From Cocleimonas sp. (lineage in GTDB: Bacteria; Pseudomonadota; Gammaproteobacteria; Thiotrichales; Thiotrichaceae): DNA of 64,000 nucleotides. The notes under the pieces are model-generated. The model had not been told where the DNA came from, did no database searches, and saw only the letters and a program-made list of their open reading frames with translations. Shown one piece after another: positions 1-64,000 of this stretch. The position numbers and the translations under genes are program-made. Numbering within the stretch: position 1 is the first letter of the stretch; every line of letters starts with the position of its first letter. The stretch spans positions 19,070 through 83,069 of the forward strand of contig JAKIUW010000008.1 in assembly GCA_021647365.1 (NCBI GenBank), written 5' to 3'.

Positions 1-1556
1 CAGCGAAAGATTCTAATTTAATTGGTCAGTTTGGTGTAGGCTTTTACTCATCATTTATCGTGGCAGACAAAGTTACGCTGACCACACGTCGCGCAGGTGA
101 TAAACCTAACAAAGCTGTGACATGGGAGTCTGATGGACAAAGTGGTTTCACACTTGAAGATACCAAGAAAGAAACACACGGTACAGAAATCGTATTACAC
201 CTAAAAGAAGAAGAAAAAGAATTCGCAAACGGTTGGCGCTTGCGCAGTGTGATTTCGACCTATTCAGATCATATTCCGCTACCAGTGAAAATGCTTAAAC
301 CCGATGACTCCGAAGGCGCAGAAGGAAAGCTTACGGATGAGTGGGAAGTAGTTAACAAAGCCAATGCACTTTGGACCGAGCCAAAAAGTGCTCTCAAAGA
401 TGAAGATTACCAAGAGTTCTACAAACATATTTCGCACGACTGGGAAAATCCATTAGCGTGGAGCCACAACCACGTAGAAGGCAATCTCGAATATAAGTCA
501 CTCTTGTATATTCCTGCTAAAGCACCGTTTGATTTATGGGAGCCTGAGCAGAAAAATGGCATTAAACTTTATGTGCAACGTGTTTTCATTATGGATGACA
601 CCAAGAACCTAATACCAAATTACATGCGCTTTGTGCGCGGTGTGATTGATTCAAACGACTTACCTTTGAACGTATCGCGTGAAATTTTACAAAGTAATAA
701 AACCGTTGATTCCATGCGTAAAGCATCGGTTAAAAAGGTTTTAGGCTTGCTGGATAAAATGGCGAAGAACGAAAAGGAAGAATACCAAAAATTCTGGAAT
801 GAATTTGGCAAGGTGATAAAAGAGGGGCCAGGTGAAGATTTTGCCAATAAAGAGCAAATCGCCAAGCTATTACGTTTTTCATCTACCGAGTCTGATACAG
901 AAGAGCAAACTGTCACGCTTGAAGATTACGTTTCACGCATGAAAGATGAGCAGGAAGAAATCTACTATATTACGGCAGATTCATTTACCTCAGCGAAGAA
1001 CAGCCCGCACTTAGAAGTATTTCGTAAAAAAGGCATCGAAGTATTATTGCTGAGTGACCGTGTGGACGAGTGGTTAACGCAAGGTTTACAAGAGTTTGAT
1101 GGAAAGAAACTACAGTCAGTAGCCAAAGGCGAATTAGACCTTGGTAAGTTTGATAGTGAAAAAGATAAAAAAGAGCAGGAAAAAGCAGAAGAAAAAGCGA
1201 GTGGTGTTATTAAGCACCTAAAAGAAGTGCTGGGTGATAAGGTTGAAACAGTGCGTGTATCGCATCGCTTAACGGATTCACCCTCGTGTATTGTACTTAG
1301 CGAGCAAGACATGGCGCTTTACATGCAAAACTTGATGAAGCAAGCAGGGCATGAAATGCCAGAGAGTAAGCCTGTGTTGGAGATTAACCCAACGCACCCG
1401 CTTATTGCGCGCATGGAAGCTGAAACGGATGATGAGCAGTTTGCAGATTGGGCGGATATTTTGTTTGATCAGGCGTTACTGGCAGAAGGCGCACAGCTTG
1501 AAGATCCAGCAGGGTTTGTTAATAAGTTAAATAAGCTGATGTTGAAAATGTCTTAA
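1..1556 (+). CDS. htpG: Chaperone HtpG (Hsp90); 5' end cut by the window edge
   Basis: Frame 3 is open from base 3 ([24 protein letters not shown]...), upstream of the GTG listed at 60. Hsp90 middle and C-terminal regions are recognisable. Confidence 0.93.
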
Positions 1557-1586
1557 TCTTTCTATTCTTTATTAAAGATCATATCG

Positions 1587-1613
1587 ATCATGTAAAACTA
1601 GGGGGGTGTGCTT
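1587..1613 (+). repeat. G-tract repeat copy 1 (CTA subtype, forward)
   Basis: atcatgtaaaactaggggggtgtgctt, 31 nt after the htpG stop. Confidence 0.9.
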
Positions 1614-1639
1614 CATAATAGGAATCACACCCCTTTTTT
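1603..1639 (+). terminator. htpG intrinsic terminator built from a repeat core
   Basis: ggggtgtg (1603-1610, repeat core) pairs with cacacccc (1626-1633), followed by TTTTTT. Confidence 0.6.
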
Positions 1640-1673
1640 ATTTAATTCCACTCAGTACAGTTGAAGCTAAGTT

Positions 1674-2468
1674 ATGAACATTTATCAATCTGCACATCAT
1701 TGTTTAATGCTCAACGACGTTGCTAAAAAGCGAACTTGTGTGGATGCCTTATATAAGGCTTGGAAGAATAAAGAAGTTACGCGGGATGATTATGATCTTG
1801 TGAGTATAGAAACCCCCGGTCGCCCAAGCAAGCCAGAGCTTATAGATCCTTTGTTGTTAAAGCGTCGCAAGCTTGGTTCAGAAACGGGTCGCGCTATGTT
1901 GATTCACGCTATCGCGCATATCGAATTTAATGCAATAAACTTAGCGCTGGATGCGGTGTATCGCTTTCGTGATATGCCCGATCAATATTACAGTGACTGG
2001 CTCAAAGTAGCCTCAGAAGAGGCGTATCATTTTTCATTACTCGATGAACGCTTAAAAAGTCTGGGCTATAACTATGGCAATTTCCCCGCGCATAATGGCT
2101 TATGGGAAATGGTTTTAAAAACGGACCACGATGTCATGATACGCATGGCGCTCGTGCCACGCGTACTTGAGGCGCGTGGTTTGGATGTGACTCCAGGGAT
2201 GATGGAACGTTTGGCAAAAGTAGGTGATCACGAGACAGTTGACATACTAAAAGTTATATTACGTGATGAAATAGGACATGTGGCAATAGGTTCGTACTGG
2301 TTCAAACATTGCTGTGAATCTTTCAAAATAAACCCAGAACAAACCTTTCGTGACTTGTTGGTTGAATACATGGGCGGCGGGATACGCGGACCGTTTTATA
2401 TGGAAGGGCGTTTGCTTGCAGGGTTTAGCCAAGAAGAGATGGATGATCTGGTTGCTATGATGGCTTAG
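1674..2468 (+). CDS. Ferritin-like DUF455 family protein
   Basis: 264 aa with the DUF455-type pattern (AIAHIEFNAINLALDA, SEEAYHF, PRVLEARGLDV, RDEIGHV). Confidence 0.72.
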   Translation: MNIYQSAHHCLMLNDVAKKRTCVDALYKAWKNKEVTRDDYDLVSIETPGRPSKPELIDPLLLKRRKLGSETGRAMLIHAIAHIEFNAINLALDAVYRFRDMPDQYYSDWLKVASEEAYHFSLLDERLKSLGYNYGNFPAHNGLWEMVLKTDHDVMIRMALVPRVLEARGLDVTPGMMERLAKVGDHETVDILKVILRDEIGHVAIGSYWFKHCCESFKINPEQTFRDLLVEYMGGGIRGPFYMEGRLLAGFSQEEMDDLVAMMA

Positions 2469-2487
2469 TGGTTTCTTCTACTCCCTC

Positions 2488-2516
2488 CATCATGTAAAAC
2501 TAGGGGGGTGTGCTTT
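2488..2516 (+). repeat. G-tract repeat copy 2 (CTA, forward)
   Basis: catcatgtaaaactaggggggtgtgcttt, between convergent stops at 2468 and 2528. Confidence 0.9.
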
Positions 2517-2527
2517 TTATCATAATG

Positions 2528-3274
2528 TTATAAATCAAACTCAATCTGAAGTCCTAAGTGGTCAGATGAGCGTTCATTAATTCCTGCGACTTTTTCTTTG
2601 CCAAAAGTTGTAAAGCTTTTTATGCTATTTTCGTTGCCTAAGCCTTGATGCCACACACGATCGTAGCGGGCTTTGTATTGATTAATTTGCCATGTGCTTT
2701 TGTGTTTTTTGGCTGAGCCTGTTGTCTCCCATGCATCTTTTACAGACTTCACAACTTCAGGCTCTAGATTTTGCCATTCTGATTTCCTCAAATTGGTATC
2801 ACCTGCAAAAATGATGGCGTCTTGGTGATTGTTCATTATGTCTAATATTTGTTTGGCTTGATCAACACGCATGGATGCGCCAGGTTTTTGGCTTTCTAAA
2901 TGTGCTGTCATGATAGTTAAGCCTTCAATGCTAAGTGTTGATAAGCCTCTGCCTTGATCGCTGTATGAGAATTTTTCGTAGTGAGTTTCAATAACAGGGT
3001 GACGTGTGGCGATGACTTCAAAATAGGAACGCTCTGTCGGCGCATCAGGAAACAAGGTAAATCCTGCCGCCGTTAAATGCGGGACGAGATGTGCGTGAAA
3101 AGTGCGCTCAACCACTTCTTGTAATAGCACAATATCAGGCATATTGGGTTTAAAGTCGGGTATTACCGCTTTTTCAATCGGCGCGCCAAGGAGTAGATGA
3201 AACATGGCGGCTTCGGTGCGCATGTCGAGATGTTCATCTTCTAAACCGTTGAGATTCCATGTAACAAGATTCAT
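2528..3274 (-). CDS. Endonuclease/exonuclease/phosphatase (EEP) family protein
   Basis: N-terminal WNLNG and C-terminal SDHLGL motifs of the EEP fold. Start moved to ATG at 3274 (MNLVTWNLNG), 10 nt after the upstream stop; the longer ORF would overlap the upstream gene. Confidence 0.72.
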   Translation of the reverse strand: MNLVTWNLNGLEDEHLDMRTEAAMFHLLLGAPIEKAVIPDFKPNMPDIVLLQEVVERTFHAHLVPHLTAAGFTLFPDAPTERSYFEVIATRHPVIETHYEKFSYSDQGRGLSTLSIEGLTIMTAHLESQKPGASMRVDQAKQILDIMNNHQDAIIFAGDTNLRKSEWQNLEPEVVKSVKDAWETTGSAKKHKSTWQINQYKARYDRVWHQGLGNENSIKSFTTFGKEKVAGINERSSDHLGLQIEFDL

Positions 3275-3284
3275 ATAATAAAAA

Positions 3285-4133
3285 TCACCGAACAGGGCGA
3301 GTAACAATATCAGCGCGAATGGCTTTAGAGAAGTCTTTGGCATCTTCTGAGGCGCGTGCAATTTCACTAATATCAAAATGCTCGCGCGCTTCTTTATACG
3401 GTAGGTGTGTGTCGATCATATTGAGTCTGTAAGCAATCTTGTCGATGTCTTCAGGAATCAGATAACGATAATCCCAGAGGGGAATGGGTTTATCTGAAAA
3501 GCGCTTTGTATGTTTTACTATATTGGTGGTGCAGTTATTCCAAATGGTATTGTAAAACTCAGGCTCTTTGCCAAGTTTATTAGCACGTTTTAGCATGTCG
3601 AGAAAAACAGCTTGAACACGTTTTTTTTCTGTTTGGATGGGAAATAAACGCACGGTAGCGCCAATAGTATTGGTGCGTACCTTGATCACATCGCTTTCAT
3701 CGGCAATCACATACATCATTTCAAATTGACGGAAGAAGGCTTTCACTGCATTAAAACGCGTGCCTTTTTTACGCCGAACTTCAATGGAAATGGCAAGGTA
3801 AGTGCCATCTTTTAAACCAAAGGATACAAAAGTATGCGCTACGCCAAAAGAACCAAAAGGAGAAATCACCAGCCAAGCAGATTCCACATCTTCAAGCTTA
3901 ATGGTGCGGTCATAAAAATTAAGATCAAAGTCGCGGGTGGTGCGATAATTAATATCGCGAATATTGTTGATGCGAATCTTGCCTTTATCCATAAAATGAA
4001 TGGAAGGCATGACCGCTTGGTCGGGCGACCAGTTACGAGAGAGTGAAGGGTTGGTGATAAAATAAAAGAGTATTCCGCCAACCAATATGATAGCGAACAG
4101 TATTAAAATCCCAACTAGAATTGTCTCTCCCAT
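3285..4133 (-). CDS. DUF4105 (Lnb N-terminal periplasmic domain) membrane-anchored protein
   Basis: N-terminal TM helix, then the DUF4105-like pattern (INNIRDINY, HTFVSFGL, SIEVRRKKG, YNTIWNNCTTN). Confidence 0.7.
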   Translation of the reverse strand: MGETILVGILILFAIILVGGILFYFITNPSLSRNWSPDQAVMPSIHFMDKGKIRINNIRDINYRTTRDFDLNFYDRTIKLEDVESAWLVISPFGSFGVAHTFVSFGLKDGTYLAISIEVRRKKGTRFNAVKAFFRQFEMMYVIADESDVIKVRTNTIGATVRLFPIQTEKKRVQAVFLDMLKRANKLGKEPEFYNTIWNNCTTNIVKHTKRFSDKPIPLWDYRYLIPEDIDKIAYRLNMIDTHLPYKEAREHFDISEIARASEDAKDFSKAIRADIVTRPVR

Positions 4134-4194
4134 TCACATGTCCATCATTACTTCAGCGGGTTTTATCATACAGCAATATTGAGGGAGAATCTTT

Positions 4195-4220
4195 ATCATG
4201 TAAAAGTGGGGGGGGTGTGG
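4195..4220 (+). repeat. G-tract repeat copy 3 (GTG, forward, G8 tract)
   Basis: atcatgtaaaagtggggggggtgtgg. Confidence 0.88.
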
Positions 4221-4233
4221 ATTTTCTTTAGTA

Positions 4234-4316
4234 TCGTCATACCAGCGTATGCTGGTATCCATTTCAACAATAATGATATTGGCCGAACATGGATTGCGGC
4301 ATCCACCATAATGAGG
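4234..4316. repeat. Second repeat type: tcgtcataccagcgtatgctggtatccat ... tggattgcggcatccaccataatgagg
   Basis: AT-shifted version of the widespread proteobacterial element that reads as VIPA.AGIQ / MDSRLRGNDE-type pseudo-peptides. Hairpin accagc-gtat-gctggt. Confidence 0.45.
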
Positions 4317-4325
4317 AATTAGAAG

Positions 4326-5657
4326 TTATTCAAATTCCATAGCTCTATAAATACGCCCCGCATTTTGCAAGGCAAGCTCATTAAAAGTATCCAAATGAGA
4401 GTAGTCTGATTGATCAATCTTGTAAGCTTCTTGTTCGCTACCATCATCTTCAAGAATTTTAGCCACTTGCTCGCGCATATAAACGAGATAATCCTTGGTG
4501 TATTTTGTTAGTTCGCCCATATCCGTGGTGGGAGCGCCATGACCGGGGATGACAATCTCAGGCTTGAGCGCTTCAAAGGCATCCCAAGTTTTAATCCAGC
4601 CTTCGGTATCGGTATGTTCCATGACGGGTAGTAGTCGTTGGCGGAAGGCTAAATCGCCTGAAATCATCAGTTTCTTTTTAGGTAGCCAGAGTGAAATGTC
4701 ACCTGGGCTATGTGCAGGCCCTAGGCGTAATAGCACGATATGTTCGCCACCCAGTTCAATCTCCATCTTATCTTCGAAAGTTTTATCAGCATAAGCGAGT
4801 GTGGTGTATTGAGATTTATCACGACGACCACGTTGCATCCGCTCTATTATTTGATCTCCATGTGCTTTCATCTCTTCAAGTGCATCAACGTGTGCGATAA
4901 CAGTTGCGCCTTGTTCTTGCCAGTAGTTTGTGCCGAGCATGGCGTGACCTTGGGCATTCTCCAATACAATATATTTTACAGGTTGATCGGTGATTTTTTT
5001 GATCTCTGTATGCAGGGCTTGAGCGAGTAAATAATTATCCCCAGCATTAAAAACCAGCACGCCTGATTTAGTAACAATAAAGGATAAATTGTTATTGTGG
5101 CCTGAGTTGGCATAAGTCGCTGGTGCCGTTGCACCAATAGCCGAGTAGACATTATCTTTTACCAGAACTGGCAAACTGTAGAGCATTGACTCAGGCGCTT
5201 TATCTGTGTGATTGATGGGCAGTTTCAATTCTTGCCATTTATTATAACCATCCGCGTAGTTTTTCACATTGGTATAGCCTAAATCCATCAGTGTTCGTGC
5301 TGCCAGTGGGCTGCGCTGATTTGTGCCGCAATAGACGATGATAGGCGTGTCTTTGGTTTTTACATGGCTTGCAACATCAAACTCCAACCAGCCACGTGGA
5401 ATATTGACATGTTCATCGGCATCAATCGAACCACCGATAAAATCAACCTCATTGGCGGTGCGTACATCGATTAATTCAATTTTAGGATTCTTTTTTAAGA
5501 GTGCTTGAAGCTCAGCTGTGTTGATATTGTTAATGGATTTATTGGCATCTTGAATGGCTTTTTCGCCAGCAGTTTGGGGTGGTTCTGCATGGCTGAATGT
5601 TGGTATTAGCATCGCTATGAATAAGGCATGTAAAAGTGGGGGGGTGTGAATTCTCAT
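4326..5657 (-). CDS. Secreted rhodanese domain + metallo-beta-lactamase-fold fusion protein
   Basis: Signal-peptide-like N-terminus ending FSHA, rhodanese loop VYCGTNQRS, C-terminal MBL-fold region (PGHGAPT). AGGAA lies 4 nt upstream of ATG 5657. Codons 4-10 are encoded by a repeat copy. Confidence 0.72.
   Translation of the reverse strand: MRIHTPPLLHALFIAMLIPTFSHAEPPQTAGEKAIQDANKSINNINTAELQALLKKNPKIELIDVRTANEVDFIGGSIDADEHVNIPRGWLEFDVASHVKTKDTPIIVYCGTNQRSPLAARTLMDLGYTNVKNYADGYNKWQELKLPINHTDKAPESMLYSLPVLVKDNVYSAIGATAPATYANSGHNNNLSFIVTKSGVLVFNAGDNYLLAQALHTEIKKITDQPVKYIVLENAQGHAMLGTNYWQEQGATVIAHVDALEEMKAHGDQIIERMQRGRRDKSQYTTLAYADKTFEDKMEIELGGEHIVLLRLGPAHSPGDISLWLPKKKLMISGDLAFRQRLLPVMEHTDTEGWIKTWDAFEALKPEIVIPGHGAPTTDMGELTKYTKDYLVYMREQVAKILEDDGSEQEAYKIDQSDYSHLDTFNELALQNAGRIYRAMEFE
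5627..5648 (+). repeat. G-tract repeat copy 4 (GTG, forward), inside CDS 4326..5657
   Basis: catgtaaaagtgggggggtgtg. Read on the minus strand as HTPPLLH, codons 4-10. Confidence 0.9.
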
Positions 5658-5682
5658 AGGGTTCCTAGTTTGCGGTTGAGAC

Positions 5683-7245
5683 TTAAACTTTACTATAGTC
5701 TAAAAGCTTATTGGCAAGTGATTCAATTGACATATTAGTTTGTGCGCAGGAGTTTGCAGGTTTTGAGTGCCATATAAAATAATCAGAATGATCATCGTTG
5801 TAATCAGTTTTTTGATAAATATCGGGCATACTGGGAATGTGATCGCCATAGAAACAGAGCGTAGTTTCTCTGCTTGATTGTCGGTAATTATCCGTCAATG
5901 CTTTGATCATTTTATCCGCGTTTTTTAAGTGGCGCAGGTAGACGGTTAGATCGTTTAGGCCCCCCAATTTTGTATCAGAATAATATGTGCTTTGTTCTTG
6001 TTTGTTTGTTTTCTCAAGATGCAATGGACCGTGATTTTCCATAGTAATCGCAAATATAAACAAAGGCTTATCGGTTATTTGTTTTGTGATTTCAAGTATT
6101 TTGTCGGTAACGGCTTGATCGGAAATATAAGGGCCGGATTTTGTCGCGCCGTCAAAACTGCCAATATCAATAAACTCATCAAAACCTAGTTTAGGGAAGA
6201 GTTTGTCGCGTCCAAAAAAAGAGGCAGGATGAGGGTGGATGCACACGCAATAGTAGCCTTGAGATTGCAATGCTGAGGCGATGGAGCTGACGGGCATCTG
6301 ATGAATAAATTGATAAGGGTAGTAGCGATACAAACCCATATCTTGATATTTTAGCCCTGTTAGAAATGAGAACTCAGAGCGCATGGTATTGGCACCCCAT
6401 GCAGGGACTTTCAGTTTGCCATATTGTGCAGACTCGGCGTTACAGGCATCAAAGTTTTTTAGAATATCGGTTTTAATGGATGGATGTAAACGGCGCGCAT
6501 CAAAAAAGGATTCGCTTTGGATAACGGTGATATTGGGTTTGTCTTTATCTTTATCGCTTAGACCTTTATTAAAATCTGAATCCATCATGTAAAAGTGGGG
6601 GGGTGTGCTTTCAGTATTCTTATTCTGAGTAAAGAACGGTGATGATTGTAATGTTTGCACTATCTGTTGCTTATGCTCTTTGCTTCTTGCTTGTACCGTG
6701 TATGTGACAAGCGTGTTGATCAAGCCGTAGCGGGCGTTGTCTTCTGCAGGGTTGGCAGAAAGTTTGAGTTTTTCAGCGCTGTTTTTGATAAAGAATCCAA
6801 TGCCGATAATAGCCAGCAGAGATAGAAAAATACGTTTGGCAGTAAACGCCATCGCAGGTTCTAGCGTTAGCACGGCAATAATCAGCCCGATGATGATAAT
6901 GGGTGCGATGATGACAGGGGCTAATCCCAAAAAAGGAAAGTATAAGCGCGGGTGCTTAAAGGCTTGGGAGAACATTGCAAAATCAGAAAATACTATTGGC
7001 TCTTTAAGCGCTTTGAATTTCGCATTGCTTACAGCAATCACAATAATGAAAAACACCACAAGCGCAATGCCTGAGAAAATAGGGCGTTGCACAATTAATG
7101 TCAGCACTATAAATAATATGCTGATGATAGAAGCTTGTAATATCAAGGTGTTATTGCTGAAAGTTGCTTCTTTAGGTTTGCTAAATCGTTCTAGCCAGAT
7201 CGAGGCTGTAATAGTGAAAAATAAGGCGAATATAAACGTTAGCAT
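5683..7245 (-). CDS. LTA-synthase/sulfatase-family membrane transferase
   Basis: About 5 N-terminal TM helices followed by a sulfatase-fold domain (ITVIQSESFFDARR, TMENHGP, YGDHIPS). A repeat copy is read in-frame in the linker. Confidence 0.75.
   Translation of the reverse strand: MLTFIFALFFTITASIWLERFSKPKEATFSNNTLILQASIISILFIVLTLIVQRPIFSGIALVVFFIIVIAVSNAKFKALKEPIVFSDFAMFSQAFKHPRLYFPFLGLAPVIIAPIIIIGLIIAVLTLEPAMAFTAKRIFLSLLAIIGIGFFIKNSAEKLKLSANPAEDNARYGLINTLVTYTVQARSKEHKQQIVQTLQSSPFFTQNKNTESTPPHFYMMDSDFNKGLSDKDKDKPNITVIQSESFFDARRLHPSIKTDILKNFDACNAESAQYGKLKVPAWGANTMRSEFSFLTGLKYQDMGLYRYYPYQFIHQMPVSSIASALQSQGYYCVCIHPHPASFFGRDKLFPKLGFDEFIDIGSFDGATKSGPYISDQAVTDKILEITKQITDKPLFIFAITMENHGPLHLEKTNKQEQSTYYSDTKLGGLNDLTVYLRHLKNADKMIKALTDNYRQSSRETTLCFYGDHIPSMPDIYQKTDYNDDHSDYFIWHSKPANSCAQTNMSIESLANKLLDYSKV
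6583..6611 (+). repeat. G-tract repeat copy 5 (GTG, forward), inside CDS 5683..7245
   Basis: catcatgtaaaagtgggggggtgtgcttt. Read on the minus strand as STPPHFYMM. Confidence 0.9.
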
Positions 7246-7252
7246 AAATATT

Positions 7253-8065
7253 TTATCTTGCCTTTACGTTGCTTTTCGCGCCACTTTTTACACCGCCTTT
7301 TACTACGCCATAAAGCTTTTGCATAATCAAATCGGCAAGCGATGATGGTAATAGCGATAGCGCCCATATTCCAAAATTTAACGGGAATGGGAATGAGATG
7401 CTGGCTTTGTTTTTTTGTAAACCGTTGTAGATTATATCAGCGGCACGTTCGGGGCTGATCATAAAGGGTTTGTCAGCATGAAATTGATCGCTTAAAGCCG
7501 ATTTTACAAAACCTGGATAGACTACACTCACGCTGATGCCATCGGCTTTTAACCAACCACACAGTGCTTGTCCATAGCCCTTAACGGCAGATTTGCTGGC
7601 GCAGTAAACAGGCGAGATCGGCATGCCATAATGTGCAGCGAGCGAACTAATAATGGCTATTTGACCGTGTTTTCGTTCGCGAAGTTTGTCGATGAGTGGA
7701 TTTAAAGTCGCTAATACACCGTATAAATTAGTATCAATCACGTTGCAAATGGATTGCCACGATTCAGCTTCGCCAGTTTTTGGGATAATGCTGGTAACGC
7801 CTGCATTACAAATGACAAGATCAATGGGATGTTCGGCATCAATCTCGCTAATTAGTTTTTGCAGGGCTTGAGTGTTCGTTACATCAATACGGTAGGTCAA
7901 TGCGGCGGCCTGCTTTTTCTTGCAGTCTTGAGCAACGGATACTAGTTTTCTTTCATTTCGTGCCAGCAGAATTAAACGTGTAGTCGGGCTAGCATAGCGC
8001 TTTGCTAATGCGGCACCAATGCCATCGCTTGCGCCTGTTATGAGTATGTTTTTTCTATTATTCAT
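7253..8065 (-). CDS. Short-chain dehydrogenase/reductase (SDR)
   Basis: TGASDGIGAA Rossmann motif, NAG, and YCASKSAV catalytic YxxxK. Confidence 0.85.
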   Translation of the reverse strand: MNNRKNILITGASDGIGAALAKRYASPTTRLILLARNERKLVSVAQDCKKKQAAALTYRIDVTNTQALQKLISEIDAEHPIDLVICNAGVTSIIPKTGEAESWQSICNVIDTNLYGVLATLNPLIDKLRERKHGQIAIISSLAAHYGMPISPVYCASKSAVKGYGQALCGWLKADGISVSVVYPGFVKSALSDQFHADKPFMISPERAADIIYNGLQKNKASISFPFPLNFGIWALSLLPSSLADLIMQKLYGVVKGGVKSGAKSNVKAR

Positions 8066-8069
8066 TTGT

Positions 8070-9314
8070 TTATTCTTTGTTTACTTTATCTGTGTTTGCT
8101 TCTAATAGTGGCAAGCTATTTGCCACAGCCATTTCAATTCCTGTTTGATTGTAAAAGCTGCCATTAACTTGCGTGTTCTCAATCACCGAGGCTCTGAAAG
8201 CTTCAAAAAGCGCTTGGTCTGGTGGGTTAGCTTGCGTCCAAAACTCATCTAATGAACCTTGGAAGGTTAGCCCTACCATATTATAAATAGCCTTGCCTAA
8301 TGCAATAACAGGGCAATTATAGATTAATGAAGCCGTGCCAACCGTGCTATTTACCAAAATGGTGCCTTTGGCATGTTTGAGTAGTGAGATAAGGTTGCCC
8401 GCTTCTAAATAAATCATACGATTTTCATCTAGTTTATTTTTATGCGCTGCTTCTTTAATAACAGCAGGGTAGTCTATAAACCAAGGGTCAAGCGGGTGGT
8501 TTTTAATAACAAGCAAAGCATCTTGAGGTGCATACTGGGCAAATGATTTAATCGTTGTTTGTATCAAGTCTTCAATGCCGTTGATCGAAGAATGAATGCG
8601 TATTTGAGCATCAGCGCCTAGCTGCAAAGGCAAAAGATAGAAGGTTTTTTGTTTGCTTAGAAGTTCATCAATCTGCCGTTTTGCTTTTTTCTCATAGTAA
8701 AATTTAACCGAAGGAATTCGTTGCACAAAGCCCCAGTATTCTTTTAGTGCGCTATCTGGGCGGTGTGTTTGGTAGTGTGGAAATAGGGGTTTAAGGATAG
8801 CCTTTGCCAAGTGGTAGCGAATATCATGCCAAGCACGTATTGAAAGTCCACCGCCTGTTGGCAGAGTGGTTTGGTTTTTTATTTGATGTGTTTTTGCAAA
8901 GTTAATAAACCACTCAGGATCTTTGGATAAGCTTGAGTGTGCATTCACTCCGCCCTTATCCAATGTTACCCAGTTAGGTCTAAAATAGCCTTCTTCATAA
9001 ACATGGATGTTTATATTCTTACTCTTGGCAAGCTTAATGGCAGGTAAGTGGACAGGGCGCGTATCACCAAAAAGAATAATATCGCTAATCGCATGTTGTT
9101 CAAAAATACCAGCATAAAAGGCAGGAAGCGTATCGAGTGTTCCGCGATAATTGATATGTTTGAGTGCGGTAGAAAAAAAACGACCAGAGAGCAAATCACC
9201 CCCGCAAAAGTTGATCTTTAACGCCTCATGTCCCGCATTATTCAAAGCTTTTTCAAGCTCAGAAAAAAAGGGGCTGGCAACACCTTGTAAGAGTAAAAAA
9301 GAACGACTTATCAT
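8070..9314 (-). CDS. kpsS: Capsule polysaccharide biosynthesis protein, KpsS-like (beta-Kdo transferase family)
   Basis: Collinear with my memory of E. coli KpsS (LLLQG..PFF, FGD.RP.H, EEGYFRP, GGVNA.SSL, VIKNHPLD, LL.HAK..ILVNST.G). Not verified by search. Confidence 0.75.
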   Translation of the reverse strand: MISRSFLLLQGVASPFFSELEKALNNAGHEALKINFCGGDLLSGRFFSTALKHINYRGTLDTLPAFYAGIFEQHAISDIILFGDTRPVHLPAIKLAKSKNINIHVYEEGYFRPNWVTLDKGGVNAHSSLSKDPEWFINFAKTHQIKNQTTLPTGGGLSIRAWHDIRYHLAKAILKPLFPHYQTHRPDSALKEYWGFVQRIPSVKFYYEKKAKRQIDELLSKQKTFYLLPLQLGADAQIRIHSSINGIEDLIQTTIKSFAQYAPQDALLVIKNHPLDPWFIDYPAVIKEAAHKNKLDENRMIYLEAGNLISLLKHAKGTILVNSTVGTASLIYNCPVIALGKAIYNMVGLTFQGSLDEFWTQANPPDQALFEAFRASVIENTQVNGSFYNQTGIEMAVANSLPLLEANTDKVNKE

Positions 9315-9421
9315 GGGGTGCTATTGTAGCCTAAACCACATATTGATATGGGTTAAAATGGACGTGTGAAAGTTGCTTTTTAAATTCCACAATAGTTTAG
9401 GGTATAAAGCATTGTACATAA

Positions 9422-10297
9422 TTAAGCAAGTTCCTTGTGTTGATTAAGCGCTAGCTTGTCATGGACTTCCAAGACTTTTCGAACTTCAGGGTGAGGTCGT
9501 GTATTTCCAAAGCTTTTTAATAATTTGACGGCTGTTTTTGAAGCAGACTCCCTTTTATAGTTTCTTAACCATTTTTCAAAATCGTTGATTTTTCTGCGCT
9601 CAGATCGAGGATAACGGTTGGGTGGTCTTTCGATGTTGATACGCCAAGGTTTTGGTGTAAGCCGTGCTCTAAAGCATTGTTGCTGATGGCAAAGATGCTT
9701 ATAGAGTGGGTCAACTTCGAGCGCTGTAAATAGTTGCGACATTTCAGTTAAATCGTTCAACTTATCCATTGAGTAAATTCGATTAGTGATGACGAATCGA
9801 AGCCCAGCGAATGTTTCATAAACAATTATTGATAGCTTTGGATTGTCCTTTTGGTATTGTTCTATTTTGTTTATATAGAATGCTTTATCTTTATAAATAC
9901 GACCAAAAAGCCTGCCTAGAAACCCAGGTGGCTTTTCATCAATATCTACGTCACCAAACATGACTCTCTCAGTATTGAGGACAATTGCGCCGTAATTATT
10001 ACGTGTGAGAACGGCTAGCGTGCTTCCATCATCTGCTGATATTTCCTCAATTACTTCTTCTCTTATAAAGCCATATTCATAATCACTTTTGTCGGTGAAC
10101 TCACTTTTCACCAGTTTTTCAAATATTATTAGTCGCTCTTTAGCACGTTGCATCGCTGACTCGAGGCTTTCGTTTGAAGCCCCCCAGACGGTGAATGTAC
10201 TGTTTGGGTCAAGTGGCTTACCTGTGCGTGGATCAATTAAATATTTATCTGCACCCACTTTAGTTTCGATACTTTTCCAGTACTTTGCAAATTTCAT
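9422..10297 (-). CDS. Hypothetical protein (no family recognised)
   Basis: 291-aa ORF with coding-like composition and basic C-terminal third. Bounded by a repeat copy and the response-regulator gene. Confidence 0.55.
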   Translation of the reverse strand: MKFAKYWKSIETKVGADKYLIDPRTGKPLDPNSTFTVWGASNESLESAMQRAKERLIIFEKLVKSEFTDKSDYEYGFIREEVIEEISADDGSTLAVLTRNNYGAIVLNTERVMFGDVDIDEKPPGFLGRLFGRIYKDKAFYINKIEQYQKDNPKLSIIVYETFAGLRFVITNRIYSMDKLNDLTEMSQLFTALEVDPLYKHLCHQQQCFRARLTPKPWRINIERPPNRYPRSERRKINDFEKWLRNYKRESASKTAVKLLKSFGNTRPHPEVRKVLEVHDKLALNQHKELA

Positions 10298-10355
10298 ATA
10301 TTGCCTATTTTAGAAAGTAAGTCTTGAATAATTACACGAGTGCACAGATTGCATG

Positions 10356-10382
10356 CATCATGTAAAACTAGGGGGGTGTGCT
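10356..10382 (+). repeat. G-tract repeat copy 6 (CTA, forward)
   Basis: catcatgtaaaactaggggggtgtgct. Confidence 0.9.
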
Positions 10383-10397
10383 CGACAAGTTCTGCTT

Positions 10398-11048
10398 TTA
10401 AACATAACCATACTTCTTAGCATAACGAATTAATCCTGAAATTGAATGCGATTCAATCTTGCGGTAGATATTCCCCCGGTGGCATTCTACTGTTCTTACG
10501 CTGATTGAGTGCTTCTCAGCGATTCTTTTGTTGTTTAATCCATCCAATAATTCCACTAAAATTAATTGCTCGCGTTTGGTTAGTTTGTTTGCATCTTTTT
10601 TACTGTTGGCGACATCGCTTGCGCTGGAGCAGAAGTGTTTTTTACCGTTATAAATTGAGCGTACGGCTTCTATCATTTCGGCGGCGGGTTGGTCTTTTAG
10701 AATATAGCCCTGCGCGCCTGAGTCGATAGCGTTTTGCATGTATTCTTTATTGTCGTGCATGGTAAGAATCAGCACTTTGATGTGGGGGTGTGATTGCGAT
10801 AGCTTTCGTGTGGCTTCTAGCCCATTAATGACGGGCATACTGATGTCGGCAATAATCACATCAGGATTGAGTGCTTCTGCTTGGTCTAATAATTCCTGTC
10901 CGTTATTGGCAACTCCTATGACATTGATGTCTTCAATTTCTTCAAAGCGAGTGCGAATACCATCTTGCACTAGGGGGTGATCATCGGCTAATACGACCGT
11001 GATGGGATTTATGTCAATCGACTCTGTGGCTGTAAATGATGAGTTCAT
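10398..11048 (-). CDS. NarL/LuxR-family response regulator
   Basis: REC domain (VVLADDHPLV, DVIIADISMP, ILTMHD) plus C-terminal LuxR HTH (LTKREQLILVELLDGLNNKRIAEKHSISVRTVECHR). Confidence 0.9.
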   Translation of the reverse strand: MNSSFTATESIDINPITVVLADDHPLVQDGIRTRFEEIEDINVIGVANNGQELLDQAEALNPDVIIADISMPVINGLEATRKLSQSHPHIKVLILTMHDNKEYMQNAIDSGAQGYILKDQPAAEMIEAVRSIYNGKKHFCSSASDVANSKKDANKLTKREQLILVELLDGLNNKRIAEKHSISVRTVECHRGNIYRKIESHSISGLIRYAKKYGYV

Positions 11049-11064
11049 GGGGTTTTTACTGTTT

Positions 11065-12438
11065 TTACAATGGTATGGTTACAATGACGGTGGTGCCTTT
11101 TTCGGGTGCGGAATTAACAGTCATGTGACCTTCTAATAATTCTGCTCTATCAATCATATTGCGTAAGCCTAGACCACGATCTGGGTTGGTTTGATCAAGC
11201 GTTGTTTTATCAAAGCCTAAGCCATCATTACTGATACTTAACGTGACACGTTTGCGCATTTTATCAATCTTAAGAATAACATGATTTGCATTACGTGCGT
11301 GTTTTTCAATATTGGTTAATGCTTCTTGAATGATGCGGTAAAAAGCGGTTTCGACTTCTTGAGGAAGGCGTTGTTTTTGGCAATTGTTTTCTGTTGTTAC
11401 TTCAATATTATTACGTTTTGAAAAGTCACTGCTTAGGCTGTCAATCGCAGCAGAAAGTCCTAAATCATCCAGCAAAGTAGGGCGTAGGTCACGTGAAATA
11501 CGCCTGACCTCTTGTATGCTGGTGCTTAAAATTTCATCGGCATCATCAATCACGTGGCTAATTTCATCTTGTGGAGATTGCTTGAGTATTTTACTCTTAG
11601 CGTTATCTAGTTTGTAGCGTATTGAAACTAACAGTTGGTTGATGCCATCGTGCAATTCACGAGAAACACGTTTGCGCTCATCTTCTTGAAAGTTTACTGT
11701 TTTATGAGTGAGGTCGCGCATCTTTTGGTTGGCGAGTTTGCCTTCTGATAGATTGACGATAAAACCAATCAAGGCGATGAGTAGGGTGGCAGCAATGGCG
11801 ATCATTGAGGTGAGTAACAGCGTATTGGTGGTTGATGTTTTGGCTTTTTCTTTCATTGCGGTGACACCTTTTTCAATGTCGTCGATGTAGATACCAGTTC
11901 CAATCATCCAGTGCCATTTCTCCAAGCCGATAGAATAACTGAGTTTTTCAATGGACTTTCCCCCTGAGGGTTTATCCCACAAATAACGGGTATAGCCGCC
12001 ACCATCTTTAGCTTTTTCTATTAATTTTCGAATAAGGAATTTTCCATTATCATCTTGGAAATCAAATAGGTTTTTGCCTTCTAATTGAGGCTTGCGTGGA
12101 TGAACAATATTTACGCCACTGTAATCATAGACAAAGTAGTAGCCATCTTCGCCAAACTCCATGTTTTTGAGTGTGTCATAAACTTCTTGTTGCGCATGTT
12201 TTTTGTCAACGTGTTTGTTTTCGTAAACGCCTTTTATCGCGCTGTAAGCCAGATCCATATAGTTTTTTAATTCTTCTTTTTTTGTGGCTATTAATTGGTT
12301 TTCAAATGATTGAGTTTGCTTGCTGGCGAGCTGTTTGGTTTGGTAGGCCGTGCCAACGGCAATAGCGCTAATCGCCAATATTAAAGGGATTAGTGTAAGA
12401 AGCGCTATTTTTATTTTGTAAGGGAGTGCGGAGAACAT
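11065..12438 (-). CDS. Sensor histidine kinase, Cache sensor + HisKA_3 (NarX/LiaS type)
   Basis: TM, periplasmic Cache-like region (GYYFVYDYSGVNIVHP), TM, H-box ELHDGINQLL, HATPase_c (DGLGFD, GLGLRNM). Confidence 0.88.
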   Translation of the reverse strand: MFSALPYKIKIALLTLIPLILAISAIAVGTAYQTKQLASKQTQSFENQLIATKKEELKNYMDLAYSAIKGVYENKHVDKKHAQQEVYDTLKNMEFGEDGYYFVYDYSGVNIVHPRKPQLEGKNLFDFQDDNGKFLIRKLIEKAKDGGGYTRYLWDKPSGGKSIEKLSYSIGLEKWHWMIGTGIYIDDIEKGVTAMKEKAKTSTTNTLLLTSMIAIAATLLIALIGFIVNLSEGKLANQKMRDLTHKTVNFQEDERKRVSRELHDGINQLLVSIRYKLDNAKSKILKQSPQDEISHVIDDADEILSTSIQEVRRISRDLRPTLLDDLGLSAAIDSLSSDFSKRNNIEVTTENNCQKQRLPQEVETAFYRIIQEALTNIEKHARNANHVILKIDKMRKRVTLSISNDGLGFDKTTLDQTNPDRGLGLRNMIDRAELLEGHMTVNSAPEKGTTVIVTIPL

Positions 12439-12575
12439 GGGATGATTTCTTCTTATTTTTTATAAAAAGATAAAAGATTTTTTTGCCACGGAGTCTGAGC
12501 AACGCGAGGCAATATTAGAGCGTAACGACACGGAAGAAAACAATAAACAAAGATAATAGATGTGCTCTTTATACG

Positions 12576-12603
12576 AAGCACACCCCCCCACTTTTACAGG
12601 ATG
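12576..12603 (-). repeat. G-tract repeat copy 7a (GTG, reverse), left arm of a pair
   Basis: aagcacacccccccacttttacaggatg. Confidence 0.88.
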
Positions 12604-12619
12604 TTTTTTAGCGACAAAA

Positions 12620-12647
12620 CATGCTGTAAAAGTGGGGGAGTGTGTTT
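12620..12647 (+). repeat. G-tract repeat copy 7b (GTG, forward, degenerate G5AG)
   Basis: catgctgtaaaagtgggggagtgtgttt. Confidence 0.8.
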
Positions 12648-12691
12648 CGATAGTTCTCAGCAGAACTGCTTTGAAGTCGTGGTAAATAAGC

Positions 12692-15600
12692 TTATGCACC
12701 TAACTCACCTAAAGCTACTTTCTTTGATGTAGAAAAATCAGTCTTACCACTACCCAACTTAGGCACAGCATTCACATTGATGAACTTGGCAGGAATCATC
12801 AAAGGATTCATCTCAGCAGCAATTAATGCTTTCTTAATATCTGCCGCGGTCATTTCATTGGCAATGAGCAGGGTGACTTTTTCACCTTTTTTCTCATCGG
12901 GTAAGTTGACGGCAATAAGGTCTAAATCATCGTCACCTAACGCTTTACGAATGGTTTCTTCAACGGCAGATAAACTCACCATTTCGCCACCGAGTTTGGC
13001 AAAGCGTGAGTAGCGATCAACAATTACGAGGAAGCTATCAGAATCTAAATGGCCTTTATCGCCACTACGATACCAGCGTTTACCATCAATTTCTTCGATA
13101 ACTTCGGCTGTTTTGGCTTCGTCGTGTAGGTAGCCTTTCATAACTTGCGGTCCGCCGATAAGAATCAAACCATCTTCGCCTGTTGCAAGTTCTTCCAATG
13201 TGTCAGGGTCAACAATACGGAAGCTGGTACCTGGTAGTGGCATTCCTACTGTGCCAAAACGATTTCCAAGTTGTGGTTTCCAATAATTGGTGTCCAATTC
13301 ATCAGGAATATTCACGCTGGCAACAGGCGATGTTTCGGTCGTGCCATATCCTTCCAGAATGATCTTGCTAAATTTTGCACTGAAAGCTTCGCGAATGGCT
13401 GGGTTTAGGCGTTCTGCTCCCGCAATAATCATGCGGAGCGATTTCAACATTAATGGATGAACCTTCTTATTCATAGTGTACAAGCGTAAGAAGGTGGATG
13501 TGCCAAACAATAATGTTGCTTGGTTTCGTGCGACACCTTTTGCAATAGTGACAACATCGGTAGGGTCTGGATGACAAACAATGGGGATTCCTTCTGATAA
13601 TGGCATGAAGGTAGTTGCTAGCAAGCCAAAGGCGTGAAAGGTGGGCAGGGTAGACATCACTACATCATTTTCACGAGTATTGAGCATATCGGCAACTTGG
13701 CGTGAATTTGTGGCTAAATTTAGGTGACTCAACTCCACACCTTTGGGAGTGCCTTCACTGCCGCTGGAAAATAGGATTGCGGCGGTGCTTTGCAAACTCA
13801 CGCGTTTGATGTAAATCCATTCCAATACCTTTGCAGGTAACAGCATTACCGTAAGCATCGTGCCAAGCATTTTGGCTTTTGAAAGCTCAGCTTTAAAATC
13901 TTCAAGATAAATAAGTTTCGTTTCAGGCAGTATCTCTTTGATTTTTATGCCACGATCATCCAACTTACGGATGAATTTCTTTGAGGTGTAAACCGTTTTG
14001 ATTTCTGCACTTTTAACCGAACCTTGTATCGCTTCAGCGCTGGAGGTGAAGTTTAGGTTTACCACAGTCTTGCCAAGCGTTAACACCGCCATATTGGTAA
14101 TGGCACCCCCAACGCTGGCAGGGACTAATAATCCAATGTTTTGCTCAGGACTCTTTTTCTTGATTAAACCAGAAAAAGCAAAAACAGCCGTGATGAATTT
14201 ATGGTGGCTGACAGGCTCGCCAGTAATATCCGTCGCAGCCATTTGAAAACTCATGCGCTTTGCGGTTTTTAGCCATGAAACAGGGATTGGGTCTAAGGTT
14301 TTAGAGTAATCTTGCCAAGAGGTGAAGGATAGGTCAAATACGCGACGTTTTAGTTCATCGGGTGTTGTATCAGCAGACATGGGTTTACCAAAAGCGACGA
14401 TAATATCGCGCTTAAAACCAGATTGGCGGGCTTCTTTTAAGAAACCACTGGAGCGTGAAAAACGACTACCCCAAAGTCCGTGTAAGTAAAATGGAACAAT
14501 CTTCGCACCACTGCCTTCAATGGCTCTTTGATAACCGCGTTTAAATTCTGACAACTGTCCAGTACGGCTGATTGTGCCTTCAGGAAACAAACAAACTGCT
14601 TTACCTTCTTTGAGCAGAGCATTTATGGTTTCAATTGATCCCGCCGCGCCAGCACCACTAGCAATTGGGATAGCCCCAAATAATTTTAAAATGCCTTTGA
14701 GATACCAGCGCTCATAATAGCCGCGTTCAATCACAAAATTTAACGGGCGCGGACTGGCGATTTGTACTAATGCCCAGTCAACCCAACTGATGTGGTTACC
14801 CAGAAGTAATACGCCACCAGAATGAGGTAAGTCTTCAAAGCCCAATACTTTCATGCGGTAACGTGCGGAGAATATTCGTGCGATGATAAAGCGTAATAAT
14901 GATTCTGGGATTTTTAATATAGTGTAAATGCTGCCAAGCATGGCAACCATAAACAATCCCCATAAAATCACGGTACTGCTGACTTTCGCATAAGCGAGCA
15001 AGCTAGTCGCAATCAAGAACAACAGCATCACACTAAATTGAATGAGATTATTTGAAGCAAGAACACGCCCTAACTGGTTGTTTCTCGTGTGATATTGCAT
15101 CAAGGCGTTGAGTGGAACCACAAAGAAGCCGCCCATAATACCGAGGAATAAAAAGTTGAGCGCTTGCATCACAGATGAGTCAAAAACACGCAGTAAGATT
15201 AATGCAATTGTAACGCCGACAGCGCCAATTGGGACTAAGCCAGTTTCAATATGGTTTCGTGACACTCGACCTGCTGTGATAGAGCCTATCATGACGCCAA
15301 GCCCAGCAAACGCCATCAAGCCTTGCACAACGGCCGTGTTTGTTATGCCCAACATTTCTTTTGCGTAAGCAGGATAGGTTGCGAGTAAAACTTGTGAGAT
15401 TGCCCAAAAAACCGCAAGGCCAAGGATGGATAGCCAAATATAAGGATGGCGTTTTACCAAGCGTATATTACGTGCTTGTGTTCTACCGTGAAAATAATCA
15501 TCCCAACGAAAGTGCATTTTCTTTTTGGTATTCGTTGTTTGGGGTAAACGATAAGCCATAACCAATTCGAATATTGAGAGTACAATTAAGACCCAACCTA

Positions 15601-16150
15601 GAGGTGCAATCATCTGGATTAAAGAATCTTTATCAGTGATTTCAAAACCCTTTATAATTTTTTCAAAGAATAAAGAGAAGAAAAAAGTACCCAATAAAAT
15701 ACCCGTGGTGGTAACGGCTTGTAATAATCCATTGGCTTGGGTTAAACGACGATCACCTACTAGCTCTTTTACATAGCCGTATTTAGCAGGCGAGTAAAAG
15801 GCGCTTTGTAACGCGAGTAAAAATGTCATCCCAAAGGAAACCCAGAACCAACCTTGGTAATAACTAAAGGTGATTAGTATTGTGATACCCACAGCGACCC
15901 ATGCACTAATCCGCATGATATGACTTTTGGGGTATTTGTCGGAGATGTAGCCTGTGGGTGTAAATAAAAGAATAAAAGGTAGTAATATCAAACCATTAAC
16001 GATTGAACTTAATACAATTAATTCTGACCCATCGTAGTTCTTAAAGATGGTGTTTTGAATGATAATCTTATGACCAAGGTCAACAAAGGCATTAAGAAAG
16101 GCGACCGTTAAAAAGGTAAATAGGCCTGTTACTTTTAATGCATTCTTCAT
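12692..16150 (-). CDS. Fusion of LplT-like MFS lysophospholipid transporter, PlsC-type acyltransferase and acyl-ACP synthetase (Aas)
   Basis: 1152 aa. About 400-aa 12-TM MFS region, then HX4D acyltransferase motif (GNHISWVDW, FPEGTISRTG), then AMP-binding motifs (FSSGSEGTPKGV, GYGTTETSP, SGDKG). Confidence 0.88.
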   Translation of the reverse strand: MKNALKVTGLFTFLTVAFLNAFVDLGHKIIIQNTIFKNYDGSELIVLSSIVNGLILLPFILLFTPTGYISDKYPKSHIMRISAWVAVGITILITFSYYQGWFWVSFGMTFLLALQSAFYSPAKYGYVKELVGDRRLTQANGLLQAVTTTGILLGTFFFSLFFEKIIKGFEITDKDSLIQMIAPLGWVLIVLSIFELVMAYRLPQTTNTKKKMHFRWDDYFHGRTQARNIRLVKRHPYIWLSILGLAVFWAISQVLLATYPAYAKEMLGITNTAVVQGLMAFAGLGVMIGSITAGRVSRNHIETGLVPIGAVGVTIALILLRVFDSSVMQALNFLFLGIMGGFFVVPLNALMQYHTRNNQLGRVLASNNLIQFSVMLLFLIATSLLAYAKVSSTVILWGLFMVAMLGSIYTILKIPESLLRFIIARIFSARYRMKVLGFEDLPHSGGVLLLGNHISWVDWALVQIASPRPLNFVIERGYYERWYLKGILKLFGAIPIASGAGAAGSIETINALLKEGKAVCLFPEGTISRTGQLSEFKRGYQRAIEGSGAKIVPFYLHGLWGSRFSRSSGFLKEARQSGFKRDIIVAFGKPMSADTTPDELKRRVFDLSFTSWQDYSKTLDPIPVSWLKTAKRMSFQMAATDITGEPVSHHKFITAVFAFSGLIKKKSPEQNIGLLVPASVGGAITNMAVLTLGKTVVNLNFTSSAEAIQGSVKSAEIKTVYTSKKFIRKLDDRGIKIKEILPETKLIYLEDFKAELSKAKMLGTMLTVMLLPAKVLEWIYIKRVSLQSTAAILFSSGSEGTPKGVELSHLNLATNSRQVADMLNTRENDVVMSTLPTFHAFGLLATTFMPLSEGIPIVCHPDPTDVVTIAKGVARNQATLLFGTSTFLRLYTMNKKVHPLMLKSLRMIIAGAERLNPAIREAFSAKFSKIILEGYGTTETSPVASVNIPDELDTNYWKPQLGNRFGTVGMPLPGTSFRIVDPDTLEELATGEDGLILIGGPQVMKGYLHDEAKTAEVIEEIDGKRWYRSGDKGHLDSDSFLVIVDRYSRFAKLGGEMVSLSAVEETIRKALGDDDLDLIAVNLPDEKKGEKVTLLIANEMTAADIKKALIAAEMNPLMIPAKFINVNAVPKLGSGKTDFSTSKKVALGELGA

Positions 16151-16377
16151 GTGGTTTTCCTTGGTTTTAGTTTTCAGCTTTCAAGAGTTTAGCATGTGAT
16201 AGAGAAACTACACCTAAGAGTTTGAAAGTAGTGTTATGTGAAACTATTGGTATATGAAAATGATGAGTTTTTGTTCAGCTCCAGTTTAGGCTGGTTGATG
16301 TAAAGTCAGCAAAATACGAGTTTGTTAATTAAAAATAGTAAAATTAAAACTAAAATAAGAATATAGAGGATAGTTTC

Positions 16378-17064
16378 ATGGGAGATTTTATAGGCGCAAT
16401 GGGGATGATGAGTATTCCTTTGATTATTTGTTCGTTTGTAGCCATTGCCGCCATAGTCAGTCTATTTATGACATTAAAAAAGAATAAAGTAATACCAGAA
16501 GGTATTGCTGAAACTGCGCAAAAATTAGCTAAATCTGGAAAAGTCTCACGCGCTCATATTGAAAAAATTCGTGAAGGTTCGATGTTAGGCCGTGTATTAG
16601 CAACAGGCCTTGAAAGCATGAACCAGCCACGCCATGTGATGAAAGAAAATATTGAAGAATCAGGAAGACATGTAGCTCATTTAATGGATCGATTCATGAT
16701 TGCACTAGGCACTATCGCAACAATTGCACCATTATTAGGATTGCTTGGAACGGTTGTTGGAATGATTGAAGTTTTCTCCGTTATCACCGATAAAGGTGTT
16801 GGTAGCCCAACAGAGTTAGCGGGTGGTATTAAAACGGCACTTTATACAACAGCGTTTGGTATCGTTATTGCGGTTATCGCATTGGTCTTTCATCGTTATT
16901 TTCGAGGAAAGATCACTGATTACGCGATTGAAATGGAAAAGGCAGCTATCAAATTATTAAGCGTTACACAAGCACCTACGCCAGCAGCTCGTCGTCCAGC
17001 TCCATCTGCGGCAGCTACAGCAAAGAAAAGAGCACCGCTACAGACAGCAGGGCAGGTGGCTTAA
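16378..17064 (+). CDS. exbB: MotA/TolQ/ExbB proton-channel family protein
   Basis: Three TM segments and the conserved GLLGTVVGMI motif. GAGGA RBS upstream. Confidence 0.85.
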   Translation: MGDFIGAMGMMSIPLIICSFVAIAAIVSLFMTLKKNKVIPEGIAETAQKLAKSGKVSRAHIEKIREGSMLGRVLATGLESMNQPRHVMKENIEESGRHVAHLMDRFMIALGTIATIAPLLGLLGTVVGMIEVFSVITDKGVGSPTELAGGIKTALYTTAFGIVIAVIALVFHRYFRGKITDYAIEMEKAAIKLLSVTQAPTPAARRPAPSAAATAKKRAPLQTAGQVA

Positions 17065-17065
17065 C

Positions 17066-17491
17066 ATGAACTTTCGTAAAGGACTAACGGATGAGGTGGA
17101 ACTAAACCTAACACCATTGATTGATGTGGTGTTTTTGCTGTTGATTTTTTTTATGGTGACAACCACTTTTGACCGTGATGCTAAAATCAAAATTAACTTA
17201 CCTACAACGACAAATGCTTCGCATGAAGCACAGAAAAACACGCTAGAACTATTGATTGATAATAAAGGCAATTACTTTGTGGATGGCAGAGAGGTATTAA
17301 ACAATCAACCAGAAACTCTGTTTAGAGCGATGAGCCAAGCACTGGATGAGCGTGGCAAGAATCCACCTTTGATTATCAGCGCAGACTCTAATTCTAACTA
17401 TCAGTCCGTGGTAACGGCTATGGATATTGCAGGGCGCTTGGGGTTGACTAATTTTTCAATGGCGACATCGCAGTCTAAGAAAACGAAATAG
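17066..17491 (+). CDS. exbD: ExbD/TolR biopolymer transport protein
   Basis: NLTPLIDVVFLLLIFFMVTT signature; starts 2 nt after the exbB stop. Confidence 0.88.
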   Translation: MNFRKGLTDEVELNLTPLIDVVFLLLIFFMVTTTFDRDAKIKINLPTTTNASHEAQKNTLELLIDNKGNYFVDGREVLNNQPETLFRAMSQALDERGKNPPLIISADSNSNYQSVVTAMDIAGRLGLTNFSMATSQSKKTK

Positions 17492-17513
17492 TTTAGCTTC
17501 GGTAATTTAAACC

Positions 17514-17545
17514 AGCCCTAGAATGTTATTCTAGGGCTTTTTTTT
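17514..17545 (+). terminator. Intrinsic terminator after exbD
   Basis: 11-bp stem agccctagaat/attctagggct followed by a T8 run. Confidence 0.8.
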
Positions 17546-17576
17546 GATACAGAAAAACATGAAAAAAGGAAAATTT

Positions 17577-17606
17577 AAAAGCACACCCCCCTAGTTTTAC
17601 ATCATG
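17577..17606 (-). repeat. G-tract repeat copy 8a (CTA, reverse)
   Basis: aaaagcacacccccctagttttacatcatg. Shares catg with copy 8b. Confidence 0.88.
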
Positions 17607-17629
17607 AAAAACTAGGAGGGTGTGCTTTT
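17603..17629 (+). repeat. G-tract repeat copy 8b (CTA, forward, degenerate)
   Basis: catgaaaaactaggagggtgtgctttt. Confidence 0.8.
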
Positions 17630-17706
17630 AAATAACATTATTTTAATGTTATTATGCTTGTGTAGGGGCTTCCTAAAGCTTCACTATATTTGAACTGGGG
17701 TTTCTT

Positions 17707-19470
17707 TTGTCCACGTCGTCTTCACCATCACAAGCTGATGGTATCACCATTTATAAACGCTTAGCCTCCTATGCTATAAAGCATTGGCGTTACTTGATAC
17801 TTGCATTTATTGGATTGGTCATATCAGGTACGACCGTACCACTATTTGCTTTATATATGCAGCCGTTGCTGGATGGTACATTTATGGATAAAGATCCAGA
17901 AATCATACGCTGGGCACCATTTGCGTTGCTGATTATCTTCTTGCTTCGTGGCATCGCCAGTTTTATGTCGAGCTATTCGATGGAGTGGATAGGGCGCTCA
18001 GTGGTCAAAGAAATTCGCAGTGAATTATTTTCTCGTTTAATGCATTTACCTGTGAGTTATTACGATAAAACCAATTCAGGTCAACTCGTTACGCGGCTCA
18101 TCTATCATGTCGAACAGGTATCAATAGCTGCTACAAAAGGTCTTACCATTTTGGTTCAAGATACAGTTGTTGTGATCGGTTCGCTTGCTGTGATGTTTTA
18201 TTATAGTTGGGAGTTGGCGCTTATTGTTCTACTGACAGGGCCCATTATCGCAGGTTTAATTGTTTATATTTCTAGGCGTTTTCGTAAACTCAGCAAGCAG
18301 ATTCAAGAGCAGGTGGGTGAAGTCACCCAAATCAGTAATGAAGCCATTATGGCAACCCGTGAGATTCGTATTTTTGATGGTATTGATTACGAGTTAAAAC
18401 GTTTTGAAGAAGTGAATGAAAACAACCATAAGTCGTATATGAAACGCATCGTTACCGAGCGTTTAAGTATGCCGATTGTGCAATTTATTATGGCGATTGC
18501 TTTGGCTGTTGTGGTGTATTCCGCTACTCAAGGTCAGTTGCTTGAAAGCTTCACGCCTGGACGCTTTATGGCATTTATGACAGCGATGATTGCCTTGCTT
18601 GATCCTGTTAAACGATTGACGAGTGTGAACTCTATTTTACAAGGCGGTATTGCAGCGGGAGAAAGTATTTTCTCCTTGCTGGATGAAGCGCCTGAGAAAG
18701 ATACAGGTACGCAAATAATCGAAAAAGCCAAAGGTGATTTTGAATTCAAAGATGTAGCTTTCAGCTATAACGAAGATTCAGAGTCCGTTTTAAAAGGCAT
18801 TAACTTCACCGTAAAAGCGGGTGAGAAAATTGCGCTAGTGGGTCAGTCAGGTAGCGGTAAAACAACGTTGGTAAATTTACTTCCACGTTTTTATGATGAC
18901 TGGAAAGGAGAAATCACTTTAGACGGGCATTCACTCCAATCCATTAAATTGAGAAATCTTCGTGAGCAATTCGCCTATGTTGGACAGGATGTAACGCTGT
19001 TTAACGACACAATTCGTAGTAATATCGCCTACGGAAACATGCGTCATGCGAGTGATGATGGGGTAAAGACAGCAGCAGAAGCCGCTTACGCACTAGAGTT
19101 TATCGAAAAACTCCCACAGGCGTTTGATACGCAAGTGGGCGAGAATGGCACTTTACTATCAGGTGGACAAAAGCAACGTATCGCCATTGCGCGTGCGATA
19201 TTATCCGATGCACCCATTTTGATTTTGGATGAAGCCACCTCAGCATTAGACACAAAATCTGAAAGGCACATCCAAAGCGCACTCGAAACGTTGTTAAAAA
19301 ATCGTACTACTTTTATGATCGCACATCGTTTATCCACCATCGAAAGTGCTGATAAAATATTGATGATGGATGCGGGGAAAATTGTTGAGTCTGGCACGCA
19401 TAAAGAATTATTAGCACTCAAAGGCGCGTATTCGAAACTCTATAACTTGCAGTTTAAAGATGGCGAATAG
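17707..19470 (+). CDS. msbA: Lipid A export ABC transporter MsbA
   Basis: 6-TM ABC exporter domain, Walker A GQSGSGKTT, signature LSGGQKQR, Walker B ILILDEATS. TTG start is tentative. Confidence 0.88.
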   Translation: MSTSSSPSQADGITIYKRLASYAIKHWRYLILAFIGLVISGTTVPLFALYMQPLLDGTFMDKDPEIIRWAPFALLIIFLLRGIASFMSSYSMEWIGRSVVKEIRSELFSRLMHLPVSYYDKTNSGQLVTRLIYHVEQVSIAATKGLTILVQDTVVVIGSLAVMFYYSWELALIVLLTGPIIAGLIVYISRRFRKLSKQIQEQVGEVTQISNEAIMATREIRIFDGIDYELKRFEEVNENNHKSYMKRIVTERLSMPIVQFIMAIALAVVVYSATQGQLLESFTPGRFMAFMTAMIALLDPVKRLTSVNSILQGGIAAGESIFSLLDEAPEKDTGTQIIEKAKGDFEFKDVAFSYNEDSESVLKGINFTVKAGEKIALVGQSGSGKTTLVNLLPRFYDDWKGEITLDGHSLQSIKLRNLREQFAYVGQDVTLFNDTIRSNIAYGNMRHASDDGVKTAAEAAYALEFIEKLPQAFDTQVGENGTLLSGGQKQRIAIARAILSDAPILILDEATSALDTKSERHIQSALETLLKNRTTFMIAHRLSTIESADKILMMDAGKIVESGTHKELLALKGAYSKLYNLQFKDGE

Positions 19471-20476
19471 TCGCGCCAACAAAAACCATAAAAACACTTC
19501 CAAGCTACAACAGTGGCTAGAAAATATTTGGTACAACGATGGCAGTGGCCGCTTCATTTTAATGCCGCTAACGGTTTTGTATTGTGCTGTTAATAGTTTT
19601 CAGCGTTATAAGTACAGCAACAATAAAGCTCAAACTTCATGCCCTATAATAGTGGTCGGTAATATCACGGTGGGTGGCACAGGAAAAACACCGTTGACGA
19701 TTTACATCGTTAAGTTACTCCAAAAAACAGGGTACAAACCCGCCATTATCACGCGCGGTTACGGCGGAAAAGCGACAACGTGGCCACAATCGGTAAACGC
19801 AAAATCAAATCCTCAGCTTGTAGGCGATGAAGCCGTGCTAATGGCAAGCCAAACGCAAGTGCCCGTTTATGCAGGTGCAGATCGTTTGAAGTCTATCGAG
19901 CAACTCACACAACACCATGACTGCGATGTAATTGTCTCCGATGATGGAATGCAGCATTACAAACTCCCCCGAGATATTCAAATAGCCGTGATAGATGGCG
20001 AGCGACAACTTGGCAATGGTTATTGCTTGCCCGCTGGACCATTACGAGAAAAAAAGAAACGACTGAATGCTTGTGACTTGATTGTGGTAAATGGGAAAAG
20101 TGATCATAAAAATTGGTATTCAATGCGCTTTGAAGGCGATGTGTTAGTTAATTTACTCACTGCAGAGGAAAAGCCACTTGCTCAGTTTGTAAGAAAAAAA
20201 TGCCATGCGCTAACAGGTATCGGAAATCCTCAACGCTTCTTTTCAAACTTAAAAAAACAAGGGCTTGAGCTAATTACCCATAGTTTTCCAGACCATCATG
20301 ATTTTATAAAAGCAGACTTAGTCTTTGATGATAATGACAAAATGGTCATTATGACTGAAAAAGATGCAGTTAAATGCAGAGATTTCGCGAGAGAAAACCA
20401 TTGGTACTTACCTGTAACGGCTAAACTTGATTGTGCTTTTGATGAGCAACTTAGAATTTTATTGGAGAGCCTCTGA
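19460..20476 (+). CDS. lpxK: Tetraacyldisaccharide 4'-kinase
   Basis: P-loop GNITVGGTGKTP and the LpxK pattern (ITRGYGG, SDDGMQH). Overlaps the msbA stop by 11 nt. Confidence 0.9.
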   Translation: MANSRANKNHKNTSKLQQWLENIWYNDGSGRFILMPLTVLYCAVNSFQRYKYSNNKAQTSCPIIVVGNITVGGTGKTPLTIYIVKLLQKTGYKPAIITRGYGGKATTWPQSVNAKSNPQLVGDEAVLMASQTQVPVYAGADRLKSIEQLTQHHDCDVIVSDDGMQHYKLPRDIQIAVIDGERQLGNGYCLPAGPLREKKKRLNACDLIVVNGKSDHKNWYSMRFEGDVLVNLLTAEEKPLAQFVRKKCHALTGIGNPQRFFSNLKKQGLELITHSFPDHHDFIKADLVFDDNDKMVIMTEKDAVKCRDFARENHWYLPVTAKLDCAFDEQLRILLESL

Positions 20477-20573
20477 AAAGCGTGAATAGCTTCATTCATC
20501 GGTTGTTAAGGTGTTATTAGTTATAGTCAGCTAATCTCTCACATATTTTTCTTATTAATATAAAAATAACATT

Positions 20574-21086
20574 ATGAAAAAGAATATTAGTTTATCCTGT
20601 AATAGAAGAAAATCTAACAAAAGAAGTCTGCGAGGCTTCACCCTAATCGAACTCATGATTACGGTAGCGATTGTAGGCATATTGGCTTCTATCGCAATGC
20701 CTGCGTACAACCATTATATAGTCAGAACAAAACTTAAATCGGGTATGGATTTTTTAGAAAAAGCCAAACTTCACGTTGAACTTTATCGTCAAGATGGTAG
20801 TAAATTATCAGACTTGGATAACACAGCTACTACATATACAGCTCTTGGATTGAATAAAAATATTAATACAGAATACCTCCGTGATTATTGGATAGCCCCA
20901 TATGGTGGAAATGATATAACTATTTGGGTTAGGAGTAAGAATGCTACAGGCTTGCCTCAAACCAATGCAGGAAGATGGCCTTTATACCTAGCAGGTAATG
21001 TAGAAAATATGGGTATAAAATGGCAATGTAAGTCTGACTATAGTGGCGGTGTCGCTAAAAAATTCCTGCCAAGCGGTTGTCGATAA
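20574..21086 (+). CDS. Type IV pilin (PilA/PilE-like)
   Basis: Prepilin motif G|[27 protein letters not shown] and a C-terminal Cys pair ([18 protein letters not shown]). The leader is 21 aa. Confidence 0.85.
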
Positions 21087-21268
21087 GCTGTATTTTAAGA
21101 AAATAAAAATCCCTAGCTCGAATTTATGTGTAGCCTTGATGAATTCTAGCCGTCGTTAAATACCCGCTCAGAAAGCTAACAAATAGCACTTCTTGCCTCA
21201 ATTAATCTCGATACTTCTTTCGAAAGGTGTTCGATATGCTTTTTTACGCCTAGGGCGTGCTAAAAAGC

Positions 21269-21294
21269 CATGTAAAAGTGGGGGGGTGTGCTTT
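21269..21294 (+). repeat. G-tract repeat copy 9 (GTG, forward)
   Basis: catgtaaaagtgggggggtgtgcttt. Confidence 0.9.
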
Positions 21295-21330
21295 ATACTT
21301 ATGTCTTTGGGTTATTTAACAGACTAACGC

Positions 21331-21513
21331 ATGGATAAAAAATTACTCGATATTCTCGTTTGCCCTGTCACCAAAGGCCCTTTAATTTATAATAAGAAAA
21401 ACAAAGAGCTGATTTCTCGTTCAGCAGGTTTAGCTTACCCAATTAAAGATGATATTCCTGTCATGCTTGAAGAAGAGGCAAGAGAATTAACAGCCGATGA
21501 AATGCAGCGGTAG
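21331..21513 (+). CDS. ycaR: Trm112/YcaR family protein (UPF0434)
   Basis: 60 aa, [14 protein letters not shown]...IPVML pattern, immediately upstream of kdsB. Confidence 0.85.
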
Positions 21514-21520
21514 TTAAGCG

Positions 21521-22279
21521 ATGAAAAATAAAATAGTCTTAGTTATTCCGTCTCGATACGCATCCACACGATTGCCGGGGAAACCACTGCGCCTGCTTGC
21601 AGGTAAACCTATGATCCAGCATGTGTTTGAACGTGCGCAAGAAGCAGCGGGTGAAGTCGGCTTTGAAGAAATCATTATCGCTACCGACGATGCGCGCATT
21701 CAAGAAGCTTGCGAAGCTTTTGGCGCGACGGTTTGTATGACATCCGCAAAACATGAGACAGGCAGTGACCGACTAGCCGAAGTCGTAGCATTGAATGGCT
21801 GGGATGACGATACGATTATCGTTAATCTACAAGGCGATGAACCACTAACACCCATTGCTATTCTGAAACAGGTGGCGATAAACCTGGCAAATAATCCTGA
21901 AGCATCAATCGCGACATTGGCAACGCCATTAGGCAAAGAAGCCGAATATGCTGATCCTAATGTTGTGAAAGTAGTGAGTGATAAAAATGGAATAGCATTG
22001 TATTTTAGTCGTGCTTCTATCCCTTTTCAGCGTGATGAAGATGAGGAAGTCAATGACTTTGCACTCAGGCATATTGGTATCTACGCCTACCGAGCAGGCT
22101 ATTTAAAGAGCTTTGCCAAAATGGAACCTTGCCAAATTGAACAATTAGAAAAGTTAGAACAGTTACGCGCGATGTGGCATGGCGCGCGCATCCATGTTGC
22201 AGTGGCGGATGAAGTCCCAGGGCATGGGGTGGATACTGAGGCAGATTTGATCGCGGTTGAAAAAATATTGTCGCTTTAA
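21521..22279 (+). CDS. kdsB: 3-deoxy-manno-octulosonate cytidylyltransferase
   Basis: IPSRYASTRLPGKPL N-terminus, NLQGDEP, and GIYAYRAGYL. Confidence 0.93.
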   Translation: MKNKIVLVIPSRYASTRLPGKPLRLLAGKPMIQHVFERAQEAAGEVGFEEIIIATDDARIQEACEAFGATVCMTSAKHETGSDRLAEVVALNGWDDDTIIVNLQGDEPLTPIAILKQVAINLANNPEASIATLATPLGKEAEYADPNVVKVVSDKNGIALYFSRASIPFQRDEDEEVNDFALRHIGIYAYRAGYLKSFAKMEPCQIEQLEKLEQLRAMWHGARIHVAVADEVPGHGVDTEADLIAVEKILSL

Positions 22280-22311
22280 AATTAAGCCAAAGAATAGATC
22301 AGCAAAGAACT

Positions 22312-22338
22312 ATCATGTAAAAGTAGGGTGTGTGCTTT
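22312..22338 (+). repeat. G-tract repeat copy 10 (GTA, forward, tract interrupted)
   Basis: atcatgtaaaagtagggtgtgtgcttt. Confidence 0.8.
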
Positions 22339-22366
22339 GTGTTGATAGTGTTGTTTTTATCACTTT

Positions 22367-22984
22367 TTATTTATCCAAATAGAACGTTGAAGGCTTGCTG
22401 AGCTGCTTAGTATCAGCTTCAATAATCCACTGAATCGCCTTCGGGTAAATAATATGTTCTACTTTATGCACGCGCTTGGCAAGGCTTTCTTCGGTATCGT
22501 CTGCTTTCACAGGGACGATGCCTTGAATAATATTTTTACCAGTATCCAATTCAGGAATCACAAAATGCACGGTTGCCCCATGTTCGTTATCCCTATTTTC
22601 TAGGGCTTGCTTATGGGTGTGTAAGCCTTTGTACTTGGGTAATAGGGAAGGGTGGATATTGATGAGTTTGCCCTGAAATTTCTCCACAAACACATCACTA
22701 AGAATACGCATAAAACCTGCAAGTACGATCAAATCAGGCTCATAGCTATCAATGATTTGCGCCAGTGATTGATCAAACGCTTCGCGACTAGCAAAATGAG
22801 TGTGCTCTAAAACATGGTTTGGGATGCCTGCTTTTTCGGCGCGTTGTAAGCCCATAACATCTGGACGATTGCTGATGACGGCGATGATTTCGGCCTTGAT
22901 GTCGCCTACACTAACCTGATCAATAATGGCTTGTAGGTTACTGCCTTTTCCTGAAAGCAATACGACGATTCTAAAATGGCTCAT
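22367..22984 (-). CDS. purN: Phosphoribosylglycinamide formyltransferase
   Basis: VLLSGKGSNLQAI, LAGFMRIL, and NIHPSLLPKYKGLHTH motifs. Confidence 0.93.
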   Translation of the reverse strand: MSHFRIVVLLSGKGSNLQAIIDQVSVGDIKAEIIAVISNRPDVMGLQRAEKAGIPNHVLEHTHFASREAFDQSLAQIIDSYEPDLIVLAGFMRILSDVFVEKFQGKLINIHPSLLPKYKGLHTHKQALENRDNEHGATVHFVIPELDTGKNIIQGIVPVKADDTEESLAKRVHKVEHIIYPKAIQWIIEADTKQLSKPSTFYLDK

Positions 22985-22999
22985 AACAGCGGAAATTAT

Positions 23000-24052
23000 T
23001 TAGACATACTCAATGTATGGTTCAGTCTCTCTTGAGTCTTCAATCGTGCCGATCACCCAGTTATCAATGCCTGTTTGTTTGAAGTGAGCAGATACTGCAT
23101 CAACATCCGCTGTATCAACGACCACGACCATGCCAATACCACAGTTAAAGGTGCGTAGCATCTCACTTTCTTCGATATTGCCTTTCTCTTGCAGCCAAGC
23201 AAAGGTTGCTGGGCGGTCCCAGCTGTTTAGATCAATCACACCTTTGCTGTTTTTTGGCATAACGCGTGGTAGGTTTTCAGTCAAACCTCCACCTGTAATG
23301 TGCGCGACGGCATGGATAGTGTGATTTTTAAGAGCTTCTAAAACAGGTTTTACATAGAGCTTGGTTGGTGCGAGTAGGGCTTTCCCGAGGGTGGTGTTTT
23401 CGCCGTTATTATTGAAGGCATCATCCAAAGATGCGCCACTAACGTCAATGACTTTGCGAATCAGTGAGTAGCCATTGGAGTGTGGACCTGTTGATGCTAG
23501 TCCTAATAACACCTGTCCTGCTTTTACATTAGCAGGGTTAAGTACTTCATCTTTCTCCACCACGCCGACGGTAAAACCAGCAAGGTCAAAATCGCCCTTG
23601 GCGTACATACCTGGCATTTCTGCTGTCTCGCCACCAATCAGCGAGCAACCTGATTCTACACAACCATCGGCAATGCCTTTAATAACATCTTCGGCAATAT
23701 CATTATCCAGCTTCGCGGTGGCATAATAATCAAGGAAGAACAGCGGCTCAGCACCAATTACGATAATATCGTTTACACACATTGCGACCAAATCAATACC
23801 AATGGTATCGTAAATTCCTGCATCAATCGCCAGTTTTAACTTTGTGCCAACGCCATCCGTGCCAGAAACCAAAATAGGTTCTTTATAACCTTTGGGTATC
23901 GCCATCAAACCGCCAAAACCACCCAGCCCGCCCATAACTTCGGGGCGAGTTGTGCGTTTTGTGTGAGGTTTTATACGGTCAATCAGCGCATTTCCTGTGT
24001 CGATATCAACGCCAGCGTCGCGGTAAGTCAGGGGTGTTTTAGAATTCGCCAT
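23000..24052 (-). CDS. purM: Phosphoribosylformylglycinamidine cyclo-ligase (AIR synthetase)
   Basis: [24 protein letters not shown], and SNGYSL motifs. Confidence 0.95.
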
Positions 24053-24126
24053 AATAGTGGGGGATGGGTAATTTTAAAGGGGAGGATTCTAGCACGGATT
24101 AATCATTGGTTTACAAAGAAAGATGC

Positions 24127-24150
24127 CTTATAAGTGGGGGGGTGTGCTTT
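24127..24150 (+). repeat. G-tract repeat copy 11 (GTG, forward, 5' part degenerate)
   Basis: cttataagtgggggggtgtgcttt. Confidence 0.75.
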
Positions 24151-24204
24151 TTACTCTCTAGTTAGCATATAATCCCCCTCTTTTTGAAATATAAGAATAT
24201 TATT

Positions 24205-25023
24205 ATGCAGTTTAGTAGTGTTATTAAGTCTTTGAATGCATTGAATTCTAATCGTTTTTTTCAGTTTACAATTGTCTCGGTAATTATTCTTTCTGCTTTG
24301 ACGATAGGGGTGAGAACTTATGACCTTGATCCTGTTTATTTGCAAGTTTTAACCATTATTGATGTTTCTATAACATACTTATTTTTGTTTGAAATCATTG
24401 TGCGCTTTATTGCTGAAGGTCACTCGCTGGCATTTTTTAAAAAAGGTTGGAATGTCTTTGATACCTTGATCGTTGCTATAAGCCTAATACCTATTGATGA
24501 CTCAGAAGCGGTGTTGTTAGCACGTTTAGTACGAATATTTAGGGTGTTACGTTTGATTTCTATTGTGCCTGAATTGCGTATATTAATTTCAGCATTGATA
24601 AAAGCGCTACCGCCAATGGGCTATGTTTTGTTGCTCATGTTTATTATCTTCTATATTTACGCAGCGGTGGGTAGCTTGTTGTTTGATCAAATAAACCCAA
24701 CATTGTGGGGTGATATTTTAGTGTCTATGCTAACGCTATTTCGTATCGTCACCTTTGAAGATTGGACGGATATCATGTATGAAACGATGGAGGTTTACCC
24801 AATATCGTGGATTTATTATTTAACTTTCATCTTCCTTAATGCCTTTGTCTTTTTGAATATGATGATTGGAATAGTGATTGAACGCATGCAAAGCGAGCAC
24901 GATGCTTATAATTTAGAGCATGATATAGGGGAAGCGGCAGAACTAAAGCATATTCATGAAGATACGCGAGCAATATTGGCTAGGCTTGAATCTTTGGAAA
25001 AACAGCTCAGCTTAAATAAATAA
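24205..25023 (+). CDS. Bacterial voltage-gated cation channel (BacNaV/NaChBac family)
   Basis: Six TM segments. S4 has Arg at every third residue (RLVRIFRVLR). Pore region is LTLFRIVTFEDWTDIMY. Start set to the first ATG (MQFSS) rather than the TTG at 24184. Confidence 0.8.
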   Translation: MQFSSVIKSLNALNSNRFFQFTIVSVIILSALTIGVRTYDLDPVYLQVLTIIDVSITYLFLFEIIVRFIAEGHSLAFFKKGWNVFDTLIVAISLIPIDDSEAVLLARLVRIFRVLRLISIVPELRILISALIKALPPMGYVLLLMFIIFYIYAAVGSLLFDQINPTLWGDILVSMLTLFRIVTFEDWTDIMYETMEVYPISWIYYLTFIFLNAFVFLNMMIGIVIERMQSEHDAYNLEHDIGEAAELKHIHEDTRAILARLESLEKQLSLNK

Positions 25024-25031
25024 TCTAGGCA

Positions 25032-25058
25032 ATCATGTAAAAGTGGGGGGGTGTGCTT
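25032..25058 (+). repeat. G-tract repeat copy 12 (GTG, forward)
   Basis: atcatgtaaaagtgggggggtgtgctt. Confidence 0.9.
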
Positions 25059-25119
25059 ATAGTTTAGTTGAGCATATAATGTCCGCATATTTAAGAATTA
25101 ATTGAAGTAAAAACAAACT

Positions 25120-26799
25120 ATGAATGACACCACAAAACCACTGAATTTTATCGAAAAAATTATTGAAGAAGATTTAGCCTCGGGCAAAACTAAACAAGTT
25201 CATACGCGCTTTCCACCTGAGCCGAATGGTTATTTACACATTGGCCATGCCAAATCAATTTGCTTGAATTTTGGTTTGGCGAAAAAATACGGTGGTGTGT
25301 GTAATCTGCGTTTTGATGATACCAACCCAGAAAAAGAAGATGTTGAGTATGTTGAGTCTATAAAAAGAGATGTTGAGTGGCTAGGTTTTAAATGGGAAGG
25401 GGATATTCATTACACCTCGGATTATTTTGATCAGCTCCATACATGGGCGGTTGAGTTAATTAAGGCAGATAAAGCCTACGTCTGCCATCTTAGCCAAGAA
25501 GAGACACGCGAATACCGTGGCTCATTAAAAGAGGCTGGTAAAGATAGCCCTTTTCGCAATCGCAGTGTTGAAGAGAATCTTGAAGAGTTTGAGAAAATGC
25601 GTTTAGGCGAATACGAAGAAGGTGCTTGTGCACTACGCGTAAAAATTGATATGGCAAGCCCTAATATGCAAATGCGCGATCCGATTATTTACCGCATCAA
25701 AAAAGCAACGCATCATCAAACAGGTGATAAATGGTGCATTTATCCATCTTACGATTACGCACACGGGCAGGGCGATGCGATTGAGGGCATCACACACTCG
25801 GTTTGTACGTTGGAGTTTGTAGAGCATCGTCCGTTGTATGAATGGTTTCTTGAAAACTTGGCTGTGCCTGCTACACCACGCCAGTACGAATTTTCACGGT
25901 TAAATGTAAATTACACCATCACCAGCAAACGTAAACTAAAACAACTGGTTGATGAAGGGGTTGTAAAGAGCTGGGATGATCCACGTATGCCAACCATTTC
26001 AGGTATGCGTCGTCGTGGTTACACGCCAAAATCCATCCGTGACTTTATTGACAGCACAGGCGTGACCAAAGTTGATGGGGTGGTTGATGTCAGTCAACTC
26101 GAGTTTGCCGTGCGTGAAGATTTGAATATAAACTCACCGCGTGCCATGTGTGTTTTAAACCCTTTAAAAGTCACGTTGATTAATTACCCTGTCGAAGAAA
26201 CTGAATATATGACTGCGCCAGTACACCCACAAAATGAAGATATGGGTACCCGCACACTGATTTTTACGCGCGAAATATTTATCGATAAAGAAGATTTTAG
26301 AGAAGAGGCCAATAAAAAATACAAACGCTTAGTGATCGGCAAACGCGTACGTTTGCGTAACGCCTATATTATCGAAGCCGATGAATGTGTAAAAGATGAA
26401 AACGGTGAAATCATCGAAGTTATCGCGCGTATTATTGAAAATACGGTAGGCAAAAATCCTGAAGATGGCATTAAAGCCAAAGGCGTTATCCAATGGGTAT
26501 CGGCAGAACACAATGTGGATTGCGAACTGCGTGTTTATGATCGTTTGTTTAATGATGTCGCGCCTGATGCGGGTGGCAAAGACTTTATGGAATCGGTAAA
26601 CCCAGACAGCTTGCAAGTACTAACAGGTTGTAAGGCAGAAATGGCTTTGCAAGATCCTGTATCGGATGTACCGTATCAGTTTGAGCGAGAAGGTTATTAT
26701 TTTTTGGATGCAGATACTGAGAATGATCCTGAGAAGGGGATTGATAATCAAAAGCTGATTTTTAATCGAACAATCAGCCTTAGAGATACTTGGAAATAG
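25120..26799 (+). CDS. glnS: Glutaminyl-tRNA synthetase
   Basis: HIGH ([13 protein letters not shown]), VMSKR-like TSKRKL, and overall GlnRS pattern. Confidence 0.95.
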
Positions 26800-26826
26800 T
26801 TACTTAGATTAGTAATTGGAATAGTT

Positions 26827-26841
26827 ATCATATAAAAGTGG
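26827..26841 (+). repeat. Truncated 5' half-copy of the G-tract repeat
   Basis: atcatataaaagtgg, directly abutting the palindrome. Confidence 0.5.
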
Positions 26842-26866
26842 TCATGTAAAAGTAGGGGGGTGTGAA
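26842..26866 (+). repeat. G-tract repeat copy 13a (GTA, forward), left arm of a perfect palindrome
   Basis: tcatgtaaaagtaggggggtgtgaa. Confidence 0.9.
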
Positions 26867-26891
26867 TTCACACCCCCCTACTTTTACATGA
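26867..26891 (-). repeat. G-tract repeat copy 13b (GTA, reverse), right arm of a perfect palindrome
   Basis: ttcacacccccctacttttacatga. Exact reverse complement of 13a, centred on gaattc. Confidence 0.9.
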
Positions 26892-26906
26892 CATAATCAG
26901 ATATAC

Positions 26907-26935
26907 AAAAAAGCCCCGCTAATGCGGGGCTTTTT
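26907..26935. terminator. Bidirectional intrinsic terminator between glnS and the csp gene
   Basis: A-run, agccccgc-taat-gcggggct, T-run. Confidence 0.8.
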
Positions 26936-26956
26936 ATTTGAAACTGTAGAGAGTTA

Positions 26957-27163
26957 TCAATCCCCAGCAGTCACATTAACAGCAGCGGGGCCTTTGGCGC
27001 CATCTTCTGTTTCAAAATTTACTTTCTGGCCTTCTTCTAAAGACTTATAGCCATCCATTTGGATTGAGTTGAAGTGAACGAATACATCGTCACTACCATC
27101 ATCTGGAGCAATAAAACCAAAACCTTTACTGCTGTTAAACCACTTAACTGTACCTGTTGCCAT
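26957..27163 (-). CDS. Cold-shock protein (CspA family)
   Basis: 68 aa, [15 protein letters not shown] and DVFVHF RNP motifs. Confidence 0.95.
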
Positions 27164-27340
27164 CCCTGGGAACCTCTTTAAAAATTAAAATAACGCAGAC
27201 TGATGCAAGAAAAAACGGAAGGCTACGTTAAACTGCCGAACTTCTTCAGAGGTTTTTTAGCAAGCCTCTGTAAAACTGCAACTGAAGAATATCATATTCT
27301 CAGAAAATTTCTAGGGGGAGGAGATAAGCTAAATTTATGT

Positions 27341-27835
27341 TTATGAGCTTTGTTTTTCAATCGACCCTTTTACACGGAGCTTTGTCGCCATGAAGTCACC
27401 GTGTGAGACATAAATTAAATCACTGATCCGGCGAATTACATGCTCTTCATATTTATCTAAAACTTGATCAGCAAAAGCAATCTTCCAAAGATTTTCGATT
27501 AAGTCGATTTTCTGCTGAGCAGAATAGCTGTCGTTAATTAACCGCGTGAACTGAAAATAATCAGTAGAGCTAGCATGCTCTTCCTTGGCTAAGGCAATAA
27601 TTTCCTCTGCTTTACCTGTTTGTAAACCAAATGAGTTTTTAACAATATTTAAAATTGCATCCCGCTCTTCAGGCGCATCCTCATAATCAGCTTCTGCCAC
27701 CTCGATTATCAAAGCAGCAAGCGCAATTTGAGGCGTGCTATTAGAACGATCAGAGCCACCCGCTAATGCAGGTGACTCTGACAGAAAGTTCTTCTCAAAA
27801 AAGTTTTGAATTTTATTTAACATGTATTTAGTCAA
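27341..27835 (-). CDS. TerB-like (tellurite resistance/DjlA N-terminal-like) protein
   Basis: 164 aa matching my memory of the TerB family (LAALIIEVAEADYE, LWKIAFADQVLDKYEEHVIRRISDLI). The ATG at 27823 is an alternative start. Confidence 0.6.
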   Translation of the reverse strand: MTKYMLNKIQNFFEKNFLSESPALAGGSDRSNSTPQIALAALIIEVAEADYEDAPEERDAILNIVKNSFGLQTGKAEEIIALAKEEHASSTDYFQFTRLINDSYSAQQKIDLIENLWKIAFADQVLDKYEEHVIRRISDLIYVSHGDFMATKLRVKGSIEKQSS

Positions 27836-28177
27836 TCACATCCCGTTAATGGCTGACTTATCAACATGGCGTGCTTTTGTTTGTACCTTTTCAATCGTCT
27901 TTCTCACAGCACGTTCGGCACGGTGGCAGGCGTTATCAATAGCGGTGTACAAGTTATCTTCTGAATCTTCAATCACAACGGTCGGTAGTTTTTTCATATC
28001 AACATGAATATGGCAATGTTTATCAATGCCGCCCTTGGGGCCATTATCATCTGACATATGTACGGTAATTTTTAAAATCCTATCACCAAAGTTATTAGTC
28101 ATATGTTCAAGTTTTTCTAGGGTGTGAGTCTCAATGGCTTCGGTAAGCGTGAAGTTACGTGCTTGTACATCAATCAT
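27836..28177 (-). CDS. Ribosome hibernation factor, HPF/RaiA family
   Basis: 113 aa, N-terminal ARNFTLTEAIETH pattern of the S30AE family. AGGAG RBS upstream. Confidence 0.7.
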   Translation of the reverse strand: MIDVQARNFTLTEAIETHTLEKLEHMTNNFGDRILKITVHMSDDNGPKGGIDKHCHIHVDMKKLPTVVIEDSEDNLYTAIDNACHRAERAVRKTIEKVQTKARHVDKSAINGM

Positions 28178-28767
28178 TATTTGAATCTCCTTTTTTATTT
28201 TTAAATGAAGTCTTTTGCAGACTTACTTAAACTATAGATCGTAATGTGGGGAATTCAAGGGGTGGGTGTGATATTTTGTATTGTTTTTTACAATATAGCC
28301 ATTTATGCAAAGGTCTCATATTAATAGAGCTACTCAATAGTCCTGCATATGTAACAAACTAGCTGAAGCACAGCGAATAATAAATTAGTAAATCCAACTT
28401 ACCTTAGCGTTTACTAAAACTGTATTAAGTACATTTAATTGTAACTTAAGTCATCTAGATTTATTAAGTCGTGTCAGTCAGTACAGTAGCCGCACAGATC
28501 AAGTACTAAATATTGAGATTACTGCTCAAATAGCCCAAGATATGCTAGAGCCTTATAGAGGTATTACAGAAAACTTACGTCTACGCTTGTGTACTTATGT
28601 CAGCACTCAATTCTTAGACAGAAGGTTAATAGTTTTTTACAGCAGATAATCTTAACAAGATAGATAAAATTTTTAGAATTATTTTAATACTTGTAAAGCT
28701 AATTAATATTGTCGGCTAGTAAGTGCTTTAGCGGTAGGTTTTAGAGAGAAGCAGGGATTGTTCTATA

Positions 28768-28791
28768 ATCATGTAAAAGTGGGGGGGTGTG
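28768..28791 (+). repeat. G-tract repeat copy 14 (GTG, forward)
   Basis: atcatgtaaaagtgggggggtgtg. Confidence 0.9.
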
Positions 28792-28915
28792 ATTCTCCCT
28801 CTTTAGGCAAAGAGGGGAGCTACAGGCTCAATAAAAATAGTCTATATTAACTTGGTGCAAGTCCTATTAAAATGCTACTGATAAATTTAGCTGAGAGTTA
28901 CAGATAAAAGACAAC

Positions 28916-29548
28916 ATGGAAAACTACATAAATTTCGCGCTGCTCTCAGTCTTCATCCCCACGTTCTTTTTTGTCTCGATAACCCCAGGTATGTGCATGA
29001 CTTTGTCCATGACGATGGGGATGACGATTGGCGTAAAGCGATCATTGCATTTTATGTGGGGCGAGCTGATTGGGGTTGCTTTGGTTGCGATTTCATCGGT
29101 GGTTGGTATTGCGGCTATTATGTTGAAAAATCCACAACTCTTTATCATTTTTAAATTGATGGGTGGCGCGTACTTGCTTTATTTGGGTGTGCAAATGTGG
29201 CTATCAAAAGGCAAAATGGCGATGGGTGATTCCAGTAGTCAGCTACAAGATAGCACCGCGCTAGGGCTTGCCTCTCAAGGTTTCATCACCGCCATTGCTA
29301 ATCCAAAAGGTTGGGCATTTTTCATTGCTTTGCTTCCGCCTTTTATTAGCCAAGATTTACCCCTAGTGCCGTAAGTGTCTGTTTTGATTGTGATGATTTT
29401 GGTATTGGAGTTTATCTGTTTATTGATCTATGCCTCAGGCGGAAAAAAGCTGAATAGCCTACTGCAAAAACGTGCCAATGTTAAAACCATGAATCGAATC
29501 GCAGGAAGTTTGATGATGGGGATTGCTGTTTGGCTGGTGGTTGCTTGA
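28916..29548 (+). pseudogene. LysE/RhtB-family amino-acid exporter interrupted by one in-frame TAA (29372-29374)
   Basis: The 152-codon ORF ends at the TAA. The same frame continues for 57 more codons (VSVLIVMILVLEFICLLIYASGG...MNRIAGSLMMGIAVWLVVA), completing a normal ~210-aa LysE protein. Confidence 0.8.
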
Positions 29549-29578
29549 TTATCAGCGCTAAGACCACATAATACTGTC

Positions 29579-30187
29579 ATGTTGAAACTGATGTTTATCC
29601 CTATTGTTTTACTCATTACTGCTATATTTTTGGGTGTTGTGGTTTGGCTTGTTTATAAAAAGCTTAAAAAAGGTGTTAGTGATTCGATTAAAAAAGGTGC
29701 TGAAATAGCTACCGAGCAACAAGAAAAGTGGGTTGAAAAGGGGCAACGTAAAAAACTTCCATCCACGCTTCAAAAAGGCTTTGATGATTATGACAGGATG
29801 AAAAGCCTTGTTGCTGATCTGCCAGAAGCTTGGGAGCATCCCTTACAGCCCATTATTAAATCCGCCAAAGAGGTTTTAGATGAGGTGGCTTTTGAATATA
29901 TTTCAGAAGACTCTAGTAGCTCTAATAGTTCAAATAATCCTCGCCAAGATAAAAAACTTAATAGTATTCGATCATTTTTCCATCACAGCCTTACTGCGCT
30001 TTTGCAATTAGTTGAAAAGCTGAGCACTGATCACGCAAAAATGAATGCAGGTGAGATTCAAAAGGCGCAAGAAAATATAGCCATATTAAAAGCAGATTTA
30101 CAAAACCATCAAGAAACACTGCATAAAGTCAGGCGTTTTGATTTTGATGTGGTGATGGATGTGATTAAGGCGCGGCTAAAGAAGTAG
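29579..30187 (+). CDS. Hypothetical membrane-anchored protein
   Basis: One N-terminal TM helix, a Ser/Asn-rich low-complexity patch, and a helical C-terminal half. No family recognised with confidence. Confidence 0.55.
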   Translation: MLKLMFIPIVLLITAIFLGVVVWLVYKKLKKGVSDSIKKGAEIATEQQEKWVEKGQRKKLPSTLQKGFDDYDRMKSLVADLPEAWEHPLQPIIKSAKEVLDEVAFEYISEDSSSSNSSNNPRQDKKLNSIRSFFHHSLTALLQLVEKLSTDHAKMNAGEIQKAQENIAILKADLQNHQETLHKVRRFDFDVVMDVIKARLKK

Positions 30188-30215
30188 TTTTAAAACCTCC
30201 TGCAATAAGGAGTTG

Positions 30216-30241
30216 AAGCACCCCCCTAGTTTTACATGATG
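30216..30241 (-). repeat. G-tract repeat copy 15a (CTA, reverse, lacks CA)
   Basis: aagcacccccctagttttacatgatg. Confidence 0.85.
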
Positions 30242-30261
30242 TTTTCTTAACTAAGCAAAGT

Positions 30262-30289
30262 ATCATGTAAAACTAGGGGGGTGTGCTTT
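30262..30289 (+). repeat. G-tract repeat copy 15b (CTA, forward)
   Basis: atcatgtaaaactaggggggtgtgcttt. Confidence 0.9.
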
Positions 30290-30298
30290 AAACCGCAT

Positions 30299-31087
30299 TT
30301 ACTTAGCCAGTTCTGGCGCAACTTCCATTAATACACTTGCTGATAAATTCATAAACATGTGCATGGCGATAGGGACGTAGAGCGAGTTTGTTTTGAGCTT
30401 GGCGACGGCGAATATTATACCAATCACAAAAATAGTTGTGATTTCAAACCAGCCATATTGGATGTGAATGATGGCGAATAAGAAGGATGTCAACAGTACG
30501 GCTCCTGTGTCACCTAGCTTAGAGTGTCGAAAACCTTCTAGCAAGAAACCTCGGAATAAGAATTCTTCAAATATGGGAGCGGCAAAGGCAATGGTAATCC
30601 ACAGCATGATTTTATTATTGGTGCTACCGTAAACTCTCGCCATAAATTCGGGAGGCGTATGGTCGATTAAGTGTGTTACGACTTCTATTCCAATAAATAC
30701 AAGCAACATTGCGCCAATCCATATTGAAAATGTTTTTAGGGGTTGTTGGGGCATTCGCAGGTCTAGGTATTGCGAGGAGGTAAGGGTTTTTCTTAGGATA
30801 ATAAATAGCAGAATCAAACCGACACCAATAAAGGTAGATGGGATTCCTGTAAGCCCTAATAGATCACCATTAAACATGATGTCATTAATGTTTTTGTCTA
30901 AGGCAACTTGATCGCCTGATGTTAATAATTCTAAGCTTAATTTACCATTATTAAATGCAGCACCAATCAGAATGCCAGCTTGTATAATTCCATAGATGAG
31001 AAAAGCGACAAGCCCTAATCCGACGGTTGCAAAAAATCCCCAGTAGGGTGGTTTGTTGTTAGTTTCTTGTATTGTTGGGTTTGTCAT
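30299..31087 (-). CDS. CPBP-family intramembrane glutamic endopeptidase (CAAX protease/Abi domain)
   Basis: EEFLFRGFL, FAIIH and HMFMN motifs in a polytopic membrane protein. Confidence 0.85.
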   Translation of the reverse strand: MTNPTIQETNNKPPYWGFFATVGLGLVAFLIYGIIQAGILIGAAFNNGKLSLELLTSGDQVALDKNINDIMFNGDLLGLTGIPSTFIGVGLILLFIILRKTLTSSQYLDLRMPQQPLKTFSIWIGAMLLVFIGIEVVTHLIDHTPPEFMARVYGSTNNKIMLWITIAFAAPIFEEFLFRGFLLEGFRHSKLGDTGAVLLTSFLFAIIHIQYGWFEITTIFVIGIIFAVAKLKTNSLYVPIAMHMFMNLSASVLMEVAPELAK

Positions 31088-31100
31088 AAGTGAAATAAGC

Positions 31101-31123
31101 CATGTAAAAGTGGGGGGGTGTGC
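31101..31123 (+). repeat. G-tract repeat copy 16 (GTG, forward)
   Basis: catgtaaaagtgggggggtgtgc. Confidence 0.9.
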
Positions 31124-31125
31124 CG

Positions 31126-31599
31126 TTAATCTACCCTAATTAATCTTGTATTACTTAGTTTATCCTGCAAAGCTAAGCGATCTTTATCAATAATTACCCA
31201 AACTAAACCCAGACCTAGCAAAGCAAAAACATAACGCTTTAGCGCGTGACCCCAATTCATTAAGCCGTAATCGTTTGTGACGGCTTTTACTTTCCAAACC
31301 TTCATACCAAGTGTTTGCCCGTGCTTTGTCCAGTAATGTCCGAAGTAGAAAAAGCTGATGAGCACCCAGAGGTTTTTAAGTATCAAGGTGGTTATGCTAT
31401 TGGTTGGAATAATGTTTATAGTTTCATCTTTGCTTATTTGCACTTGTTCAAGCGTGATGAGTTCTAAGTTAATAATGATTTGTTGAAGAAGGATGTAAGT
31501 AATCACCACAATGAAAAACAAGATCAAAATATCGTAAAAAATGGCAAGCAGTCGCTTTCCTAAGCTGGCATTTCCCATGCTGTAACTTTCCATTTCCAT
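31126..31599 (-). CDS. RDD-family membrane protein
   Basis: GKRLLAIFYDILILFF and GQTLGMKVWKVKAV patterns. The ATG at 31578 is an alternative start. Confidence 0.75.
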   Translation of the reverse strand: MEMESYSMGNASLGKRLLAIFYDILILFFIVVITYILLQQIIINLELITLEQVQISKDETINIIPTNSITTLILKNLWVLISFFYFGHYWTKHGQTLGMKVWKVKAVTNDYGLMNWGHALKRYVFALLGLGLVWVIIDKDRLALQDKLSNTRLIRVD

Positions 31600-31605
31600 A
31601 CAGAG

Positions 31606-32193
31606 TTAATCCTGCTTCATCGTCAAAAAGTTTTTCAGCATGGCGTGCCCGTGTTCGCTGAGGATGGATTCAGGGTGAAACTGCACGCCTTCAATCGCTA
31701 AAGTCTTGTGACGCACGCCCATGATCTCCTCAATTTCGCCGCAATCGGTTTCTGTCCATGCAGTGATTTCTAAACAATCGGGCAGGGTGTCTTGATCAAT
31801 CACCAAGGAGTGATAGCGCGTTGCTTCAAATGGTTCTGGTATATCTTCAAATATGCCAACACCTTTGTGATACATGGTTGAGGTTTTTCCGTGCATGATT
31901 TGTGTCGCGCGTACAATATCTCCACCAAAGGCTTGCCCGATGGATTGATGCCCTAGACACACGCCAAAAATAGGGAGATTGCCTTGAAAGTGTTTAATTA
32001 CATCCAATGAAATACCCGCCTCGGCAGGTGTGCATGGGCCAGGTGAAAGCATAATGCGTTCAGGCGCTAATTCTTCAATCTCTTCAATGGTGATTTGATC
32101 ATTGCGCTCAACGATTACATCAGCACCTAGTTCGCCCAAATATTGCACCAAGTTATAGGTGAAGGAATCGTAGTTATCTATCATTAAAATCAT
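31606..32193 (-). CDS. trpG: Anthranilate synthase component II (glutamine amidotransferase)
   Basis: [25 protein letters not shown], and HPES motifs. Start set at ATG 32193, preceded by AAGGAGG at 8 nt spacing. Confidence 0.9.
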
Positions 32194-32206
32194 CTGCTCA
32201 TCCTCC

Positions 32207-33727
32207 TTATCTATGAGAGCCGTCAAGCCCAGCGGCGGCTTGTTGAACGGCTTGAAAAATGGCGCGTGCTTTGTTCATGGTTTCTTTCCATTCAAGTTCT
32301 GGTTTGGAATCATACACCACGCCAGCGCCTGCTTGAATGTGTAAAGTATCGTCTTTGATCACAGCGGTACGAATCGCAATGGCGGTGTCCATATTGCCAT
32401 TCCACGCGAGATAGCCGATGGCGCCTGAGTAAACACCACGTTTGACTGGCTCTAGTTCGTCGATGATTTCCATAGCGCGAATTTTGGGTGCACCACTCAC
32501 CGTACCTGCAGGGAAGGTTGCACGAATAACATCCATTGCACTTAGGTCAGGCAGAATTTTCCCCACCACGTTGGAGACGATATGCATAACGTGTGAGTAG
32601 CGTTCGATCGTCATTTTATCGGTGAGTTTTACCGTGCCGATTTGGCTAACACGACCAGCATCGTTACGCCCTAAATCGATTAGCATTAAATGTTCGGCTA
32701 ATTCTTTGGGGTCGTTTAATAATTCTTTTTCCATCGCCAAGTCTTTGGTTTTATCGTGACCACGTTTGCGTGTGCCTGCGATGGGTCTAACGGTTATCTC
32801 CTTGTCTTGATCATCAGGGCCATCTAACCGTACCAAAATTTCAGGCGATGAACCAACAATATGAAACGTATCGCAATTCATAAAGTGCATATAAGGCGAT
32901 GGATTGAGTGAACGTAAAGAACGGTATAAATCCAACGGAGGTGCTTTAAACGGCACGCTTAAACGCTGGGATAACACCACCTGCATAATGTCGCCTGCTT
33001 TGATGTATTCGCGTGCGGTTTCTACTGCAGCTTTGAAACCCTCTTCAGTAAAGCCTGAGACAAAATCTTCTTCATTGATGACTTGTGGGGATTTTACGGG
33101 CTGATAAAGACTCAGCGGCTCGCGTAATTGTTTTGTTAAATAATCTAAACGCTCTTGTGCAATATCGTATTCACCCGCTTTGGCGTGAACGATAATAGAG
33201 AGAATGCCGTTAAGCGTATCAAATACGACCACATCTTCTGACAGCATTAGCAAAATATCAGGTGTTTGTAGTGGGTCAGGTTTATTGTCTGCCTCTGTCC
33301 CAGCCAATTTTGGTTCAATATAACGAATCGTCTCATAACCAAAATAACCGACTAAGCCGCCATTAAAGCGCGGCATACCTTCGATTTCTGGGACTTTGAT
33401 TTTATCTTTATAATCTTCAATCCACGCAAGCGGATCATCTACGGTTTCTGTTGATACAGTTTTGTAGTCGGTCGAAACTTCAACCTCATTGCCAGCAACT
33501 TTGATAATGGTGCGCGCTGGCAAGCCAATCATCGAATAACGCCCCCATTTTTCACCGCCTTGTACGGATTCAAATAAATACGAATAGGGGCCATTGGCAA
33601 GTTTGAGATAGGTGCTTAGTGGCGTGTCTAAATCGGCAAGCACTTGGCGGACTAAAGGAACACGGTTGTAGCCTTCTGCGAGATAAGATTCAAATTGAGA
33701 TTTTGAGAGAGAACTAGAATTTGTCAT
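32207..33727 (-). CDS. trpE: Anthranilate synthase component I
   Basis: LFESV, chorismate-binding region ([25 protein letters not shown]). Confidence 0.93.
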
Positions 33728-33840
33728 GGGTGAACCTGTTTAATTTTTTCTGAGCTTTTTTTAGATAAGGAGATACAACACCCTTTTTTTCAAAAGGGGC
33801 TAAATCCAAAGCCAGTTTCTAAACAGATTATTCATGAGGG

Positions 33841-34449
33841 TTATTTTAACGGATTTTTTTTGATTTTTCTATGCGATCGAATGAATTTTGTAGGATCAAT
33901 ATAACCACTGGTGTCTTTTGAATAACCTTGGCCTATTGGCATGTCGAGCTTATCGCGTATTTCAAAGTGTAAATGCGCCCAATAAATTCCGCCTGCATTA
34001 CCGATGGTGCCGATTTTTTCTCCCTTTTTTACGAGACTGCCTACTTTAACCAAACGTTTATTTAAATGGGCATAGAGTGATTCGATATAGACAGGTTTTT
34101 GTTTGGTGCCATAGTTGTGATAAATACGAATTACATTTCCCCAGCCACCTTTTATATTTTCAGAGAAAGAAACAATACCATCGCTAGCGGCGTAAACAGG
34201 ATCGCCAAGATCGGTGTTGCCGCCGCCTTTGCCATTCCAATCATCGCCAAGGTGGAAGTTTTTGCCAAACTTTTGAGCATTGTAATAGTTTTTTGCATCA
34301 GGTACGCCAACAGGAAAATCAAAGGATTTTGTAGTGGGGCAGGATGAAAGGTATTTTGAACTTGGCTTTGCGATAGTGTTAGTAGGTAAGGTAAGCAAAG
34401 CAAGTAATGATACGAGTGTGAAAATTTGTGCGCGTAGTTTAAATAGCAT
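33841..34449 (-). CDS. M23-family (LytM-type) metallopeptidase
   Basis: HLGDDW, PVYAASDGIV, and AHLHFEI motifs. Start set at MLFKLRAQ (signal peptide), overlapping the ychJ stop by 11 nt. Confidence 0.8.
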   Translation of the reverse strand: MLFKLRAQIFTLVSLLALLTLPTNTIAKPSSKYLSSCPTTKSFDFPVGVPDAKNYYNAQKFGKNFHLGDDWNGKGGGNTDLGDPVYAASDGIVSFSENIKGGWGNVIRIYHNYGTKQKPVYIESLYAHLNKRLVKVGSLVKKGEKIGTIGNAGGIYWAHLHFEIRDKLDMPIGQGYSKDTSGYIDPTKFIRSHRKIKKNPLK

Positions 34450-34840
34450 CAATATAAACCCAGTTACCTTTAACACGGGCAAATAGGCTTTTCTCTTTAT
34501 GCTGTTCAATCTCGCCCATAAGTGACGGACTGAATCGGCTAGAGATAAACTCGACCATGCCTTTTTGATCATTCTCGCCGCCGGCTTGGGTAGAGAGAAT
34601 CTTTAATCCAATTAAAGTCTGCGGGCCAGAGGATTTAAGACTTTGCAAAGTAGGGCGTGTATTGGCGTGCCATGTGCGAAATAAATATTGTGCATTGCCC
34701 ATTACGTAAGCGGTATAGCGAGAGCGCATTAATGTTTCTGCCGTTGGCGCGTGGCCACTTGATTGATGGTATTGGCCACAACAAGATTTATAGTTTAGGG
34801 ATGATTGACAGGGACAGGTTTCTTTTGTTTTTCTGTTCAT
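34439..34840 (-). CDS. ychJ: YchJ-family protein (UPF0225, SEC-C motif)
   Basis: N-terminal CPCQSSLNYKSCCGQYH SEC-C metal-binding motif. Confidence 0.8.
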   Translation of the reverse strand: MNRKTKETCPCQSSLNYKSCCGQYHQSSGHAPTAETLMRSRYTAYVMGNAQYLFRTWHANTRPTLQSLKSSGPQTLIGLKILSTQAGGENDQKGMVEFISSRFSPSLMGEIEQHKEKSLFARVKGNWVYIDAI

Positions 34841-34878
34841 ATTATAGTTGTTTGAATAGTTGTTTATAAAGTAATACT

Positions 34879-35478
34879 TTAGTTTTCACTGCTTGTGGCA
34901 TTTTTTGATGTCTTTAACATTTCTTTTTTAATCTTCTTTTTCATAGCGCGTTTGGCTTTTTTAGCAGCACGTTTTTCCTTTCTATCCTGCCAACGTTTTT
35001 TCGTGCTTTTACGCCAAAGTGAGTTAATGAAAAAATAACCAGTAACGGAAGAGATAACCGCCAGTATTAAACAACCAAACAATAAGGGCTGCCAGATATA
35101 CCCCAGTGTCGTGGTTATCCATTCCAAGCTTAAATCCATTGGTACATCTTGAGGTTCAATGCCCAGCATTAATCCGCCAAGCTTGTAGGCAAAATAAAAC
35201 ATGGGAGGGATGGTGAAGGGGTTGGTGATAAAAACCAGTGTTACAGAAAGTGGTAAGTTTGCACGATAATAAATAGCTAAGAACGCGGCCATTAAGGTTT
35301 GCAACGGCAAGGGAATCCATGTGCAAAATAAACCAATAGCAAAGGCTTTAGAAACAGAATGCCTATTCATACACCATAAATTTGGCTGGTGTATACTTTC
35401 GCCCAATAATGACAATGCTTTATTCTCCCGAATGGTTTTCGGGCTGGGAGAATATTTTTTTAAAAATCGTCTTGGCAT
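34879..35478 (-). CDS. DUF2062 membrane protein
   Basis: Pattern PHSVALGFAIGLF-like (HSVSKAFAIGLFCTWIPLPLQT, NPFTIPPMFYFAYKLG). Divergent from comEC, which I recall as a common arrangement. Confidence 0.7.
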   Translation of the reverse strand: MPRRFLKKYSPSPKTIRENKALSLLGESIHQPNLWCMNRHSVSKAFAIGLFCTWIPLPLQTLMAAFLAIYYRANLPLSVTLVFITNPFTIPPMFYFAYKLGGLMLGIEPQDVPMDLSLEWITTTLGYIWQPLLFGCLILAVISSVTGYFFINSLWRKSTKKRWQDRKEKRAAKKAKRAMKKKIKKEMLKTSKNATSSEN

Positions 35479-35551
35479 GTGTTTCTATATTATCTAAATT
35501 GATGTGCTAGGTCACAGGTTTACCGACTAAATATTAAAAATAGTTTTTTTT

Positions 35552-37915
35552 ATGCGCCTTTTTGCACTTTCCTTTTTGTTGGGTACGTTGATTATTCAAC
35601 AATTCCAACAACTTCCATCACTTATATGGATTGGGTTGTTTCTTGCGATTTCAATCTTTATGACCGTGTTTTTAAAGAAAAAATCCACGGCTTCCCTATT
35701 TAATTCATTATTGATTTCACTGAGCGCATTCCTAGCGGGATTGTTGCTATCAACTGCCGTTGCACAAAACCAATTACTCAAACAAATTCCAATGAAGTGG
35801 GAAGGGCAAGATATTATTTTGCAGGGAAAAGTGCTGGGCATACCTAATAAGAAAAATGACGGTACTCGTTTTCGATTGGAGATAAGTCAAGCCAGCCTCA
35901 AATCCACTCCGGAAGAAAGTATTGATCTCAAAGGCGTGGTCAGGTTGGGCTGGTTCCGAAGCACACAAAAGATCAATGCGGGCGAGGCTTGGCAACTCGT
36001 AGTGAGGATGAAACAACCCTCAGGTTTTTTAAACCCTGGCGGTTTTGATTATGAAAAATGGCTGTTCACCGAGCGCATCAGTGCGACAGGTTATATTCGA
36101 GAAGAGCGCAAAGGTGGCAAAAAATATAATAAGCGAGTGAGCAAATCGCCGTGGTGGTCAATTAATGGTTTGCGCCAGAGCATTCATAACAAGATCCAAA
36201 CAGGTGTTGAAGATAAAGCTTCCGCAGCCATACTCAGCGCCTTGGTGGTCGCGGTGCGTACTAAATTTGATGATGAGCAATGGAAGCTATTACAACAAAC
36301 AGGTACGAGTCACTTAGTCGCTATTTCAGGTTTGCATATAGCGGTGGTGGCAGGCTTTGCTTTCTTGCCCATTATGTTGATTTGGGGATTATTCCCCAGC
36401 CTAAATGAAAAGATGCCTCTGCGCGTGGCAGGTGCAATTGCTGGCGTAATTTTTGCGACACTGTATGCGATGTTGGCAGGCTTCACTTTGCCCACACAAC
36501 GCGCTTTGTTGATGGTGGTAATCGCCTTGCTGGGTTTATTGGTACGACGGAATTATCACAGCTCAACTATTTTGGCGGTGGTTGTCATTGCGGTGTTATT
36601 GCTTGATCCGCTTGCTGGGATGACGGTGAGCTTTTGGCTGTCATTTCTTGCGGTAGCTTTGATATTGGTGGTATTAAAACGCCAGATAGAAAAACCTGCT
36701 ATGCAGTTGATTAAATTACAAATTGCATTATCGCTTGGTATGTTGCCACTGACTTTATTCTTCTTTGGTAGCGCATCTTTGTTATCGCCTGTTGCAAATT
36801 TATTGGCGATTCCGTGGGTGTCGCTAGTGGTTGTACCATTGAGTTTGTTGGCGCTGGTGTTTATGCCCATTTCTACATTTATCTCTAATGGGCTTTTTAG
36901 TATTGCCGCCTTGGCGATCGAGTGGATGTTTTCAGGCTTTGAATTATTGAGTAGATCATCACTGGCAAACGTGAGCATTGCAGAAATCCCCAACCTTTAT
37001 TTACTAAGCGCCTTTGCAGGTTTTCTGTTTTTGTTATTACCCAAAGGATTTCCCGCGCGCTGGCTAGGGCTGGTTGCCATATTGCCCGCGCTATTATTTA
37101 CGGTAGAAAAACCCAAGCAGGGTGAATTTGTATTTACCTTGTTAGATGCAGGGCAGGGTATGGCTTCGGTTGTACAAACCGCAAATCACACTTTGATTTA
37201 CGATGTAGGAACACGCTACAGCAAAACCTACGATATAGGTAAGCTCGTCGTCGTACCGTTTCTAAAATCAAAGGATCTTATCAATGTTGATAGCATGATT
37301 TTGTCGCATAAGGATATTGATCATTGGGGCGGCACAGAGGCAGTCCTCAAAGAAATTACAGTAAAAAAGATAATAAGCAGTGATACGACGGTCTTAGAAA
37401 ACCACAAGGTATTTGAATGTATCAAAGATGATCAATGGCAATGGGATGGCGTAGATTTTAAAGTGTTATCCCCGCCCGAAGATTATCCGCAAAATGACAA
37501 TAACCGCTCCTGTGTATTGCGTGTATCCAATGCTAGTCATTCGTTATTGCTCACAGGCGATATTCAAAAGAAGACAGAAAAATTATTGCTAGCTTACGCC
37601 AATGAAGAAGAGAGCAATGAAGTAGAGAGTGATGTGCAATCAGAAGTCATCAGCGTACCGCATCACGGTAGTAAAACTTCATCGACAGAAGCATTCCTTC
37701 AAGCCGTATCACCCAAGTTAGCGTTGATACCCGCAGGGTATCGCAACCGATTTGGGCATCCTAAGGATAAGGTGCTAGCGCGTTATAAACGCATGGGGGT
37801 TGACGTTATGGGAACAGTAGAGAGCGGAGCGATCACGGTGAAATTTCCTGCTGATGAAGACGACTTTGAGGTAGAAGCGTATCGAGAAGAAAAGCGTAGG
37901 TTTTGGAGCCGTTGA
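35552..37915 (+). CDS. comEC: DNA internalisation competence protein ComEC/Rec2
   Basis: N-terminal OB/DUF4131 region, polytopic competence domain (GTSHLVAISGLHI), and C-terminal MBL domain (LSHKDIDHWGG, VPHHGSK). Confidence 0.92.
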   Translation: MRLFALSFLLGTLIIQQFQQLPSLIWIGLFLAISIFMTVFLKKKSTASLFNSLLISLSAFLAGLLLSTAVAQNQLLKQIPMKWEGQDIILQGKVLGIPNKKNDGTRFRLEISQASLKSTPEESIDLKGVVRLGWFRSTQKINAGEAWQLVVRMKQPSGFLNPGGFDYEKWLFTERISATGYIREERKGGKKYNKRVSKSPWWSINGLRQSIHNKIQTGVEDKASAAILSALVVAVRTKFDDEQWKLLQQTGTSHLVAISGLHIAVVAGFAFLPIMLIWGLFPSLNEKMPLRVAGAIAGVIFATLYAMLAGFTLPTQRALLMVVIALLGLLVRRNYHSSTILAVVVIAVLLLDPLAGMTVSFWLSFLAVALILVVLKRQIEKPAMQLIKLQIALSLGMLPLTLFFFGSASLLSPVANLLAIPWVSLVVVPLSLLALVFMPISTFISNGLFSIAALAIEWMFSGFELLSRSSLANVSIAEIPNLYLLSAFAGFLFLLLPKGFPARWLGLVAILPALLFTVEKPKQGEFVFTLLDAGQGMASVVQTANHTLIYDVGTRYSKTYDIGKLVVVPFLKSKDLINVDSMILSHKDIDHWGGTEAVLKEITVKKIISSDTTVLENHKVFECIKDDQWQWDGVDFKVLSPPEDYPQNDNNRSCVLRVSNASHSLLLTGDIQKKTEKLLLAYANEEESNEVESDVQSEVISVPHHGSKTSSTEAFLQAVSPKLALIPAGYRNRFGHPKDKVLARYKRMGVDVMGTVESGAITVKFPADEDDFEVEAYREEKRRFWSR

Positions 37916-37921
37916 TAAACA

Positions 37922-37948
37922 CTATGTAAAAGTGGGGGGGTGTGCTTT
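37922..37948 (+). repeat. G-tract repeat copy 17 (GTG, forward)
   Basis: ctatgtaaaagtgggggggtgtgcttt, 7 nt after the comEC stop. Confidence 0.88.
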
Positions 37949-37991
37949 GTAAGGTATTAAGGTATTCTTCCGCTTTTTTAGATAAATATTT

Positions 37992-40034
37992 ATGGATAAC
38001 TTTATGGGAAACACTTTTCGAATTGCTCTATTAAGCTCATGTGCATTGTTGGCATCTTGCCAGAAATCAAATGATAAAGGTGATACATCAATTGAGAACG
38101 TTAAGTCTGTTTCTCAAGTTTTAAAACCACGATCTGTTGAGGCAAGCACTAAGCATTTTTTAGGTGCTTCTTATCTGAGGGATGTATTACCCGAATCAGC
38201 TTATGTTTACGCGCGTATTCCTAATATATTTAGCGTTGCCGGTGGATCTGTCGGTAATGTATTTGATAAAGCATTAAATTCTAAATCTTATGTTGAGTCG
38301 TTAGATTCAATCAAAGAGGGTTTTGAAAAGGAGATTATTCCAGACCTCCCTGAAAACGCTAAAGCTTTTTATGCGCTTTTAGTTGCTCATATAACATCTC
38401 CCATTGAAATTATGGCTATGACGCCAGCAGTAGCCAAAGAAAGTCCATTTCCAAATGTACTGCTGTCTGTTGGTGTTAATTTTAAAGATGTTGAGTCCTT
38501 TAATACGTTGTTGGCGGATATAGCAGAGCAAGTTCCTAAAATGTCAGTCACAAAGCCGCTTCAAACTGATGGCGTGGGTGAGTTGAAGCTTGATAAAATA
38601 ACAGCACACCTCAAGCTTGATCTTGCAACACAGAGATTATTTATTCTTGGTGGAATGAGCCTTCAGGAAACTAGCCTATCTGAAACTCTAACGTTATTAA
38701 AACCCAATAGCACGCATGCGATGAAAGCGCTTGAGAATGATATCGATGCTAGCGGACAAGGTTTGTTTGTATGGGCTGATCCGCAAAAACTCTTGAGCAT
38801 TGCTAATAGTATGGGCGCACAAAGACAGCTAGCGCCACTGGCTATGCTCGGCGTGAACTCCATGAAAAATATTGCAGCAGGTGTCGGGACGAGTAAAGGT
38901 ATTAATCGTGCGAAGTTTATACTTGATATGCCTGCAACAGGTTTTCGTGGCTATATTCCCACTATTAAAGATGCGCCGAGTTTTAAGCTCGCAGGTAAAA
39001 CAGACTTTATGGTAACACTTGGCCTACCCAGTAAGGCCGATTTTGTTGGGTTAGAGTCTAGTATTGTAGCGACACTCTCCTCTAAAGAGTCTGAAAAATA
39101 TTACAAGTTCAAGAAGTTGTTTGCAGAAAAGGCAGGTATTGAGCTTGAGGAAATACTAGATATCTACGGTCAGGATATGAGTATAGTTTCTGGCGACTTA
39201 GGTACTTACACAGCTATTCGTTTAAGAAACCTAGAAAAATTCAATAGCGTAGTAGCAGGTTTAGTCAAAAAATATGATTTAAAATATGAGACGAGAACTA
39301 TTTCTGGTCAGGTCTATCACCATCTGGTTAATTCAACGTTTGAAAAGATGGCTATGGAGAGTTGGGATAAAAACGCAAGCACTGAAAATACAGCAGAGTA
39401 TAAATTACTGAGTCGTTTTCTTGCTGTTCCCTATCACTCTTATTGGCAAATAGAAGGTGATTACTTACTCATTGCAACACTGCCTCAAGTTTTAATGGAA
39501 CGTCATTACACTGACCAAATGCTAGCAAATGAGTGGTTAGAAAAAGAGCAACGTATGGACCCTAAAGGAGCACTATTGTTAGCTAGCCTGCGAAATAGAG
39601 GCGTACCAGCAGCAATGTATCGTGCAAAATTAGCACTGCTTGCTTATTTGGGTGATGCGGTTGATAGACCCGTTGACTTATTTTCTTTACCGACAGCGAG
39701 CGAAGCAAACTTGCCCAAAGAAGGTGCTTACGGCATGAAGATCACCTCATCAGAAAATCAACTAGCATTAGAACTATCCTTTGAAAGTAATCCAGCAGAA
39801 ATGCTTTTTGCAGGTAACTCTATGGCTCCTATTATGGTCGTAGGCATTTTGTCAGCGATAGCAGTTCCTGCTTATGAAGATTACCAGAAGAAAGCCAGAA
39901 AGACTCAATCAAGATTGTTAGATGAAAAACAAAAGAGAGACGTTGGTGATGCAGCTGTTGATGCAGCCGTAGATGAAGAAGAGACTGAAGAAGTGATAGA
40001 CGAAGCCAAAGAAGTTGATGCAATTACAAATTAG
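37992..40034 (+). CDS. Hypothetical lipoprotein with a C-terminal pilin-like hydrophobic helix and an acidic tail
   Basis: Lipobox LLASC near the N-terminus. 680 aa with no family recognised. C-terminal MVVGILSAIAVPAYEDYQKKARK resembles the pilin alpha1-N helix. Confidence 0.65.
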   Translation: MDNFMGNTFRIALLSSCALLASCQKSNDKGDTSIENVKSVSQVLKPRSVEASTKHFLGASYLRDVLPESAYVYARIPNIFSVAGGSVGNVFDKALNSKSYVESLDSIKEGFEKEIIPDLPENAKAFYALLVAHITSPIEIMAMTPAVAKESPFPNVLLSVGVNFKDVESFNTLLADIAEQVPKMSVTKPLQTDGVGELKLDKITAHLKLDLATQRLFILGGMSLQETSLSETLTLLKPNSTHAMKALENDIDASGQGLFVWADPQKLLSIANSMGAQRQLAPLAMLGVNSMKNIAAGVGTSKGINRAKFILDMPATGFRGYIPTIKDAPSFKLAGKTDFMVTLGLPSKADFVGLESSIVATLSSKESEKYYKFKKLFAEKAGIELEEILDIYGQDMSIVSGDLGTYTAIRLRNLEKFNSVVAGLVKKYDLKYETRTISGQVYHHLVNSTFEKMAMESWDKNASTENTAEYKLLSRFLAVPYHSYWQIEGDYLLIATLPQVLMERHYTDQMLANEWLEKEQRMDPKGALLLASLRNRGVPAAMYRAKLALLAYLGDAVDRPVDLFSLPTASEANLPKEGAYGMKITSSENQLALELSFESNPAEMLFAGNSMAPIMVVGILSAIAVPAYEDYQKKARKTQSRLLDEKQKRDVGDAAVDAAVDEEETEEVIDEAKEVDAITN

Positions 40035-40052
40035 CTTGAAAGGTAAATGCTA

Positions 40053-40089
40053 ACTTCACTCTACCGTTCCTAGAACGGTAGAGTGAAGT
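40053..40089. terminator. 17-bp perfect hairpin between convergent genes (lipoprotein gene and bolA)
   Basis: acttcactctaccgttc-cta-gaacggtagagtgaagt. There is no T-run, so function as a terminator is uncertain. Confidence 0.5.
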
Positions 40090-40092
40090 ACT

Positions 40093-40119
40093 ATCATTTA
40101 AAACTAGGGGGGTGTGCTT
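40093..40119 (+). repeat. G-tract repeat copy 18 (CTA, forward)
   Basis: atcatttaaaactaggggggtgtgctt. Ends immediately before the bolA stop codon at 40120. Confidence 0.85.
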
Positions 40120-40425
40120 CTACTTACCGCCACCACCACACTCAGGCGAATCAGCTACTTTGCCCGCTTTTTCAAAATACTCATCGGGTGTCATGGTATG
40201 CAAAGCTAGCGCGTGAATTTGTTGCAGCTCATCACTGAGTGCTGCGTTGATCATACGGTGGCGTGCGATGAGCATTTTTCCTTCAAAGTCTTTGCTTACT
40301 GCTGTTATTTTGTAGTGCGACTCGGTGGCAGGGCCGCTGTGCATAGTGCTTTCATTTTCAATTTCTAGCACTTCAAAATTGATTGCATCATTGAGTTTAT
40401 TTTCGATGGTGGTTTGCATGTTCAT
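40120..40425 (-). CDS. bolA: BolA-family protein
   Basis: 101 aa, HYKITAVSKDFEGK, RHRMINAAL, and IHALALHT motifs. Confidence 0.85.
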   Translation of the reverse strand: MNMQTTIENKLNDAINFEVLEIENESTMHSGPATESHYKITAVSKDFEGKMLIARHRMINAALSDELQQIHALALHTMTPDEYFEKAGKVADSPECGGGGK

Positions 40426-40487
40426 GGTTAATGCCTTTTTAGAGATGTTTTAGGACAGCTTCAATAGTATTGGGCTTTCAGCGAAAC

Positions 40488-41465
40488 TTACAAGTCTTGT
40501 GGTTTTTTAGGATAAACAAAAAAGCGTTCAAAACTGGTTTGATTAAGCCGCTTTACGCTATGAATGATAAGCGCGATTAAAATAATAGAAAACAAAATAC
40601 GCGCATACAATATCCCTGATAAATGCGCGCCTAATAGCATCAATAACAAGGTATCTTCAATTAGGCTGTGACCTATCGCCAGTAATGAAATTGAGCCAAA
40701 CACATCCATTTTTGAGAGCTCACCTTTATTGGCTTCGTTAATCAGCAAGCCACCGCCATAGGTTAAGCCTAGTGTAATACCAACGATGGTGATGGACGTG
40801 GTTTTTTCGGTTAGCCCCAATATTTTTAAAAAGGGTTTGAGCAGGAAAGCAAAAAGTCTTTCGATACCACTGAATTTGAGCAACCTTAAAAAAGCCACTA
40901 GCACGGCGATAATAATAAAGACTTGAAAGAGCATTTTCACTTGGTTGATTGCCCACGTTAACAAGCTATCATCAGTGACTTGCGGAGGCTTCCATAATGG
41001 TTGGTTGGTTTGAGATAAATAATCACCAGTTGTGTAAATTTGATGCAGTATAAAACCGAGCAACAGCGCACCACCAATGCGTAAAACCAGTGTAAACAGT
41101 ACGCGCACGCCCGCTTTTTGCGCAATGCGAACTTCAATGGGCAAGGCATGAGCCAACAACATCATGCTCGCTAAAATAGTCACTTGGGCGACACTTAGAT
41201 TATCTTGATTAGTGTTAATGAAAATAATCATGCCCGCGTAGATATTGCTGATCATAGTTGTTGCCCAAACCAATCCCATTGATGCGGGTAGGCCGACTAG
41301 CTCCATAATAGGTTCGAGCACCATACCAATATATTTGATGCCACCGAGTTCTTGAATAATTTTCACGATGATAATGATGGGGATCATTATCTTAAAAAGA
41401 TTAAAGGTAATGGCTAGAATTTCTTTGATTAATGCGGATAACCAAAGAGGCAAAATTTTCGTCAT
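40488..41465 (-). CDS. Nucleoside-recognition (Gate) domain membrane protein
   Basis: Polytopic 325-aa protein with a Gate-domain-like pattern (GLPASMGLVWATTMISNIYAG). Family call is tentative. Confidence 0.5.
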   Translation of the reverse strand: MTKILPLWLSALIKEILAITFNLFKIMIPIIIIVKIIQELGGIKYIGMVLEPIMELVGLPASMGLVWATTMISNIYAGMIIFINTNQDNLSVAQVTILASMMLLAHALPIEVRIAQKAGVRVLFTLVLRIGGALLLGFILHQIYTTGDYLSQTNQPLWKPPQVTDDSLLTWAINQVKMLFQVFIIIAVLVAFLRLLKFSGIERLFAFLLKPFLKILGLTEKTTSITIVGITLGLTYGGGLLINEANKGELSKMDVFGSISLLAIGHSLIEDTLLLMLLGAHLSGILYARILFSIILIALIIHSVKRLNQTSFERFFVYPKKPQDL

Positions 41466-41569
41466 CCCTGTAGCTCTTCTAAAGAATCGGCAATAATCTC
41501 TCGGATTTCATCATCTTTATCATCTTTACCCGTCTCAAGAATAGCGATAGCTGATTTGTCTGCCGTCAT
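41462..41569 (-). CDS. Small acidic ORF (35 aa) translationally coupled on both sides
   Basis: MTADKSAIAILETGKDDKDDEIREIIADSLEELQG, not in the ORF track. Its ATG overlaps the upstream TGA (ATGA at 41566-41569). Its TGA overlaps the downstream ATG (ATGA at 41462-41465). Confidence 0.4.
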   Translation of the reverse strand: MTADKSAIAILETGKDDKDDEIREIIADSLEELQG

Positions 41570-42117
41570 GCCCAAGTAATGAAAGGCATCTGCACGGATT
41601 CGGCTGTCTCATGCTTGCTTAGTTCGCCAAGTTTAGGAGTCAAAGACTTAACCACATCACTTCCTGCAAATTCTTCGAATATCACGCCAATGCCAATGCG
41701 CGTACTCAGCACTGTTCCCGTATCACCAAGTAATTCCATAATTGCGCTAAAGCCAGATTCATCTTTTTGCAGTGCTTGAATCACTTTATCAACCTGTCCA
41801 TCGGATAATAAGAAATCAAAATCTGCAACAAGGCTTTCTTCATCCTTCGCCCATTGTGCGCGTTGTTGCAAAGCTTCAAGGGTTTGTGAGCCTGTTAGTT
41901 CATGCTTACCGATGCGTACCCATGGTACAGAACGCACCTTATATTGTTGCATTGCTTCGGGGTTTTGTTCGAGGTTAATGACTTGTAGATTAGATAACTC
42001 GCCAGACTTAATCATCTTCATCAATGACTCTAAAACGCTGGGGCAGAAGGCGCAACTGCTACTTAATAGCATGGTGGCTTCTGGGGTTTTGTTTGCTGTG
42101 GTTTTTTGATTGCTCAT
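41566..42117 (-). CDS. Thioredoxin-fold protein (CxxC)
   Basis: CAFCP redox motif followed by a glutaredoxin/thioredoxin-like VPWV...G pattern, plus a C-terminal extension. Confidence 0.6.
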   Translation of the reverse strand: MSNQKTTANKTPEATMLLSSSCAFCPSVLESLMKMIKSGELSNLQVINLEQNPEAMQQYKVRSVPWVRIGKHELTGSQTLEALQQRAQWAKDEESLVADFDFLLSDGQVDKVIQALQKDESGFSAIMELLGDTGTVLSTRIGIGVIFEEFAGSDVVKSLTPKLGELSKHETAESVQMPFITWA

Positions 42118-42186
42118 GGGTGTCGATTTTGCACTGCTTATTGTTATAAGTCATCTTTGTTGATGTACAAAGTTGATGAACAAAAT

Positions 42187-42216
42187 CATCATGTAAAAGT
42201 GGGGGGGTGTGCTTTT
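42187..42216 (+). repeat. G-tract repeat copy 19 (GTG, forward); supplies the gluQ C-terminus and stop
   Basis: catcatgtaaaagtgggggggtgtgctttt. Minus strand reads K-A-H-P-P-T-F-T-TGA. Confidence 0.9.
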
Positions 42217-43214
42217 AAATACTCTTTAGATAACGGTAAGGTCATCACTTTAGGAATATTCCTAGCATCCCAGTTCTGTAAAGCCCATTGCCACACATCA
42301 TTAAGCGATAAAAAATCATTAGTATTTGGTGGTTGTTGCCCTAAAAAGGCTAGTGCGAAAATCAGCGTAGCGCGTTTTTGATCAGCTGATATTTCAGGCG
42401 AAAGATTCTGTTTGCTAAGCTTTTTACCAGCATCATCAACCGCCACAGGGAAATGTAAGTAGCTAGGTTGTGAATATCCTAGTAATCGTTGTAAGTAGAT
42501 TTGTCGAGGTGTGTTATCAAATAAATCAGCGCCACGTACCACTTCGGTTATACCTTGCAGGGCATCATCAACCACTACTGCAAGTTGATATGCCCACAAG
42601 CCATCCGTGCGTTTTAGAATGAAATCTCCCACTTCTTTGTTTATATTTTGGCAAAGCTCTTGAGGGTTATTTGCAGACCCTGTAAAAGTGGGGGGGTGTG
42701 CTTCGACAGGCTCAGCAGAACTGCTTTCCGTATTGTTAACTTGGCACTGGTCGATAAAGCAAACAGGCTTGTCATCCGTCAATATACGAATACTGTGATG
42801 TTTAGCGTCTTGATTTTTCATTCCTTCTCGGCAAAATCCAGGGTAAATATAAGAATAGCTTCCTGTCGATGCCATTAAAGATTTACGCGTACAGCTACAG
42901 GGGTAAACAAGCTCGCCGAGCGTATCAAGTGCATCTTGGTAATACTTGGAACGCTGACTTTGATAGATGATTTCGCCATCCCATTCAAAGTCATAAGATT
43001 CTAGTGAGCTAATAATGGATTGTGCAGCGCCTTTTTGTTCGCGTTGTGTATCGACGTCTTCAATGCGCAGTAGCCATTGTCCGCTTTTAGTTTTAGCACT
43101 GAGATAGCTAGCCGTGGCGGCAATCAAAGACCCGAAATGAAGCGGACCTGTGGGGGAGGGGGCAAAACGCCCGATGGTTTTTGTAGGTGAGGTTGATGAT
43201 AAAGTGTCAGACAT
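42189..43214 (-). CDS. gluQ: Glutamyl-Q tRNA(Asp) synthetase
   Basis: GRFAPSPTGPLHFGS, RIEDVD, AYQLAVVVDD, EVVRGADL, and KLSKQN. Downstream of dksA as in E. coli. Carries one internal in-frame repeat copy and ends inside another. Confidence 0.9.
   Translation of the reverse strand: MSDTLSSTSPTKTIGRFAPSPTGPLHFGSLIAATASYLSAKTKSGQWLLRIEDVDTQREQKGAAQSIISSLESYDFEWDGEIIYQSQRSKYYQDALDTLGELVYPCSCTRKSLMASTGSYSYIYPGFCREGMKNQDAKHHSIRILTDDKPVCFIDQCQVNNTESSSAEPVEAHPPTFTGSANNPQELCQNINKEVGDFILKRTDGLWAYQLAVVVDDALQGITEVVRGADLFDNTPRQIYLQRLLGYSQPSYLHFPVAVDDAGKKLSKQNLSPEISADQKRATLIFALAFLGQQPPNTNDFLSLNDVWQWALQNWDARNIPKVMTLPLSKEYLKAHPPTFT
42679..42703 (+). repeat. G-tract repeat copy 20 (GTG, forward), in-frame inside gluQ
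   Basis: cctgtaaaagtgggggggtgtgctt. Minus strand reads E-A-H-P-P-T-F-T-G. Confidence 0.9.
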
Positions 43215-43284
43215 AAAAAAGGAGTTTACTGTGAAACTCCTTTTAAAACATATTTTTCTCTAGTGAAAGTTTTCTAGATAAAAA

Positions 43285-43734
43285 TTAAGCAATTTGCTTC
43301 TCTTTAATTTCTTGTGTGGTTTTACAATCTATACACATTTCAGCCGTAGGGCGAACTTCTAAACGCTGTAAACCAATCTCAATGCCACAAGCATCACAAA
43401 ATCCATAGTCATCGGCGTCAACGCGGGCGATGGTTTTGTCAATTTTACGAACCAATTTACGCTCCCTGTCGCGTGCGCGAAGTTCAAGTGTGAACTCTTC
43501 TTCTTGCGTGGCGCGGTCAGCTGGGTCTGAGAAGCTGCTTGCTTCTTCTTGCATGTGGTCAACCGTGCGGTCAGCTTCTTCTAATAAAGACTTTTTCCAA
43601 GCAAGCAGAATACCTCTAAAATGAGCGAGTTGATCGTCATTCATGTACTCTTCGTTCTTTTTCGCCTCATAAGGCTCAATTCCGTCAACGGGAAGTGCGG
43701 ATTTACGAGTGATTGAAGTTTTAGCCGTAGTCAT
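43285..43734 (-). CDS. dksA: RNA polymerase-binding transcription factor DksA
   Basis: Coiled-coil with acidic tip (DPADRATQEEE) and a C4 zinc finger (CDACG...CIDC). Confidence 0.93.
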   Translation of the reverse strand: MTTAKTSITRKSALPVDGIEPYEAKKNEEYMNDDQLAHFRGILLAWKKSLLEEADRTVDHMQEEASSFSDPADRATQEEEFTLELRARDRERKLVRKIDKTIARVDADDYGFCDACGIEIGLQRLEVRPTAEMCIDCKTTQEIKEKQIA

Positions 43735-43935
43735 TTTATCTCCTAGTTCGATTGAACCATTTTTATTGTTGTACTTGGTTTATCGAGAACAATTTTAACG
43801 CGCGCATTATACCTGAAATATCATCTGGGTACATCAAAATGATTTTTCTTATATTACATCACATGGTTTAGTACAATTTATAACCAGTTAGTTCATAATC
43901 TAATCTATTAAATTTATACGATAAAATCTCAATAA

Positions 43936-45900
<1,965 letters not shown>

Positions 45901-45916
45901 AACCACCAACAGATGC

Positions 45917-45952
45917 TTGACAGTTATCAGTGTGACACTTAATATACGCGCC
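45917..45952 (+). promoter_or_regulatory. Sigma-70 promoter of tRNA-Gly with GC-rich discriminator
   Basis: TTGACA (45917-45922), 17-nt spacer, TAATAT (45940-45945), then ACGCGCC. This lies about 45 nt upstream of the tRNA. Confidence 0.6.
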
Positions 45953-45995
45953 TCGTTGAGAAGGCTCTGGTGGCATGAGTTTTTGTTGATACGAA

Positions 45996-46070
45996 GCGGG
46001 AATAGCTCAGTGGTAGAGCATAACCTTGCCAAGGTTGGGGTCGGGAGTTCGAGTCTCCTTTCCCGCTCCA
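45996..46070 (+). tRNA. tRNA-Gly (GCC)
   Basis: 75-nt cloverleaf folded by hand. Acceptor gcgggaa/ttcccgc, anticodon loop ttGCCaa, T-loop ttcgagt, encoded CCA. Confidence 0.9.
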
Positions 46071-46142
46071 AATTTAGTGAACTTCCCATTTGTTTCTTTT
46101 CAAATGGTGAACTCAATTATGTCGCAGTTTTTTTGTGACGCT

Positions 46143-46172
46143 AAAAGCCGATCATTATTGATCGGCTTTTTT
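46143..46172 (+). terminator. Intrinsic terminator after tRNA-Gly
   Basis: aaaagccgatca-ttat-tgatcggctttt followed by TT. Confidence 0.75.
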
Positions 46173-46290
46173 GTGCGCGTTTTTGATGTAAATCAAAAGC
46201 ACTACTTATGAGTCCCTTTAGTTACTTTTATTCCTACCATTAATCTGGGATGAGTAGTTCTAAATAAGAATATTGATTATATTTTCTCTC

Positions 46291-46364
46291 GGCTGGGTGG
46301 CAGAGAGAATATGCAACGACCTGCAACGTCGATTACCTTGGTTCAATTCCAGGCCCAGCCTCCA
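46291..46364 (+). tRNA. tRNA-Cys (GCA)-like, structurally aberrant
   Basis: 74 nt. Acceptor ggctggg/cccagcc, discriminator T + CCA, anticodon loop ctGCAac. However, the D-loop (agagaat) lacks GG, the D-stem has 3 bp, and there is an A:A mismatch at the top of the anticodon stem. Confidence 0.55.
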
Positions 46365-46371
46365 AACACTT

Positions 46372-46405
46372 AAAGCCTTAGTATCGGGTGATACTAAGGC
46401 TTTTT
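46372..46405 (+). terminator. Intrinsic terminator after the tRNA-Cys-like gene
   Basis: 14-bp stem aaagccttagtatc-gggt-gatactaaggcttt plus a T run. Confidence 0.75.
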
Positions 46406-46420
46406 CATGCGCTAAAAATA

Positions 46421-46448
46421 ATCATGTAAAACTAGGGGGGTGTGCTTT
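46421..46448 (+). repeat. G-tract repeat copy 21 (CTA, forward)
   Basis: atcatgtaaaactaggggggtgtgcttt. Confidence 0.9.
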
Positions 46449-46449
46449 G

Positions 46450-46836
46450 CTATTTATAAGGATGCGCTTCATCATCTGACTTCCCTAGCGGAAACATCAT
46501 TTCAACTACCAGCCCATCAGGGCCTGAAACAAACACTTGGCGCTCACCCGATATAGGTACATCTTTTTCTGTATAGCTATAGTTCAATTTTTTTAGCGTT
46601 GTGATTAAGGTGTTATAGTTTCCGCCTTCAAGCGCTAGATGTGCGATAGCGCCACCACTGGGATCTATGTTTTTCTGCTCAGCAACGTGTATCAGTGGTT
46701 TTCCTTCACTGTAAAACCATGCGCCTTTAAAAGGAAAAGGCGGTCTATCGCCCGCTGTTAAACCTATCGCTTCTGTCCAAAAAGTATTCATAGCGTCAAG
46801 ATCAGTTGTGAGGATTAAGTTGTGATTGAGTTTCAT
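46450..46836 (-). CDS. VOC/glyoxalase-family protein
   Basis: 128 aa, MKLNHNLILTTDLD... with a beta-alpha-beta-beta-beta type pattern. Start moved to ATG 46836; the longer ORF reads through a repeat copy (KHTPPLL). Confidence 0.65.
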   Translation of the reverse strand: MKLNHNLILTTDLDAMNTFWTEAIGLTAGDRPPFPFKGAWFYSEGKPLIHVAEQKNIDPSGGAIAHLALEGGNYNTLITTLKKLNYSYTEKDVPISGERQVFVSGPDGLVVEMMFPLGKSDDEAHPYK

Positions 46837-46895
46837 GGTGATACCTTTTAAAGACAGAGTGATTAACTTAGTGAACTGTACTCCTCCGCCATAAG

Positions 46896-46924
46896 CATCA
46901 TCTAAAAGTGGGGGGGTGTGCTTT
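46896..46924 (+). repeat. G-tract repeat copy 22 (GTG, forward)
   Basis: catcatctaaaagtgggggggtgtgcttt. Confidence 0.88.
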
Positions 46925-46933
46925 GCAATAAGT

Positions 46934-47590
46934 TTATAAATGCACAAAAACCTTCTCAGCGCTTAAACGCGATTTAGGCAGTTTGGCATTAAAATCGTCT
47001 TCTGGATGGTGATAGCCAATTGCCATGGCGACATCGCATTGATAGCCTGCCAGCTCTTCTTTAAACTCTTCTGCGATCAAATCAATATCAATGCCTTCCA
47101 AAGGCGTAGCATCAATTTTTAAGCGCGCAAGCGTGTGTAAGGTATTACCAATAGCAAGATATAATTGTGCTTTTGTCCAATGCCCCGTGTAGCCATTTTC
47201 ATCGGTATTAAATTCTGCAAAGGCAAAGCCACCAAAAGCCCCTTCCCTATCTTCTGGTTTTATGCGTTTATCCTCAATCCCTTTATCAACCACCTCGGCA
47301 TAATCATCGCGCGTGTAATGTGGATTGTAGGCAAACAAAATAATCTGCGAGCTATCAAACACATGCGGCTGGTTGTATTGATGCTTATTAGCAAAGGTAT
47401 TATTCATACGCGCCTTTGCTGCATCACTTTCAATAGTTATAAACTTCCACGGTTGTGAGTTGATGGATGAGGCTGACAAACGCATCGCCTCATAAAGTAC
47501 ATCAAGATCCTCTTGCGAGACCTTTCTTGATGCATCATATTTTTTTGTGGTGTGTCTCCAAGTGAGATCATCAATAATGGGGTGTGTCAT
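46934..47590 (-). CDS. NAD(P)H nitroreductase family protein
   Basis: 218 aa, RHTTKKY N-terminus, SSINSQPWKF, and a nitroreductase-fold pattern. Confidence 0.8.
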   Translation of the reverse strand: MTHPIIDDLTWRHTTKKYDASRKVSQEDLDVLYEAMRLSASSINSQPWKFITIESDAAKARMNNTFANKHQYNQPHVFDSSQIILFAYNPHYTRDDYAEVVDKGIEDKRIKPEDREGAFGGFAFAEFNTDENGYTGHWTKAQLYLAIGNTLHTLARLKIDATPLEGIDIDLIAEEFKEELAGYQCDVAMAIGYHHPEDDFNAKLPKSRLSAEKVFVHL

Positions 47591-47613
47591 TTGCTTATTC
47601 CTTTATAAAGAGC

Positions 47614-48165
47614 TTATTCAAAATGGCTATCAAGGTGCTTGGTGTACGCAGGCTCAATCCAACGGGTATCGCCAGCAATCACGTCACCTACGTGAAAAGT
47701 TGGGATTTGATTGCGAATACTGAGGTAGTTATTCGTCATAATCAAGGGCTGCATAATGTCATCAATATGCGGCGCATCTTTTAGCACCGCGCCTTTACCA
47801 AGGTCGCTACTTTTCATATTGGATGTTGTGACAATCATAAAGTTATCCGCAGGCACTTGCCCGCCTTCGCCATATTCTTCTGTGATGATAAATGTTTCTT
47901 TATACAGTAATACCTCACCCAACCATTTCACCATGGGTGCGGGCATATTGAACCACATGATCGGCGTAATATAGATAATTGTGTCTGCCCACAAAAGCTT
48001 GGCGACTTCTCTATCCACATCCCAAGTATCTTTTGTTACATCAGAGTTTTTTACCGTATGACCTTTTTCTGTCAGGTTCTTCTCCGTCATAAAAGCAAAA
48101 AAACCATTCAACTGTCCCTTTGCATCAAAAATGGAGTAACCCGCAGTAACGACTAAAATATTCAT
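47614..48165 (-). CDS. Flavodoxin-like NAD(P)H quinone oxidoreductase (MdaB-like)
   Basis: Collinear with my memory of E. coli MdaB (NIL...NG...GQLN, LWAD..I...P.WW...P...K). Confidence 0.65.
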   Translation of the reverse strand: MNILVVTAGYSIFDAKGQLNGFFAFMTEKNLTEKGHTVKNSDVTKDTWDVDREVAKLLWADTIIYITPIMWFNMPAPMVKWLGEVLLYKETFIITEEYGEGGQVPADNFMIVTTSNMKSSDLGKGAVLKDAPHIDDIMQPLIMTNNYLSIRNQIPTFHVGDVIAGDTRWIEPAYTKHLDSHFE

Positions 48166-48298
48166 AATTCTTCTCTTTTTGTTTTCGACTTGGTAAATAC
48201 TATAGACACTTCACCCACGTTTTATAATAGTGTAAAATATAAAATAACTATTCAGTATTTCTAAATAATAGAGTGATTAATTACTTCAAGAGATTTCT

Positions 48299-49231
48299 AT
48301 GGATAAATTAGGCGACATGGATTTATTCGTTCGCGTGGTTAAAAATGGCGGGCTTGCAGTCGCTGGTCGCGAAGTGGGCTTATCCCCTGCCAGTATGAGT
48401 GCGCGCATGAACGCACTAGAAGCGCGCTACAATACGCGGCTGTTAAACAGAAGCACTCGGCATGTCTCATTAACAGAAACTGGTCAGCAATTTTATGAAG
48501 CTTGTTTGAATATACTGGCAGATATGAGCGAGGTCGAATCTCAAATTCTTGGATCACAAGAATGTCTCACAGGCTCATTACGCATTACCGCACCCTCTGA
48601 TATGGGGCAACAGCACATCATGCCGGTACTTTCTAAGTTTGTAAAAGACAATCCTGAAATCACCCCACACCTTCATCTAACTGATGGTATCGTCAATATT
48701 ACCGAAGAAGGTTTTGACTGCGCCATACGCTATGGCGATCTACCCGACAGCTCGCTAGTTGCAAGAAAACTGGCGTCCAATCATCGTGTGCTTTGTGCAT
48801 CCCCAAAATATTTAAAACGAAAAGGAATCCCAAAAACACCTCAAGAACTGACTAATCACGACTGCCTAACCATGACCAGAGGAACAGAACCTTTAAGCAA
48901 CTGGCACTTTCAAACAAATAACAGACTAGAAAGCATCGCCATCAAAGCAGCACGCTCAAGCAATGATGGCGCGGTTGTAAGACAATGGGCGTTAGAAGGC
49001 GCAGGAATAGCATTGAAATCATATCTTGAAGTAGCAGAAGATATTAAAGCCAAGCGATTAAACATTGTTTTAGAAGAGTTTATGCCTGACTTTAATAAAG
49101 GAAAATCTACCAAAGACAAATCCACAAGTGCAGGCCTACATATCATTTATCCTAGTCGACAATATCTACCCAAACGTGTCAAAGCTTTTATAAATGTATT
49201 ATTAGCGCATTTCGACTCATTGAAGGTATAA
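48299..49231 (+). CDS. LysR-family transcriptional regulator
   Basis: N-terminal wHTH (FVRVVKNGGLAVAGREVGLSPASMSARMNALE) plus a LysR substrate domain. Divergent from the oxidoreductase genes. Confidence 0.9.
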   Translation: MDKLGDMDLFVRVVKNGGLAVAGREVGLSPASMSARMNALEARYNTRLLNRSTRHVSLTETGQQFYEACLNILADMSEVESQILGSQECLTGSLRITAPSDMGQQHIMPVLSKFVKDNPEITPHLHLTDGIVNITEEGFDCAIRYGDLPDSSLVARKLASNHRVLCASPKYLKRKGIPKTPQELTNHDCLTMTRGTEPLSNWHFQTNNRLESIAIKAARSSNDGAVVRQWALEGAGIALKSYLEVAEDIKAKRLNIVLEEFMPDFNKGKSTKDKSTSAGLHIIYPSRQYLPKRVKAFINVLLAHFDSLKV

Positions 49232-49237
49232 ATAGAC

Positions 49238-49267
49238 AAAAGCACACCCCCCCACTTTTACATGATG
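49238..49267 (-). repeat. G-tract repeat copy 23 (GTG, reverse); the only reverse singleton
   Basis: aaaagcacacccccccacttttacatgatg. A possible decayed forward partner lies at about 49275-49305 (atcatgt...aaaactag). Confidence 0.88.
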
Positions 49268-49354
49268 ATTAATAATCATGTTATTCGTAAAATAAAACTA
49301 GCATCATCAAGCAGATTTTATTATTCTACGCGCTCTCGGAAGTTAGCGAGAAAT

Positions 49355-49444
49355 GGAGAGGTGACTGAGTGGCCGAAAGTACCGGTTTTGAAAACCGGCG
49401 ACGGGTTAAACCGTCCCAGGGTTCGAATCCCTGCCTCTCCGCCA
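49355..49444 (+). tRNA. tRNA-Ser (UGA)
   Basis: 90-nt class II tRNA. Acceptor ggagagg/cctctcc, anticodon loop ttTGAaa, long variable arm, T-loop ttcgaat, CCA. Confidence 0.9.
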
Positions 49445-49476
49445 TTACATAGTTCTAGGAAGTCCCAGAACGTACT

Positions 49477-49502
49477 AAAACCCGCATTCTAGCGGGTTTT
49501 TT
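49477..49502 (+). terminator. Intrinsic terminator after tRNA-Ser
   Basis: aaaacccgc-attcta-gcgggtttt plus TT. Confidence 0.7.
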
Positions 49503-49552
49503 GTGCCTATCTATCCTTGTTTGCCCCAGCGCATCCCTTGATATACCCGCAA

Positions 49553-49918
49553 ATGAAGCTTAAAGACATTAAAATAAAGAACTCAAAGCCTAAAGATAAG
49601 GCTTATAAGCTTATGGATGGTGTTGGGCTTTACTAGCTTGTTAATAAAACGGGCGGTAAATACTGGAGATATAACTATCGTTTCATGGGAAAGCATAAGC
49701 CCCTTTCTATTGGCGTATACCCTGATATTTCACTTAGAAAAGCTAGAGACTTACATCATCAAGCTAAAAGGCTTCTAGCTGATGGAATCGACCCCACCCA
49801 AAAAAAGCAACTTGAGAAGTCCTTAAAGATAGAGCAATCACAAAATAGCTTTAAAGCTATAGCTCTTGAATGGATTGAGAGACAACGCCCCACATGCTTA
49901 TTAACACTCAAACAATAG
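49553..49918 (+). pseudogene. P4-type tyrosine integrase remnant (N-terminal arm-binding region only)
   Basis: MKLKDIKIKNSKPKDKAYKLMDGVGLY*LVNKTGGKYWRYNYRF..LSIGVYPDISLRKARD matches the integrase N-terminal (DUF4102-type) pattern. There is an in-frame TAG at 49634-49636, and the catalytic domain is missing. Confidence 0.8.
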
Positions 49919-49920
49919 AT

Positions 49921-50887
49921 AAGCCGATACTAGTACTTTGTTACAACATCACGCTAGCAGCTCATTTACGCCAGATAATGATTTAAAGTAAATGTTTACC
50001 ATTTCATGGTTGGTGTGGAGAACAGTTAAGACTTTACAATATTGATAAGCCAAAAGAGAAAGGAGTAAAACAATACACCGATAAGCTTGTAGAAACTGTT
50101 ATTAATTCAACTGAAACAGGCCATATTGCCCAAAGGGCAATATGGCGCTATCATGATTGATGAAGGTCACGACTTTCAATCAAACTTATCTCAAGCATGA
50201 TTAACCCAGAGACTGATTCATTATTGTTACTCTATGACGATGCACAGTCACTCTACAATAAGAACAAGCTGTCTAGCGTTGTATTTTCAAGCAAGAGGTA
50301 GAACAACTATTCTACGTGTTAATTACCGCAATACCGATAAAATCATCAACATCGCCTACCGTTTTGCTGAAAAATATTTTAAAACCAAAGAAAGCGATGA
50401 AGATCATATTCCTTTAATCAGACCAAAAACAGGAGATCGAAAAGGAAAAGCGCCCTCTATAGGTTTATATGAAAATTTTAAAGAAGATAATTAAACGCAT
50501 TATTTTTTGTGTTTAATTATCTTCATAAAAGCCAAGGTTATGCTTGGTCGGATATGTGTATCACCTACCCGAAAAAATATTTAGGTGAAAAGATTCAACT
50601 TGCCTTATCAATGAAGGTATTCCCAGACAGTGGCCAAAGAACCCGCAACATAAAAAGCAATATGATTCGTCTGCATACTCTGTAACAATGCATAGTAGCA
50701 AAGGCTTAGAATTCCCCATTGTGCTGTTTCATGTGCGGGTATTCCGTCATACAAAAATGCTAAACAAGCGGATGAAGCAAAGCTTTTATATGTGGCTATG
50801 ACACGTTCTACTGACAAGTTATTAATTACTAATTATAAAGAAAGTGAGTTGTTTAATGAGCTTTCTGCAATAGAAAAAACGGACTAG
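49921..50887 (+). pseudogene. Superfamily-1 (UvrD-like) helicase remnant with multiple frameshifts
   Basis: Fragments in three frames: KPILVLCYNITLAAHLRQ, YGAIMIDEGHDFQ, LLYDDAQSLY, RTTILRVNYRNTDKI, HSSKGLEFPIV, and LLYVAMTRSTDKLLI. Confidence 0.75.
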
Positions 50888-50968
50888 AAATAGTTTAACC
50901 ATTGCGACAAGACAAACAAATTACTGTGATGGTGAATATACATGCTATTTATTTTTAACTCGAAATAA

Positions 50969-51055
50969 TGGTGCCCAGGGCCGGAATCGAACCGGCACGG
51001 TGTTGCCACCGAGGGATTTTAAGTCCCTTGCGTCTACCAATTTCGCCACCTGGGC
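50969..51055 (-). tRNA. tRNA-Leu (UAA)
   Basis: 87-nt class II tRNA on the minus strand. Acceptor gcccagg/cctgggc, anticodon loop ctTAAaa, CCA encoded. Confidence 0.88.
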
Positions 51056-51150
51056 ATATTACTTAGATGGTCTTTTTAAATATCATTTACAAACAATTCA
51101 AAAAAAGGTAGACAATTTTAAACTGTGCAGTTGTCTGCGGTTGTAAATAA

Positions 51151-51224
51151 TGGAGGCTGAGCCCGGAATCGAACCGGGCTAGGCGGTTTTGCAAACCGCT
51201 GCATAACCTCTTTGCTACTCAGCC
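51151..51224 (-). tRNA. tRNA-Cys (GCA), canonical
   Basis: 74 nt. Acceptor ggctgag/ctcagcc, D-loop with GG, anticodon loop ttGCAaa, discriminator T + CCA. Closely resembles E. coli tRNA-Cys as I remember it. Confidence 0.88.
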
Positions 51225-51311
51225 CCACAAGGCGCGGAATAATAGCATCAAAGTTAAATATTAGGAAAGGATTTTACACGATTTATTTTGTACTAATAAA
51301 AAGCCCCTTCA

Positions 51312-51891
51312 AAGCATCTGTTTCGCTTTAAGAATCCTTTGTATTCTTTAGATGCCAGTGCTATTAATTTATCAATAAAGCTCTTTCCTTGGGCTTTACA
51401 CCAACCCTCTGCCGCGAATGTAAAGTTAAGTGTTGGTCTCAATCATGGCAACATGCTTCCTGAGTTTGTAGCGTTAAGTGATGGCAATGAAAACGATAGA
51501 ATCCAAGGACGGAAGTTTGATTTTCCCGCTGGTAGCATTGCAGCTTTTGATAAAACCTATCAGTTTTTAACTGAACAATTTTAAACTCTGTGCAGCTACA
51601 ATAACCTCGATCTATAAAGATCGTTGGCAAGTAGAATTGTTCTTTAAAGCGATCAAACAAAACCTCAAGATTCACGCCTTTGTGGGTGTTTCTCGCAATG
51701 CTGTTATGACACAGATATGGATTGCCATGATCACCTGTTTGTTATTAGCCTATGCTCGTCATAGTGCTCAAACAGGCTGGACTGTACAAAGGATATTAAG
51801 GGTAATTCAGCTCAATTTATTTGAGAGAAAGAGCCTGCGAGAAATTTTAATTCCTGATCCTCCTAGGCATAAAAAGGAGGTGCCTAGATGA
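51312..51891 (+). pseudogene. IS4-family DDE transposase remnant (N-terminally truncated, internal deletion)
   Basis: YSLDASAINLSIKLFPWA...VKLSVGLNH..LPEFVALSDG..FDK, then a break, then TSIYKDRWQVELFFKAIKQNLKI (the Y-2-R-3-E-6-K region). Confidence 0.75.
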
Positions 51892-51985
51892 GGTTTTCCT
51901 TTTGATGGGAAACTGTGGGACAGCAGTGGGGGGCTTTATATTATTCTTTTTTTCGTGTCTTTCAGTGTCTTACATGGCAAAATAA

Positions 51986-53017
<1,032 letters not shown>

Positions 53018-53029
53018 TAGGACAAAAGT

Positions 53030-54730
53030 ATGACAATACTTGGAATTGATTTAGGAACAACCAATAGCGCGTGTGCGATTTGGCGTGACGGCAAGGCGGA
53101 GCTTATTCCTAATCGCTTAGGCGAGTGGCTAACCCCTTCGGCGGTGTTTTTGGATGCAGACGATAAGCTTATCGTCGGGCAAACAGCGCGTGAGCGATCG
53201 GTGACTGATCCCACTCATACGACTTCTGTTTTTAAACGCTATATGGGAACAGACCGTAAAATTAAACTGGGTAAGAAAACCTTTACGGCTACAGAACTTT
53301 CGGCGATGGTATTAAAAAGTTTAAAGGATGATGCAGAGCAATACCTTGGCGAAACAATAACCCAAGCGGTGATTAGTGTTCCTGCTTATTTTAATGACAC
53401 ACAACGAAAAGCCACCGTGCTGGCCGGCGAACTAGCAGATTTAAAAGTAGAGCGCCTAATCAACGAGCCAACGGCTGCAGCCATGACTTATGGTTTGCAC
53501 GAGAAGCCAGAACACACTCAGTTTATGGTGATTGATTTGGGTGGTGGCACGTTTGATGTTTCGATAATGGAATATTTTGATGGCGTTTTAGAAGTACATG
53601 CCTCATCTGGTGATAACTTTTTAGGTGGGGAAGATTTTTTAGAAATTATCGTAAATAAGTATCTCGCAACTTTTAATCTAACTAAGTCACATTTGGATGG
53701 CAAGGACTTACAAAAAGTCTACTCCAAACTGGAGCAGTTAAAGCGCTTATTAAATACACAAGAAACGGTCAACTTAGAACCTTTTATTGAGCAACAAAAA
53801 GAAAACTTTAGCCTAACGCGTAATGAGTTTGAGGCACTGGCAAAGCCTTTATTAACCCGTATTCAAAGCCCGATTGAAACCACGTTACGAGATGCCGAAA
53901 TCAAGCCGTGGGATTTGGATGAAGTGGTGCTGGTAGGCGGTGCAACGCGTATGCGCTTTTTTCGCGGAATGATTGCGAAAATGTTTCGTCGTATGCCTTC
54001 TGCAAACCTTGACCCTGATCTCGTTATCACTATGGGCGCGGCGATTCAGGCAGGTTTAAAAGCCAAAGATAAAATGCTGGATGATGTTGTACTTACTGAT
54101 GTTTGCCCTTACTCACTAGGAACCTCAACGGTAAACGAAAGTGATGCGACGGGTGATCAAGGTGGTCTATTTAGCGCCATCATTGAGCGAAATACGATTA
54201 TCCCAGCCAGTCGTACCGAGCGTTATTTTACCGTCAGTGATAATCAAAAACAGCTTCAGATTGATATTTACCAAGGTGAGAGTCGCCTTGTCAGTAATAA
54301 TATAAAATTAGGTGAAATCACGGTTAAAATTCCTAAAAATAAAAAGTACGAAGAGAGTGTTGATGTGCGTTTTAGTTATGATATGAACGGACTACTGGAA
54401 GTGGATATTACGGTTGTATCAACAGGTGAGAAGCATTACAAAATGATTGAAAATGCCCCGGGTGAGCTTTCTGAAAAAGACATACAAGCATCTAAAGATA
54501 AATTGGCGAAAATGAAATTCCATCCACGTGAACTTGCGGTAAATCAAAACCTAGTATCACGTGCAGATCGCATTTTTGAAAGTAGGCTTTCTGATGAGCG
54601 TGAGGCGATAAAAGATAGCCTTCGCTGGTTTGAAGGGGTGCTTGATTCGCAAGATGATAGGCAGATAAAAGATGCTCAGCAAGAATTTGCAGTGTTTTTA
54701 GATAAATTCGAACAAGACGGTTTTTTCTAG
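53030..54730 (+). CDS. hscC: Hsp70-family chaperone HscC
   Basis: ILGIDLGTTNSA, DLGGGTFDVS, and EVHASSGDNFLGGEDF. 566 aa with a short lid. Collinear with my memory of E. coli HscC. Confidence 0.8.
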   Translation: MTILGIDLGTTNSACAIWRDGKAELIPNRLGEWLTPSAVFLDADDKLIVGQTARERSVTDPTHTTSVFKRYMGTDRKIKLGKKTFTATELSAMVLKSLKDDAEQYLGETITQAVISVPAYFNDTQRKATVLAGELADLKVERLINEPTAAAMTYGLHEKPEHTQFMVIDLGGGTFDVSIMEYFDGVLEVHASSGDNFLGGEDFLEIIVNKYLATFNLTKSHLDGKDLQKVYSKLEQLKRLLNTQETVNLEPFIEQQKENFSLTRNEFEALAKPLLTRIQSPIETTLRDAEIKPWDLDEVVLVGGATRMRFFRGMIAKMFRRMPSANLDPDLVITMGAAIQAGLKAKDKMLDDVVLTDVCPYSLGTSTVNESDATGDQGGLFSAIIERNTIIPASRTERYFTVSDNQKQLQIDIYQGESRLVSNNIKLGEITVKIPKNKKYEESVDVRFSYDMNGLLEVDITVVSTGEKHYKMIENAPGELSEKDIQASKDKLAKMKFHPRELAVNQNLVSRADRIFESRLSDEREAIKDSLRWFEGVLDSQDDRQIKDAQQEFAVFLDKFEQDGFF

Positions 54731-54742
54731 AGGACGCTTTGC

Positions 54743-56053
54743 ATGAATTGTTGGATAACACTCGGCATAGAGGAATATAGTGATAAAAAAGCCATCAAAA
54801 TGGCCTATGCAAAGCTACTCAAAATCACCAAGCCCGATGATGATCCACAGGGTTTTAAAGAGTTGCATGCCGCGTACAAAGAAGCGCTAGAGCTTGTTTC
54901 TGAATATAAAGAAAGCTCAGCACCGCAATGGTTTACACCGTCAGAGAAAAATAAAGAACCGATTAGTTTTGATGACAGCTCTTTTCTAGATGTTGTTTCA
55001 CAAGATGTCGCTTTACAAGATAATCTCTCACAAGATAAAAATCAAGAAGGTGATAGTTTTGGTAACGAAAGTAATGGGGGTAATGAACCTGAACAGCCAT
55101 ATAGCACTCCCTCAAGTGCAGAAACAAATACTGATCAAATAAGTGTTGATTCCAATCAAGTCTTAGAAGAGCTTGAAGCCGTTTATGGCACATCCAAGCC
55201 AGAAAAAATAGATGCTCAATTTGAAAATGAAGACGAACAAGATTACCCAGAAGTAGAACATTTTCACGGTGCAGAAGCGCAAGAAAAGCTTGAAAAAGAT
55301 TGGGAATACCTCGAAGCACAAACCAAGCTTATTATTAATACAAAAGCGACTAAAAGTACTATTAGTGACTGGCAGTTTTTAGAAGAAATTCCATCCATGG
55401 TTGATTTAGAGTTTCGCTCCCAAGCCAGTGATTTAGTGTTTGAAATTGTGAGTGAAATTAATGAAATTTCACTGCAAGAAAAAGTGTTGTTAGTAAAATC
55501 TCCCATTCTCAATTATTTAAACAACTTGTTTCACTGGGAAAGTAAATGGAAGCATTATGAAGAATTGTATGGTGAGCAGGTTGATGCGGTCTTTCCTTAT
55601 CTAACTGAGACTAATCCACAAAATACGGAAGCCAGTAGCCAAAGTAAAGATCTGCATTACTACCGCCGTGGTGCGGCTTATTTGATAGATATGGGGCTGG
55701 TATTCGCCTTTTCTAAGGCATTACACTTTAGCCTTCCTTTTTTACTTGGCAATAACTTCATGGGGGTGTTGTTAACAGTAGCTACTATCTATGGTCTAAT
55801 AATTATCCCATTGTTAGAAGTAGCACCAAATATTCAGGCTTCTATCGGCAAAAATACACTAGGATTAAAAGTTGTCAATGAAGCAGGGTTGCGTATAACA
55901 TGGTATCAGTCATTTTGGCGCGCAATCGCCACGGGATTTTGTGTGGGAGCTTTTAAAATAGTAGTGTGGATAAATTTCTTTTTAATTTATAAAAAAGGCA
56001 TACTTTTGCAAGACCTTATGAGTAAGTCTTATGTTGTGAAGGTTCGTAAGTGA
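54743..56053 (+). CDS. J-like domain protein with acidic linker and C-terminal RDD membrane domain
   Basis: The N-terminal 55 aa fit a J-domain helix pattern (WITLGIEEYSDKKAIKMAYAKLLKITKPDDDPQGFKELHAAYKEAL), but HPD is replaced by KPD. The C-terminus has the RDD pattern (YYRRGAAYLIDMGLVFAF, IGKNTLGLKVV). Confidence 0.7.
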   Translation: MNCWITLGIEEYSDKKAIKMAYAKLLKITKPDDDPQGFKELHAAYKEALELVSEYKESSAPQWFTPSEKNKEPISFDDSSFLDVVSQDVALQDNLSQDKNQEGDSFGNESNGGNEPEQPYSTPSSAETNTDQISVDSNQVLEELEAVYGTSKPEKIDAQFENEDEQDYPEVEHFHGAEAQEKLEKDWEYLEAQTKLIINTKATKSTISDWQFLEEIPSMVDLEFRSQASDLVFEIVSEINEISLQEKVLLVKSPILNYLNNLFHWESKWKHYEELYGEQVDAVFPYLTETNPQNTEASSQSKDLHYYRRGAAYLIDMGLVFAFSKALHFSLPFLLGNNFMGVLLTVATIYGLIIIPLLEVAPNIQASIGKNTLGLKVVNEAGLRITWYQSFWRAIATGFCVGAFKIVVWINFFLIYKKGILLQDLMSKSYVVKVRK

Positions 56054-56112
56054 TTGAGAGGGGTAGATAACTGAGAAGTATAACCAGTTTTTAGTTTCAC
56101 CCTTCACCCCAA

Positions 56113-56135
56113 CCCTCTCCCTGCTAGGGAGAGGG
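56113..56135. repeat. ccctctccc-tgcta-gggagaggg hairpin repeat; likely bidirectional terminator
   Basis: 9-bp GC-rich stem between convergent genes (54743..56053 + and 56151..57278 -). This motif type recurs in many proteobacterial genomes. Confidence 0.55.
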
Positions 56136-56150
56136 TATTACCCCCGCAAA

Positions 56151-57278
56151 CTACTGCATAAACAAAGTCAAAGACAAGGTCATCTTTTTACGGCCTTGTC
56201 TTAATATACTCAGCGTAATGGTGTCATTGAGTTTATGTTTTTCGATGATATTTAAAAAATCATTCATGTTTTCAACTTTTTCTTTATCGATAGCTTGAAT
56301 CACGTCACCAAGAACCAAATCCCCATTGACTAATTTTGATGCGATTAAACCCGCTTTATCGGCGGGGGTGCCAGAGCCGACATGCAAAACTAGCACTCCT
56401 TTTATACCCAACTCTTTGACGATGAGTTTATTGGCAGTGTCATTGGCGTTAATGCCTACGATAGGTTGTTTGAAGTGGCCATTGCTAATGAGATTAGGAA
56501 CAACGCGATTAATATTATTCACAGGTATTGCAAAACCAATGCCAGCGGATGCGCCTGATGGACTATAAATTGCGACGTTCATGCCGATGAGTCTTCCTGC
56601 GCTATCCAGCAATGGGCCGCCTGAATTACCAGGGTTGATTGCCGCATCGGTTTGAATCAGGTCATCCATATCTATATCACTATTGGTAATGGTACGCCCT
56701 AACGCTGAGATAATGCCTGTAGTGAGTGTGTGATCAAGTCCAAAAGGATTTCCAATAGCATAAACGCGTTGTCCAACTTGAAGGTTGTTGCTAGTGCCAG
56801 GTTGAATTGGGTTTGGTAAGTTTTTGACTTTGTCTAGTTTCAGCACTGCAATGTCGTGACGTATACTTTTCCCGATGACTTTGGCAGTGTAAGTTTTTTG
56901 ATTATTAAGACGAACACGCGCGCTCGTATTGTTCTGAATTACATGATAATTGGTGATGATATGTCCCTGTTTATCCCAAATAAAGCCCGTACCTGTACCA
57001 CTAGGAATCTCACGAATATCGCGTGTGTAAGGATTGATGATGCGCTTCACTGTTGAGATGTATACCACGGAAGGATTATTATGCTTGAAGAGAGCAATGG
57101 TGCCTTTTTCTTCGGGAGTTAAACCAGCGCGTAGATTGATATCATCGTTTGCCTTAGCGGCGGCAGTTTGAATAGAGTCTGATAAATGGAAAGGCGTAAA
57201 GATCAACACCATCGTGATGATAAAGAGAATCCCCAAAAAGACTTTGAGTGACTTGTTTGATAAATATTTCTGAGACAT
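56151..57278 (-). CDS. HtrA/DegS-family serine endoprotease (one PDZ domain, N-terminal anchor)
   Basis: Catalytic triad context TNYHVI, DIAVLK, and GNSGGPL. Single C-terminal PDZ and an N-terminal TM helix. Confidence 0.88.
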   Translation of the reverse strand: MSQKYLSNKSLKVFLGILFIITMVLIFTPFHLSDSIQTAAAKANDDINLRAGLTPEEKGTIALFKHNNPSVVYISTVKRIINPYTRDIREIPSGTGTGFIWDKQGHIITNYHVIQNNTSARVRLNNQKTYTAKVIGKSIRHDIAVLKLDKVKNLPNPIQPGTSNNLQVGQRVYAIGNPFGLDHTLTTGIISALGRTITNSDIDMDDLIQTDAAINPGNSGGPLLDSAGRLIGMNVAIYSPSGASAGIGFAIPVNNINRVVPNLISNGHFKQPIVGINANDTANKLIVKELGIKGVLVLHVGSGTPADKAGLIASKLVNGDLVLGDVIQAIDKEKVENMNDFLNIIEKHKLNDTITLSILRQGRKKMTLSLTLFMQ

Positions 57279-57364
57279 ATTTTACCTAATTTGTTTAACT
57301 GAGTTGTGAGAGGCTATCCTTATAAAATAGTTGCAATAAAGTACATTTCAAGTATAAAACCACC

Positions 57365-57913
57365 ATGAAATTTATTCCCAGCAAAATCCCCGACGTTACC
57401 CTCATTGAGCCTGCTGTCTTTGGCGACCATCGTGGTTTTTTTATGGAAACATGGCAGCGCAAAACCTTTGCTGAAAATGGCATTGATTTTGACTTTGTAC
57501 AAGACAATCATAGCAAATCTTCGCACGGTATTTTACGTGGTCTACATTATCAGATTGAGCAAACCCAAGGCAAGCTAGTGCGTGTGGTTGAAGGCGCTGT
57601 GTTTGATGTGGCGGTTGATATGCGCGAAAGCTCGCCAACTTTTGGGCAATGGGTGGGCTATGAGCTATCTGCGGAAAATAAAAACATGTTGTGGGTTCCA
57701 CCAGGCTTTGCTCATGGTTTTTATGTGATGAGTGAGTCGGCTGAGTTTGTTTATAAATGCACCGACTATTACGCACCAGAACATGAACGTAGCGTGGTTT
57801 GGAATGATGCAGATTTAGCCATTGATTGGAATCTGGTTGACGGTAAAGAACCTATCTTGTCAGGCAAAGATGCTGAAGCGCCTAGCTTTGTTGATGCCGA
57901 AAAATTTGCGTGA
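57365..57913 (+). CDS. rfbC: dTDP-4-dehydrorhamnose 3,5-epimerase
   Basis: FGDHRGFF, RGLHYQ, and VPPGFAHGF motifs. Confidence 0.93.
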   Translation: MKFIPSKIPDVTLIEPAVFGDHRGFFMETWQRKTFAENGIDFDFVQDNHSKSSHGILRGLHYQIEQTQGKLVRVVEGAVFDVAVDMRESSPTFGQWVGYELSAENKNMLWVPPGFAHGFYVMSESAEFVYKCTDYYAPEHERSVVWNDADLAIDWNLVDGKEPILSGKDAEAPSFVDAEKFA

Positions 57914-57928
57914 TATCTCAAGGTTAAT

Positions 57929-58801
57929 ATGAAAAAAGTACTTATTACAGGCGCAGACGGACAGCTAGGCTACGAGCTACAACGCACCGTGCTAGCAGGC
58001 TACGAATGTATCGCCACCGATAAAAATGCGTTAGATATTACCAATGCCGATGCGATTACAGCATTTGTCGCGAAAATAAAACCTGATGTCATCATCAACT
58101 CTGCCGCCTATACCGCGGTTGATAAAGCCGAAGAAGAAGTTGAGCTTGCAACTGCAATCAACACCACTGGCGCGGGGAATCTTGCCCAAGTGTGTAAAGA
58201 CAGCGATATACAATTTATGCAGATTTCGACTGATTTTGTGTTTGATGGCAAAGGCCACACGCCATATCCCGTCGATGCACCCGCACAACCTGATGGCATG
58301 TACGGCAAAACCAAGCAAGACGGTGATGATCAGGTTTTAAAAATACTGGGCGATAATGCGTTTATCATTCGTACCTCGTGGCTGTATTCGGCACACGGCA
58401 ATAACTTTGTAAAAACCATGTTACGTTTTATGGCTGAGCGCGAAGAGCTGGGCATCATAGCGGATCAAATCGGCACACCAACATGGGCAAACTCACTCGC
58501 ACAAGCGGTTTGGCAAGCGATTGAAAAGGACATTACAGGTATTCACCATTGGAGTGATGCAGGCGTGGCAAGTTGGTATGACTTTGCATACGCGATTATG
58601 GAAGAGGGCGTAGCGCTTGGACTTTTGGATAAACCCATTACGATCAACGCGATTACCACAGCAGACTACCCAACACCCGCCAGCCGACCTTGTTATAGCG
58701 TGATGGACAAAACGACAACATGGCAAGCGTTGGAAATGAAAAGCGAGCATTGGCGCGTGGCGTTACGACGAATGATGAGAGAACTGAAAGAACAAATGTA
58801 G
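57929..58801 (+). CDS. rfbD: dTDP-4-dehydrorhamnose reductase
   Basis: ITGADGQLG, NSAAYTAVDKAE, and YGKTK motifs. Confidence 0.92.
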   Translation: MKKVLITGADGQLGYELQRTVLAGYECIATDKNALDITNADAITAFVAKIKPDVIINSAAYTAVDKAEEEVELATAINTTGAGNLAQVCKDSDIQFMQISTDFVFDGKGHTPYPVDAPAQPDGMYGKTKQDGDDQVLKILGDNAFIIRTSWLYSAHGNNFVKTMLRFMAEREELGIIADQIGTPTWANSLAQAVWQAIEKDITGIHHWSDAGVASWYDFAYAIMEEGVALGLLDKPITINAITTADYPTPASRPCYSVMDKTTTWQALEMKSEHWRVALRRMMRELKEQM

Positions 58802-58802
58802 A

Positions 58803-58828
58803 CCACACCCCCCCACTTTTACATGATG
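58803..58828 (-). repeat. G-tract repeat copy 24a (GTG, reverse)
   Basis: ccacacccccccacttttacatgatg. Begins 2 nt after the rfbD stop. Confidence 0.88.
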
Positions 58829-58846
58829 TTTACTATAAATAACAAA

Positions 58847-58874
58847 CATCGTGTAAAAGTGGGGGGGTGTGCTT
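58847..58874 (+). repeat. G-tract repeat copy 24b (GTG, forward)
   Basis: catcgtgtaaaagtgggggggtgtgctt. Confidence 0.88.
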
Positions 58875-58899
58875 GTAGAATAATTAAACGAGCATAGAA

Positions 58900-59970
58900 A
58901 TGAAAAGACTATTAGTTACAGGCGGAGCCGGCTTTATAGGTGCAAATTTTGTATATTACTGGATGCGTAACCACCCAGAAGATCACATGGTGGTGCTAGA
59001 CGCGCTCACCTATGCAGGCAACGAGCCAAGCCTAGATGCGCTAAAAGACAAGCCCAACTTCAAATTTGTAGAAGGCAGCATCGCTGACCAAGCATTAGTA
59101 GAAAAGCTACTGGTCGAAGAAGATCTTGATACGATTGTCAACTTCGCGGCTGAAAGCCACGTTGATCGCTCAATATCAGGACCTGATATTTTCTTAGAAA
59201 CCAATATCATCGGCACGCACAATATCCTAAAAGCCGCACGCAATATTTGGATAGAAAATAAAGACACCGCAAAGCCCAATCACCGTTTTCATCATGTCTC
59301 AACCGATGAAGTTTATGGTGAGCTGGATGATGATTCGCCAGGCTTTACCGAAGATCATGTTTACGCGCCAAACTCGCCGTACTCTGCCAGTAAAGCCTCA
59401 TCCGATCATATCGTGCGCGCCTATCATCACACCTTTGGTTTGAATGTAAGCACTACAAACTGTTCAAACAATTACGGACCGTATCAATACCCAGAAAAGC
59501 TGATTCCACTATTTTTAACCAACATCCTACGCAATAAAGCTTTGCCAGTTTACGGCACGGGCAAAAACGTGCGCGATTGGTTGTATGTGGATGATCACGC
59601 CAAAGGCATCGAAATGATTTTAGCCAGCGATAAAGTCGGTGAAATCTTCAATATCGGCGGAAACAACGAGTGGAATAATATGGATATAATCCATCTGCTG
59701 TGTGAATCCATGGATAAACGCTTCGCCGAAAACCCAACTCTAGCCAAACAATACCCAGAAGCCGCACCCGCCAATGGCAAAAAGTCAGCCGACCTGATTA
59801 CGTTTGTAGAAGACAGAGCAGGGCATGACTGGCGCTACGCGATTGATGCCAGCAAGTTTAAAAAAGAGTTAGGCTACGAGCCAGATGAAACCTTTGAAAC
59901 AGGGATTCAAAAGACGATTGATTGGTACTTGGATAATGAAGAATGGTGGCGTCCGCTTTTGATTAGTTAA
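58900..59970 (+). CDS. rfbB: dTDP-glucose 4,6-dehydratase
   Basis: VTGGAGFIGANF, STDEVYG, and YSASKASSDH motifs. Confidence 0.94.
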   Translation: MKRLLVTGGAGFIGANFVYYWMRNHPEDHMVVLDALTYAGNEPSLDALKDKPNFKFVEGSIADQALVEKLLVEEDLDTIVNFAAESHVDRSISGPDIFLETNIIGTHNILKAARNIWIENKDTAKPNHRFHHVSTDEVYGELDDDSPGFTEDHVYAPNSPYSASKASSDHIVRAYHHTFGLNVSTTNCSNNYGPYQYPEKLIPLFLTNILRNKALPVYGTGKNVRDWLYVDDHAKGIEMILASDKVGEIFNIGGNNEWNNMDIIHLLCESMDKRFAENPTLAKQYPEAAPANGKKSADLITFVEDRAGHDWRYAIDASKFKKELGYEPDETFETGIQKTIDWYLDNEEWWRPLLIS

Positions 59971-59974
59971 TAAT

Positions 59975-60913
59975 ATGGGAAAGAAAACAGATATAGTTCC
60001 AAATATCCCATGGATAAAAACGATAGTGGTTGTTGCTGCAATTGTAAGCTTGTCAGCTATTATTTTTTACTGGTATAAGTTTGGATTTGGATTGTGGGAT
60101 ACCCCAGAGAAATGGGGTGCGCTGGGTGATTTCTTTGGTGGAATTCTCAATCCTATTTTGGCATTTTTAAGTCTTATACTTCTGCTTATTACACTTCAAC
60201 AAAATCAAAAAGCTTTATCGCAAAATAAAAAAGCATTAGATCAAAATAAAGATGCTTTACAAATGAATTCTCAAGAGCTAGCACTTACTCGGGAAGAAGT
60301 GGAAGGTTCGAAGAAAGCTTTAGAATTACAAGCTTCTATTTTGCAAAAGCAGAATTTTGAGGGGACATTTTTTCAATTACTTTCTTTGTATAATGAAATT
60401 GTTGATTCAATGGATATAAATGACAAAACAGGTAGAGATTGTTTTGAGCCTTTATACAAAGAACTAAAAGAAATAATGCCAAGTATAGTAACTAACTATC
60501 ATAGTGTCGTCTCGAGGGGGGCTTTGGGAAAATCTATTGATCAAAGGAAATTAAGTATTTTGATAGATGAGCAAAAAATCTCAAATAAAGATCTGAATAC
60601 AATTTATTTAGATTTTTATTCAAAAAAACAGAATGAAATTGGGCATTACTTTAGAGTTCTCTATAATATTATGAAATTTATAGAGAATAATGCTCCCAAA
60701 GAAGAAGCTAAAATGTATAGTAATTTGGTTAGAGCACAACTATCCACATACGAACTTCCTCTTGTTTTTTATAACTGTCTAAGTGATGAAGGTGAAAAGT
60801 TTAAGCCCTTGATTGAAAAATATTCTTTATTAAAGTTTTTACCCCAAGATAAAGAGTTCTTAATATTCAGAGGTAAGGAGTTAGAGTTTTATAAATACTC
60901 AGCATATAAATAA
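59975..60913 (+). CDS. Putative abortive-infection protein (putAbiC-like family)
   Basis: Two N-terminal TM helices with GDFFGGILNPILAFLSL, a coiled-coil, FEGTFFQLLSLYNEIV, HYFRVLYNIMKFI, and RAQLSTYELPLVFYNCL. This matches my memory of the putative phage Abi (AbiC-like) family; not verified. Confidence 0.6.
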   Translation: MGKKTDIVPNIPWIKTIVVVAAIVSLSAIIFYWYKFGFGLWDTPEKWGALGDFFGGILNPILAFLSLILLLITLQQNQKALSQNKKALDQNKDALQMNSQELALTREEVEGSKKALELQASILQKQNFEGTFFQLLSLYNEIVDSMDINDKTGRDCFEPLYKELKEIMPSIVTNYHSVVSRGALGKSIDQRKLSILIDEQKISNKDLNTIYLDFYSKKQNEIGHYFRVLYNIMKFIENNAPKEEAKMYSNLVRAQLSTYELPLVFYNCLSDEGEKFKPLIEKYSLLKFLPQDKEFLIFRGKELEFYKYSAYK

Positions 60914-60922
60914 ATAAACAAA

Positions 60923-60951
60923 CATCATGTAAAACTAGGGGGGTGTGCTTT
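60923..60951 (+). repeat. G-tract repeat copy 25 (CTA, forward)
   Basis: catcatgtaaaactaggggggtgtgcttt, 10 nt after the stop of the AbiC-like gene. Confidence 0.9.
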
Positions 60952-60982
60952 ATAATCCCTTGTTTATTCGGATTTTATTCTC

Positions 60983-61453
60983 ATGTCTAAAACATTTAAC
61001 GACTTAATCGCAGATGCATTAACCGAGATAGATGAACTTTTTCCGTGGGACTTAGAAAAGCATTTAGAAAACCACCCAGAAACCTTATTGCTCGATATTC
61101 GTGAGCCTGATGAGTTTGAAGGCGCGCATCTTAAAAATTCCATCCACGTACCACGCGGTATTTTAGAACAAGCCTGCGAATGGGATTATGCCGAGACAGT
61201 TCCTGAATTAGTGAATGCGCGCGAACGTCCTGTATTAGTCATTTGCCGATCAGGCAATCGCAGTGTGTTAGCGGCATTAACGATGAAATTGCTCGGCTAT
61301 AAAAATTTAACATCATTAAAAATGGGTGTGAAAGGCTGTAATGATTCGGATATAGTTCTATACAATCAAGCGGGCGAAGAAGCAGACCCAGACTGGGTAG
61401 ATGAGTTTTTTAACCCACCTTTGAGAAATAATCAGTTATCGGCTAATCAATAG
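60983..61453 (+). CDS. Single-domain rhodanese-like sulfurtransferase
   Basis: Active-site loop CRSGNRS. Confidence 0.82.
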   Translation: MSKTFNDLIADALTEIDELFPWDLEKHLENHPETLLLDIREPDEFEGAHLKNSIHVPRGILEQACEWDYAETVPELVNARERPVLVICRSGNRSVLAALTMKLLGYKNLTSLKMGVKGCNDSDIVLYNQAGEEADPDWVDEFFNPPLRNNQLSANQ

Positions 61454-61479
61454 TTCTTATTTGTAGTAATACGCCACTG

Positions 61480-61502
61480 TTGGGCTTCGTGCCTCAGCCC
61501 AA
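61480..61502. repeat. ttgggct-tcgtgcctc-agcccaa hairpin repeat
   Basis: Sits between convergent genes (stops at 61453 and 61521). It is part of tgttgggcttcgtgcctcagcccaacctac, a repeat type I recall from other gammaproteobacterial genomes. Confidence 0.5.
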
Positions 61503-61520
61503 CCTACGGTTTAAGAAGAT

Positions 61521-62375
61521 TTAGCCCGTAGCAACAGGTCGCTGATCATCCCGAATCCACTCACTCCATGAACCTGCGTATAGCTTCGAGCCTGATAAGC
61601 CTGCTATTTCCATCGCTAACATATTATGACAAGCAGTTACGCCTGAACCACATAGGTGTACGATGTCTGTAGCAGACTGATTGGGTGTTTGTTTGATAAT
61701 AGTTGTAAACTGTTTTTGTAATTCATCAGCGCTTAAAAATAAGCCATCGTCACCAAGGTTTAGCTGAAAAGCACGATTGATTGAATCAGGGATTCGCCCA
61801 GCAACGGTATCGATAGGTTCGGATTCGCCACGGTAGCGCTCGGGGGTTCTGGCATCTAAAATGGTGAACGTTTGAGCTTCAATATTATGTAGAATTTGTT
61901 CAGTACTTAACGATGTGTTGTTATTGATGTTTGCAGTAAATATTTTGGGTGAAATTGTAGGAAGTTCTTGGCTTAACGATTTACCTTCTTTAATCCATTG
62001 TGGAATTCCACCATCAAGAATCGCAACTTTCTCGTGACCAAAAGTACGCAATTGCCACCATAGGCGAACGGCAAAAGCACCGCCTACATCGTCATAGGCA
62101 ATGACTTGGGTTTGATTGTCGACACCCCAATCTCCTAGCTTTTGAATAAACTCATCAAAATCAGGAAGAGGGTGTCTACCCGTGTTTTCGGTGATAGGCG
62201 AAGAAAGATCAGTTTCTAAACTACAGAAAATAGCGCTGGGGATGTGATCCTTTTGGTAGGCTTTTAAACCAGCTTCAGGGTTGAGTAGAGATGAGCGGCA
62301 ATCAAAGATTATCCAATCAGGTTTATGCAAGTTCTTTGCAAGGTCATCGATTGATATGAGTGCCGTATATGTCAT
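61521..62375 (-). CDS. sseA: 3-mercaptopyruvate/thiosulfate sulfurtransferase (tandem rhodanese)
   Basis: Two rhodanese domains with catalytic loop CGSGVTA. Collinear with my memory of E. coli SseA. Confidence 0.8.
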   Translation of the reverse strand: MTYTALISIDDLAKNLHKPDWIIFDCRSSLLNPEAGLKAYQKDHIPSAIFCSLETDLSSPITENTGRHPLPDFDEFIQKLGDWGVDNQTQVIAYDDVGGAFAVRLWWQLRTFGHEKVAILDGGIPQWIKEGKSLSQELPTISPKIFTANINNNTSLSTEQILHNIEAQTFTILDARTPERYRGESEPIDTVAGRIPDSINRAFQLNLGDDGLFLSADELQKQFTTIIKQTPNQSATDIVHLCGSGVTACHNMLAMEIAGLSGSKLYAGSWSEWIRDDQRPVATG

Positions 62376-62378
62376 CGT

Positions 62379-63062
62379 TTATTCAGCGTTTGATAGTCGA
62401 TCACCCGTCATTAATGGGTAACAGCGGTCATACCAAATTGCAAAATCTTTATTATGAGTCATCGCCATTTTTATAATGCCGAGTTTATGTCCTGAGCGTA
62501 AAACACCAAAAACGCTGCAATCAACAAAGCTGGCTTTATCACCGCCGTAAAATGTTTTGCCGTTTAATCCTTCTTTGACCCAATGATCAATCTGAGCAAG
62601 GTACTCGCCACGTGGGTCTTCAATATTGTGTTTTGCCTTCATTCTACGCGCTACTTTTGGCATGACCAAAGCGCCTATAAAAGGAACGATAAAACCTTTA
62701 AATCCACCACCAGTGGTAATTTTTTTAATGTTTTCACGAGATGTTTTAAAATCAGGGTGAATCAAAGCAGGCAAGAAATGAACGAGTTTATTATCAACCC
62801 AATCAGTCCACTTTTTATCGTCATCTGTGACAGGGAGTTTGGCGTAATTTTTATTGATGTATTCAATGATAGTGGCTGATTCGACAATAACTTCGTCCCC
62901 ATCTTTTAATACAGGCACTTTTTTATGCTCTGTTACGCCTTCTAATTCTTTCATTCCACGAGGTGAAACATCAACCACTTCGTAAGGAGTTTTCGAAAAG
63001 TTTAATAACGCGCGAACTTTGCTACAAAAAGGACAGCCTTGGAATTGGTAAAGTGTGATCAT
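62379..63062 (-). CDS. Glutaredoxin/GST-N-domain protein (CPFC)
   Basis: N-terminal LYQFQGCPFCSKVRALL and KVPVL patterns. PGES2/Grx2-like architecture. Confidence 0.65.
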   Translation of the reverse strand: MITLYQFQGCPFCSKVRALLNFSKTPYEVVDVSPRGMKELEGVTEHKKVPVLKDGDEVIVESATIIEYINKNYAKLPVTDDDKKWTDWVDNKLVHFLPALIHPDFKTSRENIKKITTGGGFKGFIVPFIGALVMPKVARRMKAKHNIEDPRGEYLAQIDHWVKEGLNGKTFYGGDKASFVDCSVFGVLRSGHKLGIIKMAMTHNKDFAIWYDRCYPLMTGDRLSNAE

Positions 63063-63090
63063 TGTTGTTCGATACGCCTCGATAATAAAG

Positions 63091-63120
63091 CATCATGTAA
63101 AAGTAGGGGGGTGTGCTTTT
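63091..63120 (+). repeat. G-tract repeat copy 26 (GTA, forward)
   Basis: catcatgtaaaagtaggggggtgtgctttt. Confidence 0.9.
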
Positions 63121-63170
63121 GTAAATAAGTAAATACTAATATAGGGAGTATTTGGGATGAATACAAGTGA

Positions 63171-63908
63171 TTATTTTTGGCGCTGTCTTACAACTTCATA
63201 TAAACAAACACCTGTAGCAACAGAAACATTCAAACTAGAAACCTGGCCAGCCATAGGAATAGAAATCAACTCATCGCAATGCTCTTCAGTCAATCGACGT
63301 AAGCCTTTACCTTCTGCCCCCATCACAATCGCGGTAGGTGATTTAAAGTTTTGTTGATAGACATCGCCCTGTGCTTTATCACTTGTGCCGATAAACCAAA
63401 TGCCCTGTTTCTTGATTTTTTCCATCGTGCGAACAAGGTTGGTGACTTGCACAAAAGGTACAGTTTCTGCCGCACCTGATGCCACTTTTCTTGCCGCAGG
63501 TGTTAGCCCAGCCGCATTATCTTTAGGTGCGATAACGGCAAGTACACCAGCGCCTTCTGCGGTGCGTAAACACGCGCCGAGATTGTGCGGGTCGGTTATG
63601 CCGTCAAGCACTAGCAACAACGGCGTGCCGTCGTATTCATCTAATAAGTTAAGCAAGTCATCTTCGGTATAACTGGCAGGCGCGTTGTATTCAGCTACTA
63701 CACCTTGGTGTTGATGTGTCTTTGCTAGTTTATCTAGCATTTTCATGTCAACACGGTGAGAAATTAACCCACGCTTTTCAGCATGATGAATTAGTTCTTT
63801 TACGCGCTGGTTTTTTTTATTTTCAGCAATCCATACTTGTTCAATGTTGTCAGCGTCATTTTTTAAAGCAGATTCAACCGCATGAATACCAGTAATAAGA
63901 GTTTTCAC
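63171..63908 (-). CDS. rlmB: 23S rRNA (guanosine-2'-O-)-methyltransferase RlmB
   Basis: SpoU/TrmH motifs (LVLDGITDPHNLGACLR, IVMGAEGKGL, IPMAGQVSSLNVSVA). GTG start. Confidence 0.88.
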   Translation of the reverse strand: MKTLITGIHAVESALKNDADNIEQVWIAENKKNQRVKELIHHAEKRGLISHRVDMKMLDKLAKTHQHQGVVAEYNAPASYTEDDLLNLLDEYDGTPLLLVLDGITDPHNLGACLRTAEGAGVLAVIAPKDNAAGLTPAARKVASGAAETVPFVQVTNLVRTMEKIKKQGIWFIGTSDKAQGDVYQQNFKSPTAIVMGAEGKGLRRLTEEHCDELISIPMAGQVSSLNVSVATGVCLYEVVRQRQK

Positions 63909-64000
63909 GTTATTTAAAGCTTCCTACTTGGTGTAGATTTTGGCTACTAATTGAGTCTTCTTTGTAACAGGCAAACCAGTCGCCAGCATTGGGGATATTC

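Follow-up and report, generated by a model that had tools for sequence, protein, structure and literature searches.

A previously undescribed 28-base repeat family in a marine Cocleimonas bacterium resembles both REP elements and DNA-uptake sequences

The window analysed here, the whole 64,000-nt stretch, comes from the MAG of an uncultured marine Cocleimonas bacterium (Thiotrichaceae). Between its housekeeping genes lie 30 full copies of a 28-nt repeat, one copy in which the G-run is broken, and one head-only fragment, giving a copy density of 1 per 2.06 kb (Table 1). The original prediction of 31 copies and one truncated half-copy is matched by these elements, and its subtype counts (GTG 17, CTA 10 and GTA 4) were exact. 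Each unit comprises a loosely conserved head (ATCATG), a nearly invariant core (TAAAA[G/C]T[G/A]GGGGGGTGTG) and a tail (CTTT). Among units with an intact G-run, the mismatch rate was 3-17% in the head versus 0% in the core.

A search with a 26-mer, allowing up to 3 mismatches, gave 26 matches in the window against 0.00 expected from 100 shuffles, far beyond chance as had been claimed, and a search with the 19-nt core, allowing up to 4 mismatches, gave 30. An HMM trained on another genome's copies alone recovered the same 30 and added the decayed copy and the head-only fragment; its scores were bimodal, with no matches between 3 and 14 bits. Nearly all long G-runs in the window (29 of 33 runs of at least six) lie inside full copies. 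Unit edges are sharp and copies are all-or-none, which indicates that units were inserted ready-made and not built by point mutation. The two variable positions of the core are tightly linked (GG 98, CA 54, GA 23, CG 3; Fisher p = 2e-23), a pattern expected of copied subfamilies.

Searches of Rfam, the literature and viral sequences gave no match to the repeat, viral contigs lack the motif, and no transposase was found in the window. The repeat is not a local artefact, since contigs of other Cocleimonas and Thiotrichaceae genomes are filled with copies, and in one related MAG dozens of contigs carry it. Spacing between copies ranges from 0.5 to 9.5 kb with genes in between, unlike the regular repeats and unique spacers of a CRISPR array, and no described repeat family or uptake sequence matched; on both points the original prediction was right. 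The repeat is thus a previously undescribed 28-base family. It resembles REP elements and DNA-uptake sequences because its G-rich core is almost unchanged between species, and it fits the definition of neither.

Table 1. Copies of the 28-nt repeat in the window. Names beginning with L are related loci.
Position	Strand	Form	Subtype	Context
1587..1614	+	single unit	CTA	31 nt past htpG stop; downstream CACACCCC and T-run give a local terminator-like hairpin
2489..2516	+	single unit	CTA	convergent genes on both sides; present too in a second MAG (L140)
4195..4223	+	single unit	GTG	G-run of 8
5625..5652	+	single unit	GTG	overlaps apparent N-terminal signal-peptide codons of ORF 4326-5657 (-)
6584..6611	+	single unit	GTG	in frame within 520-aa ORF 5683-7245 (-), coding STPPHFYMM
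10357..10384	+	single unit	CTA	GTG unit in same spacer of L144, at 2677
12575..12648		head-to-head inverted pair	GTG, both arms	arms 12575-12602 (-) and 12621-12648 (+); G-to-A in G-run of + arm; tail-extension module next at 12649-12675
17578..17628		head-to-head pair, heads overlapping (offset 24)	CTA, both arms	+ arm with two substitutions
21267..21294	+	single unit	GTG	ortholog of L146 13473, atypical head common to both
22312..22338	+	decayed unit	GTA	G-run broken (GTAGGGTGTGTGCTTT)
24123..24150	+	unit	GTG	divergent spacer; atypical head TTATAAGT, like the L059/L061 dialect
25032..25059	+	single unit	GTG	9 nt past channel gene stop; dialect copy in same spacer of L059 and L061
26827..26841	+	head-only fragment ATCATATAAAAGTGG		adjoins pair 26841..26892
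26841..26892		tail-to-tail inverted pair	GTA, both arms	perfect 24-bp hairpin in glnS/cspA spacer; absent from L059 and L061
28768..28795	+	single unit	GTG	
30213..30289		head-to-head pair (offset 50)	CTA, both arms	tail of - arm lacks TG
31099..31126	+	single unit	GTG	fills 38-nt spacer
37921..37948	+	single unit	GTG	6 nt past comEC stop; ortholog of L054 16833 (26/28 identical)
40093..40120	+	single unit	CTA	adjoins bolA stop
42188..42215	+	single unit	GTG	provides final 8 codons and TGA stop of gluQ (KAHPPTFT*)
42677..42704	+	unit	GTG	in frame within gluQ (EAHPPTFTG); same site filled in seven relatives; lineage-specific tail extension follows at 42705-42730
46421..46448	+	single unit	CTA	adjoins VOC gene stop
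46897..46924	+	single unit	GTG	
49239..49266	-	unit	GTG	sole - strand single; 7 nt past lysR stop
58800..58875		head-to-head pair (offset 49)	GTG, both arms	rfbD/rfbB spacer; -31 kcal/mol
60924..60951	+	single unit	CTA	
63092..63119	+	single unit	GTA	

Most copies are intergenic (26 of 31 in the window; about 16% of sites fall in coding DNA) and have a stop codon 0-30 nt upstream. The adjacency to stop codons reported earlier for bolA, the VOC gene, gluQ and rfbD holds. Besides gluQ, a membrane sulfatase-like gene also carries an in-frame copy. Single units have a folding energy of about 0 kcal/mol and no self-pairing, in agreement with the earlier statement that a single copy is not self-complementary and forms no classical REP hairpin, and a close downstream complement is absent in 92 of 95 singles.

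Ten copies in the window form five inverted pairs, with hairpins of -23 to -32 kcal/mol (z scores -9 to -12). Single sites outnumber pairs by 20 to 5 in the window and by 92 to 37 overall. Both arms are of one subtype in 30 of 37 pairs versus 41% expected (p = 6e-7), and the co-varying arms include a rare CG/CG pair as well as a T-to-G change common to both arms of 12575-12648. The loops of the pairs differ in sequence and are often locally palindromic. Core mismatches numbered 0 in 101 singles and 3 in 64 paired units. The pairs have inverted arms but no flanking direct duplication, and most copies are solo.

The location of most copies just past stop codons and the very stable hairpins of the inverted pairs would suit transcription terminators or other RNA-level elements at gene 3' ends, as would the 1587 copy, which pairs with a downstream CACACCCC followed by a T-run. 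However, about 80% of window sites hold a lone unit that has zero folding energy and lacks a complement downstream, and orientation is independent of gene strand (about 6 copies sense and 8-9 antisense to the upstream gene). In addition, one conserved copy lies within gluQ, genuine terminators adjoin some copies (at exbD and cspA), and Rfam holds no match. Such a role is very improbable.

The single units are strongly polar. In the window, 19 lie on the + strand and 1 on the - strand (p = 4e-5), whichever way the flanking genes run. Canonical KOPS (GGGNAGGG, 8:1), GNAGGG (51:9) and GC skew at third codon positions identify + as the leading strand. Singles in the syntenic locus L054 are likewise co-oriented with the leading strand, at 5:1. 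In the loci of the CAYOHT01 MAG, polarity was only about 70% and within-locus orientation concordance was absent (19:24), which suggests that the polarity may be regional and selected and not an insertion bias.

Such polarity could indicate that the unit is bound by a host protein with a role in organising or polarising the chromosome, or in recombination or repair. The unit would then be a signal resembling AIMS, Chi or KOPS, or a site of nucleoid architecture, and selection would act on its orientation relative to replication. In line with this prediction, singles share the orientation of KOPS and of the leading strand irrespective of transcription, and the core is kept at the DNA level even within a gene. 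Loci scattered across another genome are also less polar than this region, which is what selection tied to position on the chromosome would produce. Known polar signals, however, are 5-8 nt long and lie mostly in genes, whereas the unit spans 22-28 nt and is intergenic. Canonical KOPS is present separately in the window and is itself skewed. G5 runs outside units show no strand skew (about 13:12). The polarity could also be a side effect, with the G-rich run hindering FtsK in the wrong orientation. The linked subtypes, the co-varying arms and the inserted modules also go unexplained under a binding-site model. We consider this reading distinctly unlikely.

Comparison with related loci revealed both conservation and turnover. 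Orthologous copies are essentially identical between species that differ at 41% of four-fold sites; the core is identical at orthologous sites, 19 of 19 against a neutral identity of 0.59 (p = 4e-5). Conservation at the DNA level extends inside a gene, at the site in the variable loop of gluQ, and each of the five window sites in the block from ligA to comEC has its equivalent in L054. The content of the exbD-msbA spacer varies: an offset-24 CTA pair in the window, an offset-47 GTG pair at the same position in L146, and nothing in L144. Orthologous units differ by a block-wise switch of subtype, without scattered substitutions. The dialects of related lineages share AAGT[A/G]GGGGGGTG. Two foreign-DNA islands are free of copies, so that current spread is not indicated. 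The head/core junction is the exact location of at least two unrelated modules, and the tail end that of two others; some of these modules are lineage-specific insertions into pre-existing units (e.g., L054 10530-10589 inside gluQ). Neither a target-site duplication nor a clean pair of filled and empty sites was seen.

Under the main rival explanation, the unit would serve in DNA uptake (self-recognition), as DUS do in Neisseriaceae and USS in Pasteurellaceae. Core-bearing DNA would be preferred by the competence machinery, and the motif would be maintained and spread through this biased uptake and subsequent recombination. Several observations fit, namely the density of about one unit per 2 kb, the USS-like layout of a near-invariant core between weaker flanks, orthologous sites kept far above neutral even in the gluQ variable loop, dialects in related lineages with a shared sequence, the position between core housekeeping genes, and the lack of the motif in two foreign islands and in viral contigs. 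As described for USS (PMC7811141), the close inverted pairs lie at gene ends and fall into discrete spacing classes. The window encodes comEC and a type IV pilin, which the original prediction took as a pointer to uptake; these are ordinary genes, and since competence genes are near-universal they carry no weight as evidence. On the other hand, 16-22 fixed positions cannot arise by point mutation, the copies are all-or-none and sharp-edged, and copying is suggested by the linked subtypes and co-varying arms. Coding DNA contains only about 16% of the sites, and the modules at fixed junctions are left unexplained. DUS and USS occur in both orientations about equally often, whereas 19 of the 20 window singles share one strand. 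An uptake function is unlikely, and it is likewise unlikely that the repeat is a third, independently evolved uptake-sequence family, with a long G-run core, lineage-specific dialects and a replication-polar distribution. If true, this would be the first DNA-uptake sequence family outside Neisseriaceae and Pasteurellaceae, in marine Thiotrichaceae.

We tentatively favor, at a probability of about 0.4, a REP/BIME-like mosaic repeat system of one Cocleimonas clade that has the 28-nt repeat as its basic unit and would be copied in trans and kept under constraint. The core would be both recognised and processed by a sequence-specific DNA enzyme whose gene lies elsewhere and is probably single-copy; candidates are a RAYT-like single-strand transposase and other strand-transferases. 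Because the flanking genes are housekeeping genes, any such enzyme must act in trans. Ready-made copies may be pasted beside the head motif, mostly just past stop codons, and a copy could be replaced at the same site by another. The enzyme might act on single-stranded DNA at the replication fork, which would explain the leading-strand co-orientation; a replication-coupled bias in orientation has been documented for single-strand transposition of the IS200/IS605 type (PMC6006769, PMC3971601). Inverted pairs would be secondary, arising by fold-back duplication of a single unit and a few flanking bases, and other small modules would land at the same two junctions (head/core and tail end) to give the mosaic. 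In REP families, too, singlets occur beside inverted doublets, the spacers are less conserved, and other insertion sequences use the elements as targets (PMC3116915).

Some data argue against a REP/BIME-like system. The single unit has no hairpin, and RAYT recognition of REP requires one (PMC6006769). Singles outnumber pairs and their core is no less conserved, the reverse of REPINs. Neither the window nor an incomplete sample of about 450 kb of related loci yielded a RAYT, IS200/IS605 or other transposase, and phmmer with E. coli RayT as query gave no match among all ORFs of the window and L001-L062. Identity of the core at orthologous sites is not predicted by a purely selfish element, so that either selection or overwriting must be added. 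A trans-mobilised element, an uptake signal and a protein-binding site, the three options of the original prediction, are all still candidates, but it had missed the inverted pairs with co-varying arms, the leading-strand co-orientation, the above-neutral orthologous conservation, the dialects and the module mosaic at fixed junctions, which are the evidence bearing most on mechanism.

Like the REP, REPIN and BIME elements of E. coli and Pseudomonas, the Cocleimonas units are short (20-35 nt), extragenic and very high in copy number; REP occur in hundreds of copies per genome, and the intergenic location, the density in the window and the copies on related-MAG contigs agree with this. Both systems have singlets and hairpin-forming inverted doublets with less conserved spacers, within-genome subfamilies, lineage-specific sequences, mosaics with other motifs, and landing sites for mobile DNA. 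REP units carry a 5' GT[AG]G tetranucleotide at the hairpin foot. In two thirds of Cocleimonas units GT[AG]G precedes the G-rich stretch (GTGG or GTAG in about 68%), where it takes the hairpin-foot position only in tail-to-tail pairs, whereas CTAG replaces it in one third (about 30%). The Cocleimonas unit differs further in that it has no internal palindrome like the imperfect one behind each REP hairpin, in that singles dominate over doublets and are at least as conserved as paired units, and in that no RAYT was found in the window or L001-L062 ORFs; the cognate RAYT gene of a REP family usually has repeats on both sides. To our knowledge, strong co-orientation with replication is not a described property of REP.

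With DUS and USS, the repeat shares over-representation at similar density, a near-invariant core with weaker flanks, stable orthologous sites, dialects (which Neisseria DUS also have), inverted copies that form close pairs of discrete spacing near the ends of genes, and in-gene copies in tolerated frames. Its specified length is about twice theirs, 22-28 nt against 9-12 nt, and while they can arise by point mutation with a continuum of near matches, the Cocleimonas copies are all-or-none, look inserted, have linked subtypes and are mostly intergenic. The units are also strand-polar instead of equally oriented (19:1 for window singles, about 70:30 in other loci). We know of no uptake specificity in this taxon.

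The neisserial intergenic mosaic elements (NIME/dRS3) and Correia MITEs likewise form mosaic arrays between genes, with variable modules flanked or joined by a short conserved repeat, and inverted-repeat forms of 50-150 nt at gene ends. In Cocleimonas, solo units are the majority, and there is no demonstrable target-site duplication and no defined terminal inverted repeats with a cognate transposase family; a MITE is marked by terminal inverted repeats and a target-site duplication. KOPS, Chi and AIMS are also G-rich and follow the leading strand strongly in their orientation. Unlike the 28-nt unit, they are 5-8 nt long, lie mostly in coding DNA and show a bias that rises towards the terminus, and KOPS is separate in the window. 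Although Rickettsia palindromic elements are 100-150 nt and palindromic, and coding insertions are the exception in Cocleimonas, the copies retained in frame in protein-coding genes (gluQ and the membrane sulfatase-like gene) are a likeness to them.

An alignment of 92 single (unpaired) copies from the window and one related MAG delimited the repeat to 28 nt, ATCATGTAAAAGTGGGGGGGTGTGCTTT, at whose boundaries the information content steps up and down sharply; a weak AAAC lies upstream. The unit consists of a head (ATCATG), a G-rich core and a tail (CTTT). In a second census, anchored solely on the G-run to avoid ascertainment bias at the other positions, the core AAAA.T.(G6)TGT had no mismatches in 101 singles and 3 in 64 paired units, and mismatch was 3-17% in the head ATCATGT and 10-40% in the tail GCTTT. 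One change within the G-run was present in 3 of the 31 window units. The two variable core positions were tightly linked (GG 98, CA 54, GA 23, CG 3; p = 2e-23); for the resulting subtypes in the window, the counts of the original prediction (GTG 17, CTA 10, GTA 4) were correct, as were its statements on copies that abut or overlap stop codons. Single units had no secondary structure, and a search for a hidden partner arm found no downstream complement to them. The length of 28 bp and a head matching a XerD arm at 8 of 11 positions suggested a Xer/dif-like site, which was rejected by eye for want of a second arm or central region; comparison by eye with IHF, CRP, DnaA and promoter consensus sequences gave no convincing match.

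The 26-mer consensus, allowing up to 3 mismatches, matched the window 26 times versus 0 predicted from 100 dinucleotide-preserving shuffles, and the 19-nt core matched 30 times with up to 4 mismatches. An HMM trained exclusively on copies from another genome retrieved the identical 30 window copies as well as one decayed copy and one head-only fragment (see table), and no window match scored between 3 and 14 bits. The family is all-or-none, because 29 of the 33 G-runs of at least six in the window lie inside full copies and the flanks of the remaining four have no similarity to the unit.

Most sites with full copies are intergenic (21/25), typically 0-30 nt 3' of the upstream gene's stop codon on either gene strand, and only two lie in spacers between divergent genes. 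Four copies lie within or extend into coding sequence, and between them every frame of the C-rich strand is used. The window contains no transposase genes, and phmmer with E. coli RayT gave no match among all ORFs of the window and 62 loci; the ORFs bracketed by opposite units were all housekeeping genes by Pfam. A decayed, mostly non-coding genomic island next to a tRNA gene has zero repeat units. The island holds an N-terminal fragment of a P4-type integrase, UvrD-like helicase fragments, an IS4-like transposase fragment and two tRNA genes on the - strand. The only Rfam matches in the whole window at gathering scores were cspA and tRNAs; the repeat itself had none. The terminator downstream of the cspA thermoregulator match is kept in L059 and L061, two more distant related loci.

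Coordinates of repeat copies, attached modules and neighboring features (L numbers are related loci compared with the window)
Feature	Sequence	Coordinates	Remarks
Coding copy 1	window		in frame within gluQ, giving EAHPPTFTG
Coding copy 2	window		last eight codons and stop of gluQ
Coding copy 3	window		in frame within 520-aa membrane sulfatase-like ORF
Coding copy 4	window	ORF 4326-5657	apparent signal-peptide start of the ORF
Decayed copy	window	22312-22338	G-run broken
Head-only fragment	window	26827-26841	
Tail extension	window	12649; 42705	
Subtype-switched unit	window; L144	10357; 2677	orthologous units
Subtype-switched unit	window; L054	46421; 6793	orthologous units
~57-nt module	L054	10530-10589	
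~57-nt module	L008	1583-1632	
~57-nt module	L046	2462-2505	
Body repeat	L054	11064-11154	
Body repeat	L055	6527-6605	
Body repeat	L051	3483-3569	
Body repeat	L023	7678-7760	compensatory variant of second hairpin
Body repeat	L005	1-65	
Stretch shared with L140	window	771-3580	2.8 kb
Clustered differences from L140	window	2643-2698	3' part of exo/endonuclease-phosphatase gene
Decayed genomic island	window	~49450-51950	
tRNA gene adjoining island	window	49355-49441	
cspA thermoregulator RF01766	window	26905-27303 (-)	full-length match, 116.7 bits
Type IV pilin	window	20574-21086	unusually long basic leader, ~21 residues ahead of GFTLIE processing site
Insertion in channel-glnS spacer	L061	~9660-9960	~300 nt, relative to L059 and window

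Copies at orthologous sites were compared against a neutral background in which four-fold degenerate sites of the window and either L054, a locus syntenic with the ligA-to-comEC block, or L055 are 59-60% identical (Jukes-Cantor distance about 0.6). The gluQ-internal unit occupies the same codon position in seven relatives with 74-82% protein identity and is absent from more distant ones. In five genomes its core is identical over 19-23 nt and the loop flanking it is unalignable and of variable length; 19 identical positions of 19 have p = 4e-5 under neutrality. The unit after comEC is 26/28 identical at the orthologous site in L054, all five window sites of the ligA-to-comEC block have a counterpart there, and a second syntenic block has three further spacers in common. 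Upstream of kdsB, the unit and its L146 ortholog have the same atypical head, so this unit is old, yet its core is intact. The core is therefore held constant by selection or overwriting, and the copies are not simply young.

Sites also turn over. In the L054 lineage, gluQ has gained a forward unit at its 3' end, at the stop codon; a pair 3' of lpxK in L144 and L146 is absent from the window; and in the HK-aas spacer of L146 the + arm is retained and the - arm is present only as a decayed remnant. The exbD-msbA spacer holds an offset-24 CTA pair in the window, an offset-47 GTG pair at the corresponding position in L146, and neither in L144. At two sites the orthologous units differ by a block switch from one of the two major subtypes to the other, with no scattered substitutions, as if one copy had been replaced by another.

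The window's gluQ and msbA products are 100% identical to proteins of a Cocleimonas sp. MAG. A second MAG of the same species (L140, GCA_024280715.1) is 99.75% identical to the window over their shared stretch and carries both units located in it. The 7 mismatches, five of which are clustered, are not adjacent to the units, and hypermutation beside units was rejected. No filled-versus-empty pair of sites could be obtained, the nearest other species being ~16-20% diverged in coding DNA. Another Cocleimonas MAG, with ~78% identity in coding DNA, has the exact 21-mer on at least 50 of its contigs; among the matches listed it was also present in a Thiotrichaceae MAG, and scanning IMG/VR with it gave 0 matches. 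One canonical unit on a 3.3-kb contig binned as Lutibacter, a Bacteroidota MAG (L035, DQTL01000057.1), most probably represents mis-binned Cocleimonas DNA. The canonical unit is missing from more distant relatives, which have related motifs at similar density: AAAAAA-N5-CTATAAGTAGGGGGGTG(A/G) in L059 and L061, whose glnS is 76-79% identical, and AAAWAAGTGGGGGGGGGTGCCA in L060, with AAGT[A/G]GGGGGGTG as the core common to the dialects. One copy of the L059/L061 dialect lies just past the stop codon in the channel-glnS spacer, the same spacer as a window unit. A lineage whose gluQ is 70% identical had no copy in 17.8 kb.

Ten window copies form five inverted pairs, and 37 such pairs were found over all loci. 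In head-to-head pairs the offset clusters either at 24 nt, with the two heads overlapping on ACAT(C/G)ATGT, or at 46-50 nt; the tail-to-tail arrangement is rarer. The near-invariant core, site stability between species, dialects and discrete classes of pair spacing are shared with DNA uptake sequences (PMC7811141, PMC3630211). That the unit is itself an uptake-type signal is nevertheless rather doubtful, given the length of the motif, the inserted appearance of the copies and their strand polarity.

Folding of the five window pairs gave -23 to -32 kcal/mol, with z scores of -9 to -12. A function as an RNA or terminator element is highly improbable; a terminator role would be possible for inverted pairs only. 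Both arms have the same subtype in 30 of the 37 pairs versus 41% expected (p = 6e-7), including one rare CG/CG pair. Loop sequences vary from pair to pair and the stem often continues into locus-unique sequence, which suggests that pairs arose by fold-back duplication of a single unit plus a few flanking bases.

The unit is joined by other small repeats at fixed junctions. Between CATG(TA) and AAAAG lie two unrelated modules: one of ~57 nt, bearing a hairpin and always at the same TA of the unit, and one of ~47 nt at the head/core junction in at least 10 loci. In L054 the ~57-nt module lengthens GluQ-RS by 19 amino acids; the close relative L143 does not have this module. A 75-nt "body" with two hairpins is joined to the unit tail in at least five loci and is absent from the window; in one body subfamily, at three loci, the unit lacks its C-run. 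A short tail extension, CGAYAG..CTCAGCAGAACTGCTTT, occurs at no fewer than six loci. No module had an Rfam match, the body region of L054 having been searched at E up to 1. Reading the L142 copy and the L054 remnant as deletion derivatives was rejected, since the former carries an inserted module and the latter belongs to the composite subfamily without a C-run. Lineage-specific additions to pre-existing units were seen at the gluQ-internal unit in L054, at the gluQ-stop unit in L142, and in the window's gluQ as the tail extension. Because modules were added at fixed junctions, some of them onto pre-existing units, both core boundaries are places of repeated DNA breakage and joining. The all-or-none, sharp-edged copies, linked subtypes, co-varying arms, same-site replacement and fixed-junction modules together show that copies originate by copying and insertion.

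Window singles are strongly co-oriented: 19 lie on + and just one on - (p = 4e-5). Relative to the upstream gene, ~6 window units are sense and 8-9 antisense, and the strand bias is therefore independent of transcription. The + strand is the leading strand by three independent measures. GC skew is positive over the whole window, and third-codon-position GC skew is positive for genes of either strand. Canonical KOPS, GGGNAGGG, is divided 8:1 between the + and - strands, and GNAGGG, with repeat units masked, 51:9, which therefore places the window in one replichore with + leading; G5 runs outside units show no skew. Other loci show a less pronounced bias, at 51:24 relative to local GC skew and 48:21 relative to the sign of GNAGGG (p about 0.002). 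Hand-counted within-locus concordance in CAYOHT01, another repeat-bearing MAG, is 19:24, and orientation in syntenic L054 is 5:1. Polarity is thus strong in the window's chromosomal region and moderate elsewhere. A polar binding site acting as a chromosome-polarity or repair signal would account for the orientation but for little else, and the separate presence of canonical KOPS in the window, which led us to reject the unit as a KOPS, also weighs against this putative role; we consider it unlikely. From 64 kb of sequence, the polarity may stem from either insertion bias or position-dependent selection.

Full-text literature searches with the repeat's sequence strings returned a single irrelevant match, and nothing relevant came from searches on Cocleimonas repeats and new uptake sequences. 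Short repeats of very high density are familiar chiefly as REP/RAYT systems and as uptake sequences in two bacterial families. The repeat belongs among dense interspersed bacterial repeats with an unusual combination of traits: a REP-like copy-and-paste origin is joined to uptake-sequence-like site conservation and dialects, and the unit is, unusually, not palindromic and strongly co-oriented with replication. It provides genes with stop codons and with short insertions of peptide sequence, disrupts short-read assembly of these genomes and marks the Cocleimonas clade that bears it. If a dedicated enzyme writes and maintains it, that enzyme's recognition of an asymmetric DNA site of ~20 nt would make it interesting for its mechanism and perhaps for practical use; should the repeat be an uptake signal, sequence-specific transformation would reach a new lineage.

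Our preferred reading, to which we give a probability of roughly 40%, is a REP/BIME-like element that is copied in trans and constrained. A trans-acting enzyme would serve the system, as for REP/BIME-type or NIME-type repeats, and its replication-coupled action on single-stranded DNA could produce the polarity, as such action does for IS200/IS605 (PMC6006769, PMC3971601). The unit differs from REPs (PMC3116915) in that it has no palindrome, that singles dominate and are not decayed, and that a RAYT was not found, whereas its copy-and-insert behavior resembles that of REP/BIME or NIME repeats.

Follow-up and report, generated by a model that had tools for sequence, protein, structure and literature searches.

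Described repeat systems and the Cocleimonas repeat

Bacterial repeats that reach high copy numbers are generally assigned to one of two classes, selfish hairpin elements (REP/REPIN, MITEs) and host signals (DUS/USS, Chi, KOPS). The REP unit is an imperfect palindrome recognized by a Y1 enzyme, and its cognate RAYT is a single-copy gene that is usually flanked by REP repeats. Known Y1/HUH enzymes recognize hairpins. To our knowledge, strong replichore polarity is not described for REPs, and DUS and USS are likewise not known to be replichore-polar.

The repeat analyzed here, from the marine sulfur bacterium Cocleimonas, fits no described repeat family cleanly, and it belongs neither to REP/RAYT nor to KOPS. 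It mixes both sets of hallmarks, showing copy-like identity and doublets, yet non-palindromic units, conserved cores, and dialects. The analysis was centered on a window, the whole stretch of 64 kb of Cocleimonas DNA, and on related loci.

The repeat resembles REP/REPIN in being short, very abundant, and mostly extragenic, in its lineage-specific consensus, and in its singlets beside hairpin-forming inverted doublets with co-derived arms (same variant in 29 of 33). The tie to single-stranded fork DNA expected of REP/REPIN would also yield strand polarity. In contrast to the REP unit, the single Cocleimonas unit is not a palindrome. At the position of the GTAG (or CGTC) foot it has GTGG in the majority of copies or CTAG, with GTAG only in the minor GTA variant, and its singlets are as intact as the doublet arms, not more decayed. 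Pfam scans of all window ORFs detected no RAYT/Y1 transposase (PF01797), and a phmmer search with E. coli RayT as the single query, run against every ORF in 596 kb of Cocleimonas loci, had no hit better than E = 1.2. TnpA was not detected by these same searches of the window ORFs and the related loci. The repeat was rejected as a REP, given a unit without its own hairpin and no Y1 transposase found in the window and ~0.6 Mb of related DNA.

IS200/IS605 elements and their miniature relatives, PATEs, share with the repeat an orientation bias relative to replication, their active strand having to be the lagging-strand template, as well as the lack of terminal inverted repeats and target duplications. 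However, they carry subterminal hairpins at both ends, depend on a TnpA gene of their own or acting in trans, and measure at least 100 nt, whereas the solitary Cocleimonas unit is unstructured and 25-33 nt long. The earlier note regarded the polarity as typical either of insertion by HUH/Y1 enzymes (IS200/IS605 or RAYT type) or of motifs such as KOPS or Chi. The first suggestion holds in part. The uniform replication orientation of IS200/IS605-type elements is seen in the window and in a sister species and more weakly in other species, but the hairpin in the unit is absent and the enzyme was not found in the window and ~0.6 Mb.

As for the second, the repeat is G-rich and leading-strand oriented at KOPS-like strength (95%) in the window. 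KOPS and Chi are words of 5-8 nt that occur throughout genes, with the 8-bp KOPS also found in non-coding DNA, whereas the Cocleimonas unit has 25-33 bp, is intergenic at 23 of 26 window loci, and also forms inverted pairs. The genome has its own KOPS, GGGNAGGG, in a set separate from the repeat. The repeat was rejected as KOPS on these grounds. Of the traits of Chi, a short word that attenuates RecBCD/AddAB and is over-represented on the leading strand of core genes, the repeat shows the strand bias. E. coli-type Chi, GNTGGTGG, is neither frequent nor skewed in the window (9:7).

DUS (Neisseriaceae) and USS (Pasteurellaceae) resemble the repeat as asymmetric motifs with AT-rich shoulders at a density of about one per 1-2.5 kb. 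Besides isolated copies there are inverted pairs at gene ends that favor certain spacings; some copies lie in frame within genes, and the motifs have species dialects and are kept at orthologous sites. The Cocleimonas unit differs in its information content of 47-50 bits, about twice that of USS (DUS and USS carry about half of it), in its discrete copy variants, in its mainly intergenic copies, and in its marked leading-strand bias in two species. The window contains genes for ComEC/Rec2 (35552-37915) and a type IV pilin (20574-21086), competence genes that are necessary but not sufficient for an uptake-sequence role.

Copies and strand polarity in the window

An nhmmer profile was built from the window copies and then used to search the window. 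It detected 31 solid copies, 25 on the + strand and 6 on the - strand. These represent 26 loci, about one per 2.5 kb, comprising 21 singletons and five inverted pairs (12575/12616, 17577/17598, 26842/26864, 30219/30257, and 58800/58842). The motif was found 29 times, whereas about 0.01 copies were expected from shuffled sequence. Five of the six - copies are arms of inverted pairs, and the remaining one is the singleton at 49239. The G-rich strand lies on the + strand in 20 of the 21 singletons (two-sided binomial p = 2.1e-5). This confirms that the polarity bias is real and reproduces the counts and numbering of the earlier note, whose copy 23 is the singleton at 49239.

The conserved core of about 25 bp is ATCATGTAAAA[G/C]T[G/A]GGGGGGTGTGC, followed by TTT, and the unit of 25-33 bp occurs in four discrete variants (GTG, CTA, GTA, and CTG), both alone and in inverted doublets. 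No hairpin was detected in the single unit when the consensus of both variants was folded on both strands (dG 0 to -1.4 kcal/mol; z -0.6 to +1.1 versus shuffles). The five window pairs have folding energies between -25 and -32 kcal/mol, with z values of about -10 to -12, and the inverted doublets form terminator-like hairpins of 28-30 bp. Over ~25 positions the unit holds 47-50 bits, whereas roughly 12 bits would specify that many sites, and both arms carried the same variant in 29 of 33 pairs, compared with 37% expected (p = 2e-9). From these two properties of the sequence, the units appear to have been copied rather than to have evolved in place.

Six + singletons have - genes on either side. 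They are copies 3 (4193-4219, with G8 and slightly degenerate), 4 (5621-5653), 6 (10352-10382), 16 (31094-31124, abutting a stop codon), 22 (46891-46925), and 26 (63087-63120, GTA variant). Also on the + strand, copy 1 (1582-1614, CTA variant) follows the + gene htpG, copy 9 (21262-21295) lies downstream of the type IV pilin gene, copy 17 (37916-37948) is directly 3' of the comEC/rec2 stop codon, copy 21 (46415-46449) follows tRNA-Cys, and copy 25 (60919-60951) has + genes on either side. Convergent contexts hold the + copies 2 (2487-2517), 10 (22308-22338, degenerate), and 18 (40090-40121, abutting the bolA stop). The + copies 11 (24132-24150, with a degenerate 5' part) and 14 (28765-28796) stand in divergent contexts. 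Copy 11 is the left direct repeat flanking an ion-channel gene, and copy 12 (25030-25059, +), between this gene and glnS, is the right one.

Three + singletons are associated with - strand ORFs. Copy 5 (6579-6612) lies in frame within a sulfatase-family ORF (5683-7245) and encodes STPPHFYMM. Copy 20 (42676-42705) lies in frame within gluQRS and encodes EAHPPTFTG, while copy 19 (42182-42216) provides the C-terminus and stop of gluQRS.

Four of the pairs are head-to-head: 12575-12649 (arms 12575-12608, -, and 12616-12649, +; hairpin of -32 kcal/mol), the tight pair 17577-17629 (17577-17607, -, and 17598-17629, +), 30219-30290 (both arms of the CTA variant), and 58800-58875 (58800-58832, -, and 58842-58875, +). 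The pair at 26842-26894, after glnS, is tail-to-tail (26842-26869, +, and 26864-26894, -).

Decayed partners beside the window singletons were not detected above background overall, indicating that the singletons are not decayed pairs. Weak C-rich remnants lie directly downstream of the copies at 1582, 24132, and 40090. The only - singleton, copy 23 (49239-49271), lies between + genes next to tRNA-Ser and a decayed island. It is followed by ATCATGT, a possible stump that matches the start of a forward arm without the G core, so the earlier remark that this copy may have a decayed forward partner is plausible.

GC skew was +0.106 in + genes, +0.019 in - genes, and +0.051 in intergenic DNA, and its decomposition by gene strand gave a replication component of ~+0.06 on the + strand. 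The canonical FtsK word GGGNAGGG, a leading-strand marker separate from the repeat, was biased 8:1 toward the + strand outside the repeats (+ copies at 13643, 22645, 25394, 25765, 31780, 35799, 37151, and 43153, one on -; span 13643-43160). These two independent markers indicate that the + strand of the window is the leading strand. Outside the repeats, GCAGGG was also biased (28:4 on +), as were the G-rich sub-words GGGTGT (31:8) and GGGTGG (28:8), although the skew of these sub-words is partly expected from the GC skew.

The + singletons occurred in every gene context: six had - genes on both sides and five had + genes on both sides, four stood in convergent positions and one in a divergent position, and three fell within - strand ORFs. 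The direction along the chromosome is constant whatever the strand of the adjacent genes, indicating that the repeat follows replication and not transcription. Both the independence from gene direction proposed in the earlier note and the link to the chromosome are upheld for this genome, the latter by the GC-skew component, the KOPS bias, and the sister species described below.

The repeat in related species

Copies in the syntenic sister species GCA_054000675.1 were oriented via synteny with the window. The singletons were biased 12:1 in the same polarity, and the copies without a window counterpart were biased 6:1. A Cocleimonas MAG with the same repeat gave 33:18, with adjacent singletons co-oriented in 8 of 19 cases, and two further species gave 2:1 and 0:1. 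The pooled orientation of all species was 66:22, and the heterogeneity between species was significant (chi-square p = 0.006). These results indicate that the strong bias is not general but differs between related species, with a leading-strand bias of KOPS strength in some and none of that strength in others. An orientation near 50:50 elsewhere, which the earlier note named as evidence against replication-linked polarity, is thus approached in the MAG and the two further species and not in the sister species. The two species with strong polarity had ~1 singleton per 3 kb and those with weak polarity had fewer, which fits a lineage-specific burst.

At orthologous sites the core of ~20 nt is nearly invariant, whereas the 60-nt flanks were just 59% alignable. 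Of the window copies that lie in the region common to the sister species, most were inherited there rather than gained independently. Copy 9 has an ortholog in the sister species (locus L136 at 1501), and copy 14 has a counterpart (L147 at 915). The pair at 30219-30290 changed its variant in both arms together, as both arms of the orthologous pair are GTG in the sister species. At 42182 the window copy is intact; its sister-species counterpart lacks the G-run, and the one in MAG locus L010 is decayed. The core of the other gluQRS copy (42676) is identical across three species. This copy sits in a stretch ~26 residues longer than E. coli YadB, a point in favor of copying.

Related species have related but distinct dialects (AAACATCGAAAAACAGGGGGGGTGGC, AAACAGGCAAAACAGGGGGAGGTGTGC, AAACAGCTAAAAAGGGGGGTGTA, and TAAAGTAGGGGGGTGG), and some of these motifs occupy the same intergenic regions. 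No empty-versus-filled site with clean junctions or a target duplication was recovered in the locus comparisons, which counts against copying.

Possible origins of the polarity

The best reading, which is put forward tentatively and with less than even confidence, is that the units were copied in a strand-specific manner coupled to replication while the repeat expanded within this lineage. The repeat would be a lineage-specific interspersed element of Cocleimonas, and its polarity would be caused by the manner in which solitary units are gained and replaced. Units may be copied and pasted from a template on one strand of the single-stranded DNA at the replication fork, with a logic as in IS200/IS605 and REP/RAYT-type mobilization on the lagging-strand template. 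This step would have been active in an expansion common to the window species and its sister. We infer the link to single-stranded fork DNA and to a candidate enzyme. The element would then behave as a strand-targeting mobile repeat, yet not as a member of the REP/RAYT family, and a bias that stems from copying would offer a natural system for studying how an enzyme with no requirement for a hairpin inserts elements at forks in a strand-specific way.

Some observations speak against copying. Known Y1/HUH enzymes need hairpins, whereas the single Cocleimonas unit folds at z about 0. Selection or drive would account more readily for the nearly invariant orthologous cores, except where sites are used again or re-templated. 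The polarity is also weak in other species with the same repeat.

The serious rival to copying, although somewhat unlikely in itself, is a polar DNA site used by the host and kept by selection or molecular drive. This site may be uptake-signal-like, Chi-like, or an asymmetric protein site tolerated only in the replication-permissive orientation. The polarity would then, just as doubtfully, reflect function, or drive acting where a G-rich motif sits on a G-skewed strand; a bias that stems from function would represent a new kind of polar chromosome signal. The nearly invariant orthologous cores with diverged flanks, the intragenic gluQRS copy kept in three species, and the related but distinct dialects, some in the same intergenic regions, are consistent with such a site. 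So are the non-palindromic units at ~1 locus per 2.5 kb with terminator-like inverted pairs at gene ends, as in DUS/USS, and the presence of comEC/rec2 and a type IV pilin gene in the window. Given 11 G and 2 C in the motif and a GC skew of 6% on the strand, growth from proto-sites would yield ~3.3:1, close to the pooled 66:22. However, a required orientation should be conserved, and the weak polarity of the same motif in the MAG and the two further species counts against it. The 47-50 bits and the variant subfamilies shared by arms are signs of copying and not of convergent evolution toward a binding site, some copies decay, as at 42182, and a canonical KOPS is already present separately. DUS and USS, as far as is generally known to us, have about half the information and no replichore polarity.

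It is rather unlikely that the extreme 20:1 ratio is partly due to chance, with a moderate genus-wide bias of ~3:1 looking stronger in the 64 kb of the window. It is equally doubtful that asymmetric composition or mutation, or a different rate of decay for copies that are C-rich on the leading strand, produced that ~3:1 together with old inherited copies that are not independent. The pooled ratio is near the ~3.3:1 that composition predicts, a result of 20 or more of 21 would be only mildly unusual at p = 0.77 (P = 0.03), and most copies in the sister-shared region are inherited. The significant heterogeneity between species and the 6:1 ratio among sister copies without a window counterpart speak against sampling. 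Furthermore, composition cannot make copies of at least 25 nt (shuffles expect 0.01), and a 6% skew would not plausibly drive a 20-fold difference in decay.

Improbable, too, is that the unit is the co-evolving recognition site of host machinery for DNA handling that reads the unit on one strand as replication proceeds. The unit might then be a polar signal for uptake or recombination, or the site of a protein that passes forks in one direction only. Such a site would explain the conserved orthologous cores, the species dialects, and the leading-strand co-orientation of the solitary copies, and would amount to a counterpart of DUS/USS or Chi with replichore polarity, made of a ~25-bp repeat.

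It is very improbable that transcription sets the orientation, with the unit serving as half of a terminator, part of a promoter, or an RNA element and the chromosomal pattern resulting from local gene arrangement. In favor of this, the inverted pairs resemble bidirectional intrinsic terminators, and a small number of + singletons downstream of + genes pair with C-rich sequence close by that leads into a T-run (at copy 1, a short CACACCCC and T-run 11 nt downstream of 1582-1614). Against it, the + singletons occur in all gene arrangements, the repeat has no Rfam match, neither strand of a single unit folds, and the orientation of the MAG copies is likewise independent of flanking genes. In practical terms, the repeat serves as a marker of rearrangement junctions and fragments short-read assemblies of these marine Thiotrichaceae.

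Orientation of the repeat in the window

The consensus of the repeat copies in the window is aAAcATCATGTAAAA[G/C]T[G/A]GGGGGGTGTGCTTT, and a pattern search of the window gave 29 matches against 0.01 expected from dinucleotide shuffles. A search with an nhmmer profile of the window copies recovered 31 solid copies at 26 loci, comprising 5 inverted pairs with units on both strands and 21 singletons. Four of the pairs are head-to-head (12575/12616, 17577/17598, 30219/30257 and 58800/58842) and one is tail-to-tail (26842/26864). The G-rich strand was on the + strand in 20 of the 21 singletons (two-sided binomial p = 2.1e-5), the lone exception being the copy at 49239. The copy counts and numbering of the earlier note, including this 20/21 ratio, were thus reproduced by the profile. 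No repeat copies were found from 49.3 to 58.8 kb of the window. Local inversion between the inverted tRNA-Cys genes at 46291 and 51151 was rejected as the source of the copy at 49239, because two '+' copies would flip too. Decay of former pairs was rejected as the origin of the singletons, as partner remnants were no commoner than background.

GC skew was above zero nearly all along the window. It was +0.106 in + genes, +0.019 in - genes and, with repeats masked, +0.051 in intergenic DNA, which amounts to a replication component of about +0.06 added to a coding component of about 0.04. Outside the repeats, the canonical gammaproteobacterial FtsK word GGGNAGGG occurred 8 times on + (within 13643-43160) and once on -, and the +:- ratios of other KOPS words were 6:0 for GGGCAGG and 28:4 for GCAGGG. 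GC skew and KOPS have established rules for naming the leading strand; by these rules, the + strand of the window is the leading strand and bears the G-rich strand of the repeat. The word AGTAGGG, which overlaps the GTA variant of the repeat, was found 7:0 in the window, mostly in genes of both strands, and three occurrences (11476, 34649 and 44901) share the context GCAA(A)GTAGGGCGT.

Two further features were noted in the window. A cspA thermoregulator (RF01766, 116.7 bits) at 26905-27303 (-) lies over a short cold-shock gene absent from the ORF list, with the tail-to-tail pair after glnS on one side and terB on the other. A low-coding stretch at 49600-51900 adjoins a tRNA-Ser gene (49355-49444) and lies between the tRNA-Cys genes at 46291 (+) and 51151 (-). 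It looks like a decayed island, with an ORF (49685-49918) resembling by eye an N-terminal fragment of a phage-type integrase, and fragments at 51339-51891 resembling an IS4-type transposase, also by eye.

Polarity in related species

The exact motif was found, among the matches listed, in Cocleimonas (Thiotrichaceae) assemblies. GCA_024280715.1, with 99.75-99.93% identity to the window and identical copies, is conspecific with it, and GCA_054000675.1 represents a sister species with 83-88% nucleotide identity. Two loci of the sister species, L136 and L147, share synteny with the window, from which their replication orientation is known. Their singletons were 12-13 '+' and one '-', the latter lying about 90 nt from a forward copy without its G-run, and the sister copies lacking a window counterpart were 6 '+' and 1 '-'. 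The polarity is real and recurs in a second species.

The MAG CAYOHT01 shares the motif, with about 80% identity in syntenic stretches; the signs of locus GC skew and KOPS matched in 11 of 12 loci. Its singletons were concordant with the skew at only 33:18 (46 loci, among the matches listed), and neighbouring singletons had the same orientation 8 times out of 19. The window motif also occurs in two further species, which, oriented via comEC synteny and KOPS, gave 2:1 (one copy weak) and 0:1. Singleton polarity was heterogeneous between species (chi-square p = 0.006), with a pooled ratio of 66:22 over all species, and the bias is not general across species. The replication-linked polarity proposed in the earlier note is supported for this lineage.

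A GlnRS-guided metagenome scan yielded relatives at ≤79% identity, none with the repeat, and their intergenic lengths were too variable for insertion calls. A 37.8-kb viral contig (IMGVR_UViG_3300028042_000017) carries one intact copy (151-181) close to its end, where the copy adjoins the upstream side of, or overlaps, the start of a 262-aa ORF; the contig may derive from a Cocleimonas phage or from the edge of a provirus.

Structure and evolution of the copies

The conserved block of about 25 nt, followed by a weaker TTT, holds 47-50 bits of information. Single units are unstructured, with no fold obtained from either strand. Pairs form hairpins of 28-30 bp, whose G/C-rich bases lie between A and T runs, and therefore resemble bidirectional terminators. 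Head-to-head pairs favor start-to-start spacings of 24 or 48-50 nt, and their loop sequences are unlike. The units fall into the discrete variants GTG, CTA, GTA and CTG. Both arms had the same variant in 29 of 33 pairs, compared with 37% expected (p = 2e-9). In one orthologous pair, both arms are CTA in the window and both are GTG in the sister species. A 3' extension, TTCGACAGGCTCAGCAGAACTGCTTTC, is present on some copies in the window (42676-42740, which is the internal gluQRS copy, and 10376-10400) and in the MAG (L011 6019, L025 2367, L027 2827, L028 6556 and L038 479), which points to modular, composite forms akin to BIMEs. Some MAG copies are directly adjoined on their ATCATG side by a second repeat, tgcataaattctagcagttgttaaaaaactaacgagctatcat (L008 7005-7069, L045 1520-1584, L037, L031, L024 and L019); sought in the window as TTAAAAAACTAACGAGCTATCAT, it was absent.

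Within the region common to both, at least 6 of 7 window repeat loci have a counterpart in L147. In seven orthologous copies, identity was 80% over the 32-nt unit, with almost no variation in its central 20 nt, while only 59% of the 60-nt flanks aligned. The GluQ-tRNA synthetase gene (gluQRS) holds two copies. The internal one, at 42676, has a 25-nt core identical in three species, with unalignable segment flanks, and lies within a stretch that exceeds its equivalent in E. coli YadB by about 26 residues. The other, at 42182, supplies the last residues and the stop codon; it is intact in the window, its sister-species counterpart has lost the G-run, and the copy in MAG locus L010 is degenerate, indicating that copies can decay. 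A third intragenic copy lies in frame in a sulfatase-family ORF. The G-run varies from G6 to G12 among copies (L136 10248-10271; L147 13557 and 15582-15610; window 4193), and run slippage in the gluQRS and sulfatase-family copies would cause a frame shift.

The exact repeat is missing from species with 90-93% identical GlnRS and from one at 76%. These species bear the related dialects AAACATCGAAAAACAGGGGGGGTGGC, AAACAGGCAAAACAGGGGGAGGTGTGC, AAACAGCTAAAAAGGGGGGTGTA and TAAAGTAGGGGGGTGG, some of them in the same intergenic regions. The intergenic DNA is too diverged for empty-site alignments against L010, L140/141/146 and L147 to reveal clean junctions. An ion-channel gene (24184-25023) lies between two direct copies at 24132 and 25030; the sister purM-glnS interval (L136 6279-6355) has a single copy and no channel gene, and the upstream neighbors of the channel gene differ in other relatives. 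Repeat copies seem to lie at deletion or rearrangement junctions.

Origin of the polarity and comparison with known systems

Several features indicate that the units were made from a template and did not evolve base by base: their high information content and variant subfamilies, the shared derivation of pair arms, the joint variant switch in both arms of an orthologous pair, and a genic copy that looks inserted. Polarity was strongest in the two species with the densest singletons. Together with the template-like units, a bias that follows replication, is strongest where singletons are densest and holds for sister-only copies leads us to favor, tentatively, a strand-specific process in which solitary units would be copied or replaced in connection with replication during a lineage-specific expansion. 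Its functional analogue may be the targeting of the lagging-strand template by IS200/IS605 and REP/RAYT; the enzyme and the single-strand step are what we infer. The main alternative, which we consider somewhat unlikely, is that the unit is a polar DNA site maintained by selection or drive. Such a site would explain the core conservation and the dialects more naturally than copying does, but it accounts less well for the weak polarity elsewhere and for the copy-like features. It is improbable that the extremity of the 20:1 ratio is a compositional or sampling effect; the probability of at least 20 of 21 would be 0.03 if the true bias were 0.77.

For gene context, ORFs were called greedily and checked with Pfam, and each singleton was placed relative to its neighbors. 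The '+' singletons were flanked by two - genes (6), by two + genes (5), by convergent genes (4) or by divergent genes (1), or lay within - strand ORFs (3). Orientation set by transcription is contradicted by these contexts and is very improbable. No Rfam match was obtained on any repeat copy, and a known RNA family was rejected as the identity of the repeat. Since '+' singletons occur in all contexts, with neither an Rfam family nor a single-unit fold, the orientation is independent of gene direction, as had been proposed from the sequence.

The repeat is best filed among the abundant bacterial interspersed repeats. It matches REP/RAYT in its doublets and lineage specificity, but its units lack the hairpin that defines this family and do not generally carry the GTAG tag, so that membership in the IS200/IS605-RAYT group, a candidate in the earlier note, was not upheld. 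No Y1 transposase was detected in the window (Pfam) or in 596 kb of related DNA (single query). The other candidates in the earlier note were KOPS and Chi. The repeat was rejected as the genome's KOPS, because a canonical GGGNAGGG set exists, skewed outside the repeats and separate from them. With Chi the repeat is comparable in strand bias only, and E. coli-type Chi was neither frequent nor skewed in the window.

The repeat resembles DUS/USS in density, asymmetry, terminator-like pairs with preferred spacings, in-frame genic copies, dialects, orthologous-site conservation and the presence of comEC/rec2 and a type IV pilin gene. The full-length comEC/rec2 (DUF4131, Competence and Lactamase_B; 35552-37915) and the pilin gene (20574-21086) are each followed by a repeat copy; they are relevant to natural competence without being proof of it. 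In contrast to DUS/USS, the repeat has an information content twice as high, occurs in discrete copy variants and shows a strand bias, which is not known of DUS or USS. A literature search on whether REPs or uptake sequences show replichore bias found nothing addressing the question directly. On a strand with 6% skew, a motif containing 11 G and 2 C would be expected at about 3.3:1 if it grew from proto-sites, which is close to the pooled 66:22 and weakens the strand-bias objection to DUS/USS.

Follow-up and report, generated by a model that had tools for sequence, protein, structure and literature searches.

Probable in-frame capture of a genus-specific interspersed repeat in the gluQ gene of Cocleimonas, with a second copy supplying the stop codon

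REP sequences which are read inside proteins are uncommon. In Rickettsia, the RPEs constitute in-frame insertions in protein-coding genes (Ogata et al. 2000, summarised in PMC10969869), and DNA-uptake sequences of the USS type arise by point mutation without gaps, the gap test of Redfield et al. showing that they are not insertions (PMC1626085). The gene considered here encodes GluQRS, a paralogue of GluRS which modifies tRNA-Asp and is dispensable in both E. coli and Shigella, and the dksA-terminator-gluQ-rs layout of Shigella is matched by the arrangement in the Cocleimonas DNA that we describe (PMC3542578).

We analysed a 64-kb stretch of DNA (the window), taken from a metagenome-assembled genome (MAG) of Cocleimonas. 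From comparison of its sequence with those of relatives, the gluQ gene in this window very probably carries an old in-frame insertion which derives from a genus-specific short interspersed repeat, with a second copy of the repeat supplying the stop codon. The gene and its upstream neighbourhood comprise the following features:

42189..43214, minus strand: gluQ coding sequence (GluQRS, 341 aa), a single intact ORF (PF00749; structures 1nzj and 4a91; alignment residues; dN/dS)
43217..43244, minus strand: terminator-like hairpin between dksA and gluQ, with the gluQ ATG directly after it
43285..43734, minus strand: dksA, the conserved upstream neighbour of gluQ (Pfam DksA_N and zf-dskA_traR)

The only Pfam match of the gluQ product is PF00749 (1.3e-40), and its closest solved relatives, both by sequence and by fold, are the E. 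coli YadB/GluQRS entries 1nzj and 4a91 (E 6e-26 for the fold match of the predicted model with 4a91). As is typical of GluQRS, with about 300 aa, the 341-aa product consists of a GluRS-type class I catalytic domain and has no anticodon-binding domain. The signature residues H26-F-G-S29 (HxGS) and K264-K-L-S-K-Q269 (KLSKQ), and the Cys/Tyr zinc site (C106, C108, Y124 and C128), are invariant in our orthologue alignment (A1), and the gene is located downstream of dksA, a synteny which is the same in L001, L002, L004, L059-L061 and L065. One homologue, P0001, is 100% identical to the GluQRS of the window, although looking up the exact protein sequence returned no record.

Within the reading frame, the following features were assigned:

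42660..42740, minus strand: lineage-specific insert of 27 codons, V159-Q185, VNNTESSSAEPVEAHPPTFTGSANNPQ, which corresponds to a gap in E. coli and in orthologues from P0008 outward, and has low pLDDT
42681..42701, minus strand: internal copy of the repeat core, GCACACCCCCCCACTTTTACA, with the translation A-H-P-P-T-F-T; the next codon is GGG where the repeat has TGA (repeat matching)
42702..42728, minus strand: accessory module of 27 nt, GAAAGCAGTTCTGCTGAGCCTGTCGAA, directly 5' of the core (codons ESSSAEPVE), present among gluQ genes in the window lineage only

A sequence-only reading of this DNA had proposed that gluQ contains one repeat copy translated as EAHPPTFTG, and that its frame closes within a second copy, where KAHPPTFT is followed by TGA. 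This is indeed what the single ORF contains, and the positions given were right to within 2-5 nt. The two cores are in identical register (GCA CAC CCC CCC ACT TTT ACA), as had also been pointed out, but this agreement is uninformative: its prior is one in three, and since only that frame contains the TGA of the repeat, any copy donating a stop must be in it. The peptide across the insert is ...PVEAHPPTFTGSAN..., and the insert is embedded in the protein as ...DQCQ VNNTESSSAEPVEAHPPTFTGSANNPQ ELCQN.... The extra segment noticed earlier has no counterpart in E. coli GluQRS, with the alignment broken at query residues 156-196 (E. coli 145-159), and the actual insert is 27 residues long. No Cocleimonas orthologue with about 74% identity or less has it either, the nearest of these being P0008; altogether, more than 20 orthologues, E. 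coli and P0008 among them, are without it. The insert is present, and always open, in the eight nearest lineages (including P0002-P0007 and L014), where it is larger than the repeat unit and measures 81 nt in the window versus 54-60 nt in the relatives.

The 27-nt module is missing from the other seven gluQ inserts, and also adjoins repeat cores outside gluQ, both in the window (12656-12672) and in L025, L066 and L067. While the flanks of the insert differ in length and sequence among lineages, the nucleotide sequence of the core hardly changes across all eight. The codon following it is GGG, TGG, TCA, GCA or CGC depending on the lineage, and TGA in none. The earlier suggestion that an element-borne stop has been lost from the internal copy is right in that GGG follows the core in the window; with some intergenic copies carrying GCATG, TCATG or GGATG in place of TGATG, a stop lost after insertion and insertion of a copy already free of the stop cannot be told apart.

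Selection was suggested to have kept the insertion open, and all comparisons agree with this: the frame is intact in 8/8 insert-bearing lineages, the outgroups are without the insert, and dN/dS versus insert-bearing relatives is 0.13-0.24 at dS 0.54-1.3, by which measure gluQ is under purifying selection. We found neither the insert in orthologues lacking the repeat family nor a frameshift making the gene a pseudogene, either of which would have spoken against repeat insertion into a functional gene. It is conceivable in principle that gluQ is a pseudogene or an assembly artefact, created where contigs were joined at repeats, since the source is a MAG and the C7 homopolymer in the frame could slip. 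The same arrangement is however found in eight independent assemblies (NCBI, ENA and JGI), the repeat is about 30 nt and hence shorter than sequencing reads, and the eight open frames have dN/dS well below 1, and we give this explanation virtually no credence.

The AlphaFold prediction puts residues 161-183 at pLDDT <50, between strands at 150-155 and 186-190, which agrees with the surface loop envisaged from sequence alone, although the model is middling (mean pLDDT 71) and low confidence is to be expected for any lineage-specific segment. In this model the insert is likely a disordered surface loop. This bears on the question whether the HPPTF peptide is itself kept for a function in GluQRS, for instance a contact with tRNA or a partner, so that its likeness to the repeat would reflect origin only. 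The peptide is invariant in 8/8 insert-bearing lineages and the rest of the insert varies, as would suit a functional peptide, but disorder is predicted for the segment, P0006 tolerates another insertion, of 20 residues, which splits the repeat directly after HPPTF, orthologues without the segment retain all catalytic residues, and other proteins use the same DNA in two further frames and from the opposite strand. Moreover, selection on the peptide leaves the invariant synonymous positions unexplained: 4/5 fourfold-degenerate third positions of the core are invariant in the eight lineages, versus 7/55 elsewhere in gluQ (p about 0.001, our own binomial estimate). We consider a peptide function very improbable as the reason for this conservation. 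What keeps the core inside gluQ constant would rather act at the level of the DNA, and could be either homogenisation among repeat copies or recognition of their sequence.

The 3' end of gluQ is formed by the second copy of the repeat:

42192..42215, minus strand: terminal repeat copy, read as K334-T341 (KAHPPTFT), with its core at 42192-42212 (repeat matching and ORF)
42189..42191, minus strand: TGA stop codon of gluQ, provided by the repeat, whose consensus 3' flank is TGATG

The product ends with ...SKEYLKAHPPTFT and then TGA, its C-terminal peptide being ...YLKAHPPTFT, and residues 336-341 again have pLDDT <50. The terminal copy lies 470 nt from the internal one. In P0002 the copy at the 3' site is in sense orientation and its TGA is now CGA, in P0005, P0006 and P0007 it is antisense and the proteins end in CKSGGVCF, L004 and L065 have their own repeat variant at this site, and P0004 has no repeat there. 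Alignment of orthologues had been expected to show both the insert and the C-terminal residues to be lineage-specific; this applies to the insert, confined to the eight nearest lineages, whereas the C-terminal copy occupies an old site, with the relatives having it in either orientation. Repeats have long occupied the intergenic spacer directly behind gluQ.

In the window the repeat has the consensus aAA-GCACACCCCCC[C/T]A[C/G]TTTTACA-TGATGtTT, and 165 copies pooled from the window and other Cocleimonas contigs gave aAA-GCACACCCCCCcAcTTTTACA-TGATGtTT as the consensus of the unit, which is about 30 nt long and nearly always intergenic. There are 27 copies in the 64 kb at up to 3 mismatches, versus 0.00 expected from 100 shuffles, and 28 at up to 4, which amounts to about 1 per 2.3 kb. 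A third of the pooled copies (54/165) belong to inverted pairs; the 28 pairs, of which 24 are arranged '+-', have a modal spacing of 27-29 nt. These doublets form hairpins of 70-80 nt which fold at -36 to -52 kcal/mol (z-scores -10 to -12), as exemplified by the following pair, which folds at -52.5 kcal/mol (z-score -11.5):

12578..12672: intergenic inverted repeat pair, 12578-12598 on the plus strand and 12625-12645 on the minus strand, plus the 5' module at 12656-12672

Single units fold no better than shuffled sequence, and this includes the two gluQ copies, with z-scores of +0.8 and -0.9. The consensus of 111 single copies has neither terminal inverted repeats nor a duplicated flank that is conserved, and comparing filled with empty sites at the internal and 3' sites of gluQ revealed no clear target duplication. 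The 23 repeat-flanked ORFs in about 400 kb, inspected by eye, all look like housekeeping genes, with no transposase, RAYT or other mobilising gene among them. At gathering thresholds Rfam has no family for the repeat, a scan of viral contigs returned no copies, and our literature search yielded nothing on Cocleimonas repeats and nothing useful on the orientation of REP sequences. The genome scan for the repeat gave, among the matches listed, essentially one other Cocleimonas MAG. At permissive Rfam thresholds there were sub-threshold matches to microRNA precursors for the hairpin, which are generic and meaningless, and this identity was rejected. A role as promoter, translation signal or terminator tied to individual genes was likewise rejected, since single copies keep their strand whatever the strand of the flanking gene and are without structure.

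Related genomes have at least six species-specific variants ("dialects") of the repeat, which share a conserved C-run core between A and T tracts, and copies at the same site in different species follow each genome's own variant. In the window, where the leading strand was set independently by GC skew and by KOPS (8:1), the G-rich strand of the repeat is the leading strand for 19/21 single copies. Contigs with other repeat variants share this bias, which amounts to only about 2:1 in contigs of other species (41:22 and 22:10), and we do not claim a strict rule. Octamer-like sub-words resembling Chi or KOPS are few outside full copies (for example GGGTGTG 9:1 and GTGGGGG 5:0) and are probably decayed copies.

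These properties raise the question whether the repeat is an uptake-type sequence (USS- or DUS-like), kept by biased uptake and recombination, in which case the gluQ copies would be ordinary uptake sequences with no origin in a mobile element. The density, the species variants with their C-run core and A and T tracts which same-site copies follow, the conservation of the core at the nucleotide level within a coding region, the terminator-like inverted pairs as known for Neisseria DUS, and the absence of pattern matches in viral contigs are all consistent with this. There is also a comEC gene in the window (35552-37915), although ComEC is widespread and its presence says little. To our knowledge, orientation with the replication strand is not a property of USS or DUS, whereas single copies in the window are oriented 19:2. 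Furthermore, the repeat does not pass the gap test, with the gluQ copy lying in a gap of 18-27 residues relative to orthologues and the copy in P0036 gluQ also in a gap, and the 27-nt module and the doublets with fixed spacing resemble copied units. Finally, the Cocleimonas copies are almost all intergenic, versus 65% of the H. influenzae USS being located in genes (PMC1626085). On balance we consider an uptake sequence an unlikely explanation for the gluQ copies.

The strand bias could alternatively mean that the repeat is a polar chromosome signal which is read by a co-evolving protein, such as a Chi or KOPS analogue or the site of a nucleoid or termination factor, with the copy inside gluQ being needed at that position. 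The G-rich strand leading in 19/21 singles with the same tendency for other variants, the conservation of the core at synonymous sites, and the occupancy of sites kept across species with variants tracking the genome would all fit. Known polar signals are, however, 5-8 nt long and mostly located in genes, whereas the unit here has about 30 nt and is rarely found in genes, its polarity is only about 2:1 in the other contigs, and no candidate reader protein was found. There is also no evident spacing need for a copy within gluQ, as another is only 470 nt away at the 3' end. We regard this explanation as still less probable than uptake.

More broadly, the repeat may, as we would only tentatively suggest, be more than selfish DNA and serve as a signal throughout the genome with polarity relative to replication, which either resembles uptake sequences or has a co-evolving protein as its reader. 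Selection at the nucleotide level or molecular drive would then be strong enough to hold the 21-nt core unchanged in coding sequence over dS 0.5-1.3 and to rewrite same-site copies, protein linkers included, to the variant of the species. If so, loops of GluQRS, LTA synthase, RecB and TrmO would be partly dictated by a DNA-level code.

In-frame reading of the repeat is not limited to gluQ. The window contains a second in-frame copy:

6588..6608, minus strand: repeat copy with the translation STPPHFYMM, located in the linker of a protein of the LTA-synthase family (ORF 5683-7245; repeat matching)

The Sulfatase domain of this protein begins at residue 237, just past the copy, and homologues have PPxF variants at the equivalent spot, or none. 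Common descent of the LTA-synthase linker copies cannot be argued from a shared frame, as the C-run starts at codon position 1 for the window and for L062, but at position 2 for L063 and L064. The STPPHFYMM frame is also used in RecB linkers, TrmO has the repeat read as HVKVGGC, and both truA and a 5'-3' exonuclease gene end in the repeat, as KAHPPTFT(L) followed by a stop. The gluQ gene of P0036 shows an independent second event, in which an antisense copy of that species' own repeat variant is located in a different loop, again in a gap.

The history of gluQ which these comparisons show starts with a segment of about 54-60 nt, containing one repeat unit, which an ancestor shared by at least eight of the lineages sampled acquired in a short and likely surface-exposed loop of the zinc-binding insertion domain. 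Purifying selection on GluQRS continued, and the insert has remained open in every lineage. In the lineage of the window, the 27-nt module which elsewhere accompanies the repeat was added in frame beside the core, and loss of the original gluQ stop extended the reading frame by about 14 codons into the repeat, ending at the TGA of TGATG. Both the insert and the tail would be translated. The insert was presumably tolerated because it forms an unstructured surface peptide rich in Pro, Thr and Gly, and because GluQRS is dispensable enough for the gene to have survived the insertion; the enzyme was described as essential-type in the sequence-only reading, which is contradicted by its dispensability in E. 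coli and Shigella (PMC3542578), and a transient knock-out on insertion would thus have been survivable. The repeat may spread by copying, our best guess being that, like REP/REPIN elements, it is mobilised in single-stranded form at replication forks; insertional gaps, doublets and strand polarity would all follow from this. A simple copy-and-paste model does not predict that same-site copies carry each genome's own variant, an observation that counts against such a model.

In-frame capture of repeats is one of the few documented bacterial routes to new peptide segments in old enzymes, and good cases outside Rickettsia are scarce. For gluQ the polarity of the change is clear, with outgroups lacking the insert and eight lineages having it, and the gene records several steps: a second independent hit, a secondary in-frame addition, and a neighbouring copy redefining the C-terminus. 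Of greater interest, perhaps, is the repeat family itself, as it is very dense, non-palindromic as a unit, replication-polar in the window and conserved at synonymous positions within a gene, and has variants that diverge while sites are kept. Should an uptake receptor, a single-strand transposase, a polar DNA-binding protein or some other recognition system be behind it, Cocleimonas could be tractable for the study of both repeat maintenance and protein constraint, because C. flava has been cultured.

Compared with described systems, the repeat shares single features with each. As with Chi and KOPS, there is a strand skew with replication in the window, weaker elsewhere, but those are short motifs of 5-8 nt found throughout coding DNA, whereas the Cocleimonas unit is about 30 nt and occurs almost only in spacers. 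The Correia/NEMIS elements of Neisseria, ERIC, the MIRU of mycobacteria and MITEs such as Nezha resemble it in that repeats abutting genes can supply stops or starts and so alter termini, as in gluQ, truA and the 5'-3' exonuclease gene; Correia elements and MITEs have terminal inverted repeats with target-site duplications and MIRU are oriented with transcription, and the Cocleimonas repeat has neither property. With the USS of Pasteurellaceae and the DUS of Neisseriaceae it shares its density, lineage variants, flanking A/T tracts, terminator-like pairs, recurrent in-gene peptides and long-term stability of sites, but differs in that its gluQ copy fills an insertion gap, that genes are largely free of it and that its orientation is polar, whereas most USS are located in genes (PMC1626085). 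Much of its architecture is that of REP/REPIN sequences, which are mobilised by RAYT (Y1 HUH) transposases, whose genes the repeats usually flank: both are short, extragenic and species-specific, are found singly or in inverted doublets with a short fixed spacer that form long hairpins, and have long-lived sites. The REP unit is, however, an imperfect palindrome with a conserved 5' tetranucleotide, whereas the Cocleimonas unit has no hairpin, and none of the 23 repeat-flanked ORFs in about 400 kb, as inspected by eye, looks like a Y1 transposase. Being without a hairpin, terminal inverted repeats or a visible target duplication, the single unit fits the definitions of neither REP nor MITE. In its effect on proteins the repeat is closest to the RPEs (PMC10969869): in both, a dispersed non-coding repeat is found in frame in unrelated housekeeping genes, gives a short peptide compatible with the fold and is kept across relatives, here in gluQ of eight lineages and furthermore in LTA synthase, RecB and TrmO. 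RPEs are about 100-150 bp, palindromic and often intragenic, whereas the Cocleimonas unit is about 30 nt, non-palindromic with palindromes formed only by intergenic doublets, almost always intergenic, strand-polar and divided into species variants. The kind of event recorded in gluQ is already known, and the repeat family behind it is undescribed and has unusual properties.

The gluQ gene of the window is a single open frame of 341 codons, whose product has PF00749 (class I Glu/Gln tRNA-synthetase catalytic domain, 1.3e-40) as its sole Pfam match and E. coli YadB/GluQRS (1nzj, 4a91) as the closest solved structures by both sequence and predicted fold; a 100% identical protein is on record from a Cocleimonas sp. 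MAG (99,916-bp contig). The gene follows dksA and a terminator-like hairpin (arms AAAAGGAGTTT...AAACTCCTTTT, then a T run), with the gluQ ATG immediately after it, and the same dksA-terminator-gluQ-rs layout is found in Shigella, where it is reported to control gluQ-rs expression (PMC3542578). Five tRNA genes (45996-46361, 49355-49441 and 50972-51224) and several short ORFs (50234-51891) were noted in this region. The features in and around gluQ are as follows:

43285-43734: dksA, directly upstream of gluQ
43217-43244, minus strand: terminator-like hairpin between dksA and gluQ
42189-43214, minus strand: gluQ (GluQRS)
42702-42728: 27-nt module GAAAGCAGTTCTGCTGAGCCTGTCGAA, directly 5' of the internal core, inside gluQ
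42681-42701, minus strand: internal repeat core GCACACCCCCCCACTTTTACA, next codon GGG
42192-42212, minus strand: terminal repeat core GCACACCCCCCCACTTTTACA, next codon TGA
42189-42191, minus strand: gluQ stop codon TGA, supplied by the terminal repeat copy

Both cores are read as GCA CAC CCC CCC ACT TTT ACA, and checking the two positions and the GGG/TGA difference in the sequence confirmed the observation of the sequence-only reading, that gluQ reads through one repeat copy and takes its stop codon from another. The identical frame of the two copies, also pointed out there, is correct but carries little evidential weight, since the repeat's TGA occurs in that frame only, so that any copy supplying the stop is bound to use it, and the prior chance of the internal copy sharing it was 1 in 3. 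Likewise, the internal copy does lack the TGA that it was proposed to have lost, but this TGA follows the internal core in none of the eight lineages with an insert-bearing gluQ (GGG in the window, TGG in P0002, P0003, P0005 and P0006, TCA in P0004, GCA in L014 and CGC in P0007), and some intergenic copies have GCATG, TCATG or GGATG instead of TGATG. Removal of a stop codon after insertion and insertion of a stop-free copy would both be viable routes, given that E. coli and Shigella can do without GluQRS (PMC3542578), a finding which does not bear out the earlier description as an 'essential-type enzyme'.

In a 29-orthologue GluQRS alignment (A1), P0008 and all more distant sequences (≤74% identity) have a gap in place of the 27-residue insert V159-Q185 (42660-42740). 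The alignment with E. coli breaks at the insert too, residue 156 of the query being paired with E. coli residue 145 and residue 196 with residue 159, in agreement with the proposed lineage-specific origin of the extra segment. Shorter inserts of 18-20 codons are present in P0002-P0007, the six closest homologues (73-82% identity), and in L014, a further species found by DNA scan, with the exception of P0006, where a further 60-nt in-frame insertion (SELTVLPFKTDNSIIRAPAV, L001:10511-10600) separates TTT from ACA in the in-gene repeat and brings the insert to 38 codons; a small hairpin-like stretch (CCGTTTTGCCGTTTAAAACGG) lies inside this insertion. The module accounts for the 27 nt by which the window insert exceeds the others, and its addition, at nine codons, kept the reading frame. 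Every version of the insert includes (A/T/G)HPPTF. All eight insert-bearing genes are intact, and dN/dS between the window gluQ and its insert-bearing relatives is 0.13-0.24 at a dS of 0.54-1.3, which shows that the insertion is old, that gluQ has stayed functional and that selection has kept the insertion open, as had been suggested. In an AlphaFold model built from A1 (mean pLDDT 71, pTM 0.73), insert residues 161-183 form a low-confidence stretch (pLDDT <50) between strands 150-155 and 186-190, and the repeat-coded tail (residues 336-341) likewise has pLDDT <50.

While the insert flanks vary in length and sequence among the lineages, the core is almost unchanged. Four of the five fourfold-degenerate third positions in the core are invariant across the eight lineages, compared with 7/55 (12.7%) elsewhere in gluQ (p ~0.001, binomial estimate), and four of the five HPPTF codons are identical in all of seven lineages, compared with 27.6% of conserved-residue codons elsewhere. 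This points to a constraint that would act at the nucleotides, and not on the peptide alone. Such conservation agrees with the main rival explanation, in which the repeat is an uptake-sequence-like signal, as do the density of the repeat, its variants and the stability of its sites, although the gluQ copy fails the published USS gap test (PMC1626085).

With regard to the 3' end of gluQ, the protein of P0008 (L004), the nearest relative without the insert, ends in ...PKVMTLAIA followed by the stop codon, with the genome's own repeat variant AAAAGTACACCCCCTATTTTAG located 8 nt further on. In the window and in P0002 translation runs on into a sense repeat copy, with the TGA in P0002 replaced by CGA and the stop two codons on, while an antisense copy forms the gluQ end in P0005, P0006 and P0007 (CK[ST]GGV[CS]F). 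P0003 seems to have a deletion derivative at this end and P0004 no repeat copy at all, and P0036 (L065) has a sense copy of its own variant directly after the stop codon. The presence of sense, antisense, own-variant or no copies among relatives shows that the post-gluQ spacer is an old repeat site, at which the window lineage lost the native stop codon, substituted the repeat's TGA and added a variable, low-confidence tail. Together the data show a course of events in which repeat-bearing DNA inserted into a GluQRS loop, the insert was then retained with the enzyme under purifying selection, and the copy in the 3' spacer was recruited later as the gluQ end; the original interpretation is supported, with the corrections described.

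Repeats read within genes are a general phenomenon in the genus Cocleimonas, with in-frame copies occurring in loops and linkers. The copies in the RecB, TrmO, truA and exonuclease genes are from loci L046:554-5179, L015:5209-6042 and L045:2753-3595:

6588-6608, in minus-strand ORF 5683-7245 of the window: STPPHFYMM in an LTA-synthase-family linker, in another frame than in gluQ
RecB-type protein, another Cocleimonas MAG: STPPHFYMM in the helicase-nuclease linker
TrmO, another Cocleimonas MAG: HVKVGGC, antisense reading
truA end, another Cocleimonas MAG: KAHPPTFTL, then stop
5'-3' exonuclease gene end, another Cocleimonas MAG: KAHPPTFT, then stop
L065:623-1684, gluQ of P0036: antisense in-frame KNRGCVLV in a different loop, independent of the window insert

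The LTA-synthase-family copy lies just before the Sulfatase domain (from residue 237), in the linker that joins this domain to the membrane part, and homologues with 60% identity either have PPxF variants like their own genome's repeat or lack the segment. The KNRGCVLV copy is the same variant as the copy just past the P0036 gluQ stop. In-frame copies would be tolerated because the unit, as read from its sequence, has four open frames out of six, and its C/G run gives Pro-Pro or Gly-Gly, suited to loops and linkers. A further copy (5629-5649), in the 25-nt spacer that follows the LTA-synthase gene, falls in the start region of minus-strand ORF 4326-5657; if the longest ORF is real (its start codon is uncertain), this copy encodes MRIHTPPLLH, possibly a signal peptide, as the N-terminus of a rhodanese/metallo-beta-lactamase protein. 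L064 likewise has a repeat copy, at 11613, in the orthologous spacer.

Related genomes have differing repeat versions built around a conserved C-run: ATGGCACCCCCCCTTTTTTACA in L062, ACCACCCCCCTTATTTTTACA in L063, GACACCCCCCACCTTTTTGCC in L064, GTACACCCCCTATTTTAG in L004 and AGCACACATCCCCTRTTTT in L065. The LTA-synthase linker copy resembles its own genome's intergenic copies, also in bases beyond the C-run, and copies in the spacers after the LTA-synthase gene and after gluQ likewise track their own genome's variant. As the C-run reading frame in the linker varies among lineages, the tracking would be compatible with co-evolution of the copies in place and equally with their repeated re-insertion at permissive sites.

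The window contains 27 core matches at ≤3 mismatches (0.00 expected) and 28 at ≤4 mismatches, and 165 copies pooled across the window and further Cocleimonas contigs gave a conserved unit of ~30 nt, aAA-GCACACCCCCC[C/T]A[C/G]TTTTACA-TGATGtTT, with three main middle variants (CCAC in 96 copies, CTAG in 40 and CTAC in 23). About a third of the copies (54/165) are in inverted pairs, the majority '+-' with cores 27-29 nt apart, which form long hairpins (-36 to -52 kcal/mol, z-scores -10 to -12); folding of single copies, including both in gluQ, gave no structure. The module recurs at 12656-12672 in the window, L025:2341-2366, L066:1385-1411 (conserved beside a different repeat variant) and L067 ~937-1010 (tandemly duplicated), in every listed case directly 5' of a core. 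Repeat copies also adjoin other features: a tight inverted pair (26845-26888) lies next to a cspA thermoregulator Rfam match (26905-27303, minus strand, 116.7 bits, above the gathering score), and a copy at 37925-37945 lies immediately past the stop of a ComEC-type competence gene (35552-37915, plus strand; Pfam Competence, DUF4131, Lactamase_B), which likewise has an adjacent copy in L001. A perfect copy was found on L040 (DQTL01000057.1), a 3.3-kb contig of a Lutibacter sp. MAG (Bacteroidota bin) which is probably mis-binned. No repeat copies were found in a scan of viral contigs, no matching family in an Rfam search, and no mention of the repeat in the literature.

Almost every copy is intergenic, and window copies keep the same strand beside plus- and minus-strand genes alike. 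Two independent measures, GC skew (positive throughout) and KOPS (GGGNAGGG, 8:1), identify the plus strand as leading in the window, and 19/21 single copies have the G-rich repeat strand on the leading strand (p = 2e-4); on short contigs from a different species, for which the leading strand is no more than a guess, polarity is ~2:1 (41:22 by skew, 22:10 by KOPS). An uptake-like signal leaves this polarity and the avoidance of genes unexplained. We favour spread of the family by REP/REPIN-type copying on single-stranded DNA at the fork, which would account for the insertional gaps, fixed-spacing doublets, extragenic bias, species-specific sequence and strand polarity, although no RAYT gene was found among 23 repeat-flanked ORFs (~400 kb, judged by eye).

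The chief value of these findings is an undescribed repeat family, together with nucleotide-level constraint on its in-gene copies. The insertion in gluQ is the same kind of event as that described for Rickettsia palindromic elements (PMC10969869), and MITE-, ERIC- and Correia-type elements alter gene ends in the same kind of event. Unlike the REP unit, which has a hairpin, the Cocleimonas unit has none, and since at least one defining feature of each tested class is missing, the family falls outside the RPE, REP, MITE, USS/DUS and Chi/KOPS classes as each is defined.
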